DNA of 53,730 nt from a virus (taxonomy: Duplodnaviria > Caudoviricetes). Where the stretch lies: positions 1 through 53,730 of IMG/VR virus record IMGVR_UViG_3300003319_000115, one strand, 5' to 3'. Shown here piece after piece: positions 1-53,730 of this stretch; the stretch's first letter is position 1, and each line of letters begins with the position of its first letter. Below the pieces are notes generated by a model. The model searched no databases and was not told the origin of the DNA. It saw nothing but the letters and a program-made list of their open reading frames with translations. The position numbers and the translations under genes are program-made.

Positions 1-24
1 CAAGCTTCCTGTCCAAAAGCTACG
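1..24. repeat. 24-bp terminal direct repeat (copy at 53707-53730); assembly overlap indicating a circular or circularly permuted complete genome
   Basis: caagcttcctgtccaaaagctacg at both ends; the PolA frame (..GKFKLPVQKLR|DGKVTT..) continues across the junction. Confidence 0.95.
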
Positions 25-436
25 CGATGGAAAGGTCACTACGAACGAGGACGCAATCGTATATCTCATTGGCTACGCAAAAGGAAAAGCCGAAAGCTAT
101 AAAACTATACAATATAAAAACCAATGGCTTCTTATCGAAGCTATTCTTCGCGGTATCTTGGAAATTAGAGGCATTCGTCAGTTGTTGTCGAATTATATTC
201 TCGCCCGCATTTCCGCAGACAACAGAATTCGTTCTACTTATAAAGTCGCCGGGCCGGAAACAGGTCGTTGGGCCGCTGAACATTTTGTTGATGGATCAGG
301 AAACAACGCTCAGACATTCCCTAGAGGTCACGTCGAATTAACAGAAGGAGAAATGGCGGATGTTGAGAAGTTACTTAAAGAGCTTGAGAGTGAGGTTGAA
401 GAGGATCAAGAAGAACTTGAAGAAGAATATGCATAA
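2..436 (+). CDS. polA: 3' part of the DNA polymerase A N-terminal subunit (thumb/palm start), continuing the ORF from 52427; ends in an acidic tail
   Basis: Open frame from base 2; ETGRWAA and GNNAQTFPR match PolA TGRLSS and NLQNIP; stop after ELESEVEEDQEELEEEYA. Confidence 0.88.
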   Translation, partial: KLPVQKLRDGKVTTNEDAIVYLIGYAKGKAESYKTIQYKNQWLLIEAILRGILEIRGIRQLLSNYILARISADNRIRSTYKVAGPETGRWAAEHFVDGSGNNAQTFPRGHVELTEGEMADVEKLLKELESEVEEDQEELEEEYA

Positions 437-560
437 ACATGCTGGTTATGTGGTTACTTGGTATGCAATGGGAAGGTTAAGAGTCGGGCTTAAGTGTAGT
501 GAGTGTGGAGCTATAGTCGGACAAGATTGGGTACCTGAACATATTTTCGATGAAAATTAA
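429..560 (+). CDS. 43-aa putative Zn-ribbon protein between the two PolA halves
   Basis: MHKHAGY...KCSECG...; HxH plus CxxC; overlaps the upstream stop and the downstream start. Confidence 0.6.
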   Translation: MHKHAGYVVTWYAMGRLRVGLKCSECGAIVGQDWVPEHIFDEN

Positions 561-1395
561 AATCCGCTCCATGATAGTCGCACCTCCTGGTAAAGTTCTA
601 CTAATGTGTGACTTATCTCAAGCTGAATCGTGGGTAGTAGCATACTTAGCTAACGAACCACGGATGAAACATGCTTTGCAATACGGAGATATTCATACGG
701 AGACAGCGGGTAGTGCAATATTCTTTCCATACGGATGTAGTCATAATTGGGATAAAGATTTACGAACGTGTAGTGTTTGCGGTAATGTTGTTACAACTGA
801 GATGCGGTACATCGGAAAGAGATGGAATCATGCTTCTGCATACCGTATGAAACCTGCGCGGGCTGCACAAGTAGTAAATAAGGACAGCGACCAGCCCCCT
901 TATGTAACTATCACCGTTGCACAATCAACCGAATACAGTAAGGCTTGGCATTCCTACTATAACCTCAAACCGTGGTGGGGTGAAATTGAGTACCAACTTG
1001 GAGTTAACCGCACTATGGTTACTCCTTATGGTCGTAAGAGGACTTTCTTTGGTGGATGGGGAGATGAGTTATTCAAAGAAGCAACCGCGTTTGTACCACA
1101 ATCAACGGTTGCGGATCATTTTAATGGTGCTGTGCAACCTGAACTTGGTATTAGTGGGGGTTTGCTTAGTATTTATACTAATATTGTTCTACCAAATCCA
1201 GAAATTAAACTAATCAACCAGAGTCACGATAGTTGTATGTTGGAAGTTCCACAGAGTAGTTACGTTGAAGTAGCCCAACAAATGAAGAGTTACTTATTCC
1301 GCCCGATTATCATTAACGGAGAAACTTGTTCCATTCCAGTTGATTGCGAGGTTGGTGAACGTTGGGGAGAACTAGAGAAACTAAAGGTGGCTTAA
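550..1395 (+). CDS. polA: DNA polymerase A catalytic C-terminal subunit (motifs A, B, C)
   Basis: IRSMIVAPPG, motif A DLSQAE, DIH, motif B RYIGKRWNHASAY, TPYGRKR, PQST, motif C HDS, C-terminal IPVDCEVGERWGEL. Confidence 0.93.
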   Translation: MKIKIRSMIVAPPGKVLLMCDLSQAESWVVAYLANEPRMKHALQYGDIHTETAGSAIFFPYGCSHNWDKDLRTCSVCGNVVTTEMRYIGKRWNHASAYRMKPARAAQVVNKDSDQPPYVTITVAQSTEYSKAWHSYYNLKPWWGEIEYQLGVNRTMVTPYGRKRTFFGGWGDELFKEATAFVPQSTVADHFNGAVQPELGISGGLLSIYTNIVLPNPEIKLINQSHDSCMLEVPQSSYVEVAQQMKSYLFRPIIINGETCSIPVDCEVGERWGELEKLKVA

Positions 1396-1572
1396 ATGTA
1401 CGGTATTGAACTAGATACAGAAGAAAAGGCACGCTGTTGGGACGAGATGATTAGTATGTTGGAGGAGCTTGGTAAGAAAGATGATGTTAAAGCTAAGACC
1501 GTTGTCAGTATTGTTAGTACCTTAATTCGTGCTGCTATGTTAGTAGTGAAGATGGAACTTGATAAGAGATAA
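1396..1572 (+). CDS. hypothetical protein (58 aa)
   Basis: ATG directly after the polA stop; MYGIELDTEEKARCWDEM...; fills the gap to the next gene. Confidence 0.65.
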   Translation: MYGIELDTEEKARCWDEMISMLEELGKKDDVKAKTVVSIVSTLIRAAMLVVKMELDKR

Positions 1573-1575
1573 ATT

Positions 1576-1905
1576 ATGAAACTAACTAAAACAGTAACTA
1601 GAGTAGAAATGGAAGATGCCATATACAACCCACCGTGGTATATGGGTAAAGCCCACACGGATTTTGATAGAGATACAATTACATATACAGTCATTCCTTT
1701 CAATGTAATTGTAGCTTTTATCAATTACCTACTTATTCAAATTCGATTTCGTTTACCTATAAATTTACAAGAAGCTGAAAAACACAATTATTATCAATTA
1801 GGTTACAAAAGGGGTTTCGAAAACGGTTGCATTAAGGGTGCTGCTGACGCTAGTGCTCATTGGACAGACAGAGTAAAAAATGGCTTACCAAAGAAAATGT
1901 CCTAA
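1576..1905 (+). CDS. hypothetical protein
   Basis: ORF in operon context. Confidence 0.6.
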   Translation: MKLTKTVTRVEMEDAIYNPPWYMGKAHTDFDRDTITYTVIPFNVIVAFINYLLIQIRFRLPINLQEAEKHNYYQLGYKRGFENGCIKGAADASAHWTDRVKNGLPKKMS

Positions 1906-3049
1906 CTGGCTAGAGAGTTTTATAACGTGGTCAATGCCGAGAAGTGAAGCACCTTCGACCTTCATCCTCTGGACGGGATTATTCACGTTATCCTCCGCAC
2001 TTAGACGTAGAGTACAAGTTCCCAAAACACTTCTTGGCGGTTGGGCTGCACCACCAAATTTATACGTTATCTTTGTAGCACCACCCGGTAAAGCACGTAA
2101 GTCTACAACTGCCGGTTATGCAGATGACTTACTTGACGATGTGCCGGGGATTACACGTTCCTCCACTAGCACCAGTCAAGCCGCTTTAATGAAAAAGATT
2201 GCAGACACGGATGATAGCTCTATTTCCATCCTCTCGTCCGAGTTTGCAACCTTTATCCTTAAATCCGGCCTTGATATGTTCGACTTCCTAACCGATATCT
2301 ACGATGGCAAAAAATCTATTACAAACGAAACCATCGGACGTGGATTTGAGTTCGCGAATAAACCCTGCATTAATATGCTCGCTGCAACAACTCCTGAATG
2401 GATTGCAACAGGAATGCCAGAGAGCGTTATTGGAGGAGGGTTTGCGTCGAGAGTCATCTTCATCTATGAAGATAAGGTCCGCAGACGGCAACTTATTTAT
2501 AAGAATCTCGATTATACCGGAATTAACAGACTTCACGATGATCTTAAATCGGACTTGATTCACATTGCAACGAACATTGCAGGGGATTTTGCGTTCGATA
2601 ACGTATTAACAGAACAATGGATTAACAATTGGTACGTAGAAAACGCTGACAAACTACCGCCTGAACAGTACAAACTCCACGGTTATTACGAACGAAAGCC
2701 CGCTCATATCTTAAAAGTAGCCCAGCTTCTACATGTTGCTTATTCAGATGAACTTGTTCTTACTCAAAAAGATTTAGAAAACGCCATTACAATACTAGAA
2801 CAAGTCGAAAAGAATCTACCAAAAGCATTTAACATGATTGGTAAAAATCGTTACACTGTAGACATGAGACGTATTCTTGAATACATTCAAGAAAAGAAAA
2901 AGGTTGGACGTCGAGAACTGCTTAGTAATTTCTACCAAGCAGCGACACCCAACCTTTTAAACGAACTAGTTGCGGGCTTAATTCAAATGGGAGCAGTAGT
3001 TAGTGAATATAACCGAGAGGAAGAAGAAGCCTATTACATAGCAGTATAA
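1880..3049 (+). CDS. DUF3987/YfjI-like P-loop ATPase, probable replicative helicase
   Basis: PPNLYVIFVAPPGKARKSTT Walker A variant, LSSEF Walker B-like, GGGFASRVIF arginine finger; next to polA. Confidence 0.75.
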   Translation: MAYQRKCPNWLESFITWSMPRSEAPSTFILWTGLFTLSSALRRRVQVPKTLLGGWAAPPNLYVIFVAPPGKARKSTTAGYADDLLDDVPGITRSSTSTSQAALMKKIADTDDSSISILSSEFATFILKSGLDMFDFLTDIYDGKKSITNETIGRGFEFANKPCINMLAATTPEWIATGMPESVIGGGFASRVIFIYEDKVRRRQLIYKNLDYTGINRLHDDLKSDLIHIATNIAGDFAFDNVLTEQWINNWYVENADKLPPEQYKLHGYYERKPAHILKVAQLLHVAYSDELVLTQKDLENAITILEQVEKNLPKAFNMIGKNRYTVDMRRILEYIQEKKKVGRRELLSNFYQAATPNLLNELVAGLIQMGAVVSEYNREEEEAYYIAV

Positions 3050-3051
3050 CT

Positions 3052-6000
3052 CTACTTCCTCTTAGGTGTGTTACCAGTCCATTGATCCACCACACTAGCT
3101 GGACCTCTCTCATAACCTAAACCTAATCCAATACCTGTATTAACTTCCTCAAGTTTTAACTTATAATACTCTCCACTATCATCAATGGTGGGAACGCTAA
3201 TCGTGTAGCCTTCGCGCACGATTTCGTCCCACCAATTTTTATTTTGTTCATCTACGCGCGCACCTAAAGCTTGGCCCGCTACTTGATATCCCAAGTAACC
3301 ATTTTGCCACATTTCAAAAGCCCGCCACCAACCACTAACTGCGGAGTAGCCGGGAACCATTAAGGTCGCGTTGCGTAACAAGTTCTTCCTACCTGCCGTA
3401 GCAATAAACTCATTATCGTTTGTTGCGTCTCTAGCATTCTGATATGCAGTTACGAGAGGACCACCACCAAACAAGAGTGAGTTTGGTGTAGTCATCCAAC
3501 CGGATAAGTTAAATCCAGTAACAGCGTCGGCAGCGCGTAGAGCGATTTGAACTTCTGAAAACCTACGCATTCTTCCTACACGTTCTCCTAAATCCCCCAA
3601 CGTTGCTAACTTTCCTACAAATCTACTTTGCCACGCTGTCCATTGACCAAACTGACCAAACACTTTACCAGCTAACTTATCCCAACCTAAGGGATGGTTC
3701 ATGGCCCCATACACAAATCCTGTTTGTGCCCCATTAACACGCGCTAAGAACTTAGCGGCGTCTTGATATTGTTGCTTAGTGATAAGCCGGTCGAACTCTA
3801 GTTGAACGGAAGGATCGAAGGCGCTTAGACCAATCTTTTTATACACTTGCGCTTTATTCTCACTCCCATTCACTAATCCCTTCAACGCTTCCGCCGTGTT
3901 CGTAAACGATTCTAGGAACGCCGCCGAATGAAAGTTGTCATAAGCAGTTTTCTGCATCGAACCCGTAAACATGACATTCATGTAACCTTCCATGAGGCCA
4001 CGCCCAAACTCACGAACAACTCCGGGTTGTTCACCGGGAACGGAGAATTCAATAGGACTGAATTCACCAAATTGACCGGATTTCTTAAAGGCTTCCCGGA
4101 GTTCCCTCATTTCTCCGGTAGGTGCTAGGTACTTCAACAACCTTCTCGTTCTCTCCAATCCATGTAATGCATAATAGTTACCAATCATTCCTACAAAGTC
4201 ACGCGCACCTGCAACTGGACGTAAACCCTGTGCAGAAGCTTCAGCAATACCAATGTAGCGATTGAAGGTTTTACTGAACAGTTCAGCAACGTCTTTGGGA
4301 CTACGCTGGATACCTAACGTTTTTAAGAACTCCGAAGTATGCTCTGCCGTAGCATCAGCAATACGCTTACTACGGCCCGCCATACCTTCTAAGTAATCTA
4401 CCATCCTTGTCTCGATCTGTTGTGCATTCTTAGGTGCAGTAAGAGCAATACGTTTTACTTCTGCACTTATAGCATTCTTAGCATTGTTCCATGCTTCATT
4501 AAAGCCAAGCTCCTTTTTAATCGCACCAGTAGCATAACGAACTAACAGAGACATTGGATCTCTGTCAAGCATGTCGTTATTTAGCTCACCAGTGCGTATG
4601 AGTTCGCTAACAAACTCGTCAGGGCGACGCGACTTTAAAATATCTTCCTCAATAATAGCATCAGGGAATTGTCTATAGTGAGGAATGTACACTCTGATAA
4701 TGCGATCTTCTGCAATACCAGTAAGTTTGCTCAAGTCTCTAAAGTGGTCATCAAGCATCCGTGCAGCAACAGTAAATCTACCTTTAAGGTGTTCGGGAAC
4801 ACGTTGCTTAAGAAACTCATCTCGCGTAAGCCCAAACTTAGGGTCAAGTGCTTGTGCATAACGAGTAATAGCTAATAGAGAACTAGTATTCATATTACTA
4901 GCTGTTACTCGTTGAAACATTTCAAATGCTTTCATATGTAAGTCGTCCATTTGCATTTGATCTTTATGGACAGACATTACAGCTTGGAAAGCTTCAGGTT
5001 CTAATCCACGCTTCTCAGCATTGATATAAGCACGACGATACTTGAATACTTTATCAAGATCCACCTTGTTATCATACAACCATTGACCATCAGTAACTTC
5101 CTGTTTGGTCATTGAGCGGTGGAGGAGAGACGAGCGAACCTCGTTAGCACTAAGGGTTTCGGTGTAATCAAGTAAAAGTGCCCGCTCAGCACTAGTCATT
5201 CCCTTTAATACGTTGTCTAAGGGAAGGAACTTAACTTTCAGAGGTGTTACCTTACTAACATATTGTCTATGCAATACTTGTAAGCTATCGAATACTCTTG
5301 CGTAAAGACTTGTACGATACGTGTTATCAATAGATTTAAAATAATCGCCTCTAGCTGTTAACCAGGGTAAGCGAATATTGAGATAGTCAGCAATACCACC
5401 CAAGAACTTACTACCATAATTCGCTTCAAAGGGTTGCTCATACGCTTTAGGATACCTAACAGGCATACTCGGAGGTAACACAACTCCATCAGGAACAGGA
5501 GAATCAACAAGATCAATATTCTTCTCTTGTCCTGATTTATTAACAAACGCTAATGCTTCTTCACCGTTGCTGAACTTTTCCAGTACCTTCCCATCTTGTA
5601 CTCTCCTTAATATCACACCCCCACCCGGAACCATGTCGAAGTACATATTGTTCGTAATGGTAGCTACACTAAGTCTAGACGCAACCTCAGTATTAGCATC
5701 AATGTGACGTTGACGCTCCTCTAAGAGTCGGTCTATAGTAGCTTTGAGAACTGCGTGTTCTTCGTCGGGCAGTAGCTTTTCGAGACGTTTATTAAATCTA
5801 CTAACAAACTCATTTCTTAACGCAGGTATATCAGCTTGTGTGAATCCCTTTTCCTGCACAAAGGACTCAAACAAGTTATTGAAATTTATGCTAGCTGAAC
5901 CCCTTAACTTATCATACGCTTCTGCTAGCTGAGAAATCGTATGATAGAACTCAGCAAAGTATTGATTCAAAACTCTATCATACTTATCTTGAAGCTTGTT

Positions 6001-8961
6001 CTTTAATGGTGTAATCTTCACACCATCCATTTCTTGCTTGAGAACAAGTAGGCGGGCTCTTGCTGCATCACTGCCGGGAGCGGGCGTTGGTGTTGCCTGC
6101 TTAACACTTTGTAGCTCTGATACATTCTTATTAACATCACCTTTACCTAACTCAAACTCCAAACGGTCAATATCATTAGTTGATGTACTCAAGCTTTTGA
6201 TCGTTCCTAGTACACCAAAATCCTGATTCTTTAACAAACTCGTGTCACCAATCAACTCGCTAACAGCACCAGCAACTTGCTTGAATCGCTTGTCGAAGAA
6301 TTCTGTTTCACCAATACGAGGACTTTCTCTATTTCTAATTGCGCCATAATCATCATACAGCTTGGCTAAAGCTTCATTCAAATCTTTGTACTTTGAAATA
6401 TAATAATTAGCAATATCACTCGGTGACCCTGTGTACCAAGTTCTAATTGCTTCACGGTCGAATGCGTCTTTTTCTTTGTAATTAAGCTTAAGGTCTTGAG
6501 TAATATTTCTAAGTAAATTATCACTATCTACAGAAGGATGTGATAATCCTTCCAACAGGGTATTAATATCAACTTTCGCCACTGTACCTCTAGCTAATAC
6601 ATATTCAACTACATCCCCACCTAAACCGATAATATAGTTTAGTTGGGGATTTTGCGTTTCTGCTGGTCCAACTTTCTTAGGTTCAGCTAAACCTAATGAT
6701 ACTAAAGCATCGTGTTTTCCTCTTTCAAAATTAGGATTCTTAGTACCATTTCCCTCTTTTAAATATCCAATCATCTCTGGTTGAACTTTCAAAGCACCAA
6801 CGTCAACTAGTTCTGTAACAATTCCACCAATATAAGTCATGTTCAACAACCGTAGTGCTTCTGTATCATTTGGCACTATCTTATTAAAATGATCGTACAA
6901 TGAATCTAATGCTTCATTAATGGATTTTCTAGAATTAAGATAATGTGTAACAATACGCACACCGTCACCAGTTAACCATACTTCTGTATCATCGTGGGTT
7001 AATGGTGTTGCAATCTTTTCTCCTTCGGTCTTGCTTATAATATGTGCAATAACAGTTTCTCTATCAAGCCCCATCTCAGGGTCATTAATTGCTTCATTTA
7101 AGATATCAAATGGAGCATAGTTAAGTAACATCCTTTGTTGTTGATTTTTATCTAAATTACCATAACGCAACATGAAATTTGTGTAACGCTTAGACCCCTT
7201 AAATTCTTTACCAACAACACTCCCCTTCGCCATCTTAGCCTTCAATGCTTCCAACTTCGCTTCAACAGTATTTGGAGAGCGAGGAATAATTGTAGCTTGT
7301 GCAGCATTGGGAACGTCGCGGATGTCGTTGTGCTTGACTGAAAGCTCATTACCCTCACTGTCCTTCAACTTAATAACGTCACCATCTTGACCCTGAACAA
7401 AATACGACTTCCCATTAACAGAAACTTCCTCTTGCGGAATAAAGCCCGTTCGTTGAAAGAACTCAATGTGCCCAGTTGGTGTATTCTTATCTGCAATCAA
7501 TACATCAAACGTACCATCAGCATTCTTTCTGCTGATTCCTTGGCGCACGTTCTTAACAACATCATCATCCTCTAGTTTGGGAGGATTATTTATCAACTCC
7601 TTTAATTCTGCTTCCTCTCTAATTAAATTACTTTCCAACCTTGCCCGATCAGCAGCAAATTCTACAGTACCAGCAGCTTTAATTGCTTTGATGTCAGCAA
7701 TAATACGTTCCTTAATGTCTATCTCATCTTCATATGCTTGATACTTAGCTGCCCCCTTTTCTGTGAACAATGTCTCTGCGTGAGCAAAACTAGAAGCAAT
7801 ATCAGCAGATTGCACACCACGAACGATCTGTGCTCCCGGTATGCGTAACTTACCAGTGATTACAGCTTGAGCTAGATTATCAGCTGTAGCTATCGCCTCT
7901 AACTTCGCTGTACCAGAATTGATACTATCATCAATGTAAAGCTTTAATTGACGCTCATAGAGTAAGTTACGAGCTACAGTCTGAATAAGCTCGGGAGCTT
8001 CTAGAACGTTCCTTCCTCTAACACCTTGAAAGAAATCCACCGCAAACCCTAGTGGAATTCCCATAATGGTATTAAAGACGATATTCTTAAATGCATCTTT
8101 ATTACCAGCTTCACCAACAATACCGCCCGCTAAACCACCCACTGCACCACCCACCGTATCACCGATTAGATCGCGAGCTAACTTACCTAAACGTGGACCA
8201 CGTGCAGCATTTAGTAAAGCTTCACGACCAACGGTTTGTGTTGTACCTTTTACTAAGTTCTCTGCAATTTCTTTTCCTGCTTTCCTAAACGCACTTCCAG
8301 CCAAAGCTTCCTTTGTCACCATAGAAGCTCCACCAGTAGCGAAAATCATGATACCGTCAGCAAGGGCGTCTCGCATCTTTTCAGCCCTTTCCTCGGGCTT
8401 TAAGGCCCTCAAATCCTCACCAAAGGCTGTGTTTGCGAGAGTTTCAATGGGTCGCCCAACCATCTCCAAAAGCCCCAAGCCTAACGCGGGAACCCCTTTG
8501 GCAATAGTTGATAACTTTTCATCGCTCTTAGCAAAAGAGCGAGCAGAGTTGACAAACTCTTGTGCTCCTTCCGCACCACCACTAAGAGCCTGTACTCTAG
8601 CTGGAGTAAGGTCTTGTACACCAGAAATAGTGTAATCACCAATAGCTAACAGCTTGTTATAAAGCGCTACTGTAAAATCACTATAATCAGTGTTTTGTAA
8701 GTTAGTTAAAATTTTGTATCTATCAGCCAAGGCTTGCTTATTAATCATGTAATAGCCCGGCGTAAAAGCTTGCATGGTACGGGCTAAACCTGAAATATAC
8801 GATGTAAACGTAGTACGAGGTATACTATCGTCAACTTCGTCTAAAACACTATAATCAATCTTAGTATCTACTGCTTTTCTAGTAGATGATTTTCCCGGCG
8901 CTGTTTGCTTAGGTTCTTCCTCCTCAAGAATGCTCCAATCAATAGGCTTGGGTCCAGTCAT
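3052..8961 (-). CDS. very large internal virion / DNA ejection protein (1969 aa)
   Basis: Last gene of a podovirus-like late operon; Gly/Ala-rich hydrophobic N-terminal segments and helical body; assigned by position. Confidence 0.6.
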   Translation of the reverse strand: MTGPKPIDWSILEEEEPKQTAPGKSSTRKAVDTKIDYSVLDEVDDSIPRTTFTSYISGLARTMQAFTPGYYMINKQALADRYKILTNLQNTDYSDFTVALYNKLLAIGDYTISGVQDLTPARVQALSGGAEGAQEFVNSARSFAKSDEKLSTIAKGVPALGLGLLEMVGRPIETLANTAFGEDLRALKPEERAEKMRDALADGIMIFATGGASMVTKEALAGSAFRKAGKEIAENLVKGTTQTVGREALLNAARGPRLGKLARDLIGDTVGGAVGGLAGGIVGEAGNKDAFKNIVFNTIMGIPLGFAVDFFQGVRGRNVLEAPELIQTVARNLLYERQLKLYIDDSINSGTAKLEAIATADNLAQAVITGKLRIPGAQIVRGVQSADIASSFAHAETLFTEKGAAKYQAYEDEIDIKERIIADIKAIKAAGTVEFAADRARLESNLIREEAELKELINNPPKLEDDDVVKNVRQGISRKNADGTFDVLIADKNTPTGHIEFFQRTGFIPQEEVSVNGKSYFVQGQDGDVIKLKDSEGNELSVKHNDIRDVPNAAQATIIPRSPNTVEAKLEALKAKMAKGSVVGKEFKGSKRYTNFMLRYGNLDKNQQQRMLLNYAPFDILNEAINDPEMGLDRETVIAHIISKTEGEKIATPLTHDDTEVWLTGDGVRIVTHYLNSRKSINEALDSLYDHFNKIVPNDTEALRLLNMTYIGGIVTELVDVGALKVQPEMIGYLKEGNGTKNPNFERGKHDALVSLGLAEPKKVGPAETQNPQLNYIIGLGGDVVEYVLARGTVAKVDINTLLEGLSHPSVDSDNLLRNITQDLKLNYKEKDAFDREAIRTWYTGSPSDIANYYISKYKDLNEALAKLYDDYGAIRNRESPRIGETEFFDKRFKQVAGAVSELIGDTSLLKNQDFGVLGTIKSLSTSTNDIDRLEFELGKGDVNKNVSELQSVKQATPTPAPGSDAARARLLVLKQEMDGVKITPLKNKLQDKYDRVLNQYFAEFYHTISQLAEAYDKLRGSASINFNNLFESFVQEKGFTQADIPALRNEFVSRFNKRLEKLLPDEEHAVLKATIDRLLEERQRHIDANTEVASRLSVATITNNMYFDMVPGGGVILRRVQDGKVLEKFSNGEEALAFVNKSGQEKNIDLVDSPVPDGVVLPPSMPVRYPKAYEQPFEANYGSKFLGGIADYLNIRLPWLTARGDYFKSIDNTYRTSLYARVFDSLQVLHRQYVSKVTPLKVKFLPLDNVLKGMTSAERALLLDYTETLSANEVRSSLLHRSMTKQEVTDGQWLYDNKVDLDKVFKYRRAYINAEKRGLEPEAFQAVMSVHKDQMQMDDLHMKAFEMFQRVTASNMNTSSLLAITRYAQALDPKFGLTRDEFLKQRVPEHLKGRFTVAARMLDDHFRDLSKLTGIAEDRIIRVYIPHYRQFPDAIIEEDILKSRRPDEFVSELIRTGELNNDMLDRDPMSLLVRYATGAIKKELGFNEAWNNAKNAISAEVKRIALTAPKNAQQIETRMVDYLEGMAGRSKRIADATAEHTSEFLKTLGIQRSPKDVAELFSKTFNRYIGIAEASAQGLRPVAGARDFVGMIGNYYALHGLERTRRLLKYLAPTGEMRELREAFKKSGQFGEFSPIEFSVPGEQPGVVREFGRGLMEGYMNVMFTGSMQKTAYDNFHSAAFLESFTNTAEALKGLVNGSENKAQVYKKIGLSAFDPSVQLEFDRLITKQQYQDAAKFLARVNGAQTGFVYGAMNHPLGWDKLAGKVFGQFGQWTAWQSRFVGKLATLGDLGERVGRMRRFSEVQIALRAADAVTGFNLSGWMTTPNSLLFGGGPLVTAYQNARDATNDNEFIATAGRKNLLRNATLMVPGYSAVSGWWRAFEMWQNGYLGYQVAGQALGARVDEQNKNWWDEIVREGYTISVPTIDDSGEYYKLKLEEVNTGIGLGLGYERGPASVVDQWTGNTPKRK

Positions 8962-10493
8962 TATTTTTTCCTCTCAGACTTTCTGTTAGCCTTAACATAG
9001 TTCTCAATAGCAACACCAACTAACCAGTTTTCCTCAGAAGTTTTAGGATTGGTGGCTACAGCATCTCTAACTTGCTCATCGGTATAGCCCGCTTTAAGAA
9101 ACTGATCGCCAATGTTCTTAGCGATCTTTTTCATCTTAGCACTAGTAATAGAATCACCTTGTGCAGTTAAGTCTCTAGCAATTTCTTCCGGTGTACGTAA
9201 ATCAACATTACCTGTATCTGTAGCTGTGGGAATAACGCCCGGATAATCGTCAGTAAAATTGGGTGCAATAGTTTGTTCTTCTGTTACTTCGGTTCCACCT
9301 TCGTCAATGATTTTAATGCGGGGTTTACTAGGCGTACCCAAACCCATAAATCCCTGTTTAATTCCCCCCTCATCATAAACCGCCGTAAACTTCTTTGCAC
9401 CGTACATTGATTTAATTCCATACAACTCATTTAGTTCTTCTGCTGCTGCACGTAATACACCAGGATCACCCTTGGCATTCTTAACACGTTGATAGACAGC
9501 ACTAATACCTCTACCAACTTCGATCTGTCTCTTGCTCAGTGTAGCCGTACCAAAGGTTTTAACTGCTTTAGCAGTTTCTAAAACGTCACGTTCCTCAGGA
9601 GTAAAGTCAGTCTTACCTTGTTTTTGTTGCCACAATAACTGTGTAGGGTTAATTCCCATCTTAGCATAATCACCATCACCAAATAGAATTAACCTGTGTG
9701 CTTCAATACTGCCAACTTTACCTACATCATCACGTTGTCCAATAGCTAACGTCATTCTCCTAAAATCACGAGCTTCTTCACGACGTTCAGAGGATGAGTC
9801 ATTAGCTAATTCCTTTTGTAGTCTTATGTTCTCCTCTCTTATCTCCGCTTGCAATGCTGGTCCTGTACGGGGATCGATTAAAAGCGCAGACATTTCTCTA
9901 CCAGAAATGCTGCCATTTTTCCACGCATTATACATTGCCCGACTACTTTTGCCGGGATTCTGCTTGACGTAGGTATCAACTTCTTCAAAATTGCTTAACT
10001 CAACATCTTCCTGCCGAGCTTTAAGTAAATTCACACCTAATCTATGTTCCCAATACTGTTGCTGAACTCTAGGACTTTGTTGACCAAGCCACTTATAACC
10101 CTTTCCTTCCTGTTCTGCTTCTAAACGCTTAACTTCGTTATCATAAGGATTACCGGCACCAGCAGCTTGTGAGCCAGCTACTTTAGCGGTAACAGGATCC
10201 TCTAATGCACTAATGCCCGCATTAGTAACCTTATCCTTCAACAAGGAGCTAGGCGAAGGATTAACTTTGTTTACGAGCTTTGCAACGTTCTTTAATCCCA
10301 TTTCCTCTAACATACCGGGATTACGAACAGCAAACAAAGCAAACTTCTCAGCAAGTTCAGGATCAGCTCTAATAGCTGTCCCTAATTGCTTCTTCATTGC
10401 ATAGTTAGGATCAATCAAGCCCGCAACAGTATCACCTAATTGTTGAATGACCGGGCCTAATTGTTCATGTAAACCTGGGAGAATCTGTACCAT
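8961..10493 (-). CDS. internal virion/ejection protein
   Basis: 510 aa, helical, lies between the small pilot-like and large ejection genes. Confidence 0.55.
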   Translation of the reverse strand: MVQILPGLHEQLGPVIQQLGDTVAGLIDPNYAMKKQLGTAIRADPELAEKFALFAVRNPGMLEEMGLKNVAKLVNKVNPSPSSLLKDKVTNAGISALEDPVTAKVAGSQAAGAGNPYDNEVKRLEAEQEGKGYKWLGQQSPRVQQQYWEHRLGVNLLKARQEDVELSNFEEVDTYVKQNPGKSSRAMYNAWKNGSISGREMSALLIDPRTGPALQAEIREENIRLQKELANDSSSERREEARDFRRMTLAIGQRDDVGKVGSIEAHRLILFGDGDYAKMGINPTQLLWQQKQGKTDFTPEERDVLETAKAVKTFGTATLSKRQIEVGRGISAVYQRVKNAKGDPGVLRAAAEELNELYGIKSMYGAKKFTAVYDEGGIKQGFMGLGTPSKPRIKIIDEGGTEVTEEQTIAPNFTDDYPGVIPTATDTGNVDLRTPEEIARDLTAQGDSITSAKMKKIAKNIGDQFLKAGYTDEQVRDAVATNPKTSEENWLVGVAIENYVKANRKSERKK

Positions 10494-10496
10494 TGA

Positions 10497-11030
10497 TTAA
10501 GCTCCCTGAGAAGCACTGATAATCTTAGCAATTGATCCAATTAGATCAGAACCAACACCAATACCTTGAACCCAATTATTGGGTTGCATTACGGTCTGAC
10601 GTTGGGGAATTCCAAGTTGACTAATTCCTGCGATAGCTTGTATAATAGGGAACAATGCTTGCAATTGCAAACCACCAATTGCTTGCGTAAGTTTTGGAGC
10701 TTGCTCTGATCGAAGTAATGCCTCCGAATAAGCAGCAGGTGTACCATAACCTAACCCTTGTTGACCATAACGAGCGCGTAATGCACTTGCTTGACGTTCA
10801 GTATCCTTGCTAATCATTTCCATCAGGGAGTTTCCCATTGCTCCACCACCGGGAGACAATAGGTTGTTTAAAACTCCACTGATTCCTAACGTACTACCAA
10901 TCGCACCACTACCGGCGGGTTGCTGACCACCAAAGGAACCGGTGTTTAATGCACCTTGTAACCATGCGGTAAAGTCATCAGCTAATCCAGTAGCACTACC
11001 GCCACCAACTGTTCTTTCTTTCATGCCCAT
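10497..11030 (-). CDS. small Gly/Gln/Ala-rich DNA ejection (pilot-like) protein
   Basis: Composition and position after GNAT and nozzle. Confidence 0.55.
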   Translation of the reverse strand: MGMKERTVGGGSATGLADDFTAWLQGALNTGSFGGQQPAGSGAIGSTLGISGVLNNLLSPGGGAMGNSLMEMISKDTERQASALRARYGQQGLGYGTPAAYSEALLRSEQAPKLTQAIGGLQLQALFPIIQAIAGISQLGIPQRQTVMQPNNWVQGIGVGSDLIGSIAKIISASQGA

Positions 11031-11581
11031 GAGTCGGTTTCCTCTTTGAGAATGCCGTAACAGTTGATGTCAAACCAGTTATTATCGTAGAGTGCAGCCT
11101 TTCTTTTACGTCCTTCCTTAGTAAAACCTACTTCTTCTACGAATTTAAACACGTAATTTGATGCATAATAGGGAATTTCAGCAGTAAGTCTCCTAAACTT
11201 GTACTTACCAAACACGTATTTAACCATTTCTCTCGTTAGTTTTACTCTTCCAATGTGCTTTTTATCGAAAAAACTGTAATGTACCTTCGCATCTATGCCA
11301 GGTTGAATGTCTGTGAGATAAAAAACACCCACAAAATCATCAATAACCCAAAAAAGTCCAGTAGATTCAATCGGAGTTTCACCTCTAGGGTTAGCCAAGA
11401 CAGAAATGAAACGGTGAAAGTCCTCTCCAATCTCTCTACCAAACAATGTTTTAAAGTTTTTGGATTTTTCCCAAAACTTTTTCAGATTTTCAGGAGTAAA
11501 GTATAGTGGACGCACCTCACGCTTTACTTTACCTACCTTTGATTCAACACAAAGTGCTGATACAACGGGCTCTTTATTCAT
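11021..11581 (-). CDS. GNAT (RimJ/RimL-like) fold protein of the virion assembly module
   Basis: FRRLTAEI...VEEVGFTKEGRKRK...WFDINCYGILKEE is a RimJ/RimL C-terminal signature. Confidence 0.8.
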   Translation of the reverse strand: MNKEPVVSALCVESKVGKVKREVRPLYFTPENLKKFWEKSKNFKTLFGREIGEDFHRFISVLANPRGETPIESTGLFWVIDDFVGVFYLTDIQPGIDAKVHYSFFDKKHIGRVKLTREMVKYVFGKYKFRRLTAEIPYYASNYVFKFVEEVGFTKEGRKRKAALYDNNWFDINCYGILKEETDSWA

Positions 11582-13128
11582 TTTAGCGCAGGGCCACTCT
11601 CATAAACGTACACTTCGTAACTAACAAGCGAAAAACTTACTGTAGAAGAACTAATACGAAAAGCAAAACGTCTAGCTTTTACTGATCTTACACGTTTAAA
11701 TATGCGAGGAATACCAAGTTCAGTTACACTAAAAACCTTTTCATTGTTCCATCTACCATCTTTATAATATTCTAGTAGGATATCACCACTTCCTGCATAA
11801 GCTTCTACTTCAATTCTAACTTCAGCTACATATATATCGAGTCGAGGAAGTGTAAATATCTTACTAGTTAAAGAAAAATCTATAGCAAGTGTATCATCTA
11901 ATGTAGCAGTTTGATTTTCTAGCCATAATTCACCAGTCTTTAACCCTAAAACTTTAACTGAAGGTTGAATAATATTAGGTGAGAGTGCATCTGCGGTACC
12001 AGTAAGGCTATCAACAGGGATATCACCCAATTGATCGGCAGATAAAGCACCAAAAGAAAGCTCTACTTCATCTGCGGAACTGACATTAGAGTAAATATGA
12101 TAAGTCCAAGCTTGTGTTTGGAAATTATATGTCCAGCCAATTACTATGCTACTGCTTGTTTGTGGTACATAAAGTGTATATTCGTGCGCTTTTCCATTAT
12201 AACCTGAAAAAATAAGTTCTTTGTTACCAATAGAACCAAATAATCTACTCTCTATGGGCGTAGAAATAGCTTGCTTACCTTGACCTGGAACTAAAACCCA
12301 AATTGCTTGAGTCCTAGTATCGAGCCAAACTAAGCCAAACTCAGTAAGTTGAATGGAAAATGGCACATTACAACCAACATTCAAGCCCGCGTCACGAAAG
12401 TAGAAGGGAGCTTGAGGAATTGGTTGTGGAGTACCAAGCCAAATGGAACGTTCTCTTAATATAACTAATTCATTATTAAAATTGAATAAGCCTGTGATAT
12501 AATCGCTAAAATCACTAGGCGACGTAACGAGAGGGGAATAGCCAGCTTCTTCGTTAACTGCTGGATCCCACTCAGAAATACCAGTAACACCAGTAGCAGA
12601 CCAACCAACTTGAACTTCGTTATCACCTCTAAGTGCAGCACCAACAATACGATCATTAATTGCCGTAATGAATCTATATTCAGGAGCGTTTCCAAGAGTA
12701 GAAACAACACCCAAATCAGTATCCACAATACGTATACTATCAGCGCCGTTATTAGAAAAGATAAACTTATTGAAAGCAACGAGTGTGTTGAATCTATCAT
12801 TAATGCCACCAGTTAACGCACCAGTTACAGCAGACCAAGCATTACCAATGAGAAGATGTACACCTAAATTAGTAAATCTAATAGTGTAACTATTTCCATT
12901 ATCTTGACGGAAATAAGCAATTTTTAAAACAGTTTCACCATCTGGCTTAAATGGAGACATAAGCCAGTTTCCATATCTCTTGCTAGTTTTATCCTGTCTA
13001 ATGCTTGCATTTTTAGCTTCTTGTAAAGCTCCGCTATCAATATCAGCAGGATCAAACTGACTAATCATGCCTTTATTGACACGGCTTTCAATAAATGGGC
13101 GAAGTTCAAATGTCAGTTTGGTAGCCAT
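11578..13128 (-). CDS. tail nozzle / tail tubular protein B-like
   Basis: 516 aa, beta-rich, VGWS..EWD and GC..P.SI motifs; position in the podovirus tail module. Confidence 0.7.
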   Translation of the reverse strand: MATKLTFELRPFIESRVNKGMISQFDPADIDSGALQEAKNASIRQDKTSKRYGNWLMSPFKPDGETVLKIAYFRQDNGNSYTIRFTNLGVHLLIGNAWSAVTGALTGGINDRFNTLVAFNKFIFSNNGADSIRIVDTDLGVVSTLGNAPEYRFITAINDRIVGAALRGDNEVQVGWSATGVTGISEWDPAVNEEAGYSPLVTSPSDFSDYITGLFNFNNELVILRERSIWLGTPQPIPQAPFYFRDAGLNVGCNVPFSIQLTEFGLVWLDTRTQAIWVLVPGQGKQAISTPIESRLFGSIGNKELIFSGYNGKAHEYTLYVPQTSSSIVIGWTYNFQTQAWTYHIYSNVSSADEVELSFGALSADQLGDIPVDSLTGTADALSPNIIQPSVKVLGLKTGELWLENQTATLDDTLAIDFSLTSKIFTLPRLDIYVAEVRIEVEAYAGSGDILLEYYKDGRWNNEKVFSVTELGIPRIFKRVRSVKARRFAFRISSSTVSFSLVSYEVYVYESGPALK

Positions 13129-13739
13129 TATATTGTATTCAAGTGCGACGGTGTATCATACGTTACTTGCATTCCATACAACCAAGTCTGATCCCCAGGA
13201 TTTCCAATAGGGCTAATACGGAAATAATAGAATTGCGTATCTAATGTAATAAGAGATAAACCAGCTAAGTTGCTAAAAATGATACTACTAGATGCACTAC
13301 TAAATGTAGTACCTACTATCTCTGTAGGACCAGATCCATCAATACCTACAGCCATCAAATCTACATCAATATTTTGTAAGCCTGTGCGCTTAGCTAGGAG
13401 TCCATATGATCTAATGGTAACTCCGGACGGAAGCTTTATTCCAGCATAAGCTGGATAGCTTTCTGGAATTCTAGCATAACCATTAAAATAAGCGCTATCT
13501 ATAACAGCGCCATTATCTTCGTTGAACTTAAATTCAGTAAAAGGAATATTTAAAGTTTTTAATTTCTTTCCACTAACTGTAGACTTAAGCACTAATGGAT
13601 CAACAGCCATACTTTCTACTAACGTAGCTTCTAAGCGTTCTCCTATATCTTGTTTAGCTTGTCTAATATAATCATCTAACTGATTCGCTGGGATTGTTCC
13701 CGGCGGAGTAGTAATAGACCAAGCTCTAGTAAATGGCAT
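13128..13739 (-). CDS. putative tail fibre/needle-associated protein
   Basis: N-terminal P.G..PANQLDDYIRQAK anchor-like segment, beta-rich C-terminus. Confidence 0.5.
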   Translation of the reverse strand: MPFTRAWSITTPPGTIPANQLDDYIRQAKQDIGERLEATLVESMAVDPLVLKSTVSGKKLKTLNIPFTEFKFNEDNGAVIDSAYFNGYARIPESYPAYAGIKLPSGVTIRSYGLLAKRTGLQNIDVDLMAVGIDGSGPTEIVGTTFSSASSSIIFSNLAGLSLITLDTQFYYFRISPIGNPGDQTWLYGMQVTYDTPSHLNTI

Positions 13740-13891
13740 TATAACACCTTACGACCAGTAAGTAAACGAACAAGAACTAGAACGAGAATAACAACAAGTA
13801 ATAAATGAATAAGCCCGCCCCCAATATGGAAAGCGAACCCACCGCCCCAAAGTAGAAGCAAGATTATGATGACTACTAAGAACAAATCCAT
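13739..13891 (-). CDS. lmo0937/DUF5670-like small membrane protein (50 aa)
   Basis: Translated by hand: MDLFLVVIIILLLLWGGGFAFHIGGGLIHLLLVVILVLVLVRLLTGRKVL; GGLIHxLLV signature; AGAGGA SD upstream. Confidence 0.8.
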   Translation of the reverse strand: MDLFLVVIIILLLLWGGGFAFHIGGGLIHLLLVVILVLVLVRLLTGRKVL

Positions 13892-13900
13892 AAATCCTCT

Positions 13901-14239
13901 CTATTCATGTTCATACCAAACACCATGAAACATAGTAAAGGTATATACTATGTTAGCAGCCAATACTTTATCGCCCAAAGCATTCGTTTGAATGTTCGCA
14001 TTGTGGGAAACGGTTAAATTCCCATTGCCTAATATAAAGAGCGACTGACAATCTTGACCATCAACAAAGTCGGTGATAGTTGTTGCTCCCACTGGTGATT
14101 CCCAATATTCTTGATTTCTTACACTAGGTGTAGCATTACCAGAAGGAAACCTGGCTATAACTCGCCTCTCCAACAACAGCCTCGTTTCCTTCTCAGTTAT
14201 AATTTTATCACTCACGTTGGATTGTCCACCTGAATCCAA
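13901..14239 (-). CDS. hypothetical beta-rich structural protein
   Basis: ORF in late operon. Confidence 0.55.
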   Translation of the reverse strand: MDSGGQSNVSDKIITEKETRLLLERRVIARFPSGNATPSVRNQEYWESPVGATTITDFVDGQDCQSLFILGNGNLTVSHNANIQTNALGDKVLAANIVYTFTMFHGVWYEHE

Positions 14240-14619
14240 ATACGTTCTCCCGGTCGTTTTCCCTCAGTACGATCAAGGTGAATGCTACCACCAGCGTAAA
14301 CGCCTAACCTAGTACAATCCTTTTCCATTGCAGCTTTAACAATTAAGTAACGCGCGTGATTCCAATTGGGATCATCAGGTGTTGGGTTTGGTGCAATATC
14401 TACTGCTTCTACAATCGTGTCCGTGTGCGCAGAATCCTTAGCACCACCAACACTCTTGTTGTGAGCTTTCGTCCTACCGTCACTAGAAATAATAAATGGT
14501 ACGCCTGCAAGATCGCGTACTTCATCCAACCACAACATAAACTGATAACCCATTCGATCTGGGAAATCAAACTCTAACGGATGGAAATAACGTAGCTTTT
14601 TCCAATCTTCTTTCTTCAT
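14212..14619 (-). CDS. endolysin, peptidase M15 family (Zn D-Ala-D-Ala carboxypeptidase fold)
   Basis: ISSDGR..HN..VGGAKDSAH.....AVDI ... IHLD Zn-binding motifs. Confidence 0.88.
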   Translation of the reverse strand: MKKEDWKKLRYFHPLEFDFPDRMGYQFMLWLDEVRDLAGVPFIISSDGRTKAHNKSVGGAKDSAHTDTIVEAVDIAPNPTPDDPNWNHARYLIVKAAMEKDCTRLGVYAGGSIHLDRTEGKRPGERIWIQVDNPT

Positions 14620-14629
14620 TGTTCTATCA

Positions 14630-15061
14630 CTAAACACGGCTATTCCTTGGTTGGAATTTTTCGTTATCACTACGTCCCTGTAAGAAACCTTCTATACTAG
14701 AAATACGCTCACTGTTTGCGTTGGCTTGTCTTTGTGTATCTTCGGCAATTTTCTTCGTTTCTCTTGACAAAGTTTCAATACGGCCTAATATCTCTAACTT
14801 TCTATTAATTTCCAATATTGCATTACCTTGTGCTTTAATTGCTTCTAATGAAGCTGTAACGGAATCAGTATTAGCACTTGCTTGCGTACAACCATCATCC
14901 CAATCTTTGATTTTATCTTCAAAGATTCTATTAAAGCGTTTCCTAAAAACACTATCAGCTAATGGTGTAAATAGAATTCTGACAGCTGTCCAAACACTAC
15001 CAATAACCGCAAATGCAGCTATTACACCGCCTGATATTTTTCCCCATAAATCCCAATTCAT
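14630..15061 (-). CDS. membrane protein with N-terminal TM helix and coiled coil (holin/lysis accessory candidate)
   Basis: GGVIAAFAVIGSVWTAVRILF TM segment; directly upstream of the endolysin. Confidence 0.55.
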   Translation of the reverse strand: MNWDLWGKISGGVIAAFAVIGSVWTAVRILFTPLADSVFRKRFNRIFEDKIKDWDDGCTQASANTDSVTASLEAIKAQGNAILEINRKLEILGRIETLSRETKKIAEDTQRQANANSERISSIEGFLQGRSDNEKFQPRNSRV

Positions 15062-15474
15062 GAGTAATCTGGATTATAAGCAGACTCAGATAGGAACATA
15101 GGCTTAGTAGCTTCGTCGCTACTAACAATTGGTGTATATGCATCTGAAGCAGAAACTAGAAATGTAGAAGATCCTACTGATTCAAATGAACTTCCAGCTA
15201 TTATAAACGAACTCACAGCTGTAAAGAACTCACTTATAGTTAGTGCGCTAGAACCACTTTGAATCCAGCTTGCTTGTATAGGAGTAACACCATCAGCAAT
15301 AAAATTGCTAGATCCACTAGCAGTAAAACCAGAATCAAACTGAGTAAATTTTTCTTCAGTTAATGTTAATACAGAAGTACCAGTGGGATTAAAAGAAGAA
15401 GCATAACCGAGACTTTCTGTAAGAGTAAGACTAGCATTACCCGACTCTGAAAAACTACTATCATGTATGGTCAT
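15058..15474 (-). CDS. Ser/Thr-rich repetitive structural protein
   Basis: Repeats of S.F..SG.S.LT. Confidence 0.5.
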   Translation of the reverse strand: MTIHDSSFSESGNASLTLTESLGYASSFNPTGTSVLTLTEEKFTQFDSGFTASGSSNFIADGVTPIQASWIQSGSSALTISEFFTAVSSFIIAGSSFESVGSSTFLVSASDAYTPIVSSDEATKPMFLSESAYNPDYS

Positions 15475-15926
15475 GAAGTTTCACCATAAACAATAGAAGC
15501 AACTGGCAGATTCAAAGTATCGCCCGCATTAATAGTACGTGGCGTTGACAATGGACCAACAATTAATAAGTCATTAACACCTCTAACACCTCCTCTAGCA
15601 ATTGCAGCATGTGTTACCGTACCAAATCCTGCTCCAGTAGCAGGACCAAAAAGAATAGCTCCTGGATTATTAACAGAAAAGTTTCTAGCAAAAGGTAGAA
15701 CAGTTGTAACTAAATCTAGCGTCAATGCTTGACGAGCATAACTAACGCCCGCAACTACTTCATCACCAGCATATCCATCATCGTAACGTGTAAGGGGATC
15801 GGGACCTTGTGTCGGATCGGCTGTAAATAAACACATAAACAATCCAGAAGGTCGAGACGGAGCAACAGTACTAAGATCGAGAAAGTATAAAAGAATATCT
15901 CTACGAAGGTTCGGAGTCTTAGCCAT
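15471..15926 (-). CDS. phage tail-associated protein
   Basis: LFTADP..SYARQA..F.PA...FGTVTHAAI..L...L..PRTI.AGDTL pattern of a common phage tail protein family. Confidence 0.7.
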   Translation of the reverse strand: MAKTPNLRRDILLYFLDLSTVAPSRPSGLFMCLFTADPTQGPDPLTRYDDGYAGDEVVAGVSYARQALTLDLVTTVLPFARNFSVNNPGAILFGPATGAGFGTVTHAAIARGGVRGVNDLLIVGPLSTPRTINAGDTLNLPVASIVYGETS

Positions 15927-16573
15927 TAGTAACGTCTCCGTAAAACCTGTAAACCAGCCATTTGATCGTAACCACGTTCCTTAGCTTGTGTCGGTTGCTT
16001 AGTGCTAATAAGCTCCATCATCTCTTGCTTTGCTGCTCTCGCTCTATTCCAATCACCAATATCAATAAATGCACGGTAAATTCCACCCATTTCAATAATT
16101 TCATGCCAAGCTTGTGGAATAGGTGGAGTTAAATTAGTATCACTTAGATCATCAAGAGTTGTAAGATAACGAACCGTAACGAGATATACGTCGTCAGGTG
16201 TGGGATAAATAATTGCTGTCTTATCTTCTCTTACATAACGAGTTGGTTTTCCATAAGCTTCAATATCAGAATCATATACACTTTCATATTCAGTTCGCTC
16301 CATGTAACCTAATGGAGTATGACTATTGTCATATAGATCACGAACTGAAAGTACCTGAATAGCTTCAAAGGGATCGGGCATAATATACTTTCTAACACCC
16401 AATACCGTATTGAAACTAACGGTACGTTCTTTTTCTCTAAACTTAATAATATCTAAAATGTCCCAATATGCCCGATTTAAGAGTAGTGTAGCATCTGAAT
16501 TGGACATATCAACTTCATCAACACCTAATGCTTTGCGTAAGCGGCTACGCATTTGATCTAAGTTAAGTGCCAT
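15926..16573 (-). CDS. head-tail adaptor (tail tubular protein A-like)
   Basis: LLNRA..GKPTRY...IYPTPD..Y...Y....DLS..N.TP.IP..WHE pattern; follows the capsid gene. Confidence 0.75.
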   Translation of the reverse strand: MALNLDQMRSRLRKALGVDEVDMSNSDATLLLNRAYWDILDIIKFREKERTVSFNTVLGVRKYIMPDPFEAIQVLSVRDLYDNSHTPLGYMERTEYESVYDSDIEAYGKPTRYVREDKTAIIYPTPDDVYLVTVRYLTTLDDLSDTNLTPPIPQAWHEIIEMGGIYRAFIDIGDWNRARAAKQEMMELISTKQPTQAKERGYDQMAGLQVLRRRY

Positions 16574-16823
16574 TTATTAGCTCCGCAAAGACACTGATGT
16601 AGGATTCAGAGCCACGCTTAACAAACTTAACACTAGTACTTGTACCAATTGTTATCTTTACACCTTGCAATGGAATTTCATAATCTTTCCCATCGAGCAG
16701 AAGGGATAGTTTACTATCAACTACCCCCTCTTGCTCGATGTTCCATGTACCTGCTTTCAATCTAACACTAGGGCCGCACACCGCGATTTTGGGATTCGCA
16801 CCGGATAATAATACGAGTCGCAT
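16563..16823 (-). CDS. hypothetical protein
   Basis: ORF between capsid and adaptor. Confidence 0.55.
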   Translation of the reverse strand: MRLVLLSGANPKIAVCGPSVRLKAGTWNIEQEGVVDSKLSLLLDGKDYEIPLQGVKITIGTSTSVKFVKRGSESYISVFAELINGT

Positions 16824-16850
16824 AGTGTTACTGTGTGTTAGTGTTACTGT

Positions 16851-17759
16851 TCAAACCGCGTTCGCGCCAGCCCAACCACGCCAATCAACAAACCACACTA
16901 AGAAACGAGTGCTAGCCTTATACTTCGCAGCATCCGTCTCAAAGTCAAACGTATCGTCAAACTCAACAGCACGACGAATGACCATGTGAGCATCATTCAT
17001 CTTGCTGTTAACAAGGAAGTACGAACGCGGGTTAGCCTTGTAGTGCGAAACAAATACCTTCGGCTTTAACCGCATTCTGATTGCGTTCTCTTGGTTGTTA
17101 GCCGTAAAAGGCTCCAACTGAGAATTGAAAATCTGCAACGCAATGTTCATATCGGTCGTGCTGTTGCCGAGGATTAACGTATCCGGCCACGCACGAACAG
17201 GATCACCGTTCTCATCCTTCATCTGCGAGAACAGATCCATAAGCGACGTGATACCAGCAACCGACAGGTTCACGTCAGAAGCAGGGCGGTTAGCAACCGT
17301 CGTGCTCGTACCGAGCAACGTGTGCGCGGTATGAATCAGAGGAAGGTTATCAATACCTCTGAAAAAGTTACCCGTAAATGCATCATCGAGTAACGCTGCT
17401 GCACGATACTCGTAGGTCATACGAGAAGCGTGAGCTAACCACTTAGCAGCTTGGTTAGCTTTACCATACTGATCGTCCTCAACTGCACGACGAGTGATGA
17501 TAAAGCCTAACGCAAACTCCTTATCAACACCGATTACCTTCGGACCCATCTTGGGGTACTCGTAGGTAATCGGTTCACCTTCCCCACGTTCAACTAAACG
17601 GGAGAGTCCCGTCATAGTTGTAGCTTGTTGTTCGGGAAGGTTACTAGTTTCTACACGTAAGAAACTAGGATACTCCGGCTCATAGTAGTCGAAGTTATCA
17701 CGGAAGTCCCGACGTAAGCCGGGACGATAGAGCATGTTAAATGCGCCACTAACTTGCAT
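16851..17759 (-). CDS. major capsid protein (HK97 fold, Mu gpT-like)
   Basis: PGL..F..Y, EGEPITYE, FALGFIITRRAVEDDQY, DF.T..AKYKA..RF...FVDWRG; strong SD AGGGGAG. Confidence 0.88.
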   Translation of the reverse strand: MQVSGAFNMLYRPGLRRDFRDNFDYYEPEYPSFLRVETSNLPEQQATTMTGLSRLVERGEGEPITYEYPKMGPKVIGVDKEFALGFIITRRAVEDDQYGKANQAAKWLAHASRMTYEYRAAALLDDAFTGNFFRGIDNLPLIHTAHTLLGTSTTVANRPASDVNLSVAGITSLMDLFSQMKDENGDPVRAWPDTLILGNSTTDMNIALQIFNSQLEPFTANNQENAIRMRLKPKVFVSHYKANPRSYFLVNSKMNDAHMVIRRAVEFDDTFDFETDAAKYKASTRFLVWFVDWRGWAGANAV

Positions 17760-17785
17760 TTTGATAGTCTCCCTTTAGGTTAGTA

Positions 17786-18277
17786 TTATGGCATCGCTAA
17801 AACACTTTCGATAAACTTAAACACGAAAGCGTTAAGCTCAGGGAGAATATCCACGATCTCAACAGCAGGAGTCGTGGGGTTAGCCATGTCGATAACCCAA
17901 TCGTTACCAACTTTGGCAAGCGAGTACTGCTCACCAATATGCGTCTGAGTTGGCACAACTGGATCAGTACCACCGTTAACACCACGAGCCGTGAAGTTCG
18001 TGTGACGATCAGCAATTGCAACACTAACTTCTTGCGCACGACCAGTAGCAAAAACGATACTGGTGCTATCAGCTAAACCATAGCCCGGACCAGTACCAGC
18101 GTCTTGGAGTGCGATTCCACGAATACTTTGTGGATCAGCAGCGGTTTCCACAATTTGACCGTTAACATCATCAACAACTGGAGCACCGCGCTTAAAAACT
18201 TGCCCGGTTGCATACGCTAAAACTTGTACTTGCGGCACGCCTTGATGAAAGCGTGCAGGCTGGATTGTGCGACCCAT
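17786..18277 (-). CDS. capsid cement/decoration protein
   Basis: 163 aa, beta-rich, immediately upstream of the MCP. Confidence 0.6.
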   Translation of the reverse strand: MGRTIQPARFHQGVPQVQVLAYATGQVFKRGAPVVDDVNGQIVETAADPQSIRGIALQDAGTGPGYGLADSTSIVFATGRAQEVSVAIADRHTNFTARGVNGGTDPVVPTQTHIGEQYSLAKVGNDWVIDMANPTTPAVEIVDILPELNAFVFKFIESVLAMP

Positions 18278-18280
18278 TTG

Positions 18281-18934
18281 TTATGGCTCCTTTAACCCAA
18301 GTGCGTTAGCTAATTCATCTCTGTTAGCTTGGCGGGCAGTCCCTTCGTTAAATACGGGAACAACCCCATCAGTATCCTTACGCGTAAGCTTACTAAAATC
18401 CTTCTCTTCCTTTTGCTCATTACGAGCATCCTTCGTTAATCCACTAATACGTTGAGCATGACGATCCATAACAAAATCAATATCTTCCTTGTTTTCTCTG
18501 CTAGTAATCATGTGCACAACGTCACCCACGATCACTCTACCAGTACCATCATTGTTTAACTGAGTACGAGGAACGTAATCAGTGTTAATCTCAAAACCTA
18601 ACAACTGCATCCTATGAATCTCCATAGGATCATTACGCACCCACTGACCAACTAAGTGTGGAGGAAGATCAACATGAAGATGATCTTGCACAACACCACG
18701 ATCTAATACTTGAGCTAATCTAGCTCGCCGTTCTTGCCGAGTTTCCGTTGGAGCTTTGTTAACTTCCTGTTGAGCAACAGTAGTGTTACTCTGTGCGAAG
18801 GTTATAGTACCAACATTCGCAACACTTGCTTGCTCGTGATTCTGTGTTGAAGGTGGGTTATTAGTAGAAGGTTTTGCGGTATTGATAATCTTTTCATCGG
18901 GCTTGACCACGACGGGAGTACGCTCGGTAGACAT
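18281..18934 (-). CDS. head module protein of unknown function
   Basis: P...GQWVRND...GFE... motif; between scaffold and cement genes. Confidence 0.55.
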   Translation of the reverse strand: MSTERTPVVVKPDEKIINTAKPSTNNPPSTQNHEQASVANVGTITFAQSNTTVAQQEVNKAPTETRQERRARLAQVLDRGVVQDHLHVDLPPHLVGQWVRNDPMEIHRMQLLGFEINTDYVPRTQLNNDGTGRVIVGDVVHMITSRENKEDIDFVMDRHAQRISGLTKDARNEQKEEKDFSKLTRKDTDGVVPVFNEGTARQANRDELANALGLKEP

Positions 18935-19719
18935 TATTTAGGTTGCTCCTTATCACCTTTATAGAATGCAACATCTTGTGCGGGCATTTCCATCCACCGC
19001 CAATATTCTTCTTCATTCTTAAAACCGTTCTCACGCATTAAACGTCGCTCATTCTCCGTCAACGCACGGCGAGTTGGTTTATTATCCTGGCGCGTCGGTG
19101 GTGCAGGAGGATTTGGACGTAAATGCGGCGGATTAATCACGTTAGTAGGAGCGGGATTAGGAGTTGGTGTTGGTTCAGGAGTTGGTATCTGTTCAACCTC
19201 ATTACCTTTCCACATTCCTGATTGCTGCATACCAATTGCTGCTAACAATGCACCTTGAACATTGTTCAAGGAACTAGTATCAATACTAGAACACAATTGA
19301 TCTAATAAAGGTTCGATAGAAGGAAAATACTTACTAAACCTTCCATCAGCCTTCAACGTTTTCTTGTGTTTATCGTAAGCAGTTTCAGCTTGAAACGACT
19401 TAGTAAACTCAAGTAACGGTGCAATAGTTTCCTTCAGTTGCGTCTGAATCTCATTTCTGATTACAGAAAGAGGATTAGCATAAAACTCTTTCTGTTCATC
19501 TTCAGGAGACTTAGGTGGAGTCTGTTGTTGCCGTCTTACTTCATCTAACTCTTTTTGTAAACGCTCACGCTCTAATCGTTCAGCCCTTGCATTTTCCTGC
19601 AATAATGCAACCATCCCACTATTATCAATAGACGGAGGTGAAGGTGGTGGGGGAGGAGACGGTGGATTGTTGTTCGGTTGCTGTCCCTGCGTCTCTACTG
19701 TTTCCGTTTCGTGTTCCAT
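18934..19719 (-). CDS. scaffolding protein
   Basis: Pro-rich ends, coiled coil, C-terminal LTENERRLMRENGF.NEEEY. Confidence 0.7.
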   Translation of the reverse strand: MEHETETVETQGQQPNNNPPSPPPPPSPPSIDNSGMVALLQENARAERLERERLQKELDEVRRQQQTPPKSPEDEQKEFYANPLSVIRNEIQTQLKETIAPLLEFTKSFQAETAYDKHKKTLKADGRFSKYFPSIEPLLDQLCSSIDTSSLNNVQGALLAAIGMQQSGMWKGNEVEQIPTPEPTPTPNPAPTNVINPPHLRPNPPAPPTRQDNKPTRRALTENERRLMRENGFKNEEEYWRWMEMPAQDVAFYKGDKEQPK

Positions 19720-19966
19720 TTTCGAGTGTCCTTACATAACTAGAGTTAATAGATTCTAACACGGTTAAACCAACATTAAAACCTTGAACCTTTCCCCTTT
19801 TTTCATATGCATCGAATTGATCTTTAAACGCGACCATTTCCCGCATATGAAGGACTTGCAAATGTCGGAATAGCTTGATTAATGGCGCCCATCCCTCCGT
19901 TTTGACCAGGTAAGATAAGTCCTTGACTTCCGCCGGACTGAGAAATTTGGTTAAGTCCATTTCCAT
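19625..19966 (-). CDS. small post-portal head protein
   Basis: L...EGW..L....RGKVQG pattern; overlaps both neighbours. Confidence 0.6.
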   Translation of the reverse strand: MEMDLTKFLSPAEVKDLSYLVKTEGWAPLIKLFRHLQVLHMREMVAFKDQFDAYEKRGKVQGFNVGLTVLESINSSYVRTLENGTRNGNSRDAGTATEQQSTVSSPTTFTSVY

Positions 19967-21713
19967 TGCCAGTCACCGCTTGAATTAGTTCACGCAATAT
20001 GATACGATCAACATTTCTAACATCAAAGGTTTCGAGAATTTGAACCATAATCTCTGTTGCACCAGACATACCCTTTTGTGCAATAAGTGCTGCTAACTGT
20101 GCATTACCAGTCAGTTGAGCTAATGACAACATTCCTGTAAGATACTGTTGGAATACAGGAGCAATTTGCAACCAGTTCTGACGGTCAAGGAGTTTGTTTT
20201 GTTGTTGTCCAGTAGTTTTAAGTTCTAACAGTAATCCATTACTAACCAACCTCTCAGGCATATTAAACAACTTTGCAACTTGACCCTCAACATCAACATA
20301 TTCAAAATATTCTACTGTACGCGGACCGAATATATGAATGTTGACTGCTGTCTTTTTAATGGAACGATCTAAGAAATCTTTGAAGTTTCCGTAGTGATAA
20401 TCAGATTTCTTCTGTCCTTCTTGAATACGAGATAAGTCGCTAGTTGCTGTACCGGGAGTACCAACTTGTGGCATCCCAAGCATTACTTCATTAACACCAG
20501 TTCGTTGTTGTAAGTAGATCAACGAACCTTGTTCGTCAGCAAAACTAGAAGGATAGATTTCTGCTAATTGGAAAGAATCAATGTGATCCATGTTATCAAC
20601 GAACCACATCTTTCCAGGCCAAATTGGTTCGTTAGGACCATACTTGCTTAAGGATGATACTTTAATCATCCTCATGTTTGCTAGTGTAGCATTATCCAAT
20701 CTTTGTCTGTGTTGAGTTGTAATCTCTCTTTGAAAATGTTCTGACTGCTTACAAACACCCATGCCCGTCCAACGATGTTCAACTGGAAAGTAGATTCCAA
20801 TCTCGTAAGGACGAGACAAATCTGCATACCAATTATAACGCACACTCATTAATGTGCGCGATTCTTTATGATAATGTACTACGATTTCTTCATCTCTACC
20901 ATCACCATCAACGTCGAATGCTAACCAGATTTCTTTCCACTGAATAGTCTTAGGCCAAACTGGCTTGATATTATCTAAGTCTTGTTGTTGCTGTTTAAAT
21001 TTATCAGGATTCTGTTGAGAATCGGCGATCCATTTTTCTAGGTTATCTCTTGTTCCTTCCTTGAAAAGTCCACCATATTCTAAGTTAATAACATCGTAAG
21101 CGGTCTTTTCGTGTTCCTCGCCAACCCACGGCGAATTCTCAGGATCACGAGCATAAAAAGGCATCAAGAAGCGTGAAATGGGTACTGCATCCATACACGC
21201 ACCTTGCTTAGTCACTACGTCAAATGTCGTTTCTTCACCATTAGGTAATGTGATAACAGCTTTCTTCACCAGCCTTTCATAACCCATTTTTCCAACACAA
21301 GTACCATACTTTACTCTCTCTAAATCTGTATCAACAACGTATTGTCTAAAGTTAATACCATACTTCAACTCATGATCGAAGAAGCGCTCAAACGGTCTAG
21401 CACTATCACTCCAATCAGGAGCTTTAGCTTGAGCAGAAACTAACTCTTTAACAGCAAATACTGTTGTAATATTACGTGCATGAACAGTCTCGACAGCAAT
21501 AGCACTTAACGGAATTTCAATTGTAGCTGCACCTTTAAATGGAAACTCAGCTAGCTCAGTAGAAGGCTGAGCCCAATAAATCTGTTGCCAACGGTTTAGG
21601 TCATCAATAAACCTGCCCCGTTCAGCATAGAAATTTTCCAATTCTGTATTGAGGTAACTGATTAATCTTTCCTCAGTATCCTCATCTAACACTAACTGTC
21701 TAGGATAAGGCAT
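19824..21713 (-). CDS. portal protein
   Basis: 629 aa; PFKGAA, KYGTCVGK, D.DGDG.DEE, WTGMGV, R.DNA.LAN, RTGV....G...GTAT. Confidence 0.9.
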   Translation of the reverse strand: MPYPRQLVLDEDTEERLISYLNTELENFYAERGRFIDDLNRWQQIYWAQPSTELAEFPFKGAATIEIPLSAIAVETVHARNITTVFAVKELVSAQAKAPDWSDSARPFERFFDHELKYGINFRQYVVDTDLERVKYGTCVGKMGYERLVKKAVITLPNGEETTFDVVTKQGACMDAVPISRFLMPFYARDPENSPWVGEEHEKTAYDVINLEYGGLFKEGTRDNLEKWIADSQQNPDKFKQQQQDLDNIKPVWPKTIQWKEIWLAFDVDGDGRDEEIVVHYHKESRTLMSVRYNWYADLSRPYEIGIYFPVEHRWTGMGVCKQSEHFQREITTQHRQRLDNATLANMRMIKVSSLSKYGPNEPIWPGKMWFVDNMDHIDSFQLAEIYPSSFADEQGSLIYLQQRTGVNEVMLGMPQVGTPGTATSDLSRIQEGQKKSDYHYGNFKDFLDRSIKKTAVNIHIFGPRTVEYFEYVDVEGQVAKLFNMPERLVSNGLLLELKTTGQQQNKLLDRQNWLQIAPVFQQYLTGMLSLAQLTGNAQLAALIAQKGMSGATEIMVQILETFDVRNVDRIILRELIQAVTGNGNGLNQISQSGGSQGLILPGQNGGMGAINQAIPTFASPSYAGNGRV

Positions 21714-22122
21714 GTTCCTTCTTATGACAAGATTGACAAAGGAACTCTAAGTTGTTTAAATCAAGAGCGCGCAAAGGGTGAGTGTAAATACGAAGCTTAT
21801 GATGAGCGTGGTGACCCACACAGCCACAACGATTACAGAGTCCAACATAACGCTCACGGCAACTCTGCCTAAGTATTTTCCAGGCTTCGCTCTGATAGAA
21901 TTTAGTACGTAACTTAAGATAGACATACTTTAGTTTCTTCTCGGATATACGACCTTTCCTATACAGTTCTTTATGTAACTCGATTTCTTCTAAGATTCTA
22001 AATGCTACGTCAAGAGGACCACGATAAGTTATACCACCCTTAACGGAAGCCTTCTTAGCACTAGAATCTAGTTTCTTTCTGTAAGCTGATATGTACTCTG
22101 AGTAACTCGCCATTCTAGCCAC
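21700..22122 (-). CDS. HNH endonuclease (terminase-associated type)
   Basis: FYQSEAW..LR, CNRCG...HAHH...NLEFLCQSCHKKEH. Confidence 0.9.
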   Translation of the reverse strand: MARMASYSEYISAYRKKLDSSAKKASVKGGITYRGPLDVAFRILEEIELHKELYRKGRISEKKLKYVYLKLRTKFYQSEAWKILRQSCRERYVGLCNRCGCVGHHAHHKLRIYTHPLRALDLNNLEFLCQSCHKKEHALS

Positions 22123-22336
22123 TACTCGCTAGTCTAAATTCGTAACTAGTGAAAGCTCCGTTAGGTGGTGCGGTGAAGGGCTAACTACTATGCTTCTGCC
22201 CGCCAAGTAACTGCTAACGGAAGTGCGTGGGGTCAGCATCCAAGCCTCCGTGTGGCGTGGAAAGCCCTCTACCGGGCGGGCGGAAGTGCGCGCGCTATTC
22301 GCTTCGCAAACGCTCGCTGCGCTCGCGTTTGCTCGC

Positions 22337-22687
22337 TCATGCGCGCGTTATCAAGTATCCGAGTAATGCACCACATGTGTCAGCAAGTAAGTCTCTCCAC
22401 ATATAAGGTAGCCATTGGGCGGGCTTACGTCTCCCATTGATTGCTTGAACAACTTCATAACCAAATCCGAGCGATACGGTTATAACTAATGCAGGCCAAG
22501 GTTGAACGTGAAGTAACCATACTGAACCCAACACTAACAACAAACTAATTCCAAAGTGCTCAGCTTTATCGGGCGTAAGTAAGTAATCCTTGTAACCACC
22601 AGTATCAGTATCCAGTTTAAACGCTCCAATAAGCAATAACGCTAACAAACCTAGAGCTATATAAATATTTTCTGGTGTCCAACTCAT
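22337..22687 (-). CDS. VanZ/YfiM-like membrane protein
   Basis: DKAEHF...GFGYEVVQ...WRDLLAD..GALLG with several TM helices. Confidence 0.65.
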   Translation of the reverse strand: MSWTPENIYIALGLLALLLIGAFKLDTDTGGYKDYLLTPDKAEHFGISLLLVLGSVWLLHVQPWPALVITVSLGFGYEVVQAINGRRKPAQWLPYMWRDLLADTCGALLGYLITRA

Positions 22688-22893
22688 TTTCTATTTTGCC
22701 AAAGAAAAATCGCAACGGCGCCCAAGAGAACGAGTCCGATTATGATATATACTGGACTAACAACTCCTGCTGTTTCACAAACCTGATACGGAACTCTGTT
22801 CGCATCATACGTACATTTCTGACGACCAACAAAGTAGAAGATAAGGCCTAAAAGGATAACTAAAGGAAACCCAAAAGCTAATGCTTTTTTCAT
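22684..22893 (-). CDS. small two-TM membrane protein
   Basis: Two hydrophobic helices flanking a Cys-pair loop. Confidence 0.6.
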   Translation of the reverse strand: MKKALAFGFPLVILLGLIFYFVGRQKCTYDANRVPYQVCETAGVVSPVYIIIGLVLLGAVAIFLWQNRK

Positions 22894-23096
22894 GGATGAT
22901 CTCCGACTAGTAACACAAACACGCTATGCAGGTCACGTACATAAACAGACTTACGAATAAACCATACCTTAAGCGTTGTTACTCGTCTTTCCTTATTCAA
23001 ATCGTACCAATTCCAAAATAACTCATTCATTACCTGTCTTGCATATACCTTTAGTGGACCAAAATCACTAAGGTCCATCTCATCAATGGCGGCCAT
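22890..23096 (-). CDS. hypothetical protein
   Basis: Coupled start/stop overlaps. Confidence 0.55.
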   Translation of the reverse strand: MAAIDEMDLSDFGPLKVYARQVMNELFWNWYDLNKERRVTTLKVWFIRKSVYVRDLHSVFVLLVGDHP

Positions 23097-23368
23097 TATT
23101 CCTTTACCGTATCAAGGTTACTACGTTCAACCTTCTCAATCTTACTAATAGTCACGCTAGCAGCGTCACCGGGATTGACTTTACGATTGATTAATTTATG
23201 AATAGCACTATAGAGAACTAATAACACTGCTCCACTTAAACTAGCTTCTGCTTCTGGTCCTAACGTAAAGTGCAACTTCTCAAATAAGTAAACACCCAAT
23301 GCAGCAACTAAGCCCGCTATCACACGAGCAAGAACAGGACGCAAGGTATCGAATAGTGTCAATTCCAT
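23096..23368 (-). CDS. holin-like two-TM protein
   Basis: Two TM helices and a charged C-terminus. Confidence 0.55.
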   Translation of the reverse strand: MELTLFDTLRPVLARVIAGLVAALGVYLFEKLHFTLGPEAEASLSGAVLLVLYSAIHKLINRKVNPGDAASVTISKIEKVERSNLDTVKE

Positions 23369-25105
23369 TTAACCCTCCCGCACTTTCGAGTAACCCGTCA
23401 TTGGATCAATACTAGCAAAACGTTTAGCCATTGCTTCATTTTCTTCTTCAACTTTAGTTCTCGGAAATCCAGGAACCCAAACTTCTGGACCTTGAGAAAG
23501 AGCATCTAGTAAGTGAATTTGTTTTTCGCTGATGGAACCAAAGCGACGAAGTTGGTACTCTAAATCTGAATACTCATTTTTGGGGTCTTGACCTTTGGTG
23601 TAATAAAGCGGGTTAATGAAAATCTTCCCAGCTTCTAATGGATTCGCCAGCACATCTACACGTAAAGGTTTAGCCCGCTGTAAAACGTCGAACTCACTAA
23701 CATGGAACTTAATACCTCTCGTTCTCATTTCAGCTTCCCACCAGAACTTATACAACTCTGAGAATAGAACTTTTTCAACACTTACAGCATAAGGTCTGTA
23801 TTGAGAAACTTTCTGGAAAACGAGTTCGGTAAGCTCAGGACTTGTTAATTCTTTTTGGATTGCTTCCAGAATGAAGTTTCTACGAAATTCATCAGTAGCA
23901 CTAATAATAATCCCGTTATCGCCGCCAGGAGCAGGATCGAGAAGAATAAAAACGTTGCAGTCTCTAATATTGACAATAGTCTCCCGACCTTTAGCTCCCC
24001 ATACCGTAAGCCTGTACTTATCGCGCCAACCAAAATAGCGAATCCAATCAGGATTAAACTTAGTTTGAGAATTATCCGGATCATTCTCATACTGCGCAGA
24101 GAAAACTTTACGGTTCTTCTTGAGGATTTCTAAATCTTCACTACTGACTTCTTCTGGAAAGATTGGAACTTTCTTTCCATCAATTACTTCTTCAACAGGA
24201 CGACGATAAACCTTTAATTTCTTTCCATAACGCTCCATACCGTGAGCGTATAGATCATCTACTGACCAACGAGTGCCATTCCAATCAATGCGATCTTTGT
24301 TGAATACACTAAAGAATGCTTGTGCATTGTCAAACCAATCGAATGCACTTTGCATTTCGGCAGCAGAGTCGCGGGCCTTTTCTCCGATAAGGTCATCGAA
24401 TTTCAATACATTATAGTGTCTACCCTGACTCTTAGCACCAACACCCATTGTATCGAGTGTGGGTTCAGACCAAATCTTTGTACGAGGTAACTGTAACTCG
24501 TGTTTATTGATCTTGTGAATCTTTGGGCTAGGAATGACATCAGGAAACAATGCCATTAAGATCGGATTCGAGAGGAAGTGAGTAGTAATGGAGAACAGGT
24601 ATCTACTCGCTCCCTCTTGTGTTTCGTGTCCGATTAAAACCCTAGCATCAGGGCCTAATTCCTCAGGCCACGGTAATGGATTATACGGAAGTGGATCAGG
24701 CCCTACGTATTCTTGTGATTCTCTGTCGTACTTTCTATCTTCGTCCGTGTATGGTAATACAATGCGAATAGCATCACTAATGGTAAGGATAGTAGACTTA
24801 AAGTGGTTACGAGGAAGCAGGACGAGCCTAAAACGCTCGTATCTATTGTTGTACCACCAAGTAGCAAGATTACCGTGCAGGTTAACGGAAAGACGAGTAT
24901 ACTGTAATACGGAATAAGCGAGGAAGAACAAATCTCGTTTACATCTAACTCGCGCTTCGTGCCATTGCTTCTTGGTAATGCCATGATACTTAGCGTTTGC
25001 TTCCTTCTGTTTTGTAGCAATGTTAACAGGGTCTAGTAACTTCTCCCATTCTTCATCACCAATATCTCTCTTGTGATCTTGGTGTCTATTTAGGATCTCC
25101 GCCAT
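23369..25105 (-). CDS. terL: terminase large subunit
   Basis: LLPRNHFKST Walker A, GRHYNVLKFDDL Walker B, GTRW, FSAQYENDP, LDPA and LDAL nuclease motifs. Confidence 0.93.
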   Translation of the reverse strand: MAEILNRHQDHKRDIGDEEWEKLLDPVNIATKQKEANAKYHGITKKQWHEARVRCKRDLFFLAYSVLQYTRLSVNLHGNLATWWYNNRYERFRLVLLPRNHFKSTILTISDAIRIVLPYTDEDRKYDRESQEYVGPDPLPYNPLPWPEELGPDARVLIGHETQEGASRYLFSITTHFLSNPILMALFPDVIPSPKIHKINKHELQLPRTKIWSEPTLDTMGVGAKSQGRHYNVLKFDDLIGEKARDSAAEMQSAFDWFDNAQAFFSVFNKDRIDWNGTRWSVDDLYAHGMERYGKKLKVYRRPVEEVIDGKKVPIFPEEVSSEDLEILKKNRKVFSAQYENDPDNSQTKFNPDWIRYFGWRDKYRLTVWGAKGRETIVNIRDCNVFILLDPAPGGDNGIIISATDEFRRNFILEAIQKELTSPELTELVFQKVSQYRPYAVSVEKVLFSELYKFWWEAEMRTRGIKFHVSEFDVLQRAKPLRVDVLANPLEAGKIFINPLYYTKGQDPKNEYSDLEYQLRRFGSISEKQIHLLDALSQGPEVWVPGFPRTKVEEENEAMAKRFASIDPMTGYSKVREG

Positions 25106-25619
25106 GAAGTAGCTTAACCTCGTTAGCCTTATTGAGTCCGTCTGTGAAGATTTGAGCTAATTCGGCGGGCATTGCAAAGACGGCGTTGTTTATGTTCATA
25201 TTACCACTACTAGGCTTATCCTCTTTCAAATCACCAAGACCCTTAGCAACTTGTAACGAACGATCAAACACAGCTAAAGGTGAAGATTCCATTAAGTCAG
25301 GGTTAGCTAGGACAGACTTAATATTCTTAATGGCTTGCTTCCTGATATCTTCTAACTGCTGTGGAATGTTATCAATGTTGTTCTTTCTCATTTTCTCTAA
25401 TAACCTCTCGCGAAACTCCTCCGCTTGAGGTGTATTGAGAATATTACTGATGTGTTGCTTAGTATAAGAGAGATTATGCTTTTCTCTCATCAAATCAGCG
25501 ATTTTCTGATTACCAAAGCCCGCTGATGAATAAGCAACTACAATCTCGTATTCGGGCTTCCACTTCCTAGGAACCCACCTTCTTAGAGCAGCTTTTTTCT
25601 CTGTTAACGTCTCAGCCAT
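25086..25619 (-). CDS. terS: terminase small subunit (HTH)
   Basis: G.GNQKIA...YTKQHISNILN HTH; directly upstream of terL. Confidence 0.65.
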   Translation of the reverse strand: MAETLTEKKAALRRWVPRKWKPEYEIVVAYSSAGFGNQKIADLMREKHNLSYTKQHISNILNTPQAEEFRERLLEKMRKNNIDNIPQQLEDIRKQAIKNIKSVLANPDLMESSPLAVFDRSLQVAKGLGDLKEDKPSSGNMNINNAVFAMPAELAQIFTDGLNKANEVKLLHGGDPK

Positions 25620-25743
25620 ATTTCAGTAGGGAGAGTTATTAGCTCTCCCCACGATTTAAGTCCTATCGAATTTTCCAGATGAACCGTGAATAATGCGGAT
25701 ACTACTGTTAGGCAACGCAGCTACGCGTTCCCAAAACCGAATG

Positions 25744-26475
25744 TTATTTACTGGTTCCCCCGGCTGAGCCCCCGGTTTTATTTTGCTCTGTGCTTGTAGT
25801 CTTCGGGGCTGACTGGGTTGTTGAACTAACTGAGCGGGTTCCAGCGGGCTGTTGCTTGCTCGTTGAAGAACTACTGGAAGTGGAGCTACCTGTTTCTTTG
25901 CTGCTCTCACTTTCTTTAGCGTCTGAATCACTCTTTTCATTCTCAGTCACCTTGGCATCCTCTGCTAACTTGGTGATCGTTTGCTGAACTTCTTGTGTAG
26001 CTTCACGAACGGGAGTTCCTACGTCTTGTAACTTCCGCTGTAACTCTTGCTGTTTCTCAGTACGTTGCTCAGCAAGGTCCTTCATGTACTCGACCTTCTG
26101 ATCGTTAGAAGATTCCACCTTCTCAATAAAGCCCGGATCACTCACAACAACACGATCGGGCGGAAGATCATGCTCGTTAACTTCTCCAATAGGAATAATC
26201 TTACCCTGTTGACCAAGTTTAAAAATCTCTTGATCGCGCTCGTAACGCGGATCACTACGTAAACGAGTCTCAGCTTCTAACGTATCAGATACACGCGCAC
26301 TATAAGCTGCTAAACCAACTTGAGCCGCAGCAACCATATCGGGAGCAAACTGCTCACGTTCATCAGGAGGAGCTTCGTTAAGGTTACTTCCCTCTTGAGA
26401 ACGCTCAGCACTACTCTTTTTCGTTTCTAAGTGATGTTCAGGTCCACCAGTGTGTAATGCTTCAGCCTTTGCCAT
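25744..26475 (-). CDS. low-complexity, likely disordered protein
   Basis: SD AAGGGAG before ATG 26475; Ser/Thr/Glu/Gln-rich. Confidence 0.65.
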   Translation of the reverse strand: MAKAEALHTGGPEHHLETKKSSAERSQEGSNLNEAPPDEREQFAPDMVAAAQVGLAAYSARVSDTLEAETRLRSDPRYERDQEIFKLGQQGKIIPIGEVNEHDLPPDRVVVSDPGFIEKVESSNDQKVEYMKDLAEQRTEKQQELQRKLQDVGTPVREATQEVQQTITKLAEDAKVTENEKSDSDAKESESSKETGSSTSSSSSTSKQQPAGTRSVSSTTQSAPKTTSTEQNKTGGSAGGTSK

Positions 26476-26558
26476 TTTTCGTACTCCCTTTTTTGAGTTT
26501 CTTGACGCTTTCACTAATGGCCTTCATGAAATAACCTTTCTGCTTACTTCCTTTCGCT

Positions 26559-26756
26559 TTAGGTACCCGGTAATCTTTTGCCACCTTTTAAGCCCTCGCT
26601 CGCTGATTTAATGGGCTTCGAACTACCAACACGATTCTTATGAGAGTTACCACCATTCGGGTACTTATAGGGTTTCAAGGGAGCCTGTCCGTTACCAGTT
26701 CCGTAACTCGGTTCGCTAACTCTACCACCGCCCGTTTTTGTAATGGACTTGTTCAT
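26559..26756 (-). CDS. small basic Gly/Lys-rich protein
   Basis: ORF coupled to the upstream gene; GGAGG SD. Confidence 0.55.
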   Translation of the reverse strand: MNKSITKTGGGRVSEPSYGTGNGQAPLKPYKYPNGGNSHKNRVGSSKPIKSASEGLKGGKRLPGT

Positions 26757-26968
26757 TTTGCCTCCAATTCATCAGGATTCCAAAGACGGTTAAAACCTGC
26801 TTCTCTCTGACACCAATCAGCAATTGCTTGTTCTGCACTATACCACGGACCTAACGATGGATGTAGGATACTTCTAGAACCATCATCAGGATCAACATGG
26901 ATAATCTTCCAATTGCGTGGAGAACCACCTTCAGCAATTGGAATGATTGTTTTATCAGTTTCACTCAT
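26753..26968 (-). CDS. hypothetical protein
   Basis: ATGA overlaps on both sides. Confidence 0.55.
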   Translation of the reverse strand: MSETDKTIIPIAEGGSPRNWKIIHVDPDDGSRSILHPSLGPWYSAEQAIADWCQREAGFNRLWNPDELEAK

Positions 26969-28899
26969 GCTGAAGTCCTCACATTGTAATAGTTTTCAAG
27001 CGCTGTAGTTCTACTAATTGCTTGTGAAACTAACTGGCCCGGAATACCCATTACTTTTTCTAAAGTACCCGGACCTTGAAATCTAAGCTTACTACCAGCA
27101 CTTCCATATGATCCTGAAACGAATCCATTAGATTGGTTTGTTACACCATTGATCTGCATGAATTCGTTAATACTGCCTGCTGAACCAATATGGCGTAAAT
27201 AAAATCCACGCTTAGAATTACCACTAGCTGAAACGCGAAGAATAGCAGGAGCAAAATCAATGGCAACACCACTAGCTTGCAACATTTGTAAGTTAGTAGT
27301 GCCTCCAACTAAACCATGCTCAAGTGTACCATTTCTCATCGTTAACTTACCACCAGCACCCGCAGAGAAATCAACAATAGCAAATAAACCGTGGTCCTGA
27401 TCGAACCTCATTGTAGATGCTGTTTCTAACTCTACAATGTCACTAGCGGTAGGACAGTAAATCTTTACCATCGAGCGCCCAGCTTCTGTTGTTCTTAATA
27501 TTTGTGGTGCACCTGAAATTACAACAAGTCTGGCAAAAGATGAACCACGAATATCATCAAGACTAGTAAAAAGCTCTGGACCAGATCCGCTAGAAACTAA
27601 ACCAATTCTAGGTTCAAAGAAGAAACTAACTCTAGCTCTAGCTTGAGCAAGTGTTAATGTTGGATACGTACCAGTGTGCCATTCACCTTCCCATAGAAGA
27701 TCACGAATCCAACGCTCTTGAATGTTTATTGCGCCAGTGAAAGTAACTGGAATTTCTTTATAAAGCCCGCCACCATAACAACCGAGTATTATACCACTAC
27801 CAGAAACAGCATCTATAGTGCAGATATTCTGAGTTGGTGTAGCACTAACAAAGTCAGGAACGTAAAAGCGATGTGCATTAACTGAGTCAGCAGAGAATAT
27901 GTTAACAAAATTACCTAATATCTCATGCTCAGGAGTATCACTTTCTGCTTTGAGTGCAGGAGGATAACGGCTGGTAATGTCAACTCCATTACGGAAAGCT
28001 AAAAGTTCAATTCTCTGAGAACGAGTACCTAATGGAACACTGAAACCATTTGAATCATTTACAACGAATACTGTTCCATCTTGCAGTCTACAACGAAATT
28101 CATCTGGATGTAGAACTGGTACTCCACTGCCTCTAGCATCAGCTTTTACTACTTGCCATCCTTGTGCTTCTTGATCCACAATACCAGTAGACATAGGGTG
28201 AACAAAGAACCCTATACCACTGATAAAGCCTTCACGCCAGCTAGAATAAATGGAGCTAGTTCCTTTCAAAGCTCCATTTAAACGATTGGGAACTAATGAA
28301 CCACCATCAGGATTACGTAATGTTGTGCGTGGATAGTTTAACGGATTAACAAATAGATCACCATATTGAGAGGGATTAGCAAGAATAATCCCCATCATGT
28401 AATCTAAGTACGTACTATTCCACGTATTTAATCCTGCACCAATGTTCTGTGGATATGAACGGAGCAAGTATGAAACAATAAGCTGTGTTCCACCAAGCCC
28501 GCGAACCCACGTTACATGCCGACGCCACTTAGTAAGAATATTGTCAGGACTAGTACCAAGGTTATTTAAATCATTAACACTAAAGCCGTCACCATCAATC
28601 AGGAATATGTTTAGCTTACTAGCGCTAACAAAAGGTTGAATCTCTGTAGCTCTAACAGCGTAACCTTGATCCCAATCTCTAGAGATAGCAGCAGAATTAA
28701 CGTAACTCCAATTAGCAACTTGTGCAGGATCAAGCGCTTTTAATACTTGATCCTCCATACTAATATGTGCAGGAACACCAGCATCATTTCTAGTAGAAAA
28801 GAAACTGGCTCCTGTAGCAATTACAACTCCCCCATCCGAACCATTTGGGAGACTAGAGCCAACGTCTCTCCTTCTCCTTCTGATGCTGGCGTAAGACAT
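26965..28899 (-). CDS. 644-aa protein with N-terminal SGNH/GDSL-like domain; possible receptor-binding/esterase protein
   Basis: IATGASFF (block I), VNSA (II), G..VNDL (III), VHP (V); beta-rich C-terminal half. Confidence 0.45.
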   Translation of the reverse strand: MSYASIRRRRRDVGSSLPNGSDGGVVIATGASFFSTRNDAGVPAHISMEDQVLKALDPAQVANWSYVNSAAISRDWDQGYAVRATEIQPFVSASKLNIFLIDGDGFSVNDLNNLGTSPDNILTKWRRHVTWVRGLGGTQLIVSYLLRSYPQNIGAGLNTWNSTYLDYMMGIILANPSQYGDLFVNPLNYPRTTLRNPDGGSLVPNRLNGALKGTSSIYSSWREGFISGIGFFVHPMSTGIVDQEAQGWQVVKADARGSGVPVLHPDEFRCRLQDGTVFVVNDSNGFSVPLGTRSQRIELLAFRNGVDITSRYPPALKAESDTPEHEILGNFVNIFSADSVNAHRFYVPDFVSATPTQNICTIDAVSGSGIILGCYGGGLYKEIPVTFTGAINIQERWIRDLLWEGEWHTGTYPTLTLAQARARVSFFFEPRIGLVSSGSGPELFTSLDDIRGSSFARLVVISGAPQILRTTEAGRSMVKIYCPTASDIVELETASTMRFDQDHGLFAIVDFSAGAGGKLTMRNGTLEHGLVGGTTNLQMLQASGVAIDFAPAILRVSASGNSKRGFYLRHIGSAGSINEFMQINGVTNQSNGFVSGSYGSAGSKLRFQGPGTLEKVMGIPGQLVSQAISRTTALENYYNVRTSA

Positions 28900-28951
28900 T
28901 AAGGAAGGCGGGCGAAAGTGAGAGAGGGAAGCGTAAGCATCAACACTAACC

Positions 28952-29257
28952 TTAACCCTTATTCAAATTAAACGTAAACTTAACTCCTGTTGTTCCAGCG
29001 GCACTTAGCCGAACTCCTACCCTAACAAGTCCCACAACCTCAAAGCTATAAATACCAGCCGCATTCATACTATTAGCCGACGCACCACTATTAATATTCT
29101 TAACAGGAATCACAACCCACACTGTTCCGTTAACAGTACCAACAATTTCAATCGTTCCATCACCAGACTCAAATTGAACAGCCGCTCCACCATTAATGTC
29201 ATTGACATCAAGGGGGGCGATAGAGTTGAGTGTGGTTAGAGTTTTAGAGAAGTACAT
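28952..29257 (-). CDS. small beta-sandwich virion-type protein, first gene of the late arm
   Basis: GT.EI.GTVNGT.W pattern; AGGA SD. Confidence 0.55.
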   Translation of the reverse strand: MYFSKTLTTLNSIAPLDVNDINGGAAVQFESGDGTIEIVGTVNGTVWVVIPVKNINSGASANSMNAAGIYSFEVVGLVRVGVRLSAAGTTGVKFTFNLNKG

Positions 29258-30009
29258 ATTTAATCCTAGTTATCAGTCAACGTAACTTCCCCTAAGTGTA
29301 ATATAGTTAACAGCTCAACCTAAGGCTACCCTTACCTTAAGTTATTTCCCCATGTATTTAACGAAGGGTCCTAGTTTTGCTAGAGCACAAAATGAGCTAT
29401 ATTTATCCGTCGTTACTCCCTTTAGTAACTCACTCTTAAATAACTCACTCTAAAAATGCCGCACGTTTTGTGGGAGAGTCATAATTTAACCTTTTACTTA
29501 TGAATTTCCCCCCACCCCCCTAAGTGCTATAGTGAATCGCTAAAGGACTTTGTTCGTTGTCCTTGACTAGCACCGAGTCGTGGTGTGTTCGCTGCGCTCA
29601 CTCGATGAGATTTATAAAGGTGTGCTCGCTTACGCTCGCTTTTTGCCAAAGCGCCAACAGCATGGTACGCTCACTTCGTTCGCTTTTGTTGGATTAAAGG
29701 ATTGGCTACGCGTTAACTGCATGACAGTTGCATAAAGGCTATTACTCGCTAATACCGTTCAGCAACAATGTTAACGGCCTGCGGCCCGCTTTAGTATAGT
29801 CATATTGCTAGTCTCTAGTGATACTAGATAAATGTGCTGCTGCTAACGCGGTAGCTCACGCGGGCATGTCGCACGCACGCAACAACGTTAGGCGTTAGGC
29901 GTTGTCGTTAGGCTACAGTTTGTAACGATTAGGTAACGATGCGTTGGCACAGAGTATGCCTTAGTGAAAGGTAGTTATCTTCCCTACTCACTCTTTCACT
30001 GAGGTTGCT
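29258..30009. promoter_or_regulatory. divergent control region / candidate physical genome end
   Basis: 750 bp non-coding between opposing arms; C-tract 29507-29520, duplicated taactcactct, cgttagg repeats, hairpin motifs. Confidence 0.6.
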
Positions 30010-30579
30010 ATGACGAACTGGATCGCAATCGTGATGTACATGCTTCGTGAACTCGCGCGCAACTCTGTTGTGCGTGACTTCGCCACGTTCACGCAGCGTG
30101 ACGCTATGCAGCGTGCGGACTGTGCTCGGTTGATGGTTGATTCCGAGGTGTCGCGTTTCCTCTCTGAGTTTAACGCCCGCTTTGGTAACGACCACCGCGC
30201 AATCGCTGTACACCTTCTCGCCCAGGCAACCAAGGAACAGATTCGCGAGATCGGTACGACTCCGCTGCCTCTTGGCTACACGCTGGTAACCAAGAAGAAG
30301 CGTGCTCGGCGCACACCTAAGCCTCTCACGCTCAAGAACGCTGGCCCGCGCAAGCTGAGCGCATTCGAACGTTATCATGCTGACCGCACGTTGTTCCGTG
30401 ACGAGACGGAAGTTGATTCCCAGACATTTCGCCCAGGCTATGACGGTGAGGGGGCCGTTAACGCGCGTACCGGGCGTTGTGCAGGAAGCTGGGGTAAGCC
30501 TGCTAAGGTGCGTTCGCCATTCCGAGTTATTGTCAAGTACGTGAACGGGGTTGCTTGCGTCGGATTGCCGACTAAGTAA
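30010..30579 (+). CDS. first early gene, basic hypothetical protein
   Basis: GAGGT SD, followed by a terminator. Confidence 0.7.
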   Translation: MTNWIAIVMYMLRELARNSVVRDFATFTQRDAMQRADCARLMVDSEVSRFLSEFNARFGNDHRAIAVHLLAQATKEQIREIGTTPLPLGYTLVTKKKRARRTPKPLTLKNAGPRKLSAFERYHADRTLFRDETEVDSQTFRPGYDGEGAVNARTGRCAGSWGKPAKVRSPFRVIVKYVNGVACVGLPTK

Positions 30580-30584
30580 CTTCA

Positions 30585-30626
30585 CTGAGGGGTGTGTCGA
30601 AATGACACGCCTCTCAGAAATTTTTT
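30585..30626 (+). terminator. intrinsic terminator
   Basis: ctgaggggtgtgtc-gaaat-gacacgcctctcag stem then aaatttttt. Confidence 0.7.
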
Positions 30627-30976
30627 AAAAACCCGTTCGGGATGTTACGATTGGCGAGTAAACATTAGCTGGCACTTAAGCTAACAACACTCACCTAAAC
30701 AGCTAATACGTTCGCCCGCCGGCGTAACCCAGGAGCAACAACAAGGACTGCTCGCAAAATTGCTCGCATGTTGTAGTTCTTTAAGGACTGCTCGCTAGCG
30801 CTCGCGATTGTTGAACAACGCCGGAAAGGGAAATGTGGTTGGACCAAAGGACTTGGGGTTGAAGTGCGTTTGATGAGAACAACTACTAAGCTACTACCTT
30901 ACAATAAGCCACTAAATATCTTTTGTTCGGTTCGGCCGCTTCGCTATGAAGCCGAACCTCACTCTAGGAGGTAGTT

Positions 30977-31171
30977 ATGTATCACGTGATTGGTGAAGAT
31001 TCGTTCGATAATCTACTTGATGGTGCGAGTGAAGTTTCGTACTTCTATGCGGGCTCCTACGAAGATATGGAAGAAGTACGTCATGTTTGTTGGCGCATTG
31101 ATGATTACGATGTACACGCGTTTGTGTACGATGAGTTTGGTAATGAAGTGGAAGTTCCTAATCGTCGTTAA
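30977..31171 (+). CDS. small acidic early protein
   Basis: AGGAGG SD; D/E-rich. Confidence 0.75.
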   Translation: MYHVIGEDSFDNLLDGASEVSYFYAGSYEDMEEVRHVCWRIDDYDVHAFVYDEFGNEVEVPNRR

Positions 31172-31208
31172 GTTAATTAGTTCTTTTCCACTCACTGAGG
31201 AAAATACA

Positions 31209-31553
31209 ATGTACTTCATTCAGCTTGTTGGTTCCGATCGCACGTTCACGGACATGAGCACGGTTATCGAGTCCGCTGTTTGTGATCGTTTCTCGCAGCT
31301 ACTTCAGGTGAAGCGCAACACGGACATGTACGACAACGTTCAGCTTCGTGTGCTGAAGGAGGAGACGAACTACTACGGTGATGTGAGCTACGTTGACGTT
31401 AGCGTGGACTTTCACGCACTGTTGTATGGTACGAAGAAGGTGTGCGACTTCCGTGATGACGATGATTGCACAGAAGTTGCAACGCACTCGTTCGGTTTGT
31501 ACGACGTTTGCGCTAACTGCCACCGTAAGCTTCTCGTTCAGGAGGACCGTTGA
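31209..31553 (+). CDS. early protein with C-terminal Cys cluster
   Basis: GAGG SD; C..C...CANC. Confidence 0.7.
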   Translation: MYFIQLVGSDRTFTDMSTVIESAVCDRFSQLLQVKRNTDMYDNVQLRVLKEETNYYGDVSYVDVSVDFHALLYGTKKVCDFRDDDDCTEVATHSFGLYDVCANCHRKLLVQEDR

Positions 31554-31554
31554 T

Positions 31555-31899
31555 ATGTTCGCGCTCGATAAGTACAACGCGGGGTCTATCTTATTCACTC
31601 TGGACACTGTTCCGGAGTGGAGAGAGTTAGTTGCTATTCAAAGTCTTGACCGTTTAGCCTATTCCCTGCGTATGAGCAACCTCATGCTTGTTGAGGATTG
31701 CGTTGACTTAGTTAAGTTTCAGAGTCCAACAGAACTCACGTACAACAGCTACGTAGGCGATTACGAAGAGGATTTCGACTTCAACGCAGAGTGGGCTGAG
31801 TACGAGAGGGACAGGTACACGTTTGCGGGGGACACTGAGGACGAAGAAGATAACTACGTAGAGTTCCTTGTAGAGGAGGGAACAGACGACGAGTTCTGA
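31555..31899 (+). CDS. acidic early protein
   Basis: AGGAGG SD; very acidic C-terminus. Confidence 0.7.
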   Translation: MFALDKYNAGSILFTLDTVPEWRELVAIQSLDRLAYSLRMSNLMLVEDCVDLVKFQSPTELTYNSYVGDYEEDFDFNAEWAEYERDRYTFAGDTEDEEDNYVEFLVEEGTDDEF

Positions 31900-31984
31900 G
31901 TCACACTGGAGACTGAGTGTTCGGTTAACTACTAACTGGACACTCAGTTCCCATAAACAGCTACAGTGACAGTGCTACCAACTA

Positions 31985-32090
31985 GTAACGCACTATTACT
32001 TAGTAACGTGCTTCGGGCTAGCTCCACGTAATGCACTATTGCTTAGCAATGGCACACCAGTACGGTTCACGTAACGCACTATTGCTCACC
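31985..32090. repeat. three 43-bp-period repeats with conserved gtaaYgcactattRct core
   Basis: Cores start at 31985, 32028 and 32071. Confidence 0.8.
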
Positions 32091-32498
32091 ACGTGCCTCA
32101 CACTACGCTTCCCGTACCACGCTTAACCCCCGTGTCGCTGGATGATACCAGGAGCGGATTTTTTCGTTTTGTTAAGTTGTACTCACTGTGTTTACTTACT
32201 ACTACGTTCCCGTTCGTTGTGGCGCTTACGCTACTACTCACATTCCCGTTCGCGTTGCCCCTTCGCTTCGCTACGGGGGGCAACACTCACTAGGAGTTGG
32301 TTATGATTATTATAGATTCGAATAGAAGAGGTGAGATTTTTGTATTTGTTGAGGTTAACAAACATTCAAGCGCTCACACTATATTGAGCAAAGAATGTGA
32401 AGAACCACCAGACAGAGCACAGATCAACATGCGCGAATATACAATCTATAAGTTTACTAATTCAAAAAATATTCCTCAACTTACACTATACCTTTAAA

Positions 32499-32846
32499 AT
32501 GTCTAATCAGGTCGAAGTCACTGGCGATTTTCTCGTGAACATGGCTCAGAAGAACGACATTTTGCTGTATCGTGCAATTCTCTATATTAACAAGCGTTCC
32601 GGTTGGAGTGAGAATCACAAAAAGTTCATGAACTCGCTTGCTACGAGGATCGAATTTAAGCTTAATACTGAGAGTGATAACGTACTCACTTCCAAGCAAC
32701 TCGAAGTTGCTCGGCGCATTATCACTCATTACGGTCCGCTGCTTCTATGTGCGCACCATGAGAAGGTTGAGATGAGGAAGGAGAGAAAGAGGAATAGTGG
32801 TGTTACTACTAACAACACTTCCAATGATTCGATTCAAGCGGCATAA
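32499..32846 (+). CDS. hypothetical protein resembling the N-terminal module of some phage SNF2 helicases
   Basis: GW....F..SLA....LT.KQ...ARR....Y...L pattern. Confidence 0.55.
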   Translation: MSNQVEVTGDFLVNMAQKNDILLYRAILYINKRSGWSENHKKFMNSLATRIEFKLNTESDNVLTSKQLEVARRIITHYGPLLLCAHHEKVEMRKERKRNSGVTTNNTSNDSIQAA

Positions 32847-33853
32847 GACAGTAAACAAACAGACAATTCACGTATTCAATGTGAACGGGGCTGAAGTTGA
32901 GTTTAACGTTAGTGAAAACGTTTACTGGTGTCACGCTTGTCGTACTGACAACTGTCGTCATATTGAAGCTCTTAGCTCTCACGATTATGACTAAAAACAA
33001 GTGTCCCAACTGCAACAAGTTCGTCGGTAATAGGCTCGTGTACATTGTCGAGTATTTCGTCAATCGTGTATTCACCTATAAGTTTCAATGTAACAACTGT
33101 CGTTCCTTTTCCGGTATCGTAGTTGGCTTTACCACTACTCACATTAAGTAATTATGCGATTCTCCGAGGCTTGTGAACGTGCATTCTCTGAAGCAAAAGA
33201 GCAGCGTGATACATTCGTAGTTGTTCAGGTTACAACTCAGATTGATACAACTTTCGGTTACATGCACCAAAGGGAATACACCGGCTCAAACGCTGTTGCA
33301 GAAGCAATCAATCTCATTGTAGACGGTCCGGTTTCCGTAATTATCGCTGCAACCATTCACCCAATTTAACTATGTTCTGGTTCGAAGTTTGGTTCAATGG
33401 TGATCGTGGAAAGCGTTGGTTTTGTTTATGTAACGTTGAGTTAACCGTAGTAGAGTCAATGGAGTTGGTTAGTAAAGCTCGTTCTGCTCTTGGTATCTCT
33501 GGTAACTCCACTTACGAATTCACCCTCAATCCAGCAAAGTAATGACTAAGCGAAAGCCTTATACACAGAATGACGCTCGTTACGATATTAGCATTGCTCA
33601 GAACTTAGTTAGTAATGCAGAGTATTTGGAGCGAGATGCTAGTGATTTCAGTGTATCACTCAGTGAATATTCTCGTATTACTTTGCGTAGTCAAGCAATG
33701 CTAATGCGTAGTCGTGCGAACAGAAAGCTAAGTAAGGTTCGTGGCGCAGTTATCAACTGTGTCAGAACGACACGCCCAGAGAAGTACCTAGAACTACTTG
33801 ATGCGTTGAATCTTCCCTTTGTCTTGAGGGAGGGTATTGACAACGAACCCTAA
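32824..33853 (+). CDS. run of small early ORFs (32824-32994 SWIM-like Zn finger; 32987-33151 CxxC Zn ribbon; 33154-33369; ~33372-33542; 33542-33853)
   Basis: Tightly packed ORFs; WCHAC....CRHI and CPNC...CNNC motifs. Confidence 0.6.
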
Positions 33854-33862
33854 ACTTGGCTC

Positions 33863-33891
33863 TTGACTTTTTCGTTGTACCATGTTATATT
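33863..33891 (+). promoter_or_regulatory. sigma70-type promoter, extended -10
   Basis: TTGACT-17bp-TATATT with TG; same architecture at three other sites. Confidence 0.8.
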
Positions 33892-33958
33892 ATAGTCGTG
33901 GTTCGGTTGCTGAGCACCCTGTTCAGTTAACCATTAACCGTTTTAAGAGGAACTAAAA

Positions 33959-34360
33959 ATGCTTCTCGTTAAGGACACCATTAAGGGAAAGAATGTTGCC
34001 GCCGAGGGAGAGATTCCTGAGCAGGAAATCGAAGTTGAGATTCTTCAGTGTGAGAATCTTGAAGAGTGCATTCAGGATGCTGGTAGCGAGAATAACCTTC
34101 GTGATGCGTACAACGATCACAAGCGTAATCGTGCGCTGACTGCTGGACGTAATCAGTATCGTAACGCTCCGAAGGGAACGATTGTCAGTGAGCTTATCGA
34201 AAAGGTTAAGAACACTGTCAAGAACTTCTCGCTCTCTGAGTCTGAGCGTGGAATGGGCGTTAAGAAGAAGGCTGAGAAGGTTGATATGCTCAAGGCCGCA
34301 CTTGAGGCTGGTAAGGAGTTTTCGCGTGAGGAACTGCTTGCGATGCTGGCGAGTCGTTAA
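33959..34360 (+). CDS. monocistronic hypothetical protein, probably highly expressed
   Basis: Own promoter, AGAGGA SD, downstream terminator. Confidence 0.8.
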   Translation: MLLVKDTIKGKNVAAEGEIPEQEIEVEILQCENLEECIQDAGSENNLRDAYNDHKRNRALTAGRNQYRNAPKGTIVSELIEKVKNTVKNFSLSESERGMGVKKKAEKVDMLKAALEAGKEFSREELLAMLASR

Positions 34361-34370
34361 GGTTAGTTAG

Positions 34371-34440
34371 AGTAAGTTAAGGGTACTAAGTGATTGAGGT
34401 TTATTTAGCTCACTCACTTAGTACCCTTAATTTGCTTTTA
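34371..34440 (+). terminator. long hairpin / terminator
   Basis: agtaagttaagggtactaagtga ... tcacttagtacccttaatttgct followed by T-rich sequence. Confidence 0.65.
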
Positions 34441-34474
34441 ATTACTTGTTACTTCACGTTCGTTTGTGTCTTAT

Positions 34475-34746
34475 TTATTTCCCCATATTCCCTGTATTCC
34501 CATGGAACACGGGGAGAGAGATTGGAGCTTGGTTGTCTCTTTTTTCGGACACTGTATCAGTTTGACACACCCTAGGTCGCTTTTGTAACAATTTTATATA
34601 TTAAAAAAAAAAAAATAAAAAAGAAGAGAACAGGCACAGAACTTGAGCAGAGTCAAAATGACACAGGGAGATAGTGTATCAGAAAGACACACTCAACTAA
34701 CCTTCTCCCCGTGTTCCCCATTTTTCCAGGGAATATAGGGAAATAA
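34475..34746. repeat. bipartite long inverted repeat around an A/T core; candidate replication origin
   Basis: 34475-94 vs 34727-46 (1 mismatch); 34504-17 vs 34704-17 (perfect); A13 tract at 34603-15. Confidence 0.7.
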
Positions 34747-34751
34747 CTCTA

Positions 34752-36795
34752 ATGATTGAAGATAATAAAGATATTCAATGTCAAGGTTGTGGTAGAAAGT
34801 TAGAGAAGGATGACATAAATAAAGTAGATGAGTTAATTCTCTGTTTGTTTTGCTTGCCGAGTGTTGAAGAAATTAAAGAGTTCTACAAAAGGAAATAACT
34901 AATGCTCAATTATTATATTACTCCACGTTATGAATATACAGACCTATTGTGGATGATTGGTGTAGCTTGGGAGACTCATAATTATTATAACTATCAAGCT
35001 TGCATAGAACTCGATCTTCCACAATGGATAGTTAAATGATTATTAAGATTGGAGCATATAGGATAAAATTAGAGTTCAAGATTTATAAAGTTAATAAGCG
35101 AAACCAGCAAACAGTTATGAAGAATCTACCCTTCATATCTGAGAAGGATATATATATGACAAGAGAGGAACTCGAGATGCTAAATGAGAAAGTCAGAAAC
35201 TATAAGCTATAACTTCACCGACTTTTGGTACATAGCTCTAATTAGTACTCTCGGTGAGTGTTGGGTTAAACACAACTATAAGACTTATAATTACATTCTT
35301 ACTAACAAACTCAATGAGCTTTCAAGAAGAACTAACCAAGCTAACTGACACTCAATTGGCAGCTAGAGCAGCTGATGTAATTATGGATATTATTAGCAAC
35401 AACATGAGTCGCTCCGTCGCTGAGTTAAAGCTTGGTGATATCACGTACGAAGCAAAGAAGAGACAGACTGAGAAAAAGAAAACACTCAACTCACTATGAT
35501 TATCAACGAAAATGGCGAGCTTGATCCATATATTCTAGCTCGTACAGAGTTAATTAACGCTATTAACGCAGCTGATAAAACTACATATTTCGCTGCATTT
35601 CCAGAAAAGAAAGATAGAGCAATAGCTACTGTATACATTCTCGAAGATATAATCGAAAAGTTTGCAGGAAAGTTATTCTTGCAAAAAATCATTAACAAAG
35701 AATAAACAATGAAAAAAGTATTCTTCGCCAAAGATTATACGAAAGCCGTAGCGTATAAGGAGAATACTTATCCCTCCATTATGGTCCGAGAGCTTCACGC
35801 AACTCTGGGACCACTTTATGTGATTATTCCGGTGCCCACAAAAGAACGTTCACCTTATAGGGACATTGATTAAAATGCACCCAAACGAGCCACTTTTGGT
35901 TACCAACGTCGGTTGGAATAATAACGTTCCAACTTACGATTATACGAACGATTTCAAGCGTTTAGAGAGTAATGCATTTCACCTCGATTATCTCGATTGG
36001 AAGGGTTCTACCAACAATCCTGATTATCTTCGCGTTCAAGCTATGGATGCACAAGCAATGCGTCAGGCTTACGAGATTCTTGGTGTTGTTGAACCTTCAC
36101 CTGAACTCTAATGGCCCAAACACTAGAACAATTAGAGTCACTAATTAACGATGTAGCACTAGAATTAGGCAAGACTCTATTCTCACTCAAGCCCGGAATG
36201 TTTCGAATTTATTATGATAGTTCTTTGGAATCTTTGTTCAAGATCAAGGGTGGACCTCTAGTTGAAATCTACTTAGGAATCGGTCCCAACGACAAGGATT
36301 TCCGCTACGCCATTTTCGATTCCTTGAAGCAAGTTAAGTCGCTATACAAGCCAATGGCTTTGGTTCCTTATACGTTGAGTAAAAAGGATAAAAAGTCTAA
36401 ACTCAAAAAGGAACGTTGGGAACCTGAGTTTAAGCTTGACGAACGCCGCGTGCGCTTCACCACAAAGACAATTACGGAAGTAACAGCTACAGATCGCTTT
36501 ACAAATATTTCCGTAACACTGAAATCGAGCAAAATCAACGATATTGCGCTTAAGGAAGAGGCGCTAATTATTCTTTCACGTCGTGTTGAGTCCTACTATG
36601 AATCTCAAGCTGACGGACAGTGAAATTGAAGATGGTTGGACATTCAAAGTAGAATACAAAGGAACTTATGCTTGTTTTTATAGTTTCCATTCAGCAGCAC
36701 TAACTTACGCACGTCAGCTTAATGAGTTTAGTGCTATCGCTCCTAAATTCTACGTAAATTTTAACTACACTTGGATCGAACTCACAGCCTTGTAA
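34752..36795 (+). CDS. run of small hypothetical ORFs (e.g. 34752-~34902 CxxC protein, 35314-35499, 35496-35705, 35875-36111, 36111-36623, 36598-36795)
   Basis: Consecutive, often overlapping start/stop codons. Confidence 0.55.
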
Positions 36796-36800
36796 CTAAA

Positions 36801-38873
36801 ATGCCAAACCCACTCGACGATTACGATAAGGAAGAGGCTGATCTTCTCAAGCGTATTGAAGAAATTCGCCGGCGTAAACAGCTAGCTGAGGAGGCTTTGA
36901 AGAATAGCATTAAGCCTCTGTTGCTTACGGTGAATGAAGTTTTGGGCAAATCCTATGTCCGTACAAGGGTTAATGAAGCGCGGGCTGATTTCATTGCTGT
37001 GTGTTCGCGAATTGCTGAGCGTACTTATGTAGAGCAACAGCGAGTTAATAACATTCCCTTGCTTTATTGGAATGATTTTCTTACTCGCGTTCAAGCCCTT
37101 CCCGAAGTAACTATCACTTACGATCTTGGTGTTGAGGACGAGATTAAAGCTATCACAGAAGGTCCACGCTTTTTCGTAGACATTAAAGACGGAAAGTTTA
37201 CAATTCAGTGTACAGTTTTCGCAAAGAATAAGTGGAAGCTATATAACATTCCTTCTGCACACCAGAAGCATAATCAGTCCTTCTGGACAGTGAGCATGAG
37301 CGAAGCTCACTTGGTTGCGGAAGCTTTAAAGGACGAGCATGTTGAGTACACAGAGAATGCTTCCACATTTATTGAAGAAAGGGTTCGTATTAGAGCCCTA
37401 ATCGACGTTATTGCTACGAAAGAGGACACTGATCTGGTTCTCGATCTTAATGGTAACTCTCTCCGTAACTTCCAAAAAGTTGGCGTCGAATTCATTAATG
37501 CCGTAGATGGTAACGGTATTATTGCTGACGAGATGGGTCTTGGAAAGACTCCACAGGGAATTGGTGCGTGTGTATTTAATAACTGGCGCACCCTTGTAAT
37601 CTGTCCTGCTTCCCTAAAGACTAATTGGTACCGGGAAATCTACAAGTTCACCGGAAAGCAAGCTACGGTTCTGTTCGGTAGCATTCCAGATGAATACGAC
37701 ATTGTTAAACTCATTGTCGATAAGCCTACTTGGACGATTGTCAACTATGATATGATTTCGAAGAACGTCGATATTATGGACGACAAAACCAAAGAGAAGG
37801 TTAAAAAGTGGCCTTGGATTGATCTAATTAATATTGCAGGGTTCGATGCAATCCTGATTGACGAGGCGCATTACATTAAGAATGTGGGGAGTTTGCGTTC
37901 TCAAGCGTCCAGAATGCTTAAAGCCCCACACATTATGCCACTCACCGGAACACCATTGATGAATCGGCCTTCTGAACTCTGGCCCCTTCTTACGATGGTT
38001 GCTCCGAATCAGTTTCCCAGTTATGAGCAGTTTACGTTGCGTTACACTCACGACGGAAAGGAGGCTCGTAACGTTGAAGAACTCAAAAACCTACTTAAGT
38101 CCTACATGATTCGCCGTCTCAAGCGCGACGTAATTAAGGAACTTCCTCCAATCAATCGCATTTACGAAACTCATGATATGAGCGACGAAGCGATGAGGAA
38201 GTATAAGAAAGTGTTACAGGGGATTTATGAAGTCTTGGCTACTTATAAGCCCGGCCATGCTGGAGAGGAATGGAAAGTCACTAGTATTCTAACAGAGATT
38301 ATGCGTTTGAAGCAAATTTGTTCAGACGATAAGCTTGATAGGGCTAGTGAGATGGCGATTGAGCTTTATGATAGTGCGGACGTTGATGATCCAAACCGCA
38401 AGGTAATCATTTTCTCTCAGTTCGAAGGAGCAGTAAAGGAAATTGCAAAACGGCTTGGACATGAAGCGGTTTACTTTACAGGAAGTAATCCGATGCATGA
38501 ACGGACGAAGCTCCAAGACGAATTCCAGAACAACGATAAAGTTAAGTTCCTTGTAACAACAATGAGAGTTGCAGGAGAGGGACTAAACCTTACTCGCGCT
38601 GGAAGCGTGATCTTCGTTGATCTTGGTTGGACTCCTGCTATTCACGAACAAGCAGAAGCACGAGCTTATGGTAGGTTGTCGAATCTTCACTCTATCAACT
38701 CCTACTATCTAATCGCCTCCAACACTATCGAAGATTGGATTCAAGAGCTTTTGGCAATGAAGATGCGAATTATTACCGAAGTTGTCGAAGGCGTTAAGGA
38801 AGTTCGCGACTCCGATAGCTCTATTGCTAACGAAATCATTAAGCGTCTTAAGGATCAGATGGGGAGAGGTTAG
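36801..38873 (+). CDS. SNF2/SMARCAL1-like SF2 helicase
   Basis: IADEMGLGKT, ICPASLK.NW, IDEAH, LTGTP..NRP.EL, GEGLNL, QAEARAYGR. Confidence 0.93.
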   Translation: MPNPLDDYDKEEADLLKRIEEIRRRKQLAEEALKNSIKPLLLTVNEVLGKSYVRTRVNEARADFIAVCSRIAERTYVEQQRVNNIPLLYWNDFLTRVQALPEVTITYDLGVEDEIKAITEGPRFFVDIKDGKFTIQCTVFAKNKWKLYNIPSAHQKHNQSFWTVSMSEAHLVAEALKDEHVEYTENASTFIEERVRIRALIDVIATKEDTDLVLDLNGNSLRNFQKVGVEFINAVDGNGIIADEMGLGKTPQGIGACVFNNWRTLVICPASLKTNWYREIYKFTGKQATVLFGSIPDEYDIVKLIVDKPTWTIVNYDMISKNVDIMDDKTKEKVKKWPWIDLINIAGFDAILIDEAHYIKNVGSLRSQASRMLKAPHIMPLTGTPLMNRPSELWPLLTMVAPNQFPSYEQFTLRYTHDGKEARNVEELKNLLKSYMIRRLKRDVIKELPPINRIYETHDMSDEAMRKYKKVLQGIYEVLATYKPGHAGEEWKVTSILTEIMRLKQICSDDKLDRASEMAIELYDSADVDDPNRKVIIFSQFEGAVKEIAKRLGHEAVYFTGSNPMHERTKLQDEFQNNDKVKFLVTTMRVAGEGLNLTRAGSVIFVDLGWTPAIHEQAEARAYGRLSNLHSINSYYLIASNTIEDWIQELLAMKMRIITEVVEGVKEVRDSDSSIANEIIKRLKDQMGRG

Positions 38874-39063
38874 CTTCTAACAAGTTCACGTTGTATGGTG
38901 CCCTTCGCTAACGCTACGGGGGCACCATACAACTTAGTTAGGAACTTATCTCGCCATTGTTTAGTGGGTTGGCTACTCACAACAATGGGATAAGTTAGCC
39001 TAGCCAGCTAACGAGTGCGAGCCTGAACTCGCCGAGATAAGTTTCTCTTATAGGATATAACTC

Positions 39064-39408
39064 ATGAACATTTTCGTTTTCGGTTCCAACTTGCAGGGTC
39101 GTCACGGTAAGGGAGCAGCGTTAGAAGCTGTTAAGCACCATGGCGCACAGTATGGCGTTGGTTACGGTCCACAGGGTCGCAGTTATGCGATTCCTACGAA
39201 GCGTACACCATATGAGACGCTTCCATTAAGTGAGATAGAACCTTACATTAAGCAATTCATTCGCTTCGCTATCAATCACCCACAGCACACTTTTAACGTA
39301 ACTCGCATTGGTTGTGGTTTAGCTGGATATAAAGACGCTGATATTGCTCCATTGTTCACTGGGGCTCCGCAGAATGTTAACCTTCCGGAGAATTGGAGAA
39401 ACTACTAA
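39064..39408 (+). CDS. A1S_2505-family macrodomain-like protein
   Basis: IFVFGSNL.GRHGKGAA, G.SYAIPT, F.VTRIGCGLAG, IAPLF. Confidence 0.85.
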   Translation: MNIFVFGSNLQGRHGKGAALEAVKHHGAQYGVGYGPQGRSYAIPTKRTPYETLPLSEIEPYIKQFIRFAINHPQHTFNVTRIGCGLAGYKDADIAPLFTGAPQNVNLPENWRNY

Positions 39409-39635
39409 TGAACATTTTCACTAAGGAGGAGCTTAAGATGCTTATGATTGACCACGATACTCCCGCTACCATGAACAACGCTTGGAAGGACGATCCGAAG
39501 CTGAAGGACAAGCCTTTCGAAATCCTCGATCTTATCATGGTCAAGGCAAAGGGAGATAATTACATTCCGCGTTCACGGTGCGTTTGTCGTCGTAACAACA
39601 TTACTGGTGAGTGGGAAGTTAAGTATCTAGATTGA
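39408..39635 (+). CDS. hypothetical protein
   Basis: TAATG coupling to the upstream gene. Confidence 0.6.
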   Translation: MNIFTKEELKMLMIDHDTPATMNNAWKDDPKLKDKPFEILDLIMVKAKGDNYIPRSRCVCRRNNITGEWEVKYLD

Positions 39636-39639
39636 GATT

Positions 39640-40035
39640 AAGTTACTACGGGGATTAAATGATACGAAAGTATCATACTAGTCCATACTTTCGTATACAT
39701 TACCCTCTCACCTCAATAAAGTAACAAACACTCAATCAAAACTTAACTATGACCCACACAATAACGATTAAGTGGTGGACTAGCGATGGTTCTAAGAGCC
39801 CGTTTTAACGGAACCAAGTTTTTAGCGAGAAAATCACCGTAAGCGCTGCGCACGCCATGAATAAGAGTTAAGTGAGATTCTAACAGTACAAACTCACTTA
39901 ACTTCGTGTCTTTTGTATGGTTCCTAGGGCATTGTAAAAAGACGCCTGTAGAGTATCTGGTATCTGTGCTGGACTCTACAGTTGCACACAGATCGTCAGT
40001 AATGCTCACGTCTGATGAACCTAACAAAACGTGAG
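39640..40035 (+). ncRNA. candidate structured ncRNA
   Basis: Consecutive stems and an H-type pseudoknot ending at a terminator; no long plus-strand ORF. Confidence 0.5.
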
Positions 40036-40089
40036 AAGGGGACGGTTAGGATTTAGGTAGGCCACCTTAACCTAGCCGTCCCTTTTTTT
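40036..40089 (+). terminator. intrinsic terminator
   Basis: gggacggttagg...cctagccgtccc followed by T7. Confidence 0.8.
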
Positions 40090-40253
40090 ATTCGCCAGGT
40101 AACTACCAAAAAAGTCAAAAGACCTAAACAGCTATGATTAATACATCGGTTAGTGCTCAACGTGCTTCCTTACTCTTACTGTTCCCTATCGCCCGCTGCA
40201 CCCACCATTAACCCCCAGGACGGGGACTTAAGCTAGGAGCGGAATTAACTCAA

Positions 40254-40949
40254 ATGCAATTCTATATCGGCTTACATGTTCCGGGCCATTGTTCACAGTT
40301 CTCTCACTCAATGGTAAGCGTCAACAGACTTCGTTACCTCGTTAAACACTTTACCCCAAACAAGTGGATTCTCGATAGTGGGGCATTTACAGAAATCAGC
40401 AAGTATGGAGAATACCGGCACAGCGTTGCCACTTACGCTAAAACCATAGAGAAGTGGAGAAGGAGCGGAACTCTACATGCCGTTGTGTCACAAGACTATA
40501 TGTGTGAACCCTTCATATTGAAGCGTTGGGGAACTACAGTTAGGGAGCATCAAGTTAAAACAGTATTACGTTACCTTGAATTACAATCACTCACCACCGT
40601 TTACATAATGCCCGTCCTACAAGGTTATACTACTTATGAATACCTTGAACACATCGAAATGTATATTGATTATATCTCACCTTCCCAGTGGATCGGAGTA
40701 GGTTCTGTGTGTAAGCGCAATACGAGTGACCCACAAGAAGTGTATAGGATACTTAGTGCTATTAAGAATCGCTTACCCGATATTAAACTCCATGGCTTTG
40801 GCTTGAAAGCTAATACTCTCAAAGACCCTAACATTTACTCACTTCTCCACTCCGCCGACTCAATGGCTTGGTCATTAAACGCAAAGCTTCAAGGCCGTGA
40901 CCCCAATGATATTAATGAAGCACTTAGATTCTGGCGCGAACTCAGTTAG
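40254..40949 (+). CDS. TGT-like (queuine tRNA-ribosyltransferase fold) protein, DpdA/DUF7221-like putative DNA base-exchange enzyme
   Basis: WILDSGAF, QDYMCEP, MPVLQG, IGVGSVC.R, LHGFG.K, SADSMAWS. Confidence 0.8.
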   Translation: MQFYIGLHVPGHCSQFSHSMVSVNRLRYLVKHFTPNKWILDSGAFTEISKYGEYRHSVATYAKTIEKWRRSGTLHAVVSQDYMCEPFILKRWGTTVREHQVKTVLRYLELQSLTTVYIMPVLQGYTTYEYLEHIEMYIDYISPSQWIGVGSVCKRNTSDPQEVYRILSAIKNRLPDIKLHGFGLKANTLKDPNIYSLLHSADSMAWSLNAKLQGRDPNDINEALRFWRELS

Positions 40950-40988
40950 TTGGAGCGGTGTTATTACTCTCTACCTTCTATTTAGACC

Positions 40989-41017
40989 TTGACAAAACCA
41001 GCCCCATGTGTTATATT
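40989..41017 (+). promoter_or_regulatory. sigma70-type promoter
   Basis: TTGACA-17bp-TATATT with TG extension. Confidence 0.8.
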
Positions 41018-41044
41018 GGGTTCACAACCCAACCCACACTAAAA

Positions 41045-41365
41045 ATGGTTAAAACCCTTTCCTCCCTCGACGAACACTTATCACCTATACACTTAGCAGT
41101 TCTAGATTTGTTCGATTTAGGTAATAACACCTACATGATTACCCGTATTAATGTGCCAAAACCACACAGAGGAAATGGAGTAGGTAGTAAGTTGTTGAGC
41201 ACTATTTGTAAAGATGCTGACGAATTAGGAGCCACATTAAAGCTAGAAATTAATTCGTATGGTGAAATGACAGACGCGCAACTAAAAGAGTGGTACAAAC
41301 GCTATGGTTTTGCGTACGATTTCGAAGAAAGACTATGGGTTAGAGAACCTAAGAGGATTACATGA
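41045..41365 (+). CDS. GNAT acetyltransferase
   Basis: INVPKPHRGNGVGSKLL acetyl-CoA motif; L.EWYKRYGF. Confidence 0.88.
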   Translation: MVKTLSSLDEHLSPIHLAVLDLFDLGNNTYMITRINVPKPHRGNGVGSKLLSTICKDADELGATLKLEINSYGEMTDAQLKEWYKRYGFAYDFEERLWVREPKRIT

Positions 41366-41704
41366 ACTCTCCTGAAAAATGCGTCGTATGTGGAGCGGAG
41401 TTAATGTCCTTTACGTATCGCAACCTAGTAGGTATCAAATTCTGTCGAGATTGTTACGATTCACCGTGGGGCGAGCACTTACTACAGGAAGTAAAAGAAA
41501 CTATCAACATTCTCGTTGACCAAAAGAAAAATGAAATTCAACGTAACCGTGACAAAGACCCTCACGTACACACAGAACGTAATCGTTGAGGGAAATACGT
41601 TTGCGCAAGCAACAGAGAAAGCGCGTCATGAACATGATGACTCATTGTTTTCTCTGACGTCCACCAAGATCAACACACCAAAAATTTTCAAGGTTGAGGA
41701 ATAG
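41362..41704 (+). CDS. two small ORFs (41362-41589 CxxC..CxxC protein; 41531-41704)
   Basis: CVVC...CRDC; overlapping arrangement. Confidence 0.55.
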
Positions 41705-41708
41705 TCCA

Positions 41709-41993
41709 ATGTCCATTCTCAAGAACGTTCTTGAAGTTCTCAAGAATAAGGATCAGCGCAACGAGCCTGAGCTGCGTTCAGCAGCACTAGAGGTAGTTCA
41801 GACGTTAGACAAAGACCTTGACGAACTTGATTATGAACCTTCGTCTAAGGTTGATAGTGCAATGGAAAATCTGTTGCAGAAAATTGATGAATTTGAAAAC
41901 ACGCCTCCAGTTGAAGTTGATGATGATGAGCTTGACGATGATGATGAGCTTGACGATGAGTTAGACAACGAGGACGAAGATGACATTACCTAA
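41709..41993 (+). CDS. highly acidic protein
   Basis: GAGGA SD; C-terminal DDDELDDDDELDDELDNEDEDD. Confidence 0.75.
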   Translation: MSILKNVLEVLKNKDQRNEPELRSAALEVVQTLDKDLDELDYEPSSKVDSAMENLLQKIDEFENTPPVEVDDDELDDDDELDDELDNEDEDDIT

Positions 41994-42384
41994 TGTAGCA
42001 TATAACAGTAGTACCATTCGAGTTGAAACTCCTAATGGTACTATGTTTGTGAATATCCTTGAGAACCAACAAGGAAATCCCTTCAAAGTAATTATCAACC
42101 TCGGTAAAGCAGGAACTCCAGTAAGTGCCTGGGCTAACGCTCTAGCAGAGTTATGTTCGGTATTACTAGAACGAGGGATGAGTATTACCGATCTAATCGT
42201 TCACCTTTCTGGTATTACTAGCGAGCGTTACAAAGCTTCAATTAATGGTCCTGTTGTTCGTTCTGGTCCAGCGGGCTTAGTTATTGCCTTGCTTAAATAC
42301 CGTGACAGTAATTACGCACCCATTATTGACGATGAACTTACCGACATCGAATATTACAGACCGCCAAGACTCCACAAAAGATAA
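41980..42384 (+). CDS. stand-alone TSCPD domain (class II RNR C-terminal-like)
   Basis: VETPNGTMFVNI..GNPFKV.I..GKAG....AL..L.S.LL..G.....I..L.GI...S.P. Confidence 0.8.
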   Translation: MTLPNVAYNSSTIRVETPNGTMFVNILENQQGNPFKVIINLGKAGTPVSAWANALAELCSVLLERGMSITDLIVHLSGITSERYKASINGPVVRSGPAGLVIALLKYRDSNYAPIIDDELTDIEYYRPPRLHKR

Positions 42385-43211
42385 GTGGTCAGTAACAGCG
42401 GATAAGCGTCATTCCAGCACATTGTTGATCTTCTCTTACGCTAACACCGTTCGTGGTTCCATTTCCGTTTACTCCGATAAGGAAGTACAACAATGGGAGA
42501 AAGCAATGGAGTTTATGAACACTCTAAACGTGTAGAGCTAATAGACAAAATAACACCAAGTCCCTATACAAGAGCCCAAAGTGTTTACACAATACTACGT
42601 AAACAAAATCTCTCAAATTGGGACTTGGTGTGTTTTTGTATAGAATTCTTAGCGTTACAAGCACATACGTACAACTGGCTCACAAGTTTCATTAAACCTC
42701 TAGCCCGAATCGTCTATACGACCCATTACTATGAAGGCGAATCCATTGGTTTATATGAAAATCCTAAAAGTGACACCCCACCGTAACACACTGTGGAAAT
42801 GCACTCACTGTGGTAAGTGTGGAAGCGGAAAGAAAGCGTACAAGGAACATCGTTGTACCACCCAACAAGAATTAGACTTAGTGGTAGAGTTAAACGATGA
42901 CAAAATTACTTGAAAACCAAAGACTAATTTTTGCTTACAATCGTCATTACGCAATCATGATTTGGACAGACAGTGAATGTGTCCAACATGACGCAGAAGC
43001 GATGACTGTAAACTTGGAAGATATTGGTATTGATGATTGGAATGAGTTTGTCACTGAACCAGGACTCTACCTATGGATCGGTAACATTCATATCCACACT
43101 CATAGCGGGCCTGATGATGATTATGATGTATGTTATACGACAAAGCAAGTGATTAAGTCTGATATTGAAGATGTAAAAAAGTTATTTACAGAACTTTCTA
43201 CTAGACCTTGA
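42332..43211 (+). CDS. run of small hypothetical ORFs (42332-42535, 42493-42786, 42755-42913 C2H2-like, 42897-43211)
   Basis: Overlapping ORFs; CTHCGK....EHRC. Confidence 0.5.
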
Positions 43212-43237
43212 CAAACGGGGGTCCAACGTGTTATATT
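43208..43237 (+). promoter_or_regulatory. sigma70-type promoter
   Basis: TTGACA-18bp-TATATT with TG extension. Confidence 0.7.
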
Positions 43238-43259
43238 GTGGACTCCAGCCACACCAAAA

Positions 43260-43790
43260 ATGACTTACTCGAAAAATCCTCGCGCAATTCTTATAGTTAA
43301 AGATCAACTCGATCAACTCGTACCAGCAACAAATGACATTACTTGGATCACTGATGATCCTGTTACGTTAGCGTATCGTCTACGTCAAGCATTTAATGTA
43401 GCACAAAGTTTTAAAACGAACTTTAGTCAGTATAGTAAGTTGAAGGATCAATACATTATCAAAGTAGAACGCAATAGGGTTACAGCTAAACTCCGTATCG
43501 TAGACGCTAAACCCCTCGTTCTTGATCCCCAAGAGTTCAAGAAATCAATCCCCAAGCTCACTTCCCCACTAACCGACGTATTTTCAATGGTTGGTTTACT
43601 AATTGCCAACCAGTATGAAGAAGTGTGGTTTAATGAAGCAGAGCTTAGTTCAGACGATCTTACTAAGCTTTACAAGTGGACTAGTAGCAACGGTTATAGT
43701 ATCATAAATGGTAATGGTATTACCGTAACTAAGAAAGATTGTGGAGAATTGGAATGGAAACCGAAGGAACAAAAAGTGGTCGATTCGTGA
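43260..43790 (+). CDS. hypothetical protein
   Basis: First ORF after the promoter. Confidence 0.65.
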   Translation: MTYSKNPRAILIVKDQLDQLVPATNDITWITDDPVTLAYRLRQAFNVAQSFKTNFSQYSKLKDQYIIKVERNRVTAKLRIVDAKPLVLDPQEFKKSIPKLTSPLTDVFSMVGLLIANQYEEVWFNEAELSSDDLTKLYKWTSSNGYSIINGNGITVTKKDCGELEWKPKEQKVVDS

Positions 43791-44155
43791 ACGTGATAAA
43801 CGAATCGACCACTAAAAGAGTATGGATTACGAATTACGCAGGACACAATTACGAGCGAGCGAAGTCATTTGGTGAGTTACGTTTTGTCACCAAGGGTTCC
43901 ATCAACTTTCAAAGCCTTGACCGTCTCAAGTTTCAAGTTGCTCAAGATTTGATGGAGATTCAGGAAGATGACTTTGTACTCCTTTCGGGAACGAACATTA
44001 TTAGTGTCATTACTTGCTTACTTGTTTATGAGAAATTTGGCCGTATCAACATTCTCAACTATGACAAATACACTGATACTTACCGAGTCCTAGTTGTTGA
44101 TAGTACTTCCAATAAAGACATAATCCGAGTCATAATGGGAGAGAAATCATTATGA
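43787..44155 (+). CDS. hypothetical alpha/beta protein
   Basis: GTGA overlap; HNYE.A..FGEL..D.VLLSG pattern. Confidence 0.6.
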   Translation: MNVINESTTKRVWITNYAGHNYERAKSFGELRFVTKGSINFQSLDRLKFQVAQDLMEIQEDDFVLLSGTNIISVITCLLVYEKFGRINILNYDKYTDTYRVLVVDSTSNKDIIRVIMGEKSL

Positions 44156-44331
44156 TTCGCAAACAGATTGAGTTAGACGAGGAAAACGTTGATTGGTTTT
44201 TTGCTACTTACGGTAACGCGAGCTTAAGCTGGGTGTTGAACCTGTTACTCTTAAAGTTTCGTGAAGCCCACACGCACACACCAACTGACTATGCTAAAAT
44301 TGGTGCCGAAGCATTAAAGGAGGAATTATGA
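44152..44331 (+). CDS. 59-aa ribbon-helix-helix-like protein
   Basis: MIRKQIELDEENVDWF...SLSWVLNLLL; ATGA overlaps both sides. Confidence 0.55.
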   Translation: MIRKQIELDEENVDWFFATYGNASLSWVLNLLLLKFREAHTHTPTDYAKIGAEALKEEL

Positions 44332-44630
44332 ATTATGAAGAACTTAAGCTAGTAATGGATAAGTTCAAAGAGGAACATGGTGATAGTAAGCCACCAAAGC
44401 TCTATGTTGTAGAATTACTTGTAAGTGAATATACAGATCGTTATTACCATGACCCAAACCATAACATTTGGTTAATGTCCAAAAGTGTTTGGGATAAGTT
44501 TGTAGAGATGTTGCCAGTGATTGAGCATAACACCGAACAATGGGGAATGCCCATTATCTTCGTTAAATCAATTTTTCATATTCCAGAGTATAAAAAAGAA
44601 ATCACTACCTTCCACAGCAAATATCTATAA
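44328..44630 (+). CDS. hypothetical protein
   Basis: GGAGG SD. Confidence 0.65.
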   Translation: MNYEELKLVMDKFKEEHGDSKPPKLYVVELLVSEYTDRYYHDPNHNIWLMSKSVWDKFVEMLPVIEHNTEQWGMPIIFVKSIFHIPEYKKEITTFHSKYL

Positions 44631-44632
44631 CA

Positions 44633-45583
44633 ATGGAACTAGAACCAGTACCTAAGCAAGTTTTCATGGCAGCTTTCCCTCGTTACGAGCCTCTCATTAA
44701 AGATTCTACCGCCATTGTAACCGCTAAAACCTGCTTTCGCAAATATTTCTATCGCATTGTTCTCGGTAGAGTTCCCGGTAACACAGCACCGTGGCTAACT
44801 TTTGGTGGGGCTTATCATAAGTTTAGAGAACATTTAGAGTTAGAATATAATAAGTTACTCAAAGAAGGAAAAACTAAAGAAGATGCCTGTCTATTCTCAT
44901 TTCAGCCCGCCCTTAAAGCAGGAGTAGACAACCTAGATAAGCGACACGTTACTCCCCCAGCAGGAACTCAATGGGATTTCTTTACCAAAGACAGGTTTAC
45001 GAAATCGTGTAAGGAAGCGTGGAAACATTGGGTTATCGAGAAGAAACAAAACAAAATTGAGGTCATTGCAATTGAACAAGCCTTCAATGTACAACTACGA
45101 GACGGTAGCTCGACATCTGGACGTTTTGATCAAATTATTCGGTGGAACGGAAAATTGTGGGGTAGAGATTTTAAGACGACCTCGAAAGAAGGAGCTTATT
45201 ATTCACGTACGTTGGAACCAAACGATCAATTTACGCGATATACTCTCAGTGAGTCCTTACTTTGCGGAGAACCTGTTCAGGGACAAATCATTGAAGTCCT
45301 TTACAATAGTAAATCTAAAGGACCACTCATCAGTGTCTATACGACTACAAGAACTCCCGAACAGTTAAAGAAGTGGGAAGATGAGTTAATTTTCTTTCAT
45401 CAGCTTCTTGCTATGTGTCGCGAGCAAGACAACTGGCCCATGATGGATAATTATTATCAATGTTCTCATTGCGACTACCATAGTGTATGTAAGAAACCCA
45501 ACGAAGCTGCACAAATGGCTCAGTTGCGCAATGAATACAAGTTGGAACCGTGGGATAATACGAGGATTGGAGTTGAGGATTAA
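44633..45583 (+). CDS. PD-(D/E)XK exonuclease (RecB/Cas4-like, Fe-S)
   Basis: C.RKY, FG.A.H, IE, GRFD...DFKT, C-terminal CSHCDY..VC. Confidence 0.88.
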   Translation: MELEPVPKQVFMAAFPRYEPLIKDSTAIVTAKTCFRKYFYRIVLGRVPGNTAPWLTFGGAYHKFREHLELEYNKLLKEGKTKEDACLFSFQPALKAGVDNLDKRHVTPPAGTQWDFFTKDRFTKSCKEAWKHWVIEKKQNKIEVIAIEQAFNVQLRDGSSTSGRFDQIIRWNGKLWGRDFKTTSKEGAYYSRTLEPNDQFTRYTLSESLLCGEPVQGQIIEVLYNSKSKGPLISVYTTTRTPEQLKKWEDELIFFHQLLAMCREQDNWPMMDNYYQCSHCDYHSVCKKPNEAAQMAQLRNEYKLEPWDNTRIGVED

Positions 45584-45619
45584 AGTTAACCCAACGTTGA
45601 AGATTAAAGTTAACCCAAC
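45572..45619. repeat. 24-bp tandem duplication
   Basis: gttgaggattaaagttaacccaac / gttgaagattaaagttaacccaac. Confidence 0.9.
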
Positions 45620-45624
45620 TAACA

Positions 45625-46093
45625 ATGCCCAAAACAACTTTGGTTACGCTCGAAAAGGAACTGGGGGAGCGGGGCTTTAATAAGTATCGCACACTAGCTC
45701 CCGCTGGTGATACTCAGCTAACCATTTGGCGTCGTAACGACGAAGAAATTATTACACTTTATTCCTCTTCCGGTATCTACGACATCTACTATCGTCTCAA
45801 CGACATCTCTGAACTCTCAGTGATTAATCCAAATGCCCAAGGTTAATACGGTTGTAAACATTATCACAATGGCAGGAACGACGATTAGTGTTCCTACTGA
45901 GGAAGATTGGACGAAGGTATCGGCAGAGGTGAGAAACTGTAAGAGTGGTTTGGTGAAGATTAAAGCTCTCGATCCACAAAATCCAGCTACGGAAGTAGAC
46001 TTTTACATTAATCCCGCTTGTGTCGCTATCATCGCCGTAGAAAAGCAATCAGTAATTGAAGCTCCACCTAAGCTTCTCACCAAACTTCAATGA
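45625..46093 (+). CDS. two small hypothetical ORFs (45625-45846, 45833-46093)
   Basis: Packed ORFs in the recombination operon. Confidence 0.6.
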
Positions 46094-46920
46094 ACTTCTA
46101 TCGCCTTCAAGATAAACCACCATTAGAAAGTAGCTCCACACTTGTCTATGGACACTCTGGAAGCGGAAAAACAACATTTATTGGTACAGCAGGCGATAGA
46201 ACGCTTATTATCAATAATGGAAAGGGAATTGACACGCTCTATAGTCCAGGATTTATCCGTAAGTACGGTCCCGTTAATCCCCTTGTCATTGACGTACGAG
46301 AAAGCGGGCCTGTGTCAGAAGGGGCTTCGGCTTTCAACCAGATGTCTGGCGCAATTTCAAAGGGGTTCCTCACCTTACGTGATGATTTCGACAACGTAGC
46401 AATTGATGATGGAACAATGATGAATCTGCACGCTAACCTTAAGGCAATTGAGGTAGCGGCAGAGTACAGAGGAAGCAAGACGTTAGGCGCAGCAAAGAAA
46501 CATAACTTAGTTGTGCTTGACGTGGGGGATTACAATTTCCAGTTCGCTTTACTTCACCAGTTCCTCACATGGCTCCGCGACTTATGCAAGGAACATAACA
46601 AACACTTAATAATCGCCGCCCACATTCGCGAGATTTACGGAAAGCTTAGTGGTCCCGGAGCAGAAGCACCATTACGTAGAGTGGTTCCTTCATTCTCCGG
46701 AAAGACATTTCCCGATTCTGTTGTTGCATTGTTCGATAATGTGTGGAAGTTTGAAGTAGTAAGCACGGCCCGTGAACCAATCTATCGTGCAATTACAATC
46801 GGGAACGAAATGACAGTAGCCAATACTTCAATGGGAGGAATACTTGATGAAAAGATAAATAATCCACATTTCTTACAACTGATGAAGAAGCTACAGGAAG
46901 CTAAGGCTAAGACTAAGTAA
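46090..46920 (+). CDS. AAA_24 / Sak4-like ATPase (recombinase)
   Basis: VYGHSGSGKTT Walker A, VAIDD Walker B, IIAAH; between exonuclease and SSB. Confidence 0.85.
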   Translation: MNFYRLQDKPPLESSSTLVYGHSGSGKTTFIGTAGDRTLIINNGKGIDTLYSPGFIRKYGPVNPLVIDVRESGPVSEGASAFNQMSGAISKGFLTLRDDFDNVAIDDGTMMNLHANLKAIEVAAEYRGSKTLGAAKKHNLVVLDVGDYNFQFALLHQFLTWLRDLCKEHNKHLIIAAHIREIYGKLSGPGAEAPLRRVVPSFSGKTFPDSVVALFDNVWKFEVVSTAREPIYRAITIGNEMTVANTSMGGILDEKINNPHFLQLMKKLQEAKAKTK

Positions 46921-46941
46921 TAACACTCAACTAAAACTAAA

Positions 46942-47397
46942 ATGCAATTCACTTTCGATCCCACTCAGGTTTCCGCTGGTATCAAGATTTTCGACAAGGG
47001 CACCTACGAGTTTGCTATCGGTCAGCCCAAGCCGTTCTTCAAGGATGCACAGAACGATAAGAGTGAGAACTTTGGTGTCCGTTATGTTCTCACTGATCGC
47101 GCTAGTGGTGATAAGTACATTCAGACGTGTTACATGCACAATCAGGGTGGACAGTCGTTCTCCAAGGGTTTCATGATGGCAGCGTATGGTTTCGCTCGCA
47201 ATCAGGAGAACGAGTTTAACGCTTTCTGCCGTAAGGAGTTCACGGAGAAGGATTATGCCTTCTCTCACGAGGACAACTCGGCTGGGCGTTATTGGACCGA
47301 AGTTGCGGGCAAGAACATTGTTGCTGACATGGACGTGCAGTTTGATGCCAAGTCCGGTAATCAGCAACAGAAGGTTCAGTTCAGACCGATTGAGTAA
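46942..47397 (+). CDS. single-stranded DNA-binding protein (DUF669-like)
   Basis: F.FD......GTYEF.I start, OB-like beta pattern, position after the Sak4-like gene. Confidence 0.6.
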   Translation: MQFTFDPTQVSAGIKIFDKGTYEFAIGQPKPFFKDAQNDKSENFGVRYVLTDRASGDKYIQTCYMHNQGGQSFSKGFMMAAYGFARNQENEFNAFCRKEFTEKDYAFSHEDNSAGRYWTEVAGKNIVADMDVQFDAKSGNQQQKVQFRPIE

Positions 47398-47515
47398 TTA
47401 ATAGGGAATGGTCCCGGTGAGTAGTAACAGACAACAGCCCTGTTAGGGTTTAAAAGGCGAACCAATACAATAGCCTTCCCTGTAAAACGAAATCCGGGCG
47501 CCCACCCAATTACTT

Positions 47516-47948
47516 ATGTTCAGGATTCAAGTTAATAAAAAGTATGAGAAGGGTGATCGTATTAGGCTTATAGCTCACACTCCGAATAAATCAAGTCCCA
47601 CCCTCTTATGGGGCTTAGTGATGATCTATAAGCATCCATATATTTGGGTTCGTACAAACTCTAATATACCCGCGAACAGTAGAGTAACAGTTCGTGATTA
47701 ATCATTGGCAGATTCATACAGCAGATAATAGATACTACGTCAGCTTTGAAGTTGCTGTAATGGTATTAGCTAGTTGGAAAGCTGACGAAGGTATTATTGA
47801 GTTCAGCAATTTAGCTGATACTACTATTGCACTCAATACTTGTGACATTGAATGCATCTTCGAAGTTACTGAGGAATCAGTAAGATTCGAAGCAAAGATG
47901 AAGAAAGATATTATTGCTATTCAAGACGAAGTAGAACATTACAGTTGA
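47516..47948 (+). CDS. two small hypothetical ORFs (47516-47701, 47694-47948)
   Basis: ORF track, overlap coupling. Confidence 0.5.
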
Positions 47949-48032
47949 GTTCTAGGTTGGTGCGTGGAGTTATAACGAGATAACAGAAGCGCATCAACCG
48001 GAGTGTTTAGTGTTAGTTAAACACTCCAAAAA

Positions 48033-48106
48033 ACCCCGATAGCTCAGTCGGTTAGAGCAACTGACTTTTAATCAGTAGGTCGTGGGTTCGATTCCCACTC
48101 GGGGTA
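48033..48106 (+). tRNA. tRNA-Lys(TTT)
   Basis: accccga/tcggggt acceptor, D arm, actga-ctTTTaa-tcagt, gtggg-ttcgatt-cccac; no encoded CCA. Confidence 0.95.
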
Positions 48107-48111
48107 TTTGA

Positions 48112-48774
48112 TGGGGTAGCACACAGCGAACGTCTGACTAACTAGTAGCTGTGTGGAAACGTAGTCTTGTCAACTACGGGTGAAGGAAACGTCTCATAAA
48201 CGTAACCCTTCCTACCCACACTTTTTGGTTAGTTATACTCAGTTAGCGTATCAAGAGGGTATTGGCCCGCATAATCCAATGTAAGTTACCAGGCCGTTAG
48301 CTATAACTAACCATTAACTTAAGTGTGTAATCGAGATGGCGCACAGTAGGTTACTACGAGCACCCTCGTTGCGCGACCTCCGTATGGCGTCGTAAGGGTT
48401 AGTTAACGTTAACGACGTACCTCTAACTACCCTCCCTTCTCTTACACACTAGTTAAGCGTCTACCCTTATGTAATGTTGGGGAACTAGGCTAACATCTAG
48501 TGAAAATTAGCCCGCTTAACTTTAATTTCGTTCCCATTCGACTAGCGGTAAGTCGCCCCGTAAATAGCGTAGTGCTGCGACCACGTTCGGGCTTAATAGG
48601 TGCTGATCCTGCGCGCGGGACAGCAAATACCTATATGAGTACATATCCGTGGTGAGGGAAACGCCGTTTTCGATAGCGGCATGGGAATTTGGTGATGTGT
48701 CAGTAGCATAACGCGAGATAGTGTGGCCTAAGCCTAACGGCAGATGGGTAGAATCCCACTCTGACTATCACCAA
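48112..48774 (+). ncRNA. array of six structured RNA units, several tRNA-like
   Basis: Units 48112-48218, 48226-48313, 48314-48456, 48451-48521, 48531-48688, 48689-48774, each closed by a 6-12 bp terminal stem. Confidence 0.65.
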
Positions 48775-48779
48775 AATAA

Positions 48780-48851
48780 TCCCCACTCGTATAATGGTCA
48801 TTACACTGGACTTTGGCTCCGGGGATAATGGTTCGATTCCATTGTGGGGTA
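48780..48851 (+). tRNA. tRNA-Gln(TTG)
   Basis: ctgga-ctTTGgc-tccgg, aatgg-ttcgatt-ccatt, acceptor tccccac/gtggggt with 1-72 mismatch. Confidence 0.9.
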
Positions 48852-48855
48852 TCTA

Positions 48856-49940
48856 ATGGACTACAATAACTTAATAGCTTGTATCTACTACGATACAAAT
48901 GTCATAGAAATACTTGATCCACAAGAACCTGATATAAGAGTTATAATAGACTTACTCGGACTTGAAAATATACATTATGATAGAAATTACTTATTCAAAC
49001 TAGCCCGAGGCATTTTGAAGTTTGCAAAGGTTCCTCATGTACCATCGCCATTAATGGGAATGAAATATAATAACACTTACATTGATGAACTATGAATATT
49101 CCTGCCGAAGAATTAAATTATGTTATTCGCATTGAACAACGTTCTAGATTTTACCTAGATGCATTACGCTCTCAACTTCCTATTCCCGTATTTGCAACTA
49201 AAGAAGAAGAAATCGAAGAACATAGAAAAATCTTAGATGCTTATTGTAAAACTTGGTTAAGTTATAGGGATAAGTTATGAAGAAAACATTAATCATTGAC
49301 GTAATTTGTCCTCAATGTAAAGCAAAAGACAATGAAGTAGAAATAGAAATCACTGAACACGGTTATGATGGTTCCTACTTTAGCCCCGGTCATGGTTGTC
49401 AGTGGACAGTGATTAAGAATCAAGAGTGTGAACATTGTAAGCACAAGTTTACTGACGACGATCTAGAACCCTACGAAGTAGAAATCCAAATGAGATATAG
49501 TGAACCGAGTGATCCTTTATGAGCAAACAAGACATCGAACAATTCCTAAAGAAACTAGAAGGCAAGAAAATTGGTGATGGTATTGCAGCATTTGAAGAAC
49601 AGTTGGGTATAGAATTATTGAACGAAGATAATTCACATTATGGTGTATTGTGGTTTGATGTGGTGGTGCATGATGATGGTAAACCTGGATATGTGTTAAG
49701 AGTATGATTATCTCAATTAAACGTTTCATTCTTCAACACGATTTTGAAGTAGAAACACTAATAAACACACGATACATTTTAAAGATCGAAAATACTCAAC
49801 CACATGAAGGAAAACCAACAACTAGAATCTTAATGGATTCTCTAGATAGTAGTAGAGGACCAGATATTATTTATACATACGATACGTTAGGAACAATCAA
49901 AGGTAAGGTAACCAAAGCCCGGAAGGTACAAGGTGACTAA
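48856..49940 (+). CDS. run of small ORFs (48856-49095, 49092-49280, 49277-49522 Zn ribbon, 49519-49707, 49704-49940)
   Basis: ATGA-coupled chain; CPQC...CEHC. Confidence 0.65.
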
Positions 49941-50151
49941 CTGGATTTGCGAAATTTGTGAGATTGATTATGAATAACGTAGACGACCACACACGAAGCT
50001 ACTAGGTCGTGAAGGTCACACCTTTATCGTCTGTAAAGACTGTGGCCCGGCGGTAGCTAAACAGTTATCCGTTATGAATGATCGGGCTGAAACAGTAAGA
50101 AAAAGAAAGCGGGCTAAGACACTAACGCCTCCACCTGAGGCTATTACCTAA
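49933..50151 (+). pseudogene. CxxC...CxxC Zn-finger gene interrupted by in-frame TAA at 49975-49977
   Basis: MTNWICEICEIDYE*RRRPHTKLLGREGHTFIVCKDCGPAV...; both Cys pairs in one frame. Confidence 0.6.
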
Positions 50152-50160
50152 GCCTCAACA

Positions 50161-50243
50161 GCCACTATGGCGAAATCGGTAAACGCAAGAGACTTAAAAT
50201 CTCTCACCCTTTGGGTTTGTGGGTTCGAGTCCCACTAGTGGCA
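50161..50243 (+). tRNA. tRNA-Leu(TAA)
   Basis: gccacta/tagtggc acceptor, agaga-ctTAAaa-tctct, long variable arm, gtggg-ttcgagt-cccac. Confidence 0.95.
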
Positions 50244-50248
50244 TTATT

Positions 50249-50548
50249 ATGGAAGAACAACAAGAAACAACTACCGATCCCTCCGTTATAGCCTCGCGTC
50301 ACCGCACCCATCAAGTAGAAACGTTAGAGTTGGAATCAATGATTGCATTTAGAGAAGCTGTAGGAATGCACATAGGCTTACTTCACTTACGCCGAGAGGG
50401 GAACGTTAACACTAATATGCGTTCTCTTTACCGTAACTCCGAAACTCTCCTTCACATTGAGTTCGAAAAACTAATGGACAAAGCCGTTAACAAGTGGCTT
50501 GAAATGAGAAAGATTCAACTTGTTCAGAAAAAGTTAGGAGAACGTTAG
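50249..50548 (+). CDS. hypothetical protein
   Basis: ORF after the tRNA. Confidence 0.6.
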   Translation: MEEQQETTTDPSVIASRHRTHQVETLELESMIAFREAVGMHIGLLHLRREGNVNTNMRSLYRNSETLLHIEFEKLMDKAVNKWLEMRKIQLVQKKLGER

Positions 50549-50574
50549 TAATCACCGTATAACACTAATCAATA

Positions 50575-51108
50575 ATGATCCGTCCAATTAAAGATCAAGT
50601 ATTTGTTAGACCAATCTTCGATCCTGATACTAGTCCAACTGGACTTATCATTATTCCCGATGAAGCTAAAGAGCGTTGTGACCAAGGCATTGTCAAGTAT
50701 GTGGGGCCTGACGTGCGAGATGTTAGAGTGGGTGATTACGTTCTATTCGGAGGATACAATGGAACGTTAATTAGGTTAACGGAACCTAATGAGTTACTTA
50801 TAGTTTTCCGTGAACCCTGGATTCATGCTATTCTAACAGACGTTGATAACATCACTGTAAACGGACTTTACTACGAAGATGTAAATTCAACTATAGATTT
50901 AGCCCGATTAATTCATAACTTTATCGTAACAAATTTGAGTGCATTACATAATGGTGTTTCATCAATAGATGAAAATGAGTTTGCTCAATACTTAGCAGAA
51001 CAAGGTTACAAGAAAATTTTCCCTGCCACTTACGAGACAGCAGTAGAGTTCCTTGCGCAAGAATTCACTAACCAGAGGAAAACGTTCGATGTCAAAACAG
51101 TTAAGTGA
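50575..51108 (+). CDS. groES: GroES-like co-chaperonin with C-terminal extension
   Basis: IRPIKDQVFVRP...TGLIIIPDEAKE...G.V..VG......VGD.VLFG.Y.GT. Confidence 0.85.
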   Translation: MIRPIKDQVFVRPIFDPDTSPTGLIIIPDEAKERCDQGIVKYVGPDVRDVRVGDYVLFGGYNGTLIRLTEPNELLIVFREPWIHAILTDVDNITVNGLYYEDVNSTIDLARLIHNFIVTNLSALHNGVSSIDENEFAQYLAEQGYKKIFPATYETAVEFLAQEFTNQRKTFDVKTVK

Positions 51109-51424
51109 ATTACAAAAGGAAATTTATGCATGGGCTCAGTCTAAGGGTTGGTGGGAAGAAGGTGACAGAAATCATGGACAATTAATGTTGCTTATGGTTA
51201 GTGAGTTGACAGAAGCTCACGAAGAATTGAGACATGGACACAACGTTAAAGAAATTTACTATAACGAATCAAAGCCCGAAGGCGTCCCAATTGAACTTGC
51301 AGATTGCGTAATTCGTATTCTTGATTACTGTGCACATTACGACATCAATCTAGAAGCTGCCATTAACATTAAGATGGAGTACAATAAGACTCGACCCTAT
51401 CGTCATGGAAATAAAACAGCGTAG
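51089..51424 (+). CDS. MazG-like all-alpha NTP pyrophosphatase
   Basis: L.L.VSELTEA.EE.R ... ELADCVIRILD ... KM.YN..RPY.HG. Confidence 0.85.
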   Translation: MSKQLSELQKEIYAWAQSKGWWEEGDRNHGQLMLLMVSELTEAHEELRHGHNVKEIYYNESKPEGVPIELADCVIRILDYCAHYDINLEAAINIKMEYNKTRPYRHGNKTA

Positions 51425-51680
51425 TATATGTCCAAGGTGTGAGAAACTAGTTGCTGCCGATGGCATTCACACTTGTTACGACGCGCGTTTAGTTCGTGTA
51501 GAACAAGCCGCATATAAAATGTGGCGGAATATGATTGTAGGATTTAAAACAATTCCTACAGCCTATGAAGTAAAGAATTGGATTGATACAACGTATAGAG
51601 AAGAAAGTAAGGAAATAAGCCTTGAACTCGTAGCCTTGTGGATTCAACATTGGTCGAGTAAACCTTTAGATATGAGCTAA
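51405..51680 (+). CDS. hypothetical protein
   Basis: CPRC....IHTC. Confidence 0.55.
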   Translation: MEIKQRSICPRCEKLVAADGIHTCYDARLVRVEQAAYKMWRNMIVGFKTIPTAYEVKNWIDTTYREESKEISLELVALWIQHWSSKPLDMS

Positions 51681-51682
51681 CA

Positions 51683-51913
51683 ATGGAAAAGGAACGCCTA
51701 GCTGAAGGTATGAGTGTGCAACCTCCAGAGTTCTTGTTACAGTTTTTTGAGTACAAGCACCTACCACTCCATTTGCAAGAAGTCAGTATAGAATTCTACA
51801 CACTCGCACAATGGCTCATTGACAATCTTCCCCGTAATCCCGAACGTACTGTTGCACTCCGTAAGCTCCTAGAAGCTAAAGACTGTGCCGTCAGAGCGAG
51901 GTTAGCAAAATGA
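51683..51913 (+). CDS. helical-hairpin protein, possibly of the Acb2/Tad1-like nucleotide-sponge superfamily
   Basis: LLQFF.Y.HLP.HLQ.VS..F..LA....LP.NPERTVALRKLLEAKDCAVRA; family link recalled, not searched. Confidence 0.5.
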   Translation: MEKERLAEGMSVQPPEFLLQFFEYKHLPLHLQEVSIEFYTLAQWLIDNLPRNPERTVALRKLLEAKDCAVRARLAK

Positions 51914-52143
51914 GTGAGATGATCTACACAGCCGAAGATGCACAGAGAGTGAAGTCTGAGGGAAAGCGTATGGTTAAGAAAACTCCCACATATGTTATTC
52001 CTATCCCCGGTCCATGTACAGTTCGTACAGAAGAAGGTTCTATCCTCGTTAATGAAGATGGCTACCTTGCAACAAATGAGGAAGCAGATAGAGTTTGGCC
52101 CATTAGTAAGGATTACATTGAAAAGAACTACACAGAAGCCTAA
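51910..52143 (+). CDS. PGDYG-like small beta protein
   Basis: KK.....V.T.EG.......Y.......WPI..D..EK.Y pattern. Confidence 0.55.
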   Translation: MSEMIYTAEDAQRVKSEGKRMVKKTPTYVIPIPGPCTVRTEEGSILVNEDGYLATNEEADRVWPISKDYIEKNYTEA

Positions 52144-52152
52144 AACTAAACC

Positions 52153-52181
52153 TTGACTTTCGTGGGCCAGAGTGTTATATT
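52153..52181 (+). promoter_or_regulatory. sigma70-type promoter of the polymerase operon
   Basis: TTGACT-17bp-TATATT with TG extension. Confidence 0.8.
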
Positions 52182-52215
52182 ATAGATATAACAACTTCTG
52201 GCCCGCTTTATTTCT

Positions 52216-52446
52216 ATGGCAACAATAGTAAAGCTAATTAATGGTCCGTTTCACAGCCAAGTAAGGCACGTTGAATCATGGGAAGATACAATTAAAATAG
52301 AATATGTAAGTATGCAAGATTTACATGATAGTATGTTTAAACAACAGACACCGCCAACCTATGTTGGTTGGTATGTAAGAAAGCGTAATAGTCAAACTAA
52401 TGAAATAGCTTTTTTTTGGGAACAAAATGACCCTAATAGGAAATAA
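52216..52446 (+). CDS. hypothetical protein
   Basis: L.NGP..Q pattern; first ORF after the promoter. Confidence 0.6.
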   Translation: MATIVKLINGPFHSQVRHVESWEDTIKIEYVSMQDLHDSMFKQQTPPTYVGWYVRKRNSQTNEIAFFWEQNDPNRK

Positions 52447-53730
52447 ACCAGTTCCCGGCACCGGCCCCACTAACTCCAACATTCTCCTAGTTGGTGAAGC
52501 TCCGGGCGCTGATGAGGAACGTTTAGGAGAACCATTTGTTGGTTATTCGGGCGAGTTGTTGATGAACGTATTGGGACGCAACGGTATATCCCGCAACGAA
52601 GTCCGTCTCGATAACCTTTGTCACTACCGCCCGTCATCAAATAAGTTTCAGAACCTTGTAGGTTCCAAGGAACTTGTTCAAGGAATCCTCTCCCTTCATG
52701 ATTACCTCTCCAATCACAGACCCAACATTATCATTGCGTTGGGGAGCCAGCCACTTAAATACCTCACTGGAAAGGTTGGTATTGACAGATACCGTGGTTC
52801 TTTCCTCACTACCAACTTTAAAGACATACCGCCTATTAAGGTATTACCCACATATCATCCCGCTGCCGTATTGCGTGATCGGAAGCTCTACCCGATCTTC
52901 GACTTCGACATACGTCGTGGAATTTCTGATTCGAGTTTTCCCGATTTGCGGCTACCAGAGTACAATTTTGTACTTAATCCACAAGGTCTTGAAAGAGAGG
53001 AATGGACTGAGAAGTTATGCAACGCTAGAAAGCTGGCCGTTGACATCGAGGCTGTTAAAGATTCAACTCAAATCATCTGTGTGGGATTTGCCCTGGATGA
53101 AAAAACAGCAGTAGTTTTTCCGTACGATCATAATAATTACGAGAACATTGATCGAGTTTTACGTAGTGCTGCCACTAAAGTGTTTCACTTTGGCACTTAC
53201 GATAGCATCATGTTGGAGTTAAATGGACATGAAATTAAAAATTACAGCAGAGATACGCTCGTCGGACTTCACACTATCAATCCAGAACTTCCAAAATCTC
53301 TCGCCTTTGCAACTTCTATCTACACAAGACAACCTTATTACAAAGACGATGGACGAGGTTCACTCCCTAGCGATGCGAAAGCTTGGGGCAAGAAAAGAGA
53401 CAGAAACGATGTCTATGAATATAACGCTAAAGATTGTTGCGTCACCTGGTTGATTGATGAGAGGGAGCAGGAATATATTAGTGCTGATCCTCACTTTAAA
53501 GCGACATATGAACTAGAAATAAACTTAATTCCCGTAGCCCGCAAAATGAGTAAAACGGGAATGTTAGTGGACATGAAGCGTAGAGAGATGCTAAGAGTAG
53601 CCCTCCTCAATAAGTGGGCCAAAAAGCAATTTGCCTTAGATAAGCTCGTTGGTGAATCTGTAAATGTACGCTCACCGAAACTAAAAGATATTCTCTATGG
53701 AAAGTTCAAGCTTCCTGTCCAAAAGCTACG
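52427..53730 (+). CDS. polA: DNA polymerase A N-terminal subunit: family-4-like uracil-DNA glycosylase + 3'-5' exonuclease + thumb (continues at base 25, ends 436)
   Basis: Translated by hand (absent from the ORF track): LVGEAPGADE..GEPFVG.SG, PTYHPAAVLR; ExoI AVDIE, ExoII HFGTYD, ExoIII YEYNAKD; GMLVD. Confidence 0.92.
   Translation, partial: MTLIGNKPVPGTGPTNSNILLVGEAPGADEERLGEPFVGYSGELLMNVLGRNGISRNEVRLDNLCHYRPSSNKFQNLVGSKELVQGILSLHDYLSNHRPNIIIALGSQPLKYLTGKVGIDRYRGSFLTTNFKDIPPIKVLPTYHPAAVLRDRKLYPIFDFDIRRGISDSSFPDLRLPEYNFVLNPQGLEREEWTEKLCNARKLAVDIEAVKDSTQIICVGFALDEKTAVVFPYDHNNYENIDRVLRSAATKVFHFGTYDSIMLELNGHEIKNYSRDTLVGLHTINPELPKSLAFATSIYTRQPYYKDDGRGSLPSDAKAWGKKRDRNDVYEYNAKDCCVTWLIDEREQEYISADPHFKATYELEINLIPVARKMSKTGMLVDMKRREMLRVALLNKWAKKQFALDKLVGESVNVRSPKLKDILYGKFKLPVQKL

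Follow-up and report, generated by a model that had tools for sequence, protein, structure and literature searches.

Splits of phage PolA genes that are already in print lie at the border between the 3′-5′ exonuclease and the polymerase or, in MEP401, at a site near to but different from the one described here. In the MEP401/MEP402-type OM43 phages (Zobellviridae-related), PolA is encoded by ORF13 and ORF15, with the small, unknown ORF14 between them (PMC10580990; OP830906). The excerpts of that report available to us state that most metagenomic genomes related to MEP401 share its split, for which the authors suggested an intron, and those excerpts contain no structural or comparative analysis of the cut. 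This was the only split inside the PolA domain that we found in a literature search confined to main texts outside subscription journals. Fission of the exonuclease and polymerase into separate genes is described, in the sections of the paper at hand, for S-SBP1-like T7-like cyanophages (Czernecki et al. 2023, PMC10201439), and LUZ24-like phages are reported in excerpt to carry a "DNA polymerase part I" and "part II" with about ten small ORFs between the parts (PMC3890496). Single-chain UDG-PolA polymerases appear, in the available parts of two papers, in N4-like cluster 17, SPO1/SP-10 type and SP15-like phages (PMC10201439; PMC13697223). Among family B enzymes, the accessible text on the split polymerase of PhiKZ reports a stable 1:1 complex of DNAP-N and DNAP-C (PMC13648687).

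The window analyzed here (the whole stretch of 53,730 nucleotides) is the complete 53.7 kb genome of an uncultured soil phage. Because the virus record has a 24-bp terminal repeat (53707-53730 identical to 1-24), the gene for the polymerase N-subunit begins at 52427, crosses the record ends and encodes 571 amino acids; the joint of the two ends is spanned by one Logan contig from run X1. Contigs from four runs of a single study, possibly that of the source sample, were identical over positions 1-1500 wherever they covered them. The family A enzyme is the only DNA polymerase of this genome, with a single PF00476 match in the genome profile search, no PF00136 match in the Pfam genome search, and no second polymerase among 76 ORFs scanned against PHROGs. 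Matches in genome collections fell on metagenome-bin contigs with conflicting labels (Blastocatellia, Nitrososphaerales, Saccharibacteria), which we took to be binned phage contigs, and we therefore make no host call.

The first part of the N-subunit gene (52427..53730, plus strand, ATG at 52427) encodes a UDG-like domain (PF03167, residues 10-152, E 1.8e-24), a 3′-5′ exonuclease (PF01612, E 6.8e-5) and the beginning of the polymerase domain, and its product is 53% identical to residues 3-432 of the fused relative P0121. Reading resumes after the terminal repeat at window position 25, and the last part of the gene (1..436, plus strand, frame 2) encodes the thumb helices, ETGRW, NAQTFPR and an acidic tail before the TAA at 434-436. 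The last conserved polymerase motif of this chain is GNNAQTFPR (299..325, plus strand), the equivalent of PNLQNIPVR, which the frame reads as ...GSGNNAQTFPR directly ahead of the tail. ETGR and NAQTxPR were invariant or nearly invariant among 14 N-subunit ends, with N102, Q104, T105, P107 and R108 strictly invariant. Taken alone, the N fragment scores under the PF00476 cut-off in Pfam (E 0.11, profile positions 73-123).

The C-subunit gene (550..1395, plus strand) starts at the ATG at 550 (MKIKIRSMIVAPPGKVLLMCDLSQAESW) and encodes 281 amino acids: KIKIRS, the second strand of a hairpin, is followed by motif A, the fingers carrying motif B, and then motif C. Its product scores 57.4 bits against the PF00476 cut-off of 34.3 and covers profile positions 139-381 of 381. 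Among 36 C-subunits, D21, Q24, E26, R86, K90, Y98, H226 and D227 were invariant; these residues belong to motifs A (Dx2QxE), B (Rx3Kx7Y) and C (HD), as named from their Klenow equivalents. Motif A reads DLSQAE (610..627, plus strand) and includes the catalytic aspartate D21, and the His-Asp of motif C (H226, D227) lies at 1225..1230 on the same strand. The fingers also contain a Cys-His-Cys-Cys insert (736..780, plus strand), a possible metal site: C63, H65, W67, C74 and C77 are each at least 90% conserved in the same 36 proteins, and the insert is absent from L003/L010. A PDB search with the single C-subunit sequence gave no match, whereas profile searches did match. At E <= 1e-3, 647 protein clusters of 154-492 aa matched the C-subunit; the best 120 of these were 256-298 aa long and 56-100% identical with at least 95% query coverage, and 32 of 45 representatives with E <= 1e-30 were 255-294 aa long and aligned from the first 25 residues.

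The two halves are collinear on one PolA chain. Positions 43-85 of the N profile and 4-56 of the C-subunit map to residues 302-348 and 365-418 of the Klenow chain, and on P0121 residues 1-117 of the N-subunit end align without gaps to 427-543 (55% identity), followed by the C-subunit on 549-826 (63% identity). The cut falls after the thumb and the NAQTxPR motif, at about positions 124-138 of 381 in the PF00476 profile. Our P0121 model (mean pLDDT 92.8; TM 0.74-0.82, target-normalised, against Klenow and Bst fragments, E about 1e-28) has strands at 536-540 and 546-550 on the two sides of the cut, and the junction itself is a plain two-strand hairpin of about 15 residues. A sequence-only reading of this DNA had placed the break at the thumb/palm junction; it lies instead in the turn at the tip of a beta-hairpin inside the palm, just before motif A and a few residues past the Arg of NAQTFPR, off any domain border. 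The same reading was borne out in having the N-subunit end after GNNAQTFPR with an acidic tail of about 35 residues (36 on our count), and in its positions for the C-subunit gene and for a small ORF of 43 codons that overlaps both subunit genes.

We examined 106 loci by tblastn (the window, IMG/VR, JGI metagenomes and GTDB contigs), comprising 47 distinct split loci, 5 fused loci, 17 duplicates, 24 loci without the upstream part and 13 with no match to the start of the C-half. The split that the earlier reading had suggested seeking in related phages was present at the same place in all 47 distinct loci with both halves visible and a C-half start at least 51% identical to that of the window, while in all five fused loci this start was at most 46% identical. 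One locus (L059) owes its odd look to a local duplication in its contig, and its twin contigs L060 and L061 have the normal cut. In one tree, built by a quick search with SH-aLRT support only and with the fused relatives entered as protein sequences, P0121 groups as sister of the split L009 (SH-aLRT 97), and the sister group of P0124 is L017/L018 together with P0209 (SH-aLRT 100). Because fused forms sit inside the split clade, the split is reversible or has arisen several times.

With the same cut in 47 of 47 loci, catalytic and DNA-contact motifs kept in both halves, and no other polymerase in the genome, the earlier proposal of a two-subunit enzyme is well supported. We consider it highly probable that a single family A polymerase underwent gene fission inside its polymerase domain and is now encoded as two proteins. 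From this conservation and the fold of the fused relative we infer that the chains bind and that the active site is built from both; they would reassemble into an ordinary PolA fold, with the two hairpin strands pairing across the chain interface. Complex prediction with the N fragment (144 aa) and the C-subunit, run without controls, gave scores of 0.01 and 0.05 where the mark was 0.32, and so favours neither side.

Between the two subunit genes of the window lie 113 nt from the N stop to the C start, and the two frames differ. The 43-aa ORF (MHKH...CSEC...; 429..560, plus strand) occupies this gap. At its ATG it shares 8 nt with the end of the N gene (ATGCATAA), and its TAA ends 8 nt past the C-subunit ATG, which makes an 11-nt overlap (ATGAAAATTAA). 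Its metal-type residues are one CxxC (C24, C27) and one HxH (H3, H5). An AlphaFold2 (AF2) single-sequence model reached pLDDT 82.9 with three strands and a helix (four of five models at least 74.9), and look-alikes by language-model features, which we treat as leads only, were small viral zinc-finger-like clusters (0.90-0.92). Pfam zinc-finger matches stayed below threshold (E 0.13-0.23, with zf-tcix at 0.13), and a structure search with the model returned nothing at E <= 0.001, its weak rows at E 0.6-1.3 including some small zinc-binding modules. An identification as a zinc ribbon, a fold that places two metal-binding knuckles (CxxC or CxxH pairs) on a three-stranded sheet, is unproven. A likeness to the fingers insert, limited to a shared CS.CG..V (E 0.069), was treated as chance. 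A search of 5.8 billion protein clusters returned no relative of the ORF, and it is missing from each of the other 46 split loci. The product is probably a genuine small protein, perhaps metal-binding, and its distribution suggests that the polymerase does not need it.

Across the 47 split loci, the distance from N stop to C start ranges from -20 to 2972 nt. In nine loci it is 3 nt or less, and the remaining 38 have gaps of 113-2972 nt with other genes in them. These gaps hold 84 ORFs in 78 clusters, among them a DHH phosphoesterase, DUF4031 and an epimerase; no homing endonuclease was found among 16 gap ORFs searched with Pfam or 17 searched with PHROGs. Five other loci (L013, L045, L053, L073, L100) have small CxxC-containing gap ORFs that are unrelated to the one in the window. 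The interval between the two genes is a slot where insertions are tolerated, with contents that differ in almost every lineage: some leave it empty, others have a single small orphan gene or unrelated genes over several kilobases there. The 43-aa ORF is lineage-specific cargo.

The tail of the N-subunit (326..433, plus strand) consists of GHVEL, the first strand of the junction hairpin, which aligns with strand 536-540 of the P0121 model, and an acidic stretch of about 30 residues ending in EEEYA; its 36 residues include 16 D/E and 2 K/R. Acidic tails of at least 20 residues occur in 38 of the 47 split loci, and the other nine have 0-18 residues. Over all 47 tails, D+E make up 37% and K+R 5%, and in 15 the tail ends with Ala after the acidic run. 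The three closest fused relatives that we read (P0121, P0124, P0213) have a short non-acidic linker in its place. The tail is a common, selected yet dispensable accessory of the split state, and might clasp the C-subunit, serve as a docking peptide for some other replication protein or mimic DNA.

These distributions bear on the suggestion, made in the sequence-only reading, that the acidic tail or the mini-protein mediates assembly. A version in which either or both are obligatory assembly factors, with a small zinc-binding subunit completing a three-chain complex, could draw on the tidy overlaps of the 43-aa ORF with both subunit genes, its confident fold without an alignment and zinc-finger-like look-alikes, the CxxC-containing ORFs in other gaps, and the frequency of acidic tails and of their Ala ends. 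We nevertheless think it unlikely. The 43-aa ORF has a single CxxC and no structural match at E <= 0.001, and it is no general assembly factor because it has no relative anywhere; nine of the 47 loci leave no room for a gap gene at all. As a candidate mediator the tail is partly supported, being present with at least 20 residues in 38 of the loci, although nine lineages do with little or none of it.

A related view, to which we give similarly low odds, treats the split as a functional design rather than a tolerated scar. By analogy, the tail, often ending ...EE[V/I/Y]A(A), would behave like the acidic C-terminal tails of SSB or T7 helicase, docking the downstream primase-helicase or the C-subunit, or masking the DNA cleft until assembly. 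The coupled slot would then co-produce lineage-specific small proteins, such as the 43-aa one, that join or tune the polymerase as a third subunit.

How the two subunits of a split polymerase might be kept in step is suggested by the arrangement of their genes. All three ORFs of the window run head to tail on the plus strand with overlapping stop and start codons; positions 1-2000 contain no plus-strand terminator-like site, and promoter-like sites are about as frequent as chance would give (6 against an expected 4.8). Of the 47 loci, 38 have an upstream open frame, 30 codons or longer, whose stop is no more than 20 nt away from a candidate C start, and 2 same-frame neighbours can be added to them; 19 of these arrangements are 4-nt overlaps. 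Neither the mini ORF nor the C start is preceded by GGAG, GAGG or AGGA; since only 25 of 78 genes in this genome have a clear Shine-Dalgarno-like motif, its absence is weak evidence. Judged by gene geometry, a termination-reinitiation relay is most likely, in which ribosomes finishing the N gene would go on to translate the 43-aa ORF and then the C gene, so coordinating the supply of both subunits, and the 43-aa ORF probably serves as a translational relay.

Far less probable than gene fission is a self-splicing intron, as in SPO1 and some T7-like polymerase genes, or an intein that restores one continuous polymerase. Introns in phage PolA genes are well known, as cited in the available text of PMC10580990, and they were the guess of the MEP401 authors for their own split. 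Mobile insertions do visit this gene, as seen in the relatives P0122 and P0123, which carry an insert of about 300 aa in motif B with Cys at its start and Asn followed by Ser at its end. At the cut itself the evidence goes the other way. An Rfam search over 1-2000 found no intron at E <= 10, its only matches (E 3.1 and 6.9) being to unrelated families, and RNA from 320-570 folds no better than shuffled sequence (z = +1.22; 180 of 200 shuffles at least as good). The nine loci with intervals of -20 to 3 nt have the same cut and no room for an intron, and the tails have a protein-like acidic composition across lineages. Neither half contains a Hint or intein domain at E <= 1 in Pfam, which reported only DNA_pol_A. 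Inteins are bounded by Cys/Ser and Asn-Cys/Ser/Thr, unlike the cut here, whose N side has Gly, Asp or Glu and whose C side has Met-Lys. The two findings that the sequence-only reading had named as counting against a split, a single continuous ORF in relatives or an mRNA with 330-550 removed, have little counterpart in this clade, where fused forms are rare and nothing suggests splicing.

Programmed recoding, whether by stop read-through, frameshifting or ribosomal bypass, would yield a single full-length chain, and we regard it as very improbable for the window. A few relatives have suitable geometry: in L010 and L031 both halves are read in one frame with 3 and 0 nt between them, a distance scarcely exceeding a stop codon, and in L017/L018 the two reading frames differ by one and overlap over 20 nt, so that some full-length read-through or frameshifted product is possible there. 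In the window, however, the C gene uses a different frame from the N gene and begins 113 nt downstream of it. The last sense codons of the N gene are GAA GAA TAT GCA, and no GAA, TAT or GCA codon is available for landing in the C frame over 517-549. Most loci have other genes filling the gap, and every C-subunit opens with a start codon of its own, placed immediately ahead of the conserved [I/V]R[S/A] strand. That the locus is a decaying pseudogene or an artefact of assembly, to which only the sub-threshold Pfam score of the N fragment lends support, can practically be dismissed, given identical contigs in four runs of one study (possibly of the source sample), the same cut in 47 distinct lineages, invariant catalytic residues and the lack of any other polymerase in a complete genome, in agreement with the earlier argument against a simple frameshift error.

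Across this phage clade, then, two chains appear to make up the catalytic palm of a family A polymerase, an arrangement seen in no fewer than 47 distinct loci and in hundreds of protein clusters, and the clade can apparently change between the split and the fused state. In the hairpin ahead of motif A, nature offers a break point already tested by evolution, which can serve both the engineering of split polymerases and the question of what keeps the subunits together. The presence of a cargo slot within an essential gene is relevant to gene gain in phage genomes. There is also a practical side for annotation, as C-halves are named as whole "DNA polymerase I-like" or hypothetical proteins and N-halves score under the Pfam polymerase-domain threshold, which together can mislead polymerase surveys and completeness checks.

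Among the described systems, the window phage resembles MEP401, in which the cut also lies inside the polymerase domain shortly before motif A and a small orphan ORF sits in the gap. The sites differ: the N part of MEP401 ends ...NLQNFDGEIKTLFLSRYGE and so keeps the strand that starts the C-subunit in the window phage, and its C part opens with motif A itself, at MILNADAKALEW, whereas the cut in the window precedes that strand. MEP401 also has neither the UDG domain nor the acidic tail of the window phage. Because MEP401 was not found by tblastn with the window C-subunit at E <= 1e-5, we regard its split as an independent fission. Single-chain UDG-PolA polymerases share the order of an N-terminal family-4-type UDG, 3′-5′ exonuclease and PolA, which the precomputed Pfam matches of the fused relatives show as well, but in the window reading ends at the 434-436 stop and begins anew in a different frame at 550, making two chains; the word "split" does not occur in the text of PMC13697223. 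The S-SBP1-like and LUZ24-like systems, as far as the available texts describe them, likewise make one PolA from two genes, presumed to reassemble, and the LUZ24-like gap is again a cargo slot. Their cuts lie at the 3′-5′ exonuclease/polymerase border and each chain is therefore a whole domain, unlike the window cut, which falls inside the catalytic domain and leaves the palm shared between chains. For a split catalytic core, the accessible account of PhiKZ supplies a working precedent as another two-chain phage replicative polymerase; the PhiKZ enzyme belongs to family B and has experimental proof, while the one described here belongs to family A and is known from sequence.

The polymerase A (PolA) of the window phage is encoded in two genes with a small open reading frame overlapping both. 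The first 24 bases of the 53,730-bp record are repeated at its end, and the gene for the front part (N-subunit, an ORF of 571 residues, plus strand) runs from an ATG at 52427 across the record joint, which is bridged by a Logan contig from sequencing run X1, to a TAA at 434-436. A UDG-superfamily domain covers residues 10-152 (window 52427-52900, plus strand; PF03167, E 1.8e-24), and a 3′-5′ exonuclease domain lies within the first 434 residues (PF01612, E 6.8e-5). The last 144 residues, encoded at 2-433, hold a conserved part ending in ETGRWAAEHFVDGSGNNAQTFPR, followed by a 36-residue tail, GHVELTEGEMADVEKLLKELESEVEEDQEELEEEYA, in which 16 positions are acidic and 2 basic. The mini ORF (429-560, plus strand, 43 codons) overlaps the N stop by 8 nt (ATGCATAA) and the start of the rear part (C-subunit) by 11 nt (ATGAAAATTAA). 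The C-subunit gene (ATG at 550 to 1395, plus strand, 281 residues) occupies a third frame, begins MKIKIRSMIVAPPGKVLLMCDLSQAESW and matches Pfam DNA_pol_A with 57.4 bits from profile position 139 through to the end. Given these coordinates, the Pfam match and the two overlaps, the ORF description in the sequence-only reading stands.

This arrangement, a two-gene polymerase cut inside the catalytic domain, is real and conserved. We searched IMG/VR, JGI metagenomes and GTDB contigs for related loci, first with the C-subunit and later with 36 aligned C-subunits, and examined 106, the window included: 47 were distinct and split, 5 distinct and fused, 17 duplicates, 24 without a visible upstream part, and 13 had no match to the start of the C half. 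Identity of the first 60 C-half residues to the window is 51% or more in each of the 47 split loci and 46% or less in all 5 fused ones, whose junction is short (NLQTIPLKMRVMF is an example). In split loci the N chain always ends with a tail after N[AS]QTxPR, and the C chain always starts directly ahead of [I/V]R[S/A][M/F], so that the PolA split proposed from the sequence is borne out by a constant cut site in 47 distinct loci. In one locus, L059, a local duplication in the contig makes the sequence diverge earlier; its twin contigs L060 and L061 are cut normally. Among protein clusters, 647 (154-492 aa) match the C-subunit, and the 120 best matches measure 256-298 aa. The 45 representatives at E ≤ 1e-30 comprise 32 proteins of 255-294 aa whose alignments begin at their own start, two full-length proteins, one with an insert, two extended ones (P0228 and P0230) and, for the rest, fragments. 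The extended proteins (470 and 443 aa) have about 190 extra N-terminal residues relative to the C-subunit, and may reflect a different cut site or truncated calls. In more distant GenBank phages (about 22-28% identity), matches fall within single annotated polymerase genes, with gene length checked in Desulfofustis phage LS06-2018-MD01 and Polaromonas phage Tiera.

Judged from the sequence, the split is not an error, an intron or a product of recoding. Against an intron between the halves stand an Rfam search of window 1-2000, in which no intron was found and the best hits (E 3.1 and 6.9) were to unrelated families, and the low stability of RNA 320-570, which folds more weakly than its own shuffles (z = +1.22). 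A bypass of the gene-60 type from the N into the C frame has no landing site, since none of the C-frame codons at 517-549 matches those that immediately precede the N stop. The earlier argument against a simple frameshift error also holds: contigs independently assembled from four runs are identical wherever they cover window 1-1500 (two cover all of it; the four belong to one root-metagenome study that may include the source sample), and the cut is kept in the 47 split loci. Pfam found no Hint or intein module in either PolA half. Two relatives, P0122 and P0123, contain an insert of about 300 aa inside motif B that starts with Cys and ends with Asn followed by Ser, which are intein-like boundaries; no Hint or endonuclease domain was found in these inserts by Pfam at E ≤ 0.01.

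In alignments to the Klenow chain, the N-end profile maps to 302-348 and the C profile to 365-418; with D705 of Pol I as the motif A aspartate, these would place the cut at about Pol I 683-687, in the short loop that follows the arginine of PVR. The fused relative P0121 (829 aa) aligns to the first 434 N-subunit residues over 3-432 (53% identity), to the window N end over 427-543 (55%, no gaps) and to the C-subunit over 549-826 (63%). Its AlphaFold2 model (mean pLDDT 92.8, pTM 0.91) resembles the Klenow and Bst large fragments (Foldseek E ~1e-28, target-normalised TM 0.74-0.82) and has strands at 536-540 and 546-550 with a five-residue turn between them and the motif A strand further on at 561-568. 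These alignments and the model put the cut in the turn of a confidently predicted beta-hairpin inside the palm: it is near the thumb/palm junction, as had been proposed, but not at a domain border. By the model, GHVEL of the N chain is the first hairpin strand and KIKIRS of the C chain the second; the two would pair between chains, and both chains would contribute to the palm sheet that bears motif A.

The split enzyme is apparently meant to work. Motifs A (D21, Q24, E26), B (R86, K90, Y98) and C (H226, D227) are invariant in 36/36 C-subunits, as are E86, R89, N102, Q104, T105, P107 and R108 in the 14 N ends compared. The window genome has no second PolA match and no PolB match, and no other polymerase was found among 76 ORFs scanned. 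C-subunit H94 (829-831, plus strand) is an invariant His in Rx3Kx3Hx3Y, both in the 36 C-subunits and in an alignment of 52 fused relatives; its motif B position presumably equals the sugar-discrimination site F762 of Klenow. A fingers insert at C-subunit 63-77 (736-780, plus strand) has a Cys-x-His...Cys-x-x-Cys pattern, at least 90% conserved in the 36 C-subunits and absent from L003/L010, and is a possible metal site of the PolA fingers; the P0121 model reaches a pLDDT of only 65-73 there. The UDG-like domain (residues 10-152) keeps the motifs GEAPG and HPAAVLR and so is possibly active as a glycosylase, in contrast to the N4-like group described in PMC10201439.

The acidic tail accompanies the split state yet appears dispensable. 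It had been suggested as a mediator of assembly, and it is indeed common (at least 20 residues after PR in 38/47 split loci, median 36), but in 9/47 loci only 0-18 residues remain (e.g. PRGEI, PREKV and PRESIEYETSDS before the stop), and fused relatives have non-acidic linkers of 10-17 residues (GGVSVIQADNTIQT in P0121, KKIEVEGQKY in P0124, similar in P0213). Over all 47 tails, D+E make up 37% and K+R 5%, and 15 have an acidic run and then a terminal Ala; the sequences do not align (14 N ends compared), so composition is kept and not sequence.

The gap between N stop and C start, 113 nt in the window, ranges from -20 to 2972 nt over the 47 split loci and is a variable cargo slot. The 38 loci with gaps of at least 90 nt hold 84 ORFs on the same strand (30 codons or longer), which form 78 clusters, the window's 43-aa ORF falling outside the filter, and a gap gene is common only to near-identical phages. 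L060 and L061 match in C half and N tail but not in the intervening sequence, so turnover of the slot is rapid. Identified cargo comprises a DHH phosphoesterase, a DUF4031 protein, a nucleotide-sugar epimerase and a DnaJ-like CxxC protein, with no homing endonuclease among the gap ORFs scanned. The mini ORF does look like a real small protein in its alignment-free model (three strands and a helix, pLDDT 82.9). A single CxxC and a single HxH are present, and it has no PHROG match and no significant family or fold match; by language-model features its nearest neighbors are small viral zinc-finger-like clusters (0.90-0.92, leads only). The suggestion that it mediates assembly was not sustained: it has no relative in 5.8 billion clusters, gap genes are lineage-limited, and the gap is at most 3 nt in 9/47 split loci. 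We therefore set it aside as a general assembly factor and read it as a probable passenger of this lineage.

An upstream open frame of 30 codons or more, irrespective of its product, stops no further than 20 nt from a candidate C start in 38/47 split loci, two same-frame neighbors skipped by the script adding to this count, and 19 loci show 4-nt C-start overlaps of the ATGA/GTGA type. GGAG, GAGG or AGGA at -18 to -4 precedes 25 of 78 genes overall but is absent before both the mini ORF and the C gene. No terminator-like sites were found on the plus strand of 1-2000, where promoter-like sites occur at chance level. From the geometry only, the simplest reading would be that ribosomes terminate and reinitiate in turn, passing from the N gene through the mini ORF to the C gene.

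In a maximum-likelihood tree built quickly from 61 C regions, with SH-aLRT as the only support measure, an ingroup of 52 (47 split, 5 fused) was recovered with support 97. Fused P0121 is sister to split L009 (support 97) and fused P0124 to P0209 plus L017/L018 (support 100), and well-supported branches require four or more switches between the states. One fission followed by a few re-fusions would be the most economical history, but fission could instead have recurred at a permissive hairpin. The split takes a minimal form in L017/L018 (also L076/L077), where at 4495-4520 the two genes share 20 nt in frames offset by one and the tail is only 10 residues long. Given this overlap and the adjacency to P0124, one indel could interconvert the states; a frameshift site is also possible.

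Elsewhere in the genome, a DpdA homologue (40254-40946, plus strand; PF23859, E 7.4e-37; PHROG "queuine tRNA-ribosyltransferase") suggests that the phage may insert a 7-deazaguanine modification, to which DpdA systems are linked, into its own DNA. An HNH endonuclease gene (21700-22122, minus strand) lies directly downstream of the portal gene in the packaging block. A 1969-aa ORF (3052-8961, minus strand), without a PHROG match at E ≤ 1e-5, adjoins structural genes; the replication genes occupy the other strand. The Desulfofustis phage record is arranged likewise, with polymerase and primase followed by a large reverse-strand ORF.

Our search of openly available full-text articles returned no description of this cut, nor is a split at this site mentioned in the passages searched of the UDG-PolA papers (PMC10201439, PMC13697223). 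PolA splits between exonuclease and polymerase are described by Czernecki et al. (PMC10201439), and LUZ24-like phages have a part I of 171 aa and a part II of 546 aa with about ten small ORFs between (PMC3890496). As a family B precedent, the polymerase of PhiKZ is reported to form a stable two-chain complex (PMC13648687). In OM43 phages MEP401/402 the split also falls within the polymerase domain and a small orphan ORF lies between the parts; an intron was suggested there (PMC10580990). In the MEP401 record the cut follows the strand that opens the C-subunit in the window phage, MEP401 lacks a UDG domain, and its enzyme is not detectably close to the window PolA; the MEP401 split is an independent event at a neighboring site.

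Follow-up and report, generated by a model that had tools for sequence, protein, structure and literature searches.

Hairpins and neighbouring genes

The window, a 53,730-nt (~54 kb) stretch of DNA from an uncultured phage, contains a 26-kb leftward late operon with the terminase and structural genes, a replicative helicase gene and nine small hairpins, named a to i, whose coordinates are counted from the first base of the stretch (Table 1). The first-pass annotation had placed nine hairpins on the minus strand, in intergenic DNA and without regard to the direction of the local genes. All of them are present as it described, our own gene calls confirm that they are intergenic, and the strand is constant whatever the gene direction, with hairpins e, f, g, h and i lying in plus-transcribed units and hairpin a in a minus-strand operon.

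Table 1. Coordinates of the hairpins and of two genes considered with them
Feature	Position	Strand	Description
DUF3987 helicase	1880..3049	plus	SF6, MCM-like replicative helicase; PHROGs label 'DNA primase', only the helicase part present
Hairpin a	22289..22346	minus	long imperfect hairpin; tip 22311-22327
Hairpin b	29587..29601	minus	GTGAGC-GCA-GCGAAC; 3' flank ACACC
Hairpin c	29624..29639	minus	GCGAGC-GTAA-GCGAGC; 3' flank ACACC
Hairpin d	29669..29683	minus	GCGAAC-GAA-GTGAGC; within ~55-nt block conserved with relative L236
189-aa gene	30010..30579	plus	between two hairpin clusters; codon score +0.18
Hairpin e	30750..30767	minus	GCGAGC-AATTTT-GCGAGC, then AGTCCTT; loop not of GNA type
Hairpin f	30790..30805	minus	GCGAGC-GCTA-GCGAGC, then AGTCCTT
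Hairpin g	30929..30958	minus	8-bp outer stem; GCGAAGC mini-hairpin as tip
Hairpin h	32254..32284	minus	8-pair outer stem; tip GTAGC-GAA-GCGAA
Hairpin i	38890..38933	minus	11-bp outer stem; tip GTAGC-GTTA-GCGAA

Hairpin a, which starts one base past the stop codon (22337-22339) of a 116-aa gene and is followed ~170 nt downstream by an HNH gene, holds three GCGAGC words and a GCGAAGC inside an outer GCGCGC stem, with the tip GCGAGC-GCA-GCGAGC at 22312-22326; folded as DNA, it scores -21.4 kcal/mol on the minus and -19.7 kcal/mol on the plus strand. Hairpins g and h lie ~6 nt and ~8 nt 5' of the ribosome-binding sites of plus-strand genes (ATG at 30977 and 32303, respectively), and hairpin i is found between two plus-strand genes, an SNF2 helicase ending at 38873 and the gene at 39064-39408. 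The 189-aa gene is followed by a terminator with a T-run at 30585-30617, and an antisense ORF at 29929-30585 was rejected as its shadow on codon score (-0.19 against +0.18). Flanking sequence is shared pairwise between b and c (ACACC), e and f (AGTCCTT), and h and i (CCCCGTAGCG).

Strand bias, pairing and loops

The hairpins form a real family whose members pair, occupy one strand and are conserved. A generic scan (NN-GA-NN, a loop of 3-6, NN-GA-NN, four Watson-Crick pairs) returned 12 tandem-GA hairpins on the minus strand and 1 on the plus strand, against 3.46 expected on the minus strand, and none of 300 dinucleotide-preserving shuffles reached 12, so that the minus excess anticipated by the first-pass annotation is confirmed by counts on both strands. 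In the GC-rich subset (at least three G-C pairs) the counts are 7 and 0, with 0.39 expected on the minus strand and 7 reached in 0/300 shuffles. The heptamer GCGNAGC occurs genome-wide 18 times on the minus strand (6.7 expected; 0/300 shuffles reach 18) and twice on the plus strand (6.45 expected), and within the block of plus-strand genes it is found 8 times on the antisense strand where 2.42 are expected (P=0.004, 500 shuffles). The octamer GCGNNAGC is distributed without bias, 15 times on minus and 16 on plus, which counts against the single-strand reading preferred below. A general screen for strand-biased k-mers was uninformative because codon bias dominated it. Repeated long k-mers yielded no phage-promoter-like repeat, and no polymerase gene backs the T7-like appearance of CTCACTCTAGGAGG and CACTATAG.

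The pairing is equally real, since the stem survives changes on both of its sides in two window copies and in several relatives. Compared with GCGAGC..GCGAGC, hairpin b reads GTGAGC..GCGAAC and hairpin d GCGAAC..GTGAGC, and L236, the closest relative, has the GCGAGC..GCGAGC form in its ortholog of d, which bears out the compensatory stem changes reported earlier. Stem variants in other relatives also preserve pairing, as GG..CC in L012, TT..AA in L034 and AC..GT in L037. In a formal covariation count, four of five pairs changed on both sides and 0/500 shuffles reached the score; this is not an independent test, because four of the five pairs had to be Watson-Crick for a row to be selected.

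The tips resemble the mini-hairpins d(GCGNAGC) and d(GCGNNAGC) of Hirao and colleagues, in which, as a passage of a review describes (PMC13037366), two G-C pairs close a GNA or GNNA loop containing a sheared G·A pair. The exact tip is found in eight of the nine window copies, with the loops GCA (a, b), GTAA (c), GAA (d, g, h), GCTA (f) and GTTA (i), the exception being e with its AATTTT loop; in hairpin d the loop is closed by A-T/C-G. Two of the three tetraloops, GCTA and GTTA, fit the DNA rule and not the RNA GNRA rule. The same part of the review gives a Tm of 70-76 C for d(GCGNAGC) compared with 39 C for r(GCGAAAGC), and places such mini-hairpins at the G4/St-1 origin (GCGTTAGC), in RSF1010 ssiA and in N4 promoters, in agreement with the precedents cited by the first-pass annotation. 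In the window, unlike in these models, a tandem G·A step and two further pairs extend the tip; in addition, the arm GCGAGC is itself conserved, and loops of non-GNA type occur in some relatives. In L236 the loops are TGCT, GACC, GCA and ACA, one of four being of the DNA mini-hairpin type, a further point against the single-strand reading. In nearest-neighbour DNA energies the minus strand is ahead by only ~0.1-1.7 kcal/mol, with parameter sets that omit the special stability of mini-hairpins, and the mini-hairpins do not stand out in sliding-window DNA folding.

Copies in relatives and in other viral contigs

In L236 a homologous hairpin array occupies the same control region, and the first gene of the leftward operon lies ~410-430 nt downstream of that array and of hairpins b-d alike. 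The L236 ortholog of hairpin d is GCGAGC-ACA-GCGAGC; its stem has changed in a compensatory manner, and the element has been kept with ~40 nt of flanks between phages whose terminases are 55% identical, which indicates purifying selection. The core GCGAGC-GNA-GCGAGC also recurs in divergent relatives on the terminase-sense strand. Fully paired cores number 18 in the terminase sense and 0 in antisense: both outer pairs are Watson-Crick in 10/28 and 8/26 sense cores, where 1 in 16 is expected, compared with 0/14 and 0/15 antisense cores. All copies in relatives are in sense orientation within the late operon or just 5' of it, the fully paired cores occupying the spacers that separate late genes, and those of L008 and L037 are 45-55 nt upstream of the portal start. 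No gene exclusive to the hairpin-bearing relatives was found, and the HNH gene is present with and without a hairpin.

The placement in relatives fits equally well with an RNA role, in which the hairpins would be RNA or transcription-linked cis elements in the leader and intercistronic spacers of the leftward late operon, acting in processing, stability or put/nut-like anti-termination. Such a role is possible, though the chances are against it. It would account for the terminase-sense orientation of every fully paired core, for the copies 5' of the portal gene, for hairpin a directly after a stop codon and for the shared position of the b-d and L236 arrays in a homologous control region. In RNA, too, tandem GA with C-G neighbours forms a stable motif. 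However, hairpins e-i are antisense to the local plus-strand genes, hairpin i has a certain plus-strand gene on either side, and g and h are situated just 5' of plus-strand ribosome-binding sites. GNA triloops are weak in RNA according to the passage on mini-hairpins in PMC13037366, and the window hairpins lack U-tracts: none of a-i is in the list of intrinsic terminators (a hairpin followed by a T/U run) and hairpin i has a T-run on neither strand, whereas the phage's own terminators at 30585, 34375, 40030, 52155 and 3180 all carry T-runs. A search of Rfam 15 at gathering score returned three tRNAs and no hairpin match.

Transcription is involved in a different way if the hairpins are promoters of the coliphage N4 type, extruded by supercoiling and read from the template strand by a phage RNA polymerase. 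In favour of this idea, hairpins e-i are on the template strand 5' of plus-strand genes, the loops are of the N4 type, and on the template 4-5 consecutive A residues and a C come after hairpins c and d, an arrangement that a passage of PMC4496689 gives for N4; the early promoters used by the N4 virion RNA polymerase are likewise small GC-rich hairpins with a G-N-A loop and one strand far more stable than the other. N4-type promoters are nevertheless very unlikely, because PHROGs and Pfam searches detected no phage RNA polymerase and the copy conserved across relatives occupies the non-template strand of late genes, and the early-transcription function suggested by the first-pass annotation is weakened. 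The template-strand position of e-i does not extend to hairpin a or to any fully paired core in relatives, and hairpin a and every copy in relatives would drive antisense transcription into late genes. Furthermore, T7-like motifs are missing from the 1969-aa virion protein, which is similar to polyvalent virion proteins, the 644-aa protein appears to be an SGNH esterase plus a lectin, and the stem is of 6+6 nt with mismatches and not of 5-7 Watson-Crick pairs.

Outside the relatives, other viral contigs contain the exact 15-mer in at least 130 stretches, many of them AT-rich; these include contigs with GC <0.45 and giant-virus bins, and another 54-kb viral contig has 8 copies. Among the matches listed, the first flanking pair is Watson-Crick in 32 of 84 unrelated viral instances (null 18.5; 1/1000 shuffles). 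Orientation relative to genes was assessed with crude ORF calls for the 47 instances in loci with GC <0.5 among the matches listed: 16 are inside a called ORF, 8 have both neighbours antisense and 4 both sense, 7 follow a same-strand gene facing a convergent one, 1 has divergent neighbours, and in 11 one side is unknown. Orientation in these contigs is thus mixed and no rule emerged, because the ORF calls are crude. Searches with PHROGs in the 8-copy contig gave one match of unknown function among 13 ORFs, and Pfam matched only an HMG-box in two small circular-looking contigs that carry the core. No named phage relative of the window was found by megablast, and terminase tblastn gave at most 27% identity. 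Single-protein locus searches with the 644-aa protein, the terminase and the 189-aa protein had no matches in viral or metagenome contigs. Matching contigs from four runs of one root-metagenome study, two of which are possibly the source, revealed neither hairpin variants nor ends, and no RNA data set carrying the stretch is listed. The 15-mers were not found in any paper of the collection searched.

The same data can be read at the level of duplex DNA, with GCGAGC direct repeats about one helical turn apart serving as binding sites for a phage or host regulator in control regions and before the portal gene. The word is better conserved than the loops. Word starts are spaced 9-12 bp apart, with a run of three words in hairpin a and of four in L236 (start spacing 10, 11, 9), and sites fall in the divergent control region. 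However, variant words always preserve pairing (b, d, L012, L034, L037), and both the excess of Watson-Crick outer pairs in sense over antisense cores (0/29) and that of first flanking pairs in unrelated viruses speak against such operators, which are regarded as quite improbable.

Finally, the hairpins may be selfish or recombination-prone elements like REP or GC clusters, moving as single-stranded DNA at junctions of variable DNA, with any function secondary, comparable to the PeSL cassettes of T4-like phages; their single orientation would then exist because they spread or are exchanged as single strands. The distribution has features of this kind. Copies are patchy, from 0 to 4 per relative, and the expansion in the window lies in a hypervariable early region, none of whose genes is matched by a homologue among 12 relatives. 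The relative L006/G004 joins its homologue of the 116-aa gene directly to the portal gene, at the place where the window has hairpin a and the HNH gene. The pairwise shared flanks, the many 15-mer matches and the 8-copy contig also point in this direction. Against these stand the selective conservation of hairpin d with its flanks, the lack of a transposase or HUH/Y1 domain in Pfam scans of the ORFs, a 15-nt unit that is very small for a mobile element, and the absence of visible target duplications, and mobility is considered unlikely. REP/BIME elements and their RAYT transposases offer a parallel in being intergenic, imperfect, strand-specific hairpins of many copies acting as single-stranded DNA (here proposed), yet Pfam scans of the phage ORFs show no RAYT-like gene, the unit is half the size and it occurs in viruses of many kinds. 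PeSLs are similarly short conserved stem-loops bordering variable genes in hyperplastic regions, and differ in having a sigma-70-type promoter and following gene direction, while the window hairpins keep to one strand without an adjoining promoter (PMC4122927, PMC2839356). Promoter-like sites in 21.5-39.5 kb number 30, compared with 31.3 in shuffles, and none abuts a hairpin.

Replication genes and the single-strand reading

The usual partner of DUF3987 helicases is a primase, as stated in a passage of PMC4889955. No primase domain was detected by Pfam in 58 ORFs at E<=0.01 or in 25 ORFs (14 new) at E<=1, and six-frame searches with PF09250, PF13155 and PF01807 gave no match, so the earlier claim that the phage has no visible primase holds at the profile level, the PHROGs 'DNA primase' being the helicase itself. 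All five complete relatives with the same helicase and polymerase also have no Prim-Pol or Toprim_2 match, and they contain 0-1 GC-rich GA hairpins and no GCGNAGC strand bias (strand pairs 10/11, 7/5, 5/5, 13/7). A missing primase therefore does not predict the hairpins. Of the host-primed lagging-strand signal suggested in the first-pass annotation, the one-strand family and the lack of a primase domain stand, and the link between the two is weakened by these relatives.

The explanation that is tentatively preferred, though less likely than not, is that the hairpins are structure signals acting as single-stranded DNA on one fixed strand when it is unwound as the lagging-strand template. The signal strand is the sense strand of the late operon and would also serve as lagging-strand template for a fork that moves with late transcription; GC skew tracks gene orientation and gives neither origin nor fork direction. 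On unwinding, its GC pairs and tandem sheared G·A pairs, with loops that are mainly GNA or GNNA, would snap into compact hairpins, and the complementary strand, with T·C mismatches, would not fold equally. The hairpins might then stay free of single-strand binding protein and mark loading places for a structure-specific protein, most likely a primase or primosome of the host, in the manner of RSF1010 ssiA or the complementary-strand origin of G4. A phage that has an MCM-like helicase and lacks a primase could in this way start complementary-strand synthesis. The complementary-strand origins of G4, St-1 and alpha3 and the ssiA/ssiB sites of RSF1010 share with the window the same loop types, including the St-1 element GCGTTAGC, which occurs in hairpin i, and clusters of stable hairpins on the strand to be primed (here proposed). 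They differ in belonging to true single-stranded genomes or a plasmid origin with a known primase; the phage genome is double-stranded, its copies are spread over 17 kb and a priming role is inferred.

A broader suggestion, more speculative and with the chances against it, is that virus DNA widely carries a strand-marking signal, a hairpin word of ~15 nt made of GC pairs, a tandem sheared G·A step and a G-N-A loop, which is read only while one particular strand is single-stranded. It might serve viruses as unrelated as soil phages and giant viruses in priming, protein loading or gene-cassette exchange, with no need for a dedicated adjacent enzyme. Signals that exist solely as folded single-stranded DNA are known in a handful of cases, namely the G4 origin, RSF1010 ssi and N4 promoters. 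The present family deserves attention for its conservation through compensatory change across phages with just 37-55% terminase identity, for its adherence to one strand regardless of gene direction and for the exact core in many unrelated viral contigs. If the hairpins are true priming or loading sites, they would show how the lagging strand is started in phages with an MCM-like helicase and no primase; if they are mobile or recombination elements, they would represent a new class of small repeats that shape viral genome mosaicism. Either reading provides a short, testable sequence for biophysical and genetic assays. As for the immediate surroundings of the hairpins, no conserved primase start trinucleotide and no shared CTG lies beside them, and hairpins b-f have in common, to the exclusion of hairpin a and of the relatives, R-N-W-C-C on the 3' side and a CAACA-like sequence on the 5' side.

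Strand bias and pairing of the G·A hairpins

All nine minus-strand G·A hairpins (a–i, see table) listed in the first-pass annotation are present, and its claim of strand specificity held when motifs on both strands were counted against shuffled sequence. A neutral scan of the window for two pairs, GA, two pairs, a loop of 3-6 and then the mirror yielded 12 hairpins on the minus strand versus 1 on the plus strand, and 7 versus 0 with at least three G-C pairs. The means of 300 dinucleotide shuffles were 3.5 and 0.39, respectively, and 0/300 shuffles reached the minus-strand values of 12 and 7. The mini-hairpin heptamer GCGNAGC occurs 18 times on the minus and twice on the plus strand (shuffle expectation 6.7 and 6.5), and it is still over-represented on the minus strand within the plus-gene block (8 versus 2.42 expected, P=0.004). 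Contrary to these counts, the octamer GCGNNAGC has no strand bias (15 versus 16). A further family-type hairpin, ATAGCGAAGCGAAT, lies antisense within CDS 39064-39408. Terminators were excluded as an explanation of the hairpins because T-runs are missing.

Since GCGAGC-N3-GCGAGC can be read either as a hairpin or as a direct repeat, pairing was tested. The only variant words in the window, GTGAGC and GCGAAC, co-occur in hairpins b and d in reversed order and keep both pairs, which bears out the compensatory stem changes noticed earlier. In relatives gathered via the terminase, GAGC-N3-4-GCGA cores were scored for two Watson-Crick outer pairs, a 1 in 16 chance. This was found in 10/28 terminase-sense and 0/14 antisense cores of the IMG/VR loci (L001-L040, 439 kb), and in 8/26 sense and 0/15 antisense cores of the JGI loci (570 kb), sets that overlap and in which a few phages are entered twice, leaving about 14 distinct paired cores. 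Outer pairs in the paired cores include GC/GC, GG/CC, TT/AA and AC/GT; two cores inside long ORFs (L025 at 3674, L037 at 5584) may be chance matches. Counting pairs in 14 selected hairpins gave a positive result, but a circular one, since pairing was the basis on which those rows had been chosen. As an unbiased check, 84 distinct exact-core instances from unrelated viral contigs were taken among the matches listed; at the first flanking position, 32 of these 84 have a Watson-Crick pair (null 18.5; 1/1000 shuffles) and a further 29 have G opposite A. An operator made of duplex repeats would leave the covariation unexplained.

Conservation and spread of the core

Counterparts of hairpin a are found in the related loci L008, L012, L022/L024, L034, L037, L040 and L288/L301, all on the sense strand (that of the terminase and late operon) in spacers of the packaging/portal region. 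In L034 and L040 the core tops a longer G·A-rich hairpin, just as it does in the window, and L034 also has a neighbouring hairpin of the h/i type. L236, the closest relative (terminase 55% identical), carries four GCGAGC..GCGAGC hairpins between 1308 and 1443, within a control region alignable with 29.3-30.0 kb of the window; they are flanked by a divergent gene and by a leftward operon with genes homologous to those of the window. L236 and the window share a conserved block, CAATCCTTTRATCCAAC..AA-hairpin-GTACCWTGCWGTTG, in which one hairpin pair is altered on both sides; the L236 loops (TGCT, GACC, GCA, ACA) are mostly non-GNA.

The exact pattern GCGAGCGNAGCGAGC occurs in at least 130 stretches of IMG/VR, some of them in giant-virus bins. 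Among the matches listed, 36 of the 84 distinct contexts come from loci whose GC is below 0.45, a composition at which chance occurrence of the core word is very unlikely. An unrelated AT-rich viral contig of IMG/VR (L128-L133; 54,335 bases) carries eight exact cores on both strands (18620-32838), placed at gene ends and oriented along the genes; 1 of its 13 ORFs has a PHROGs match, of unknown function. In the wider viral set, core orientation is mixed relative to crude gene calls, among the matches listed. The hairpin-core 15-mers were not found in the literature searched.

At the position of the HNH endonuclease gene and hairpin a, the relative L006/G004 joins its homologue of the 116-aa gene to portal across a 47-nt gap, and by this comparison gene and hairpin look like an insertion. 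A mobile or recombination element would account for this junction, as well as for the patchiness, the expansion in the variable region and the wide spread, but would leave unexplained the conserved ortholog with its compensatory change.

Primase and candidate functions

The absence of a visible primase held in Pfam scans of the window, and no primase domain came up when it was searched in six frames for Prim-Pol, Toprim_2 or the DnaG zinc ribbon. A PHROGs 'DNA primase' label is based on the DUF3987 part only, and DUF3987 is presented in passages of PMC4889955 and PMC11724360 as an MCM-like SF6 helicase whose usual partner is a primase. Prim-Pol and Toprim_2 had no match in 5/5 complete relatives sharing the helicase and polymerase. 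These five also lack the GCGNAGC bias and have 0-1 GC-rich GA hairpins each. Judged by these domains, the missing primase is thus a family trait and the hairpin expansion is not.

Ranked first, although itself rather doubtful, is the reading of the hairpins as signals that act as single-stranded DNA and belong to one strand, which accounts for the uniform strand and loop types. Priming is its best precedent, with each step a proposal only, and the relatives argue that priming is not obligatory. The suggested kinship with N4-type promoters is unlikely: a phage RNA polymerase was not found with PHROGs or Pfam, and the orientation of the conserved copy misfits. A role as RNA in the leftward operon fits hairpins a-d and all copies in relatives, but not hairpins e-i: these run antisense to genes on the plus strand, and their loops suit DNA better than RNA (PMC13037366).

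Genome layout and neighbouring repeats

The window of 53,730 bases spans the entire record of an uncultured phage; its 24-base terminal overlap makes the assembly circular, and its GC content is 41.8%. No named phage relatives were found. Codon score establishes the 30010-30579 plus ORF as real, as do its ribosome-binding site and the strong terminator behind it; the overlying minus ORF is not real. The split family-A polymerase has its UDG-like domain at the N-terminus. The DpdA-type DNA transglycosylase (7-deazaguanine DNA modification) adjoins a GNAT acetyltransferase, and neither gene has homologues among the 12 relatives compared. For the 1969-aa protein, which has no Pfam or PHROGs match, the closest neighbours in a protein atlas are families of large polyvalent proteins (LPD3, LPD38, PBECR3, MuF_C). 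The 644-aa protein has no profile match; language-model features and an Atlas structure model liken it to SGNH/GDSL esterases with a LamG-like domain, and it probably serves in receptor binding or as a depolymerase.

Coordinates of genes, hairpins and repeats in the phage genome
Feature	Position	Strand	Remark
Hairpins a-d	22311-22327 (tip), 29587-29601, 29624-29639, 29669-29683	-	
Hairpins e-i	30750-30767, 30790-30805, 30929-30958, 32254-32284, 38890-38933	-	
Minus-strand genes	29257 down to 3052	-	in order: 101-aa ORF, 644-aa SGNH-esterase/lectin-like protein, small ORFs, small and large terminase subunits, four small ORFs, HNH gene, portal, head and other virion genes, 1969-aa virion protein
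644-aa protein	26965-28899	-	
HNH gene and hairpin a	21700-22336	-	
1969-aa protein	3052-8961	-	
Plus-strand genes	~30010 through record end to 3049	+	include SNF2 helicase, DpdA, Cas4-like nuclease, Sak4, three tRNAs, split family-A polymerase with UDG-like domain, DUF3987 helicase
Terminator	30585-30617		
DpdA	40254-41365	+	
Family-A DNA polymerase, two ORFs	52427-53730 with 25-436; 550-1395	+	first ORF crosses record ends
'DNA primase' label	1880-3049	+	
AATAGTGCRTTAC	31985-32090		three direct copies
CTCACTCT	29429, 29444, 29987, 30958	+	variant at 32285
AGTCCTT	29549, 30749, 30789, 30853	-	
AACTTATCTCGCC / GGCGAGATAAGTT	38945-38957 with 39030-39042		13-nt inverted repeat
ATAGCGAAGCGAAT	39256-39269	-	

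Adjoining hairpin h, in a 400-nt gene-free stretch, the AATAGTGCRTTAC copies are spaced ~35-40 nt apart; they resemble iterons and could mark an origin or an operator set. At early plus-strand genes, CTCACTCT immediately precedes the ribosome-binding site, and the order at hairpins g and h is hairpin, CTCACT(C)TAGGAG, ATG. Just after hairpin i, a long-range inverted repeat encloses ~70 nt. AGTCCTT directly follows hairpins e and f and recurs near b; it also stands at ~7360 in L008, 20 nt after the hairpin of that relative, and the reverse word AGGACT occurs twice after the L037 hairpin.

Follow-up and report, generated by a model that had tools for sequence, protein, structure and literature searches.

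Two tRNA genes of a phage genome are separated by 673 nt that are filled, in predicted folds, by six stem-closed modules lying back to back (units A to F). The stretch probably holds, at roughly even odds (a probability of about 0.5), a cluster of small structured non-coding RNAs carried with both tRNAs on a single + strand precursor, by analogy with rnaC and rnaD of phage T4. The stems of the array are non-random, far beyond chance, and one of the modules, unit E, does look tRNA-derived to judge from its sequence, with the top half of a tRNA kept and ~100 nt standing where a tRNA has its anticodon loop.

The locus and its boundaries

The window, that is, the whole stretch of DNA analysed, was the complete 53,730-bp IMG/VR virus record IMGVR_UViG_3300003319_000115 (Duplodnaviria; Caudoviricetes). 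ARAGORN and Rfam analysis of the whole window gave three genes as the sole tRNA or Rfam calls at gathering score. These were tRNA-Lys (ttt, anticodon UUU) at 48033-48106 on the + strand (79.5 bits with the Rfam tRNA model), tRNA-Gln (ttg, anticodon UUG) at 48780-48851 on the + strand (52.6 bits), and a third and last one, tRNA-Leu (taa), at 50161-50243. The first two form the upstream and downstream boundaries of the array, respectively, and leave a gap of 673 nt (48107-48779). The flanking tRNAs and all of the neighbouring genes lie on the + strand. Promoter- and terminator-like sites were looked for on the + strand of the array interior and none was seen. The GC content of the array was 46-50%, higher than the genome average.

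The gap is non-coding. The longest internal open reading frame found by an ORF scan was 51 aa, with a codon-usage score of 0.016 per codon, compared to 0.2-0.5 in most real genes; hidden small protein genes were dropped as a candidate on these low codon scores. Two upstream reading frames, at 47516-47701 and 47694-47948, scored 0.22 and 0.41 per codon, and as both look coding, the array was not extended over them. Recombination genes (a PD-(D/E)XK nuclease and a Sak4-like annealase) are present shortly upstream of the array. A Pfam scan of 70 ORFs of the phage identified no obvious partner for such RNAs, with neither Ro/TROVE nor RtcB among them and no RNA ligase, reverse transcriptase or CCA-adding enzyme. 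Because its genes include a peptidoglycan peptidase (M15) and GroES, the phage is taken to have a bacterial host.

Structure of units A, B, C, D and F

A partition-function fold of positions 47949-48900 was used to obtain mean pairing probabilities (P) for the closing stems, and each unit was compared with 200 of its own shuffles, which gave z-scores of -2.1 to -3.4. Unit A (48113-48218, + strand) is predicted to be a four-way junction closed by GGGTAG (48114-19) and CTACCC (48212-17), with hairpins at 48120-48155, 48160-48178 (a 6-bp stem with the 7-nt loop CUUGUCA) and 48182-48211. Its helix probabilities were 0.85 (the closing stem in the ensemble), 1.00, 0.96 and 0.98, with a z-score of -2.62.

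Unit B (48226-48313, + strand) has a perfect 12-bp terminal stem (48226-48237 / 48302-48313; P 0.92), which continues for 8 bp more past a 4-nt bulge (AGTTAGCG/CGTTAGCT; P 0.91) and leads to a small apical junction (z -2.77). The unit begins with 5'-UGGU and ends with ACCA-3'. The D-arm-like CTC/GAG pairing and the ATTGG/CCAAT arm (with a 10-nt loop) that had been proposed for this unit did not hold up in the ensemble (P 0.00 and 0.01, respectively), where the stem extension competes with them.

Unit C (48314-48456, + strand) is a 143-nt multibranched domain closed by the 9-bp repeat AGTGTGTAA/TTACACACT (48322-48330 / 48442-48450; P 0.93), with a z-score of -3.35; an outer TTAAC/GTTAA pairing had a P of 0.01. 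The unit holds the pyrimidine tract CCCUCCCUUCUCUU. Unit D (48451-48521, + strand) consists of a 9-bp closing stem (48451-48459 / 48513-48521; P 0.96) and two nested hairpins (z -2.36). The GGCTAA/TTAGCC pairing, previously described as a pseudoknot, is predicted to be an ordinary nested hairpin next to the 3' strand (P 0.89).

Unit F (48689-48775, + strand) is predicted to be a cloverleaf-sized four-way junction on a terminal stem of 9 + 5 bp (TTTGGTGAT/ATCACCAAA at 48688-48696 / 48767-48775, then GTCAG/CTGAC), with helix probabilities of 0.90, 0.98 and 0.93 and a z-score of -3.13. As in unit B, the ends are 5'-UGGU and ACCA-3'. A hairpin in the T position, TGGG-TAGAAT-CCCA, adjoins the 3' strand. 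This is the T-like arm of the earlier note, and it is a well-predicted hairpin (P 0.93), but its 6-nt loop is without the T-loop consensus; the companion D-like arm (GCAT/GTGT) had a P of 0.00.

The terminal stems named in the earlier note (12 bp in unit B, 9 bp in unit D, and those of units C and F) were thus borne out as perfect inverted repeats, with P of 0.90-0.96 (0.90 for unit F). The repeats that close units B, C, D and F are entirely Watson-Crick, without any G-U pairs. The near-gapless packing was likewise as claimed, with unit-to-unit spacers of 0-9 nt (0 nt between B and C, a 6-nt overlap of C and D, 9 nt between D and E, and 0 nt between E and F) and spacers to the flanking tRNAs of 4-7 nt (4 nt from F to tRNA-Gln).

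Chance tests and strand evidence

The array contains seven perfect inverted repeats of at least 8 bp, five of them of at least 9 bp, and a chain of three abutting domains, each closed by a repeat of at least 9 bp. In 3000 dinucleotide shuffles, the probability of at least seven repeats of at least 8 bp was 0.0003, and neither five or more repeats of at least 9 bp nor a chain of at least three domains occurred (0/3000 for each). Among 1035 other 673-nt segments of the same genome, none had five or more repeats of at least 9 bp and none had a chain of even two domains. In 2.02 Mb of the loci of related phages, 47 abutting pairs were listed, eight of them at one repeat-rich place, and the feature is therefore rare, not unique.

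The overall folding energy of the array was unexceptional for this genome. The GC-adjusted minimum free energy (MFE) of the whole array lay 1.28 sd under the genome trend (rank 18 of 231), and 52 of 480 ordinary 120-nt stretches of the genome also reached a z-score of -2.5 or lower. The strand evidence from predicted folding was mixed. The two strands of the whole array gave -218.3 and -214.0 kcal/mol (z -3.9 and -3.5); unit A folded more strongly on the - strand (-43.0 vs -35.5 kcal/mol), as did unit C, marginally, and units E and F favoured the + strand.

Short words recur across the units, including CTACCC/GGGTAG (five occurrences, 0.12 expected), TAACTA/TAGTTA (six, 0.55 expected) and GGAAACG (three, 0.07 expected). 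This enrichment, which reaches ~40-fold, would suit an element that acts at the DNA level, for example an origin of replication, a hotspot of recombination or an array of protein-binding sites, with the repeats and the CTACCC/TAACTA words being read as DNA or as single-stranded DNA hairpins. Perfect palindromic arms free of G-U pairs would fit a DNA-level origin, or a recent one, equally well, both strands fold about alike, and the recombination genes lie just upstream. However, arms that are 60-130 bp apart form no cruciforms, the words are irregular in spacing and mixed in orientation, and the array lacks an AT-rich region for unwinding. The same-strand tRNA transcription unit, together with an oriented unit E whose G-U pairs exist only on the + strand, points to RNA, and a stretch at 34.3-35.0 kb is a better candidate than the array for a control region at the DNA level. 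We regard a DNA-level element as very improbable. Two further candidates were dropped: MITE-like elements, as every inverted repeat is unique, and RNase III sites, as only unit B comes near a 20-bp helix.

Unit E has a tRNA-type top half

Unit E (48531-48688, + strand) is a candidate tRNA-like scaffold RNA of 158 nt, which the earlier note had counted among its units but not detailed. The acceptor stem (TTCCCAT at 48531-37 and ATGGGAA at 48681-87) pairs at 7/7 positions and is followed by U8 at 48538. The D-stem (GACT/AGTC, 48540-43 / 48551-54) pairs at 4/4 positions around the D-loop AGCGGTA, and the T-stem (GCCGT/GCGGC, 48663-67 / 48676-80) at 5/5 positions around an 8-nt loop, TTTCGATA. The discriminator base is T at 48688. 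Of the anticodon stem, a CCC...GGG remnant is left, which surrounds a predicted Y-shaped insert of ~97-104 nt at the position of the loop. The unit retains U8, A14, GG, A21 and UUCGA, and deviates from a tRNA by one extra base (U) in the T-loop, by U53-G61 for G-C, and by mismatched C and A in what is left of the anticodon stem.

The specificity of these features was assessed with a composite pattern, composed only after unit E had been seen, that comprised a 7-bp acceptor, U8, a 3-4-bp D-stem with a loop of the form A..GG..A, and, adjoining the 3' acceptor strand, a 5-bp T-stem with a UUCRA loop. In the 53.7-kb window, it matched tRNA-Lys, tRNA-Leu and unit E, and nothing else; units A, B, C, D and F gave no match. 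In the 2.02 Mb of the relatives' loci, it matched 14 real tRNAs and one false positive. Shuffled sequence gave 10 matches per 41.4 M strand-bases, and the pattern appeared in 1/20,000 shuffles of the array. A pattern of the acceptor and T-arm only was rejected as unspecific, with 89 real matches compared to 40-51 in shuffles.

A custom tRNA covariance model (CM) built from 30 tRNAs gave unit E as its best match in the array, at 48531-48689, full-length, with 10.9 bits and an E-value of 0.012. Over the whole window, the match was third among the non-tRNA matches and was not significant (E-value of 0.92), with two chance matches in coding regions scoring higher (12.3 and 11.2 bits). Unit F (6.7 bits, E-value of 0.15, not significant) and unit A (5.7 bits, E-value of 0.28) followed in the array, and the remaining units scored 3.7 bits or less. 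The Rfam tRNA model does not list unit E at E≤10, yet it finds the tandem tRNA modules of a distant relative (L050, described below) above the gathering score.

The tRNA-constrained fold of unit E had an energy of -53.2 kcal/mol, compared to an MFE of -57.3 kcal/mol. Unit E has seven G-U pairs, which exist on the + strand alone, and its + strand fold was better by 12 kcal/mol. An archaeal-type tRNA intron in this unit was dropped as a candidate, the host being bacterial.

Searches for tRNAs and known RNA families

ARAGORN called nothing in 48107-48779, either by default or at -ps80. At -ps60, it listed 16 'genes' over both strands of 1.5 kb, mostly spurious; one of these was a Leu(taa) in unit F, which is treated as noise because of that yield. 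No tmRNA was found in the window with ARAGORN default settings, and only spurious permuted calls arose at -ps70. The tRNA profile HMM (--max, E≤100) had no match in the array. In an Rfam search of 686 nt alone, no tRNA and no relevant family was found for any unit, with no match to a known family at gathering score or at E≤10; group I introns, known ribozymes and riboswitches were rejected as candidates, also without an Rfam match.

No unit of the array was recognised as a canonical tRNA (RF00005) by the gene finders or at the covariance-model threshold. A standard anticodon arm (5-bp stem, 7-nt loop) is absent from unit E, where the insert takes its place, and the candidate arm of unit B is the ATTGG/CCAAT pairing with a P of 0.01. 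The description of the units as tRNA mimics is supported for unit E only; it fails for units B, C, D and F, which had no ARAGORN, Rfam or HMM call, with the D and anticodon arms proposed for unit B at P of 0.00-0.01 and the pseudoknot proposed for unit D predicted to be a nested hairpin.

The Rfam results bear on whether the modules instead belong to one or two large multi-domain RNAs (units A-D, ~424 nt, or all 673 nt) that act as a unit in the manner of ROOL and GOLLD, with long-range contacts between the repeated motifs. The length of 673 nt falls between the sizes of ROOL and GOLLD, the domains abut with no spacers, and the motifs that recur across the units could make inter-domain contacts. 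However, neither ROOL nor GOLLD (RF03087 and RF01998) nor any other Rfam family matched the 686 nt at E≤10, and the long-range alternatives 48203/48401 and 48304/48405 each had a P of 0.00, with the ensemble preferring independent local domains. The internal tRNA-type element E would moreover predict cleavage into pieces. A single large RNA of this kind is considered improbable.

Homologue searches and the slot in related phages

With 47400-48900 as the query, blastn (word size 11) matched 783 of 50,697 phage records; the best 40 of these all matched in the tRNA-Lys part only. The two genes just upstream had no relative in IMG/VR when used as single-protein queries. For the 151-aa protein, tblastn against phages found nothing, and a search among 5.8 billion proteins found only the protein itself. 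Relatives were identified through the DNA polymerase, with at least 80 loci in IMG/VR (the best listed 49% identical) and at least 80 loci in JGI metagenomes (the best listed 42-44%). The best protein relative overall was a 53% identical polymerase (P0002) on a 26.7-kb contig, and tblastn of the polymerase against cultured phages gave at most 29.5% identity.

The array had no match in the fetched loci of the relatives by blastn or nhmmer, and a DNA search of the whole records behind three of these loci (L007, L009 and L069) gave only chance matches of 17-19 nt. An exact-pattern scan of IMG/VR gave no match to a 25-mer of tRNA-Gln or to an 18-mer of the D-arm of unit E; the latter had three matches in 185,579 prokaryote genomes, none of them in a tRNA. 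As no homologue of any unit was found, there is no support from covariation. Two sequencing runs carry the stretch, both of DNA and from one study that may be the source of this record, with no RNA run listed, and no variants were present in their contigs; population covariation is likewise lacking because the sequences are identical.

In the relatives, the syntenic slot lies between homologues of the 151-aa gene and a GroES-like gene. The array is absent from this slot in the nearest relatives examined (DNA polymerase ≤49% identical), in which the units are thus formally unconserved, a finding that the earlier note had set against its own proposal. These relatives are so distant that the absence says little. 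The content of the slot differs across every relative examined, from ~0.2 to 3.2 kb, with differing ORFs and tRNAs, and relatives carry other tRNA or tRNA-like RNAs there. These include a 292-nt structured non-coding stretch (z -2.8) that ends in an acceptor/T-arm minihelix (L002), a tRNA-like element of ~95 nt with a consensus T-arm (L084), and a tRNA-Gln (L007). In the distant relative L050, two tRNAs of 113 nt (3888-4000) and 130 nt (4018-4147) stand in tandem; the Rfam tRNA model passes over 43 nt of the first and 72 nt of the second at the anticodon arm and scores them at 35.7 and 34.9 bits.

So variable a slot would be expected if the array were debris or a cis-acting spacer in a hypervariable accessory position. 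Unit E would then be a former tRNA gene, put out of action by an insertion in its anticodon loop and by now slightly decayed, and the other hairpins would be scars of insertion or recombination, or punctuation for the folding and processing of the flanking tRNAs, with no action in trans. The array is without a homologue in the relatives' loci and in the best 40 of the 783 matches among phage records, its energetics are not exceptional, and unit E is off consensus exactly where decay would appear, at 10.9 bits compared to 35-36 for the intact L050 modules. Decay, however, breaks stems, yet the array has five perfect terminal stems of 9-12 bp, and all three top-half helices of unit E are fully paired. 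The chain of abutting domains closed by long repeats is found nowhere else in the genome, and 673 nt of useless DNA would be costly to a densely packed 53.7-kb phage genome. We consider debris or a spacer unlikely, though it carries appreciable weight.

Proposed processing and significance

A co-processed cassette of novel small RNAs, as the earlier note had proposed, is the most economical reading, and it fits a stretch that is ORF-free, non-randomly clamped by stems, placed between same-strand tRNAs and without an internal promoter- or terminator-like site on the + strand. In such a cassette, RNase P would cut 5' of unit E (48530/48531) and of tRNA-Gln (48779/48780), and 3'-end tRNA processing would cut after tRNA-Lys (48106) and after the discriminator of unit E (48688). 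Three products would be expected: a block of ~424 nt with the clamp-closed modules A-D; unit E (158 nt), in which the tRNA top half may serve as a processing and stability scaffold for the Y-shaped payload of ~100 nt; and the cloverleaf-sized unit F (~87-91 nt). The long terminal stems could shield these products from exonucleases, and we would guess that the RNAs engage host tRNA- or RNA-binding proteins as decoys or sponges.

A more elaborate proposal is that the locus is an RNA payload operon of the phage, in which tRNA-processing enzymes split one precursor into clamp-closed small RNAs. One of these would sit on a natural tRNA scaffold, and units B and F would each carry ACCA at the 3' end, encoded in the genome and masked through pairing with the UGGU leader. 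Together, they might serve as decoys, either for host defence nucleases that target tRNAs or for enzymes that handle tRNAs, or they might form a multi-RNA particle. We hold this to be a long shot; if true, it would provide a function for the class of tRNA-cluster RNAs in phages that, from T4 rnaC and rnaD onwards, has had no explanation. If the modules are truly processed RNAs, the slot could be a place where phages repeatedly test RNAs of tRNA shape, perhaps to counter host defences directed at tRNAs. With a single orphan genome behind it, the case has the value of a lead and not of a result.

Comparison with known systems

YrlA (RF02553) resembles the array in combining a tRNA-like module with a long terminal stem. 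YrlA ends in a Ro-binding stem, not an acceptor stem. Its sole match here (17.3 bits, with a gathering score of 69) lay over the genuine tRNA-Lys, with none in the array, and no TROVE domain was found in the 70 ORFs.

ROOL (mean of 581 nt) and GOLLD (>800 nt) are reported from both phages and prophages; they often lie close to tRNAs, with which they may be co-transcribed (PMC5737381; bioRxiv 10.1101/2024.12.08.627333). They share with the array the character of large multi-junction non-coding RNAs by tRNA islands. In contrast to them, the array has no covariance-model match at gathering score or E≤10, and is predicted to consist of independent local domains with an internal tRNA-type element.

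The two modules of L050 are like unit E in that the acceptor, D-arm and T-arm are kept and the anticodon part is replaced by an insert (43-72 nt in L050, ~100 nt in unit E). They are in tandem, beside tRNA genes, and belong to the same broad UDG-PolA phage group as this phage. Unlike unit E, which scored 10.9 bits with the custom model and is unlisted by Rfam, they have a textbook top half of the tRNA-Leu type and lie above the Rfam gathering score. There is no sequence similarity between them and unit E, and units A-D and F are without a counterpart in L050.

Unit E also resembles a natural counterpart of the 'tRNA scaffold' that biotechnologists use to stabilise foreign RNAs. The engineered scaffold (Ponchon and Dardel), made for recombinant RNA expression, takes inserts of up to ~250 nt and is reported to be recognised by E. 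coli factors, which process and protect the chimera (PMC3753655). The scaffold is man-made, and for unit E processing and stability are predicted; in both, the acceptor, T and D arms are retained and a structured RNA is inserted at the anticodon stem-loop.

Extra small stable RNAs in phage tRNA clusters, such as T4 rnaC and rnaD, have been known for about fifty years. In T4, tRNA-Arg is followed by rnaD (species 2, 119 nt) and rnaC (species 1, 139 nt), with gaps of 1 and 6 nt. Their roles are given as still unknown in the T4 literature (PMC3014915, PMC9697503). No sequence similarity to them was found among the best 40 of the 783 records matched by blastn in a collection that includes T4. They also fail the composite pattern, neither having a canonical D-arm on a 7-bp acceptor as unit E has. 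In T4, the RNAs have been shown to be processed and stable; for the array, we infer both. The likeness is one of layout: in a tRNA transcription unit of a phage, non-coding RNAs of 70-170 nt follow immediately on a tRNA with near-zero spacers. The array adjoins its tRNAs on the same strand, as rnaC and rnaD do. T4 rnaC terminates in a consensus T-arm and so resembles unit E, with a T-arm beside the 3' end and a large non-tRNA interior. With six modules in 673 nt, compared to two in T4, the locus would be an unusually dense case of such tRNA-cluster RNAs.

Genomic setting

The record, from an uncultured virus, is complete (53,730 bp) and carries direct terminal repeats. The phage is of the podovirus type, with an SU10-type portal and adaptor and a GP4-type fibre domain. 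Its other genes include a UDG-exonuclease-PolA polymerase, an SNF2 helicase, DpdA, an M15 peptidase and GroES, a gene set that indicates a bacterial host. The polymerase gene spans the record ends (52427-53728 and 27-1395), so the record start is arbitrary, lying inside or beside that gene. In relatives the polymerase is a single protein of ~800-830 aa, and in L002, a locus of a related phage, two matching polymerase parts lie ~780 nt apart. The DpdA homologue (40254-40949; Pfam PF23859, E 7e-37) suggests, by sequence similarity, 7-deazaguanine modification of the phage DNA.

Genes from ~31 kb onward lie on the + strand, and this block holds tRNA-Lys(UUU) at 48033-48106, tRNA-Gln(UUG) at 48780-48851 and tRNA-Leu(UAA) at 50161-50243. 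In 14 long ORFs, tRNA-Gln(UUG) and tRNA-Leu(UAA) fit preferred codons (CAA 214 vs CAG 88; TTA, at 223, the commonest Leu codon), and AAA (208) was slightly rarer than AAG (267).

Structure of the array

The array between tRNA-Lys and tRNA-Gln (673 nt, 48107-48779, + strand) is structured in a genuine, non-random way and does not code for protein. No ORF of more than 51 aa is contained within it, and the two longest internal + strand ORFs scored like non-coding sequence in codon usage (0.016 and 0.16 per codon; most genes 0.2-0.5). It comprises six self-closed domains, namely unit A (48113-48218), B (48226-48313), C (48314-48456), D (48451-48521), E (48531-48688) and F (48689-48775). The closing stems named in the earlier note were found by an inverted-repeat search to be real and perfect (12 bp in B; 9 bp each in C, D and F). 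These stems dominated the ensemble fold of 47949-48900 with pairing probabilities of 0.85-0.96, long-range alternative pairings had a probability of 0.00, and we consider it distinctly improbable that the array forms a single large, ornate RNA like ROOL or GOLLD.

The array is beyond chance by the inverted-repeat statistic, not by folding energy. Seven perfect inverted repeats of at least 8 bp were present (P = 0.0003, 3000 dinucleotide shuffles); five were of at least 9 bp, and repeats of that length closed a chain of three abutting domains. Neither feature was seen in any of the 3000 shuffles or of 1035 other windows of the genome. Across 2.02 Mb of related phage loci, 47 abutting pairs were listed, about one per 50 kb, so two within 300 nt are unusual. 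Each unit had a more stable fold than shuffled versions of itself (z -2.1 to -3.4), and the same was true of the array as a whole (z -3.9); the background is 52 of 480 ordinary 120-nt windows of the genome with z of -2.5 or below, and after GC correction the array fell below the genome trend by just 1.28 sd, ranking 18th of 231. The two strands folded about equally well, A and C better on the - strand and E and F on the + strand. Such strand symmetry would suit an element acting at the DNA level, a reading that we regard, beside the + strand tRNA features of E, as very improbable.

B and F both have the termini 5'-UGGU...ACCA-3'. The ACCA, spotted post hoc, is genome-encoded, resembles a tRNA 3' end with A73 and is paired to the UGGU leader; unlike these 3' ends, the three real tRNA genes of the phage do not encode CCA. 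Short words enriched in the array relative to the rest of the genome were CTACCC/GGGTAG (5 observed vs 0.12 expected), TAACTA/TAGTTA (6 vs 0.55) and GGAAACG (3 vs 0.07), some being the two arms of the same stem.

Other structured regions were also noted. After GC correction, the most over-structured 673-nt window was at 34273-35035 (-3.85 sd), which includes an ORF-poor gap (34576-35035) and the longest perfect inverted repeats of the genome (17 bp, 34377-34393/34414-34430; 14 bp, 34504-34517/34704-34717), and may serve in regulation or as an origin, close to where the + strand gene block begins. The 673-nt windows from 47489 and 47713 ranked second and third for excess structure. A 118-nt stem-closed non-coding element (47398-47515) directly follows the gene for a 151-aa protein, and two strong non-coding hairpins (47958-48027) lie just upstream of tRNA-Lys.

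tRNA-likeness of the units

The tRNA-mimic label is supported for one of the six units, E; for B, C, D and F, which the earlier note had described as tRNA-like, it gained no support from ARAGORN, Rfam, profile HMM or ensemble fold. ARAGORN made no call in the array at default or -ps80 settings. At -ps60 it made 16 calls over both strands of 1.5 kb, and its Leu(taa) call in F is therefore noise. Rfam at E<=10, even on 686 nt alone, returned no tRNA or other relevant family, and a tRNA profile HMM gave no match in the array at E<=100. The D-like and anticodon-like arms proposed for B had pairing probabilities of 0.00-0.01, B being predicted to form a long bulged hairpin, and the supposed pseudoknot of D is a nested hairpin in the fold prediction.

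E has a fully paired acceptor stem (TTCCCAT/ATGGGAA, 7/7), U8, a 4-bp D-stem (GACT/AGTC) with the loop AGCGGTA (A14, G18 G19, A21), what remains of the anticodon stem (three pairs) around ~97 nt, and a 5-bp T-stem (GCCGT/GCGGC) with the loop TTTCGATA (UUCGA with an additional U), the T-arm directly adjoining the 3' acceptor strand. A pattern script for textbook features, composed after E had been noticed, had just three matches in the window, namely tRNA-Lys, tRNA-Leu and E; in the 2.02 Mb of relatives' loci it matched 14 tRNAs that ARAGORN calls and one false positive. Shuffled sequence gave 10 matches per 41.4 million strand-bases, and one of 20,000 array shuffles matched. As an independent test, the array was searched, with filters off, using a covariance model built from 30 tRNAs. 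The best match was full-length, with the same arm assignments (48531-48689; 10.9 bits, E 0.012); over the whole window, two matches within coding regions scored above it (12.3 and 11.2 bits) and its E-value was 0.92. E was absent from the Rfam tRNA listing, although that model finds oversized modules in a relative (L050) at 35-36 bits. The weak whole-window score and the missing Rfam listing indicate that E, as a tRNA derivative, is degenerate or remodelled and no clean example. Constraining the fold to the tRNA form makes it 4.1 kcal/mol less stable than the MFE structure. We place the probability that E is tRNA-derived at about 80-85%.

Relatives and the syntenic slot

Sequence comparison leaves the phage an orphan. 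Among 5.8 billion proteins none was related to the 151-aa protein encoded upstream, and the best polymerase relatives among the matches listed were 53%, 49% (L002) and 42% (L084) identical. The order nuclease, Sak4-like protein, 151-aa protein, variable slot, GroES-like protein, polymerase is conserved, and the slot measures 3.2 kb in this phage, against ~1.0 kb in L002 and 0.18 kb in L084. Another reading, in which so variable a slot has gathered debris or a spacer acting in cis, is to be weighed against the inverted-repeat statistic and appears unlikely.

Sequence searches of the relatives' loci did not find the array in their slots; RNA genes were present there instead. The L002 slot holds a 292-nt non-coding stretch (6249-6540; z -2.8) in which a 16-bp stem closes a three-way junction and which also contains an acceptor/T-arm minihelix (6473-6536); the minihelix has no D-arm and weakly matches the mascRNA model (19.2 bits). 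L084 has a ~95-nt element with a consensus T-arm (about 7560-7670) and L007 a tRNA-Gln. In more distant relatives tRNA-Gln or tRNA-Leu occurs as a single gene with ORFs tightly on either side, and L040 carries a tmRNA (3910-4256). L050 has two tandem oversized tRNA-Leu-like modules (3888-4000 and 4018-4147; Rfam tRNA 35.7 and 34.9 bits), neither called by ARAGORN; the acceptor, D and T arms of the two are identical, and their anticodon-arm inserts differ (43 and 72 nt). This phage group thus uses the slot to house tRNAs and RNAs of tRNA shape, and the array represents a lineage-specific expansion of the slot.

Possible processing and known counterparts

No promoter- or terminator-like site was found within the array on the + strand, so the array would most simply be transcribed with tRNA-Lys and tRNA-Gln as one + strand precursor. 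Processing of tRNA 5' and 3' ends at tRNA-Lys, E and tRNA-Gln could then release A-D, E and F, whose terminal helices might confer exonuclease resistance. E matches the engineered tRNA scaffold that, according to PMC3753655, E. coli processes and protects. The closest natural precedent is the layout in T4, where tRNA-Arg, rnaD and rnaC are spaced by 1 and 6 nt and rnaC has a T-arm at its end; PMC3014915 and PMC9697503 give the function of rnaC and rnaD as still unknown. We would place the array, as a variant, with these already known extra RNAs of phage tRNA clusters.
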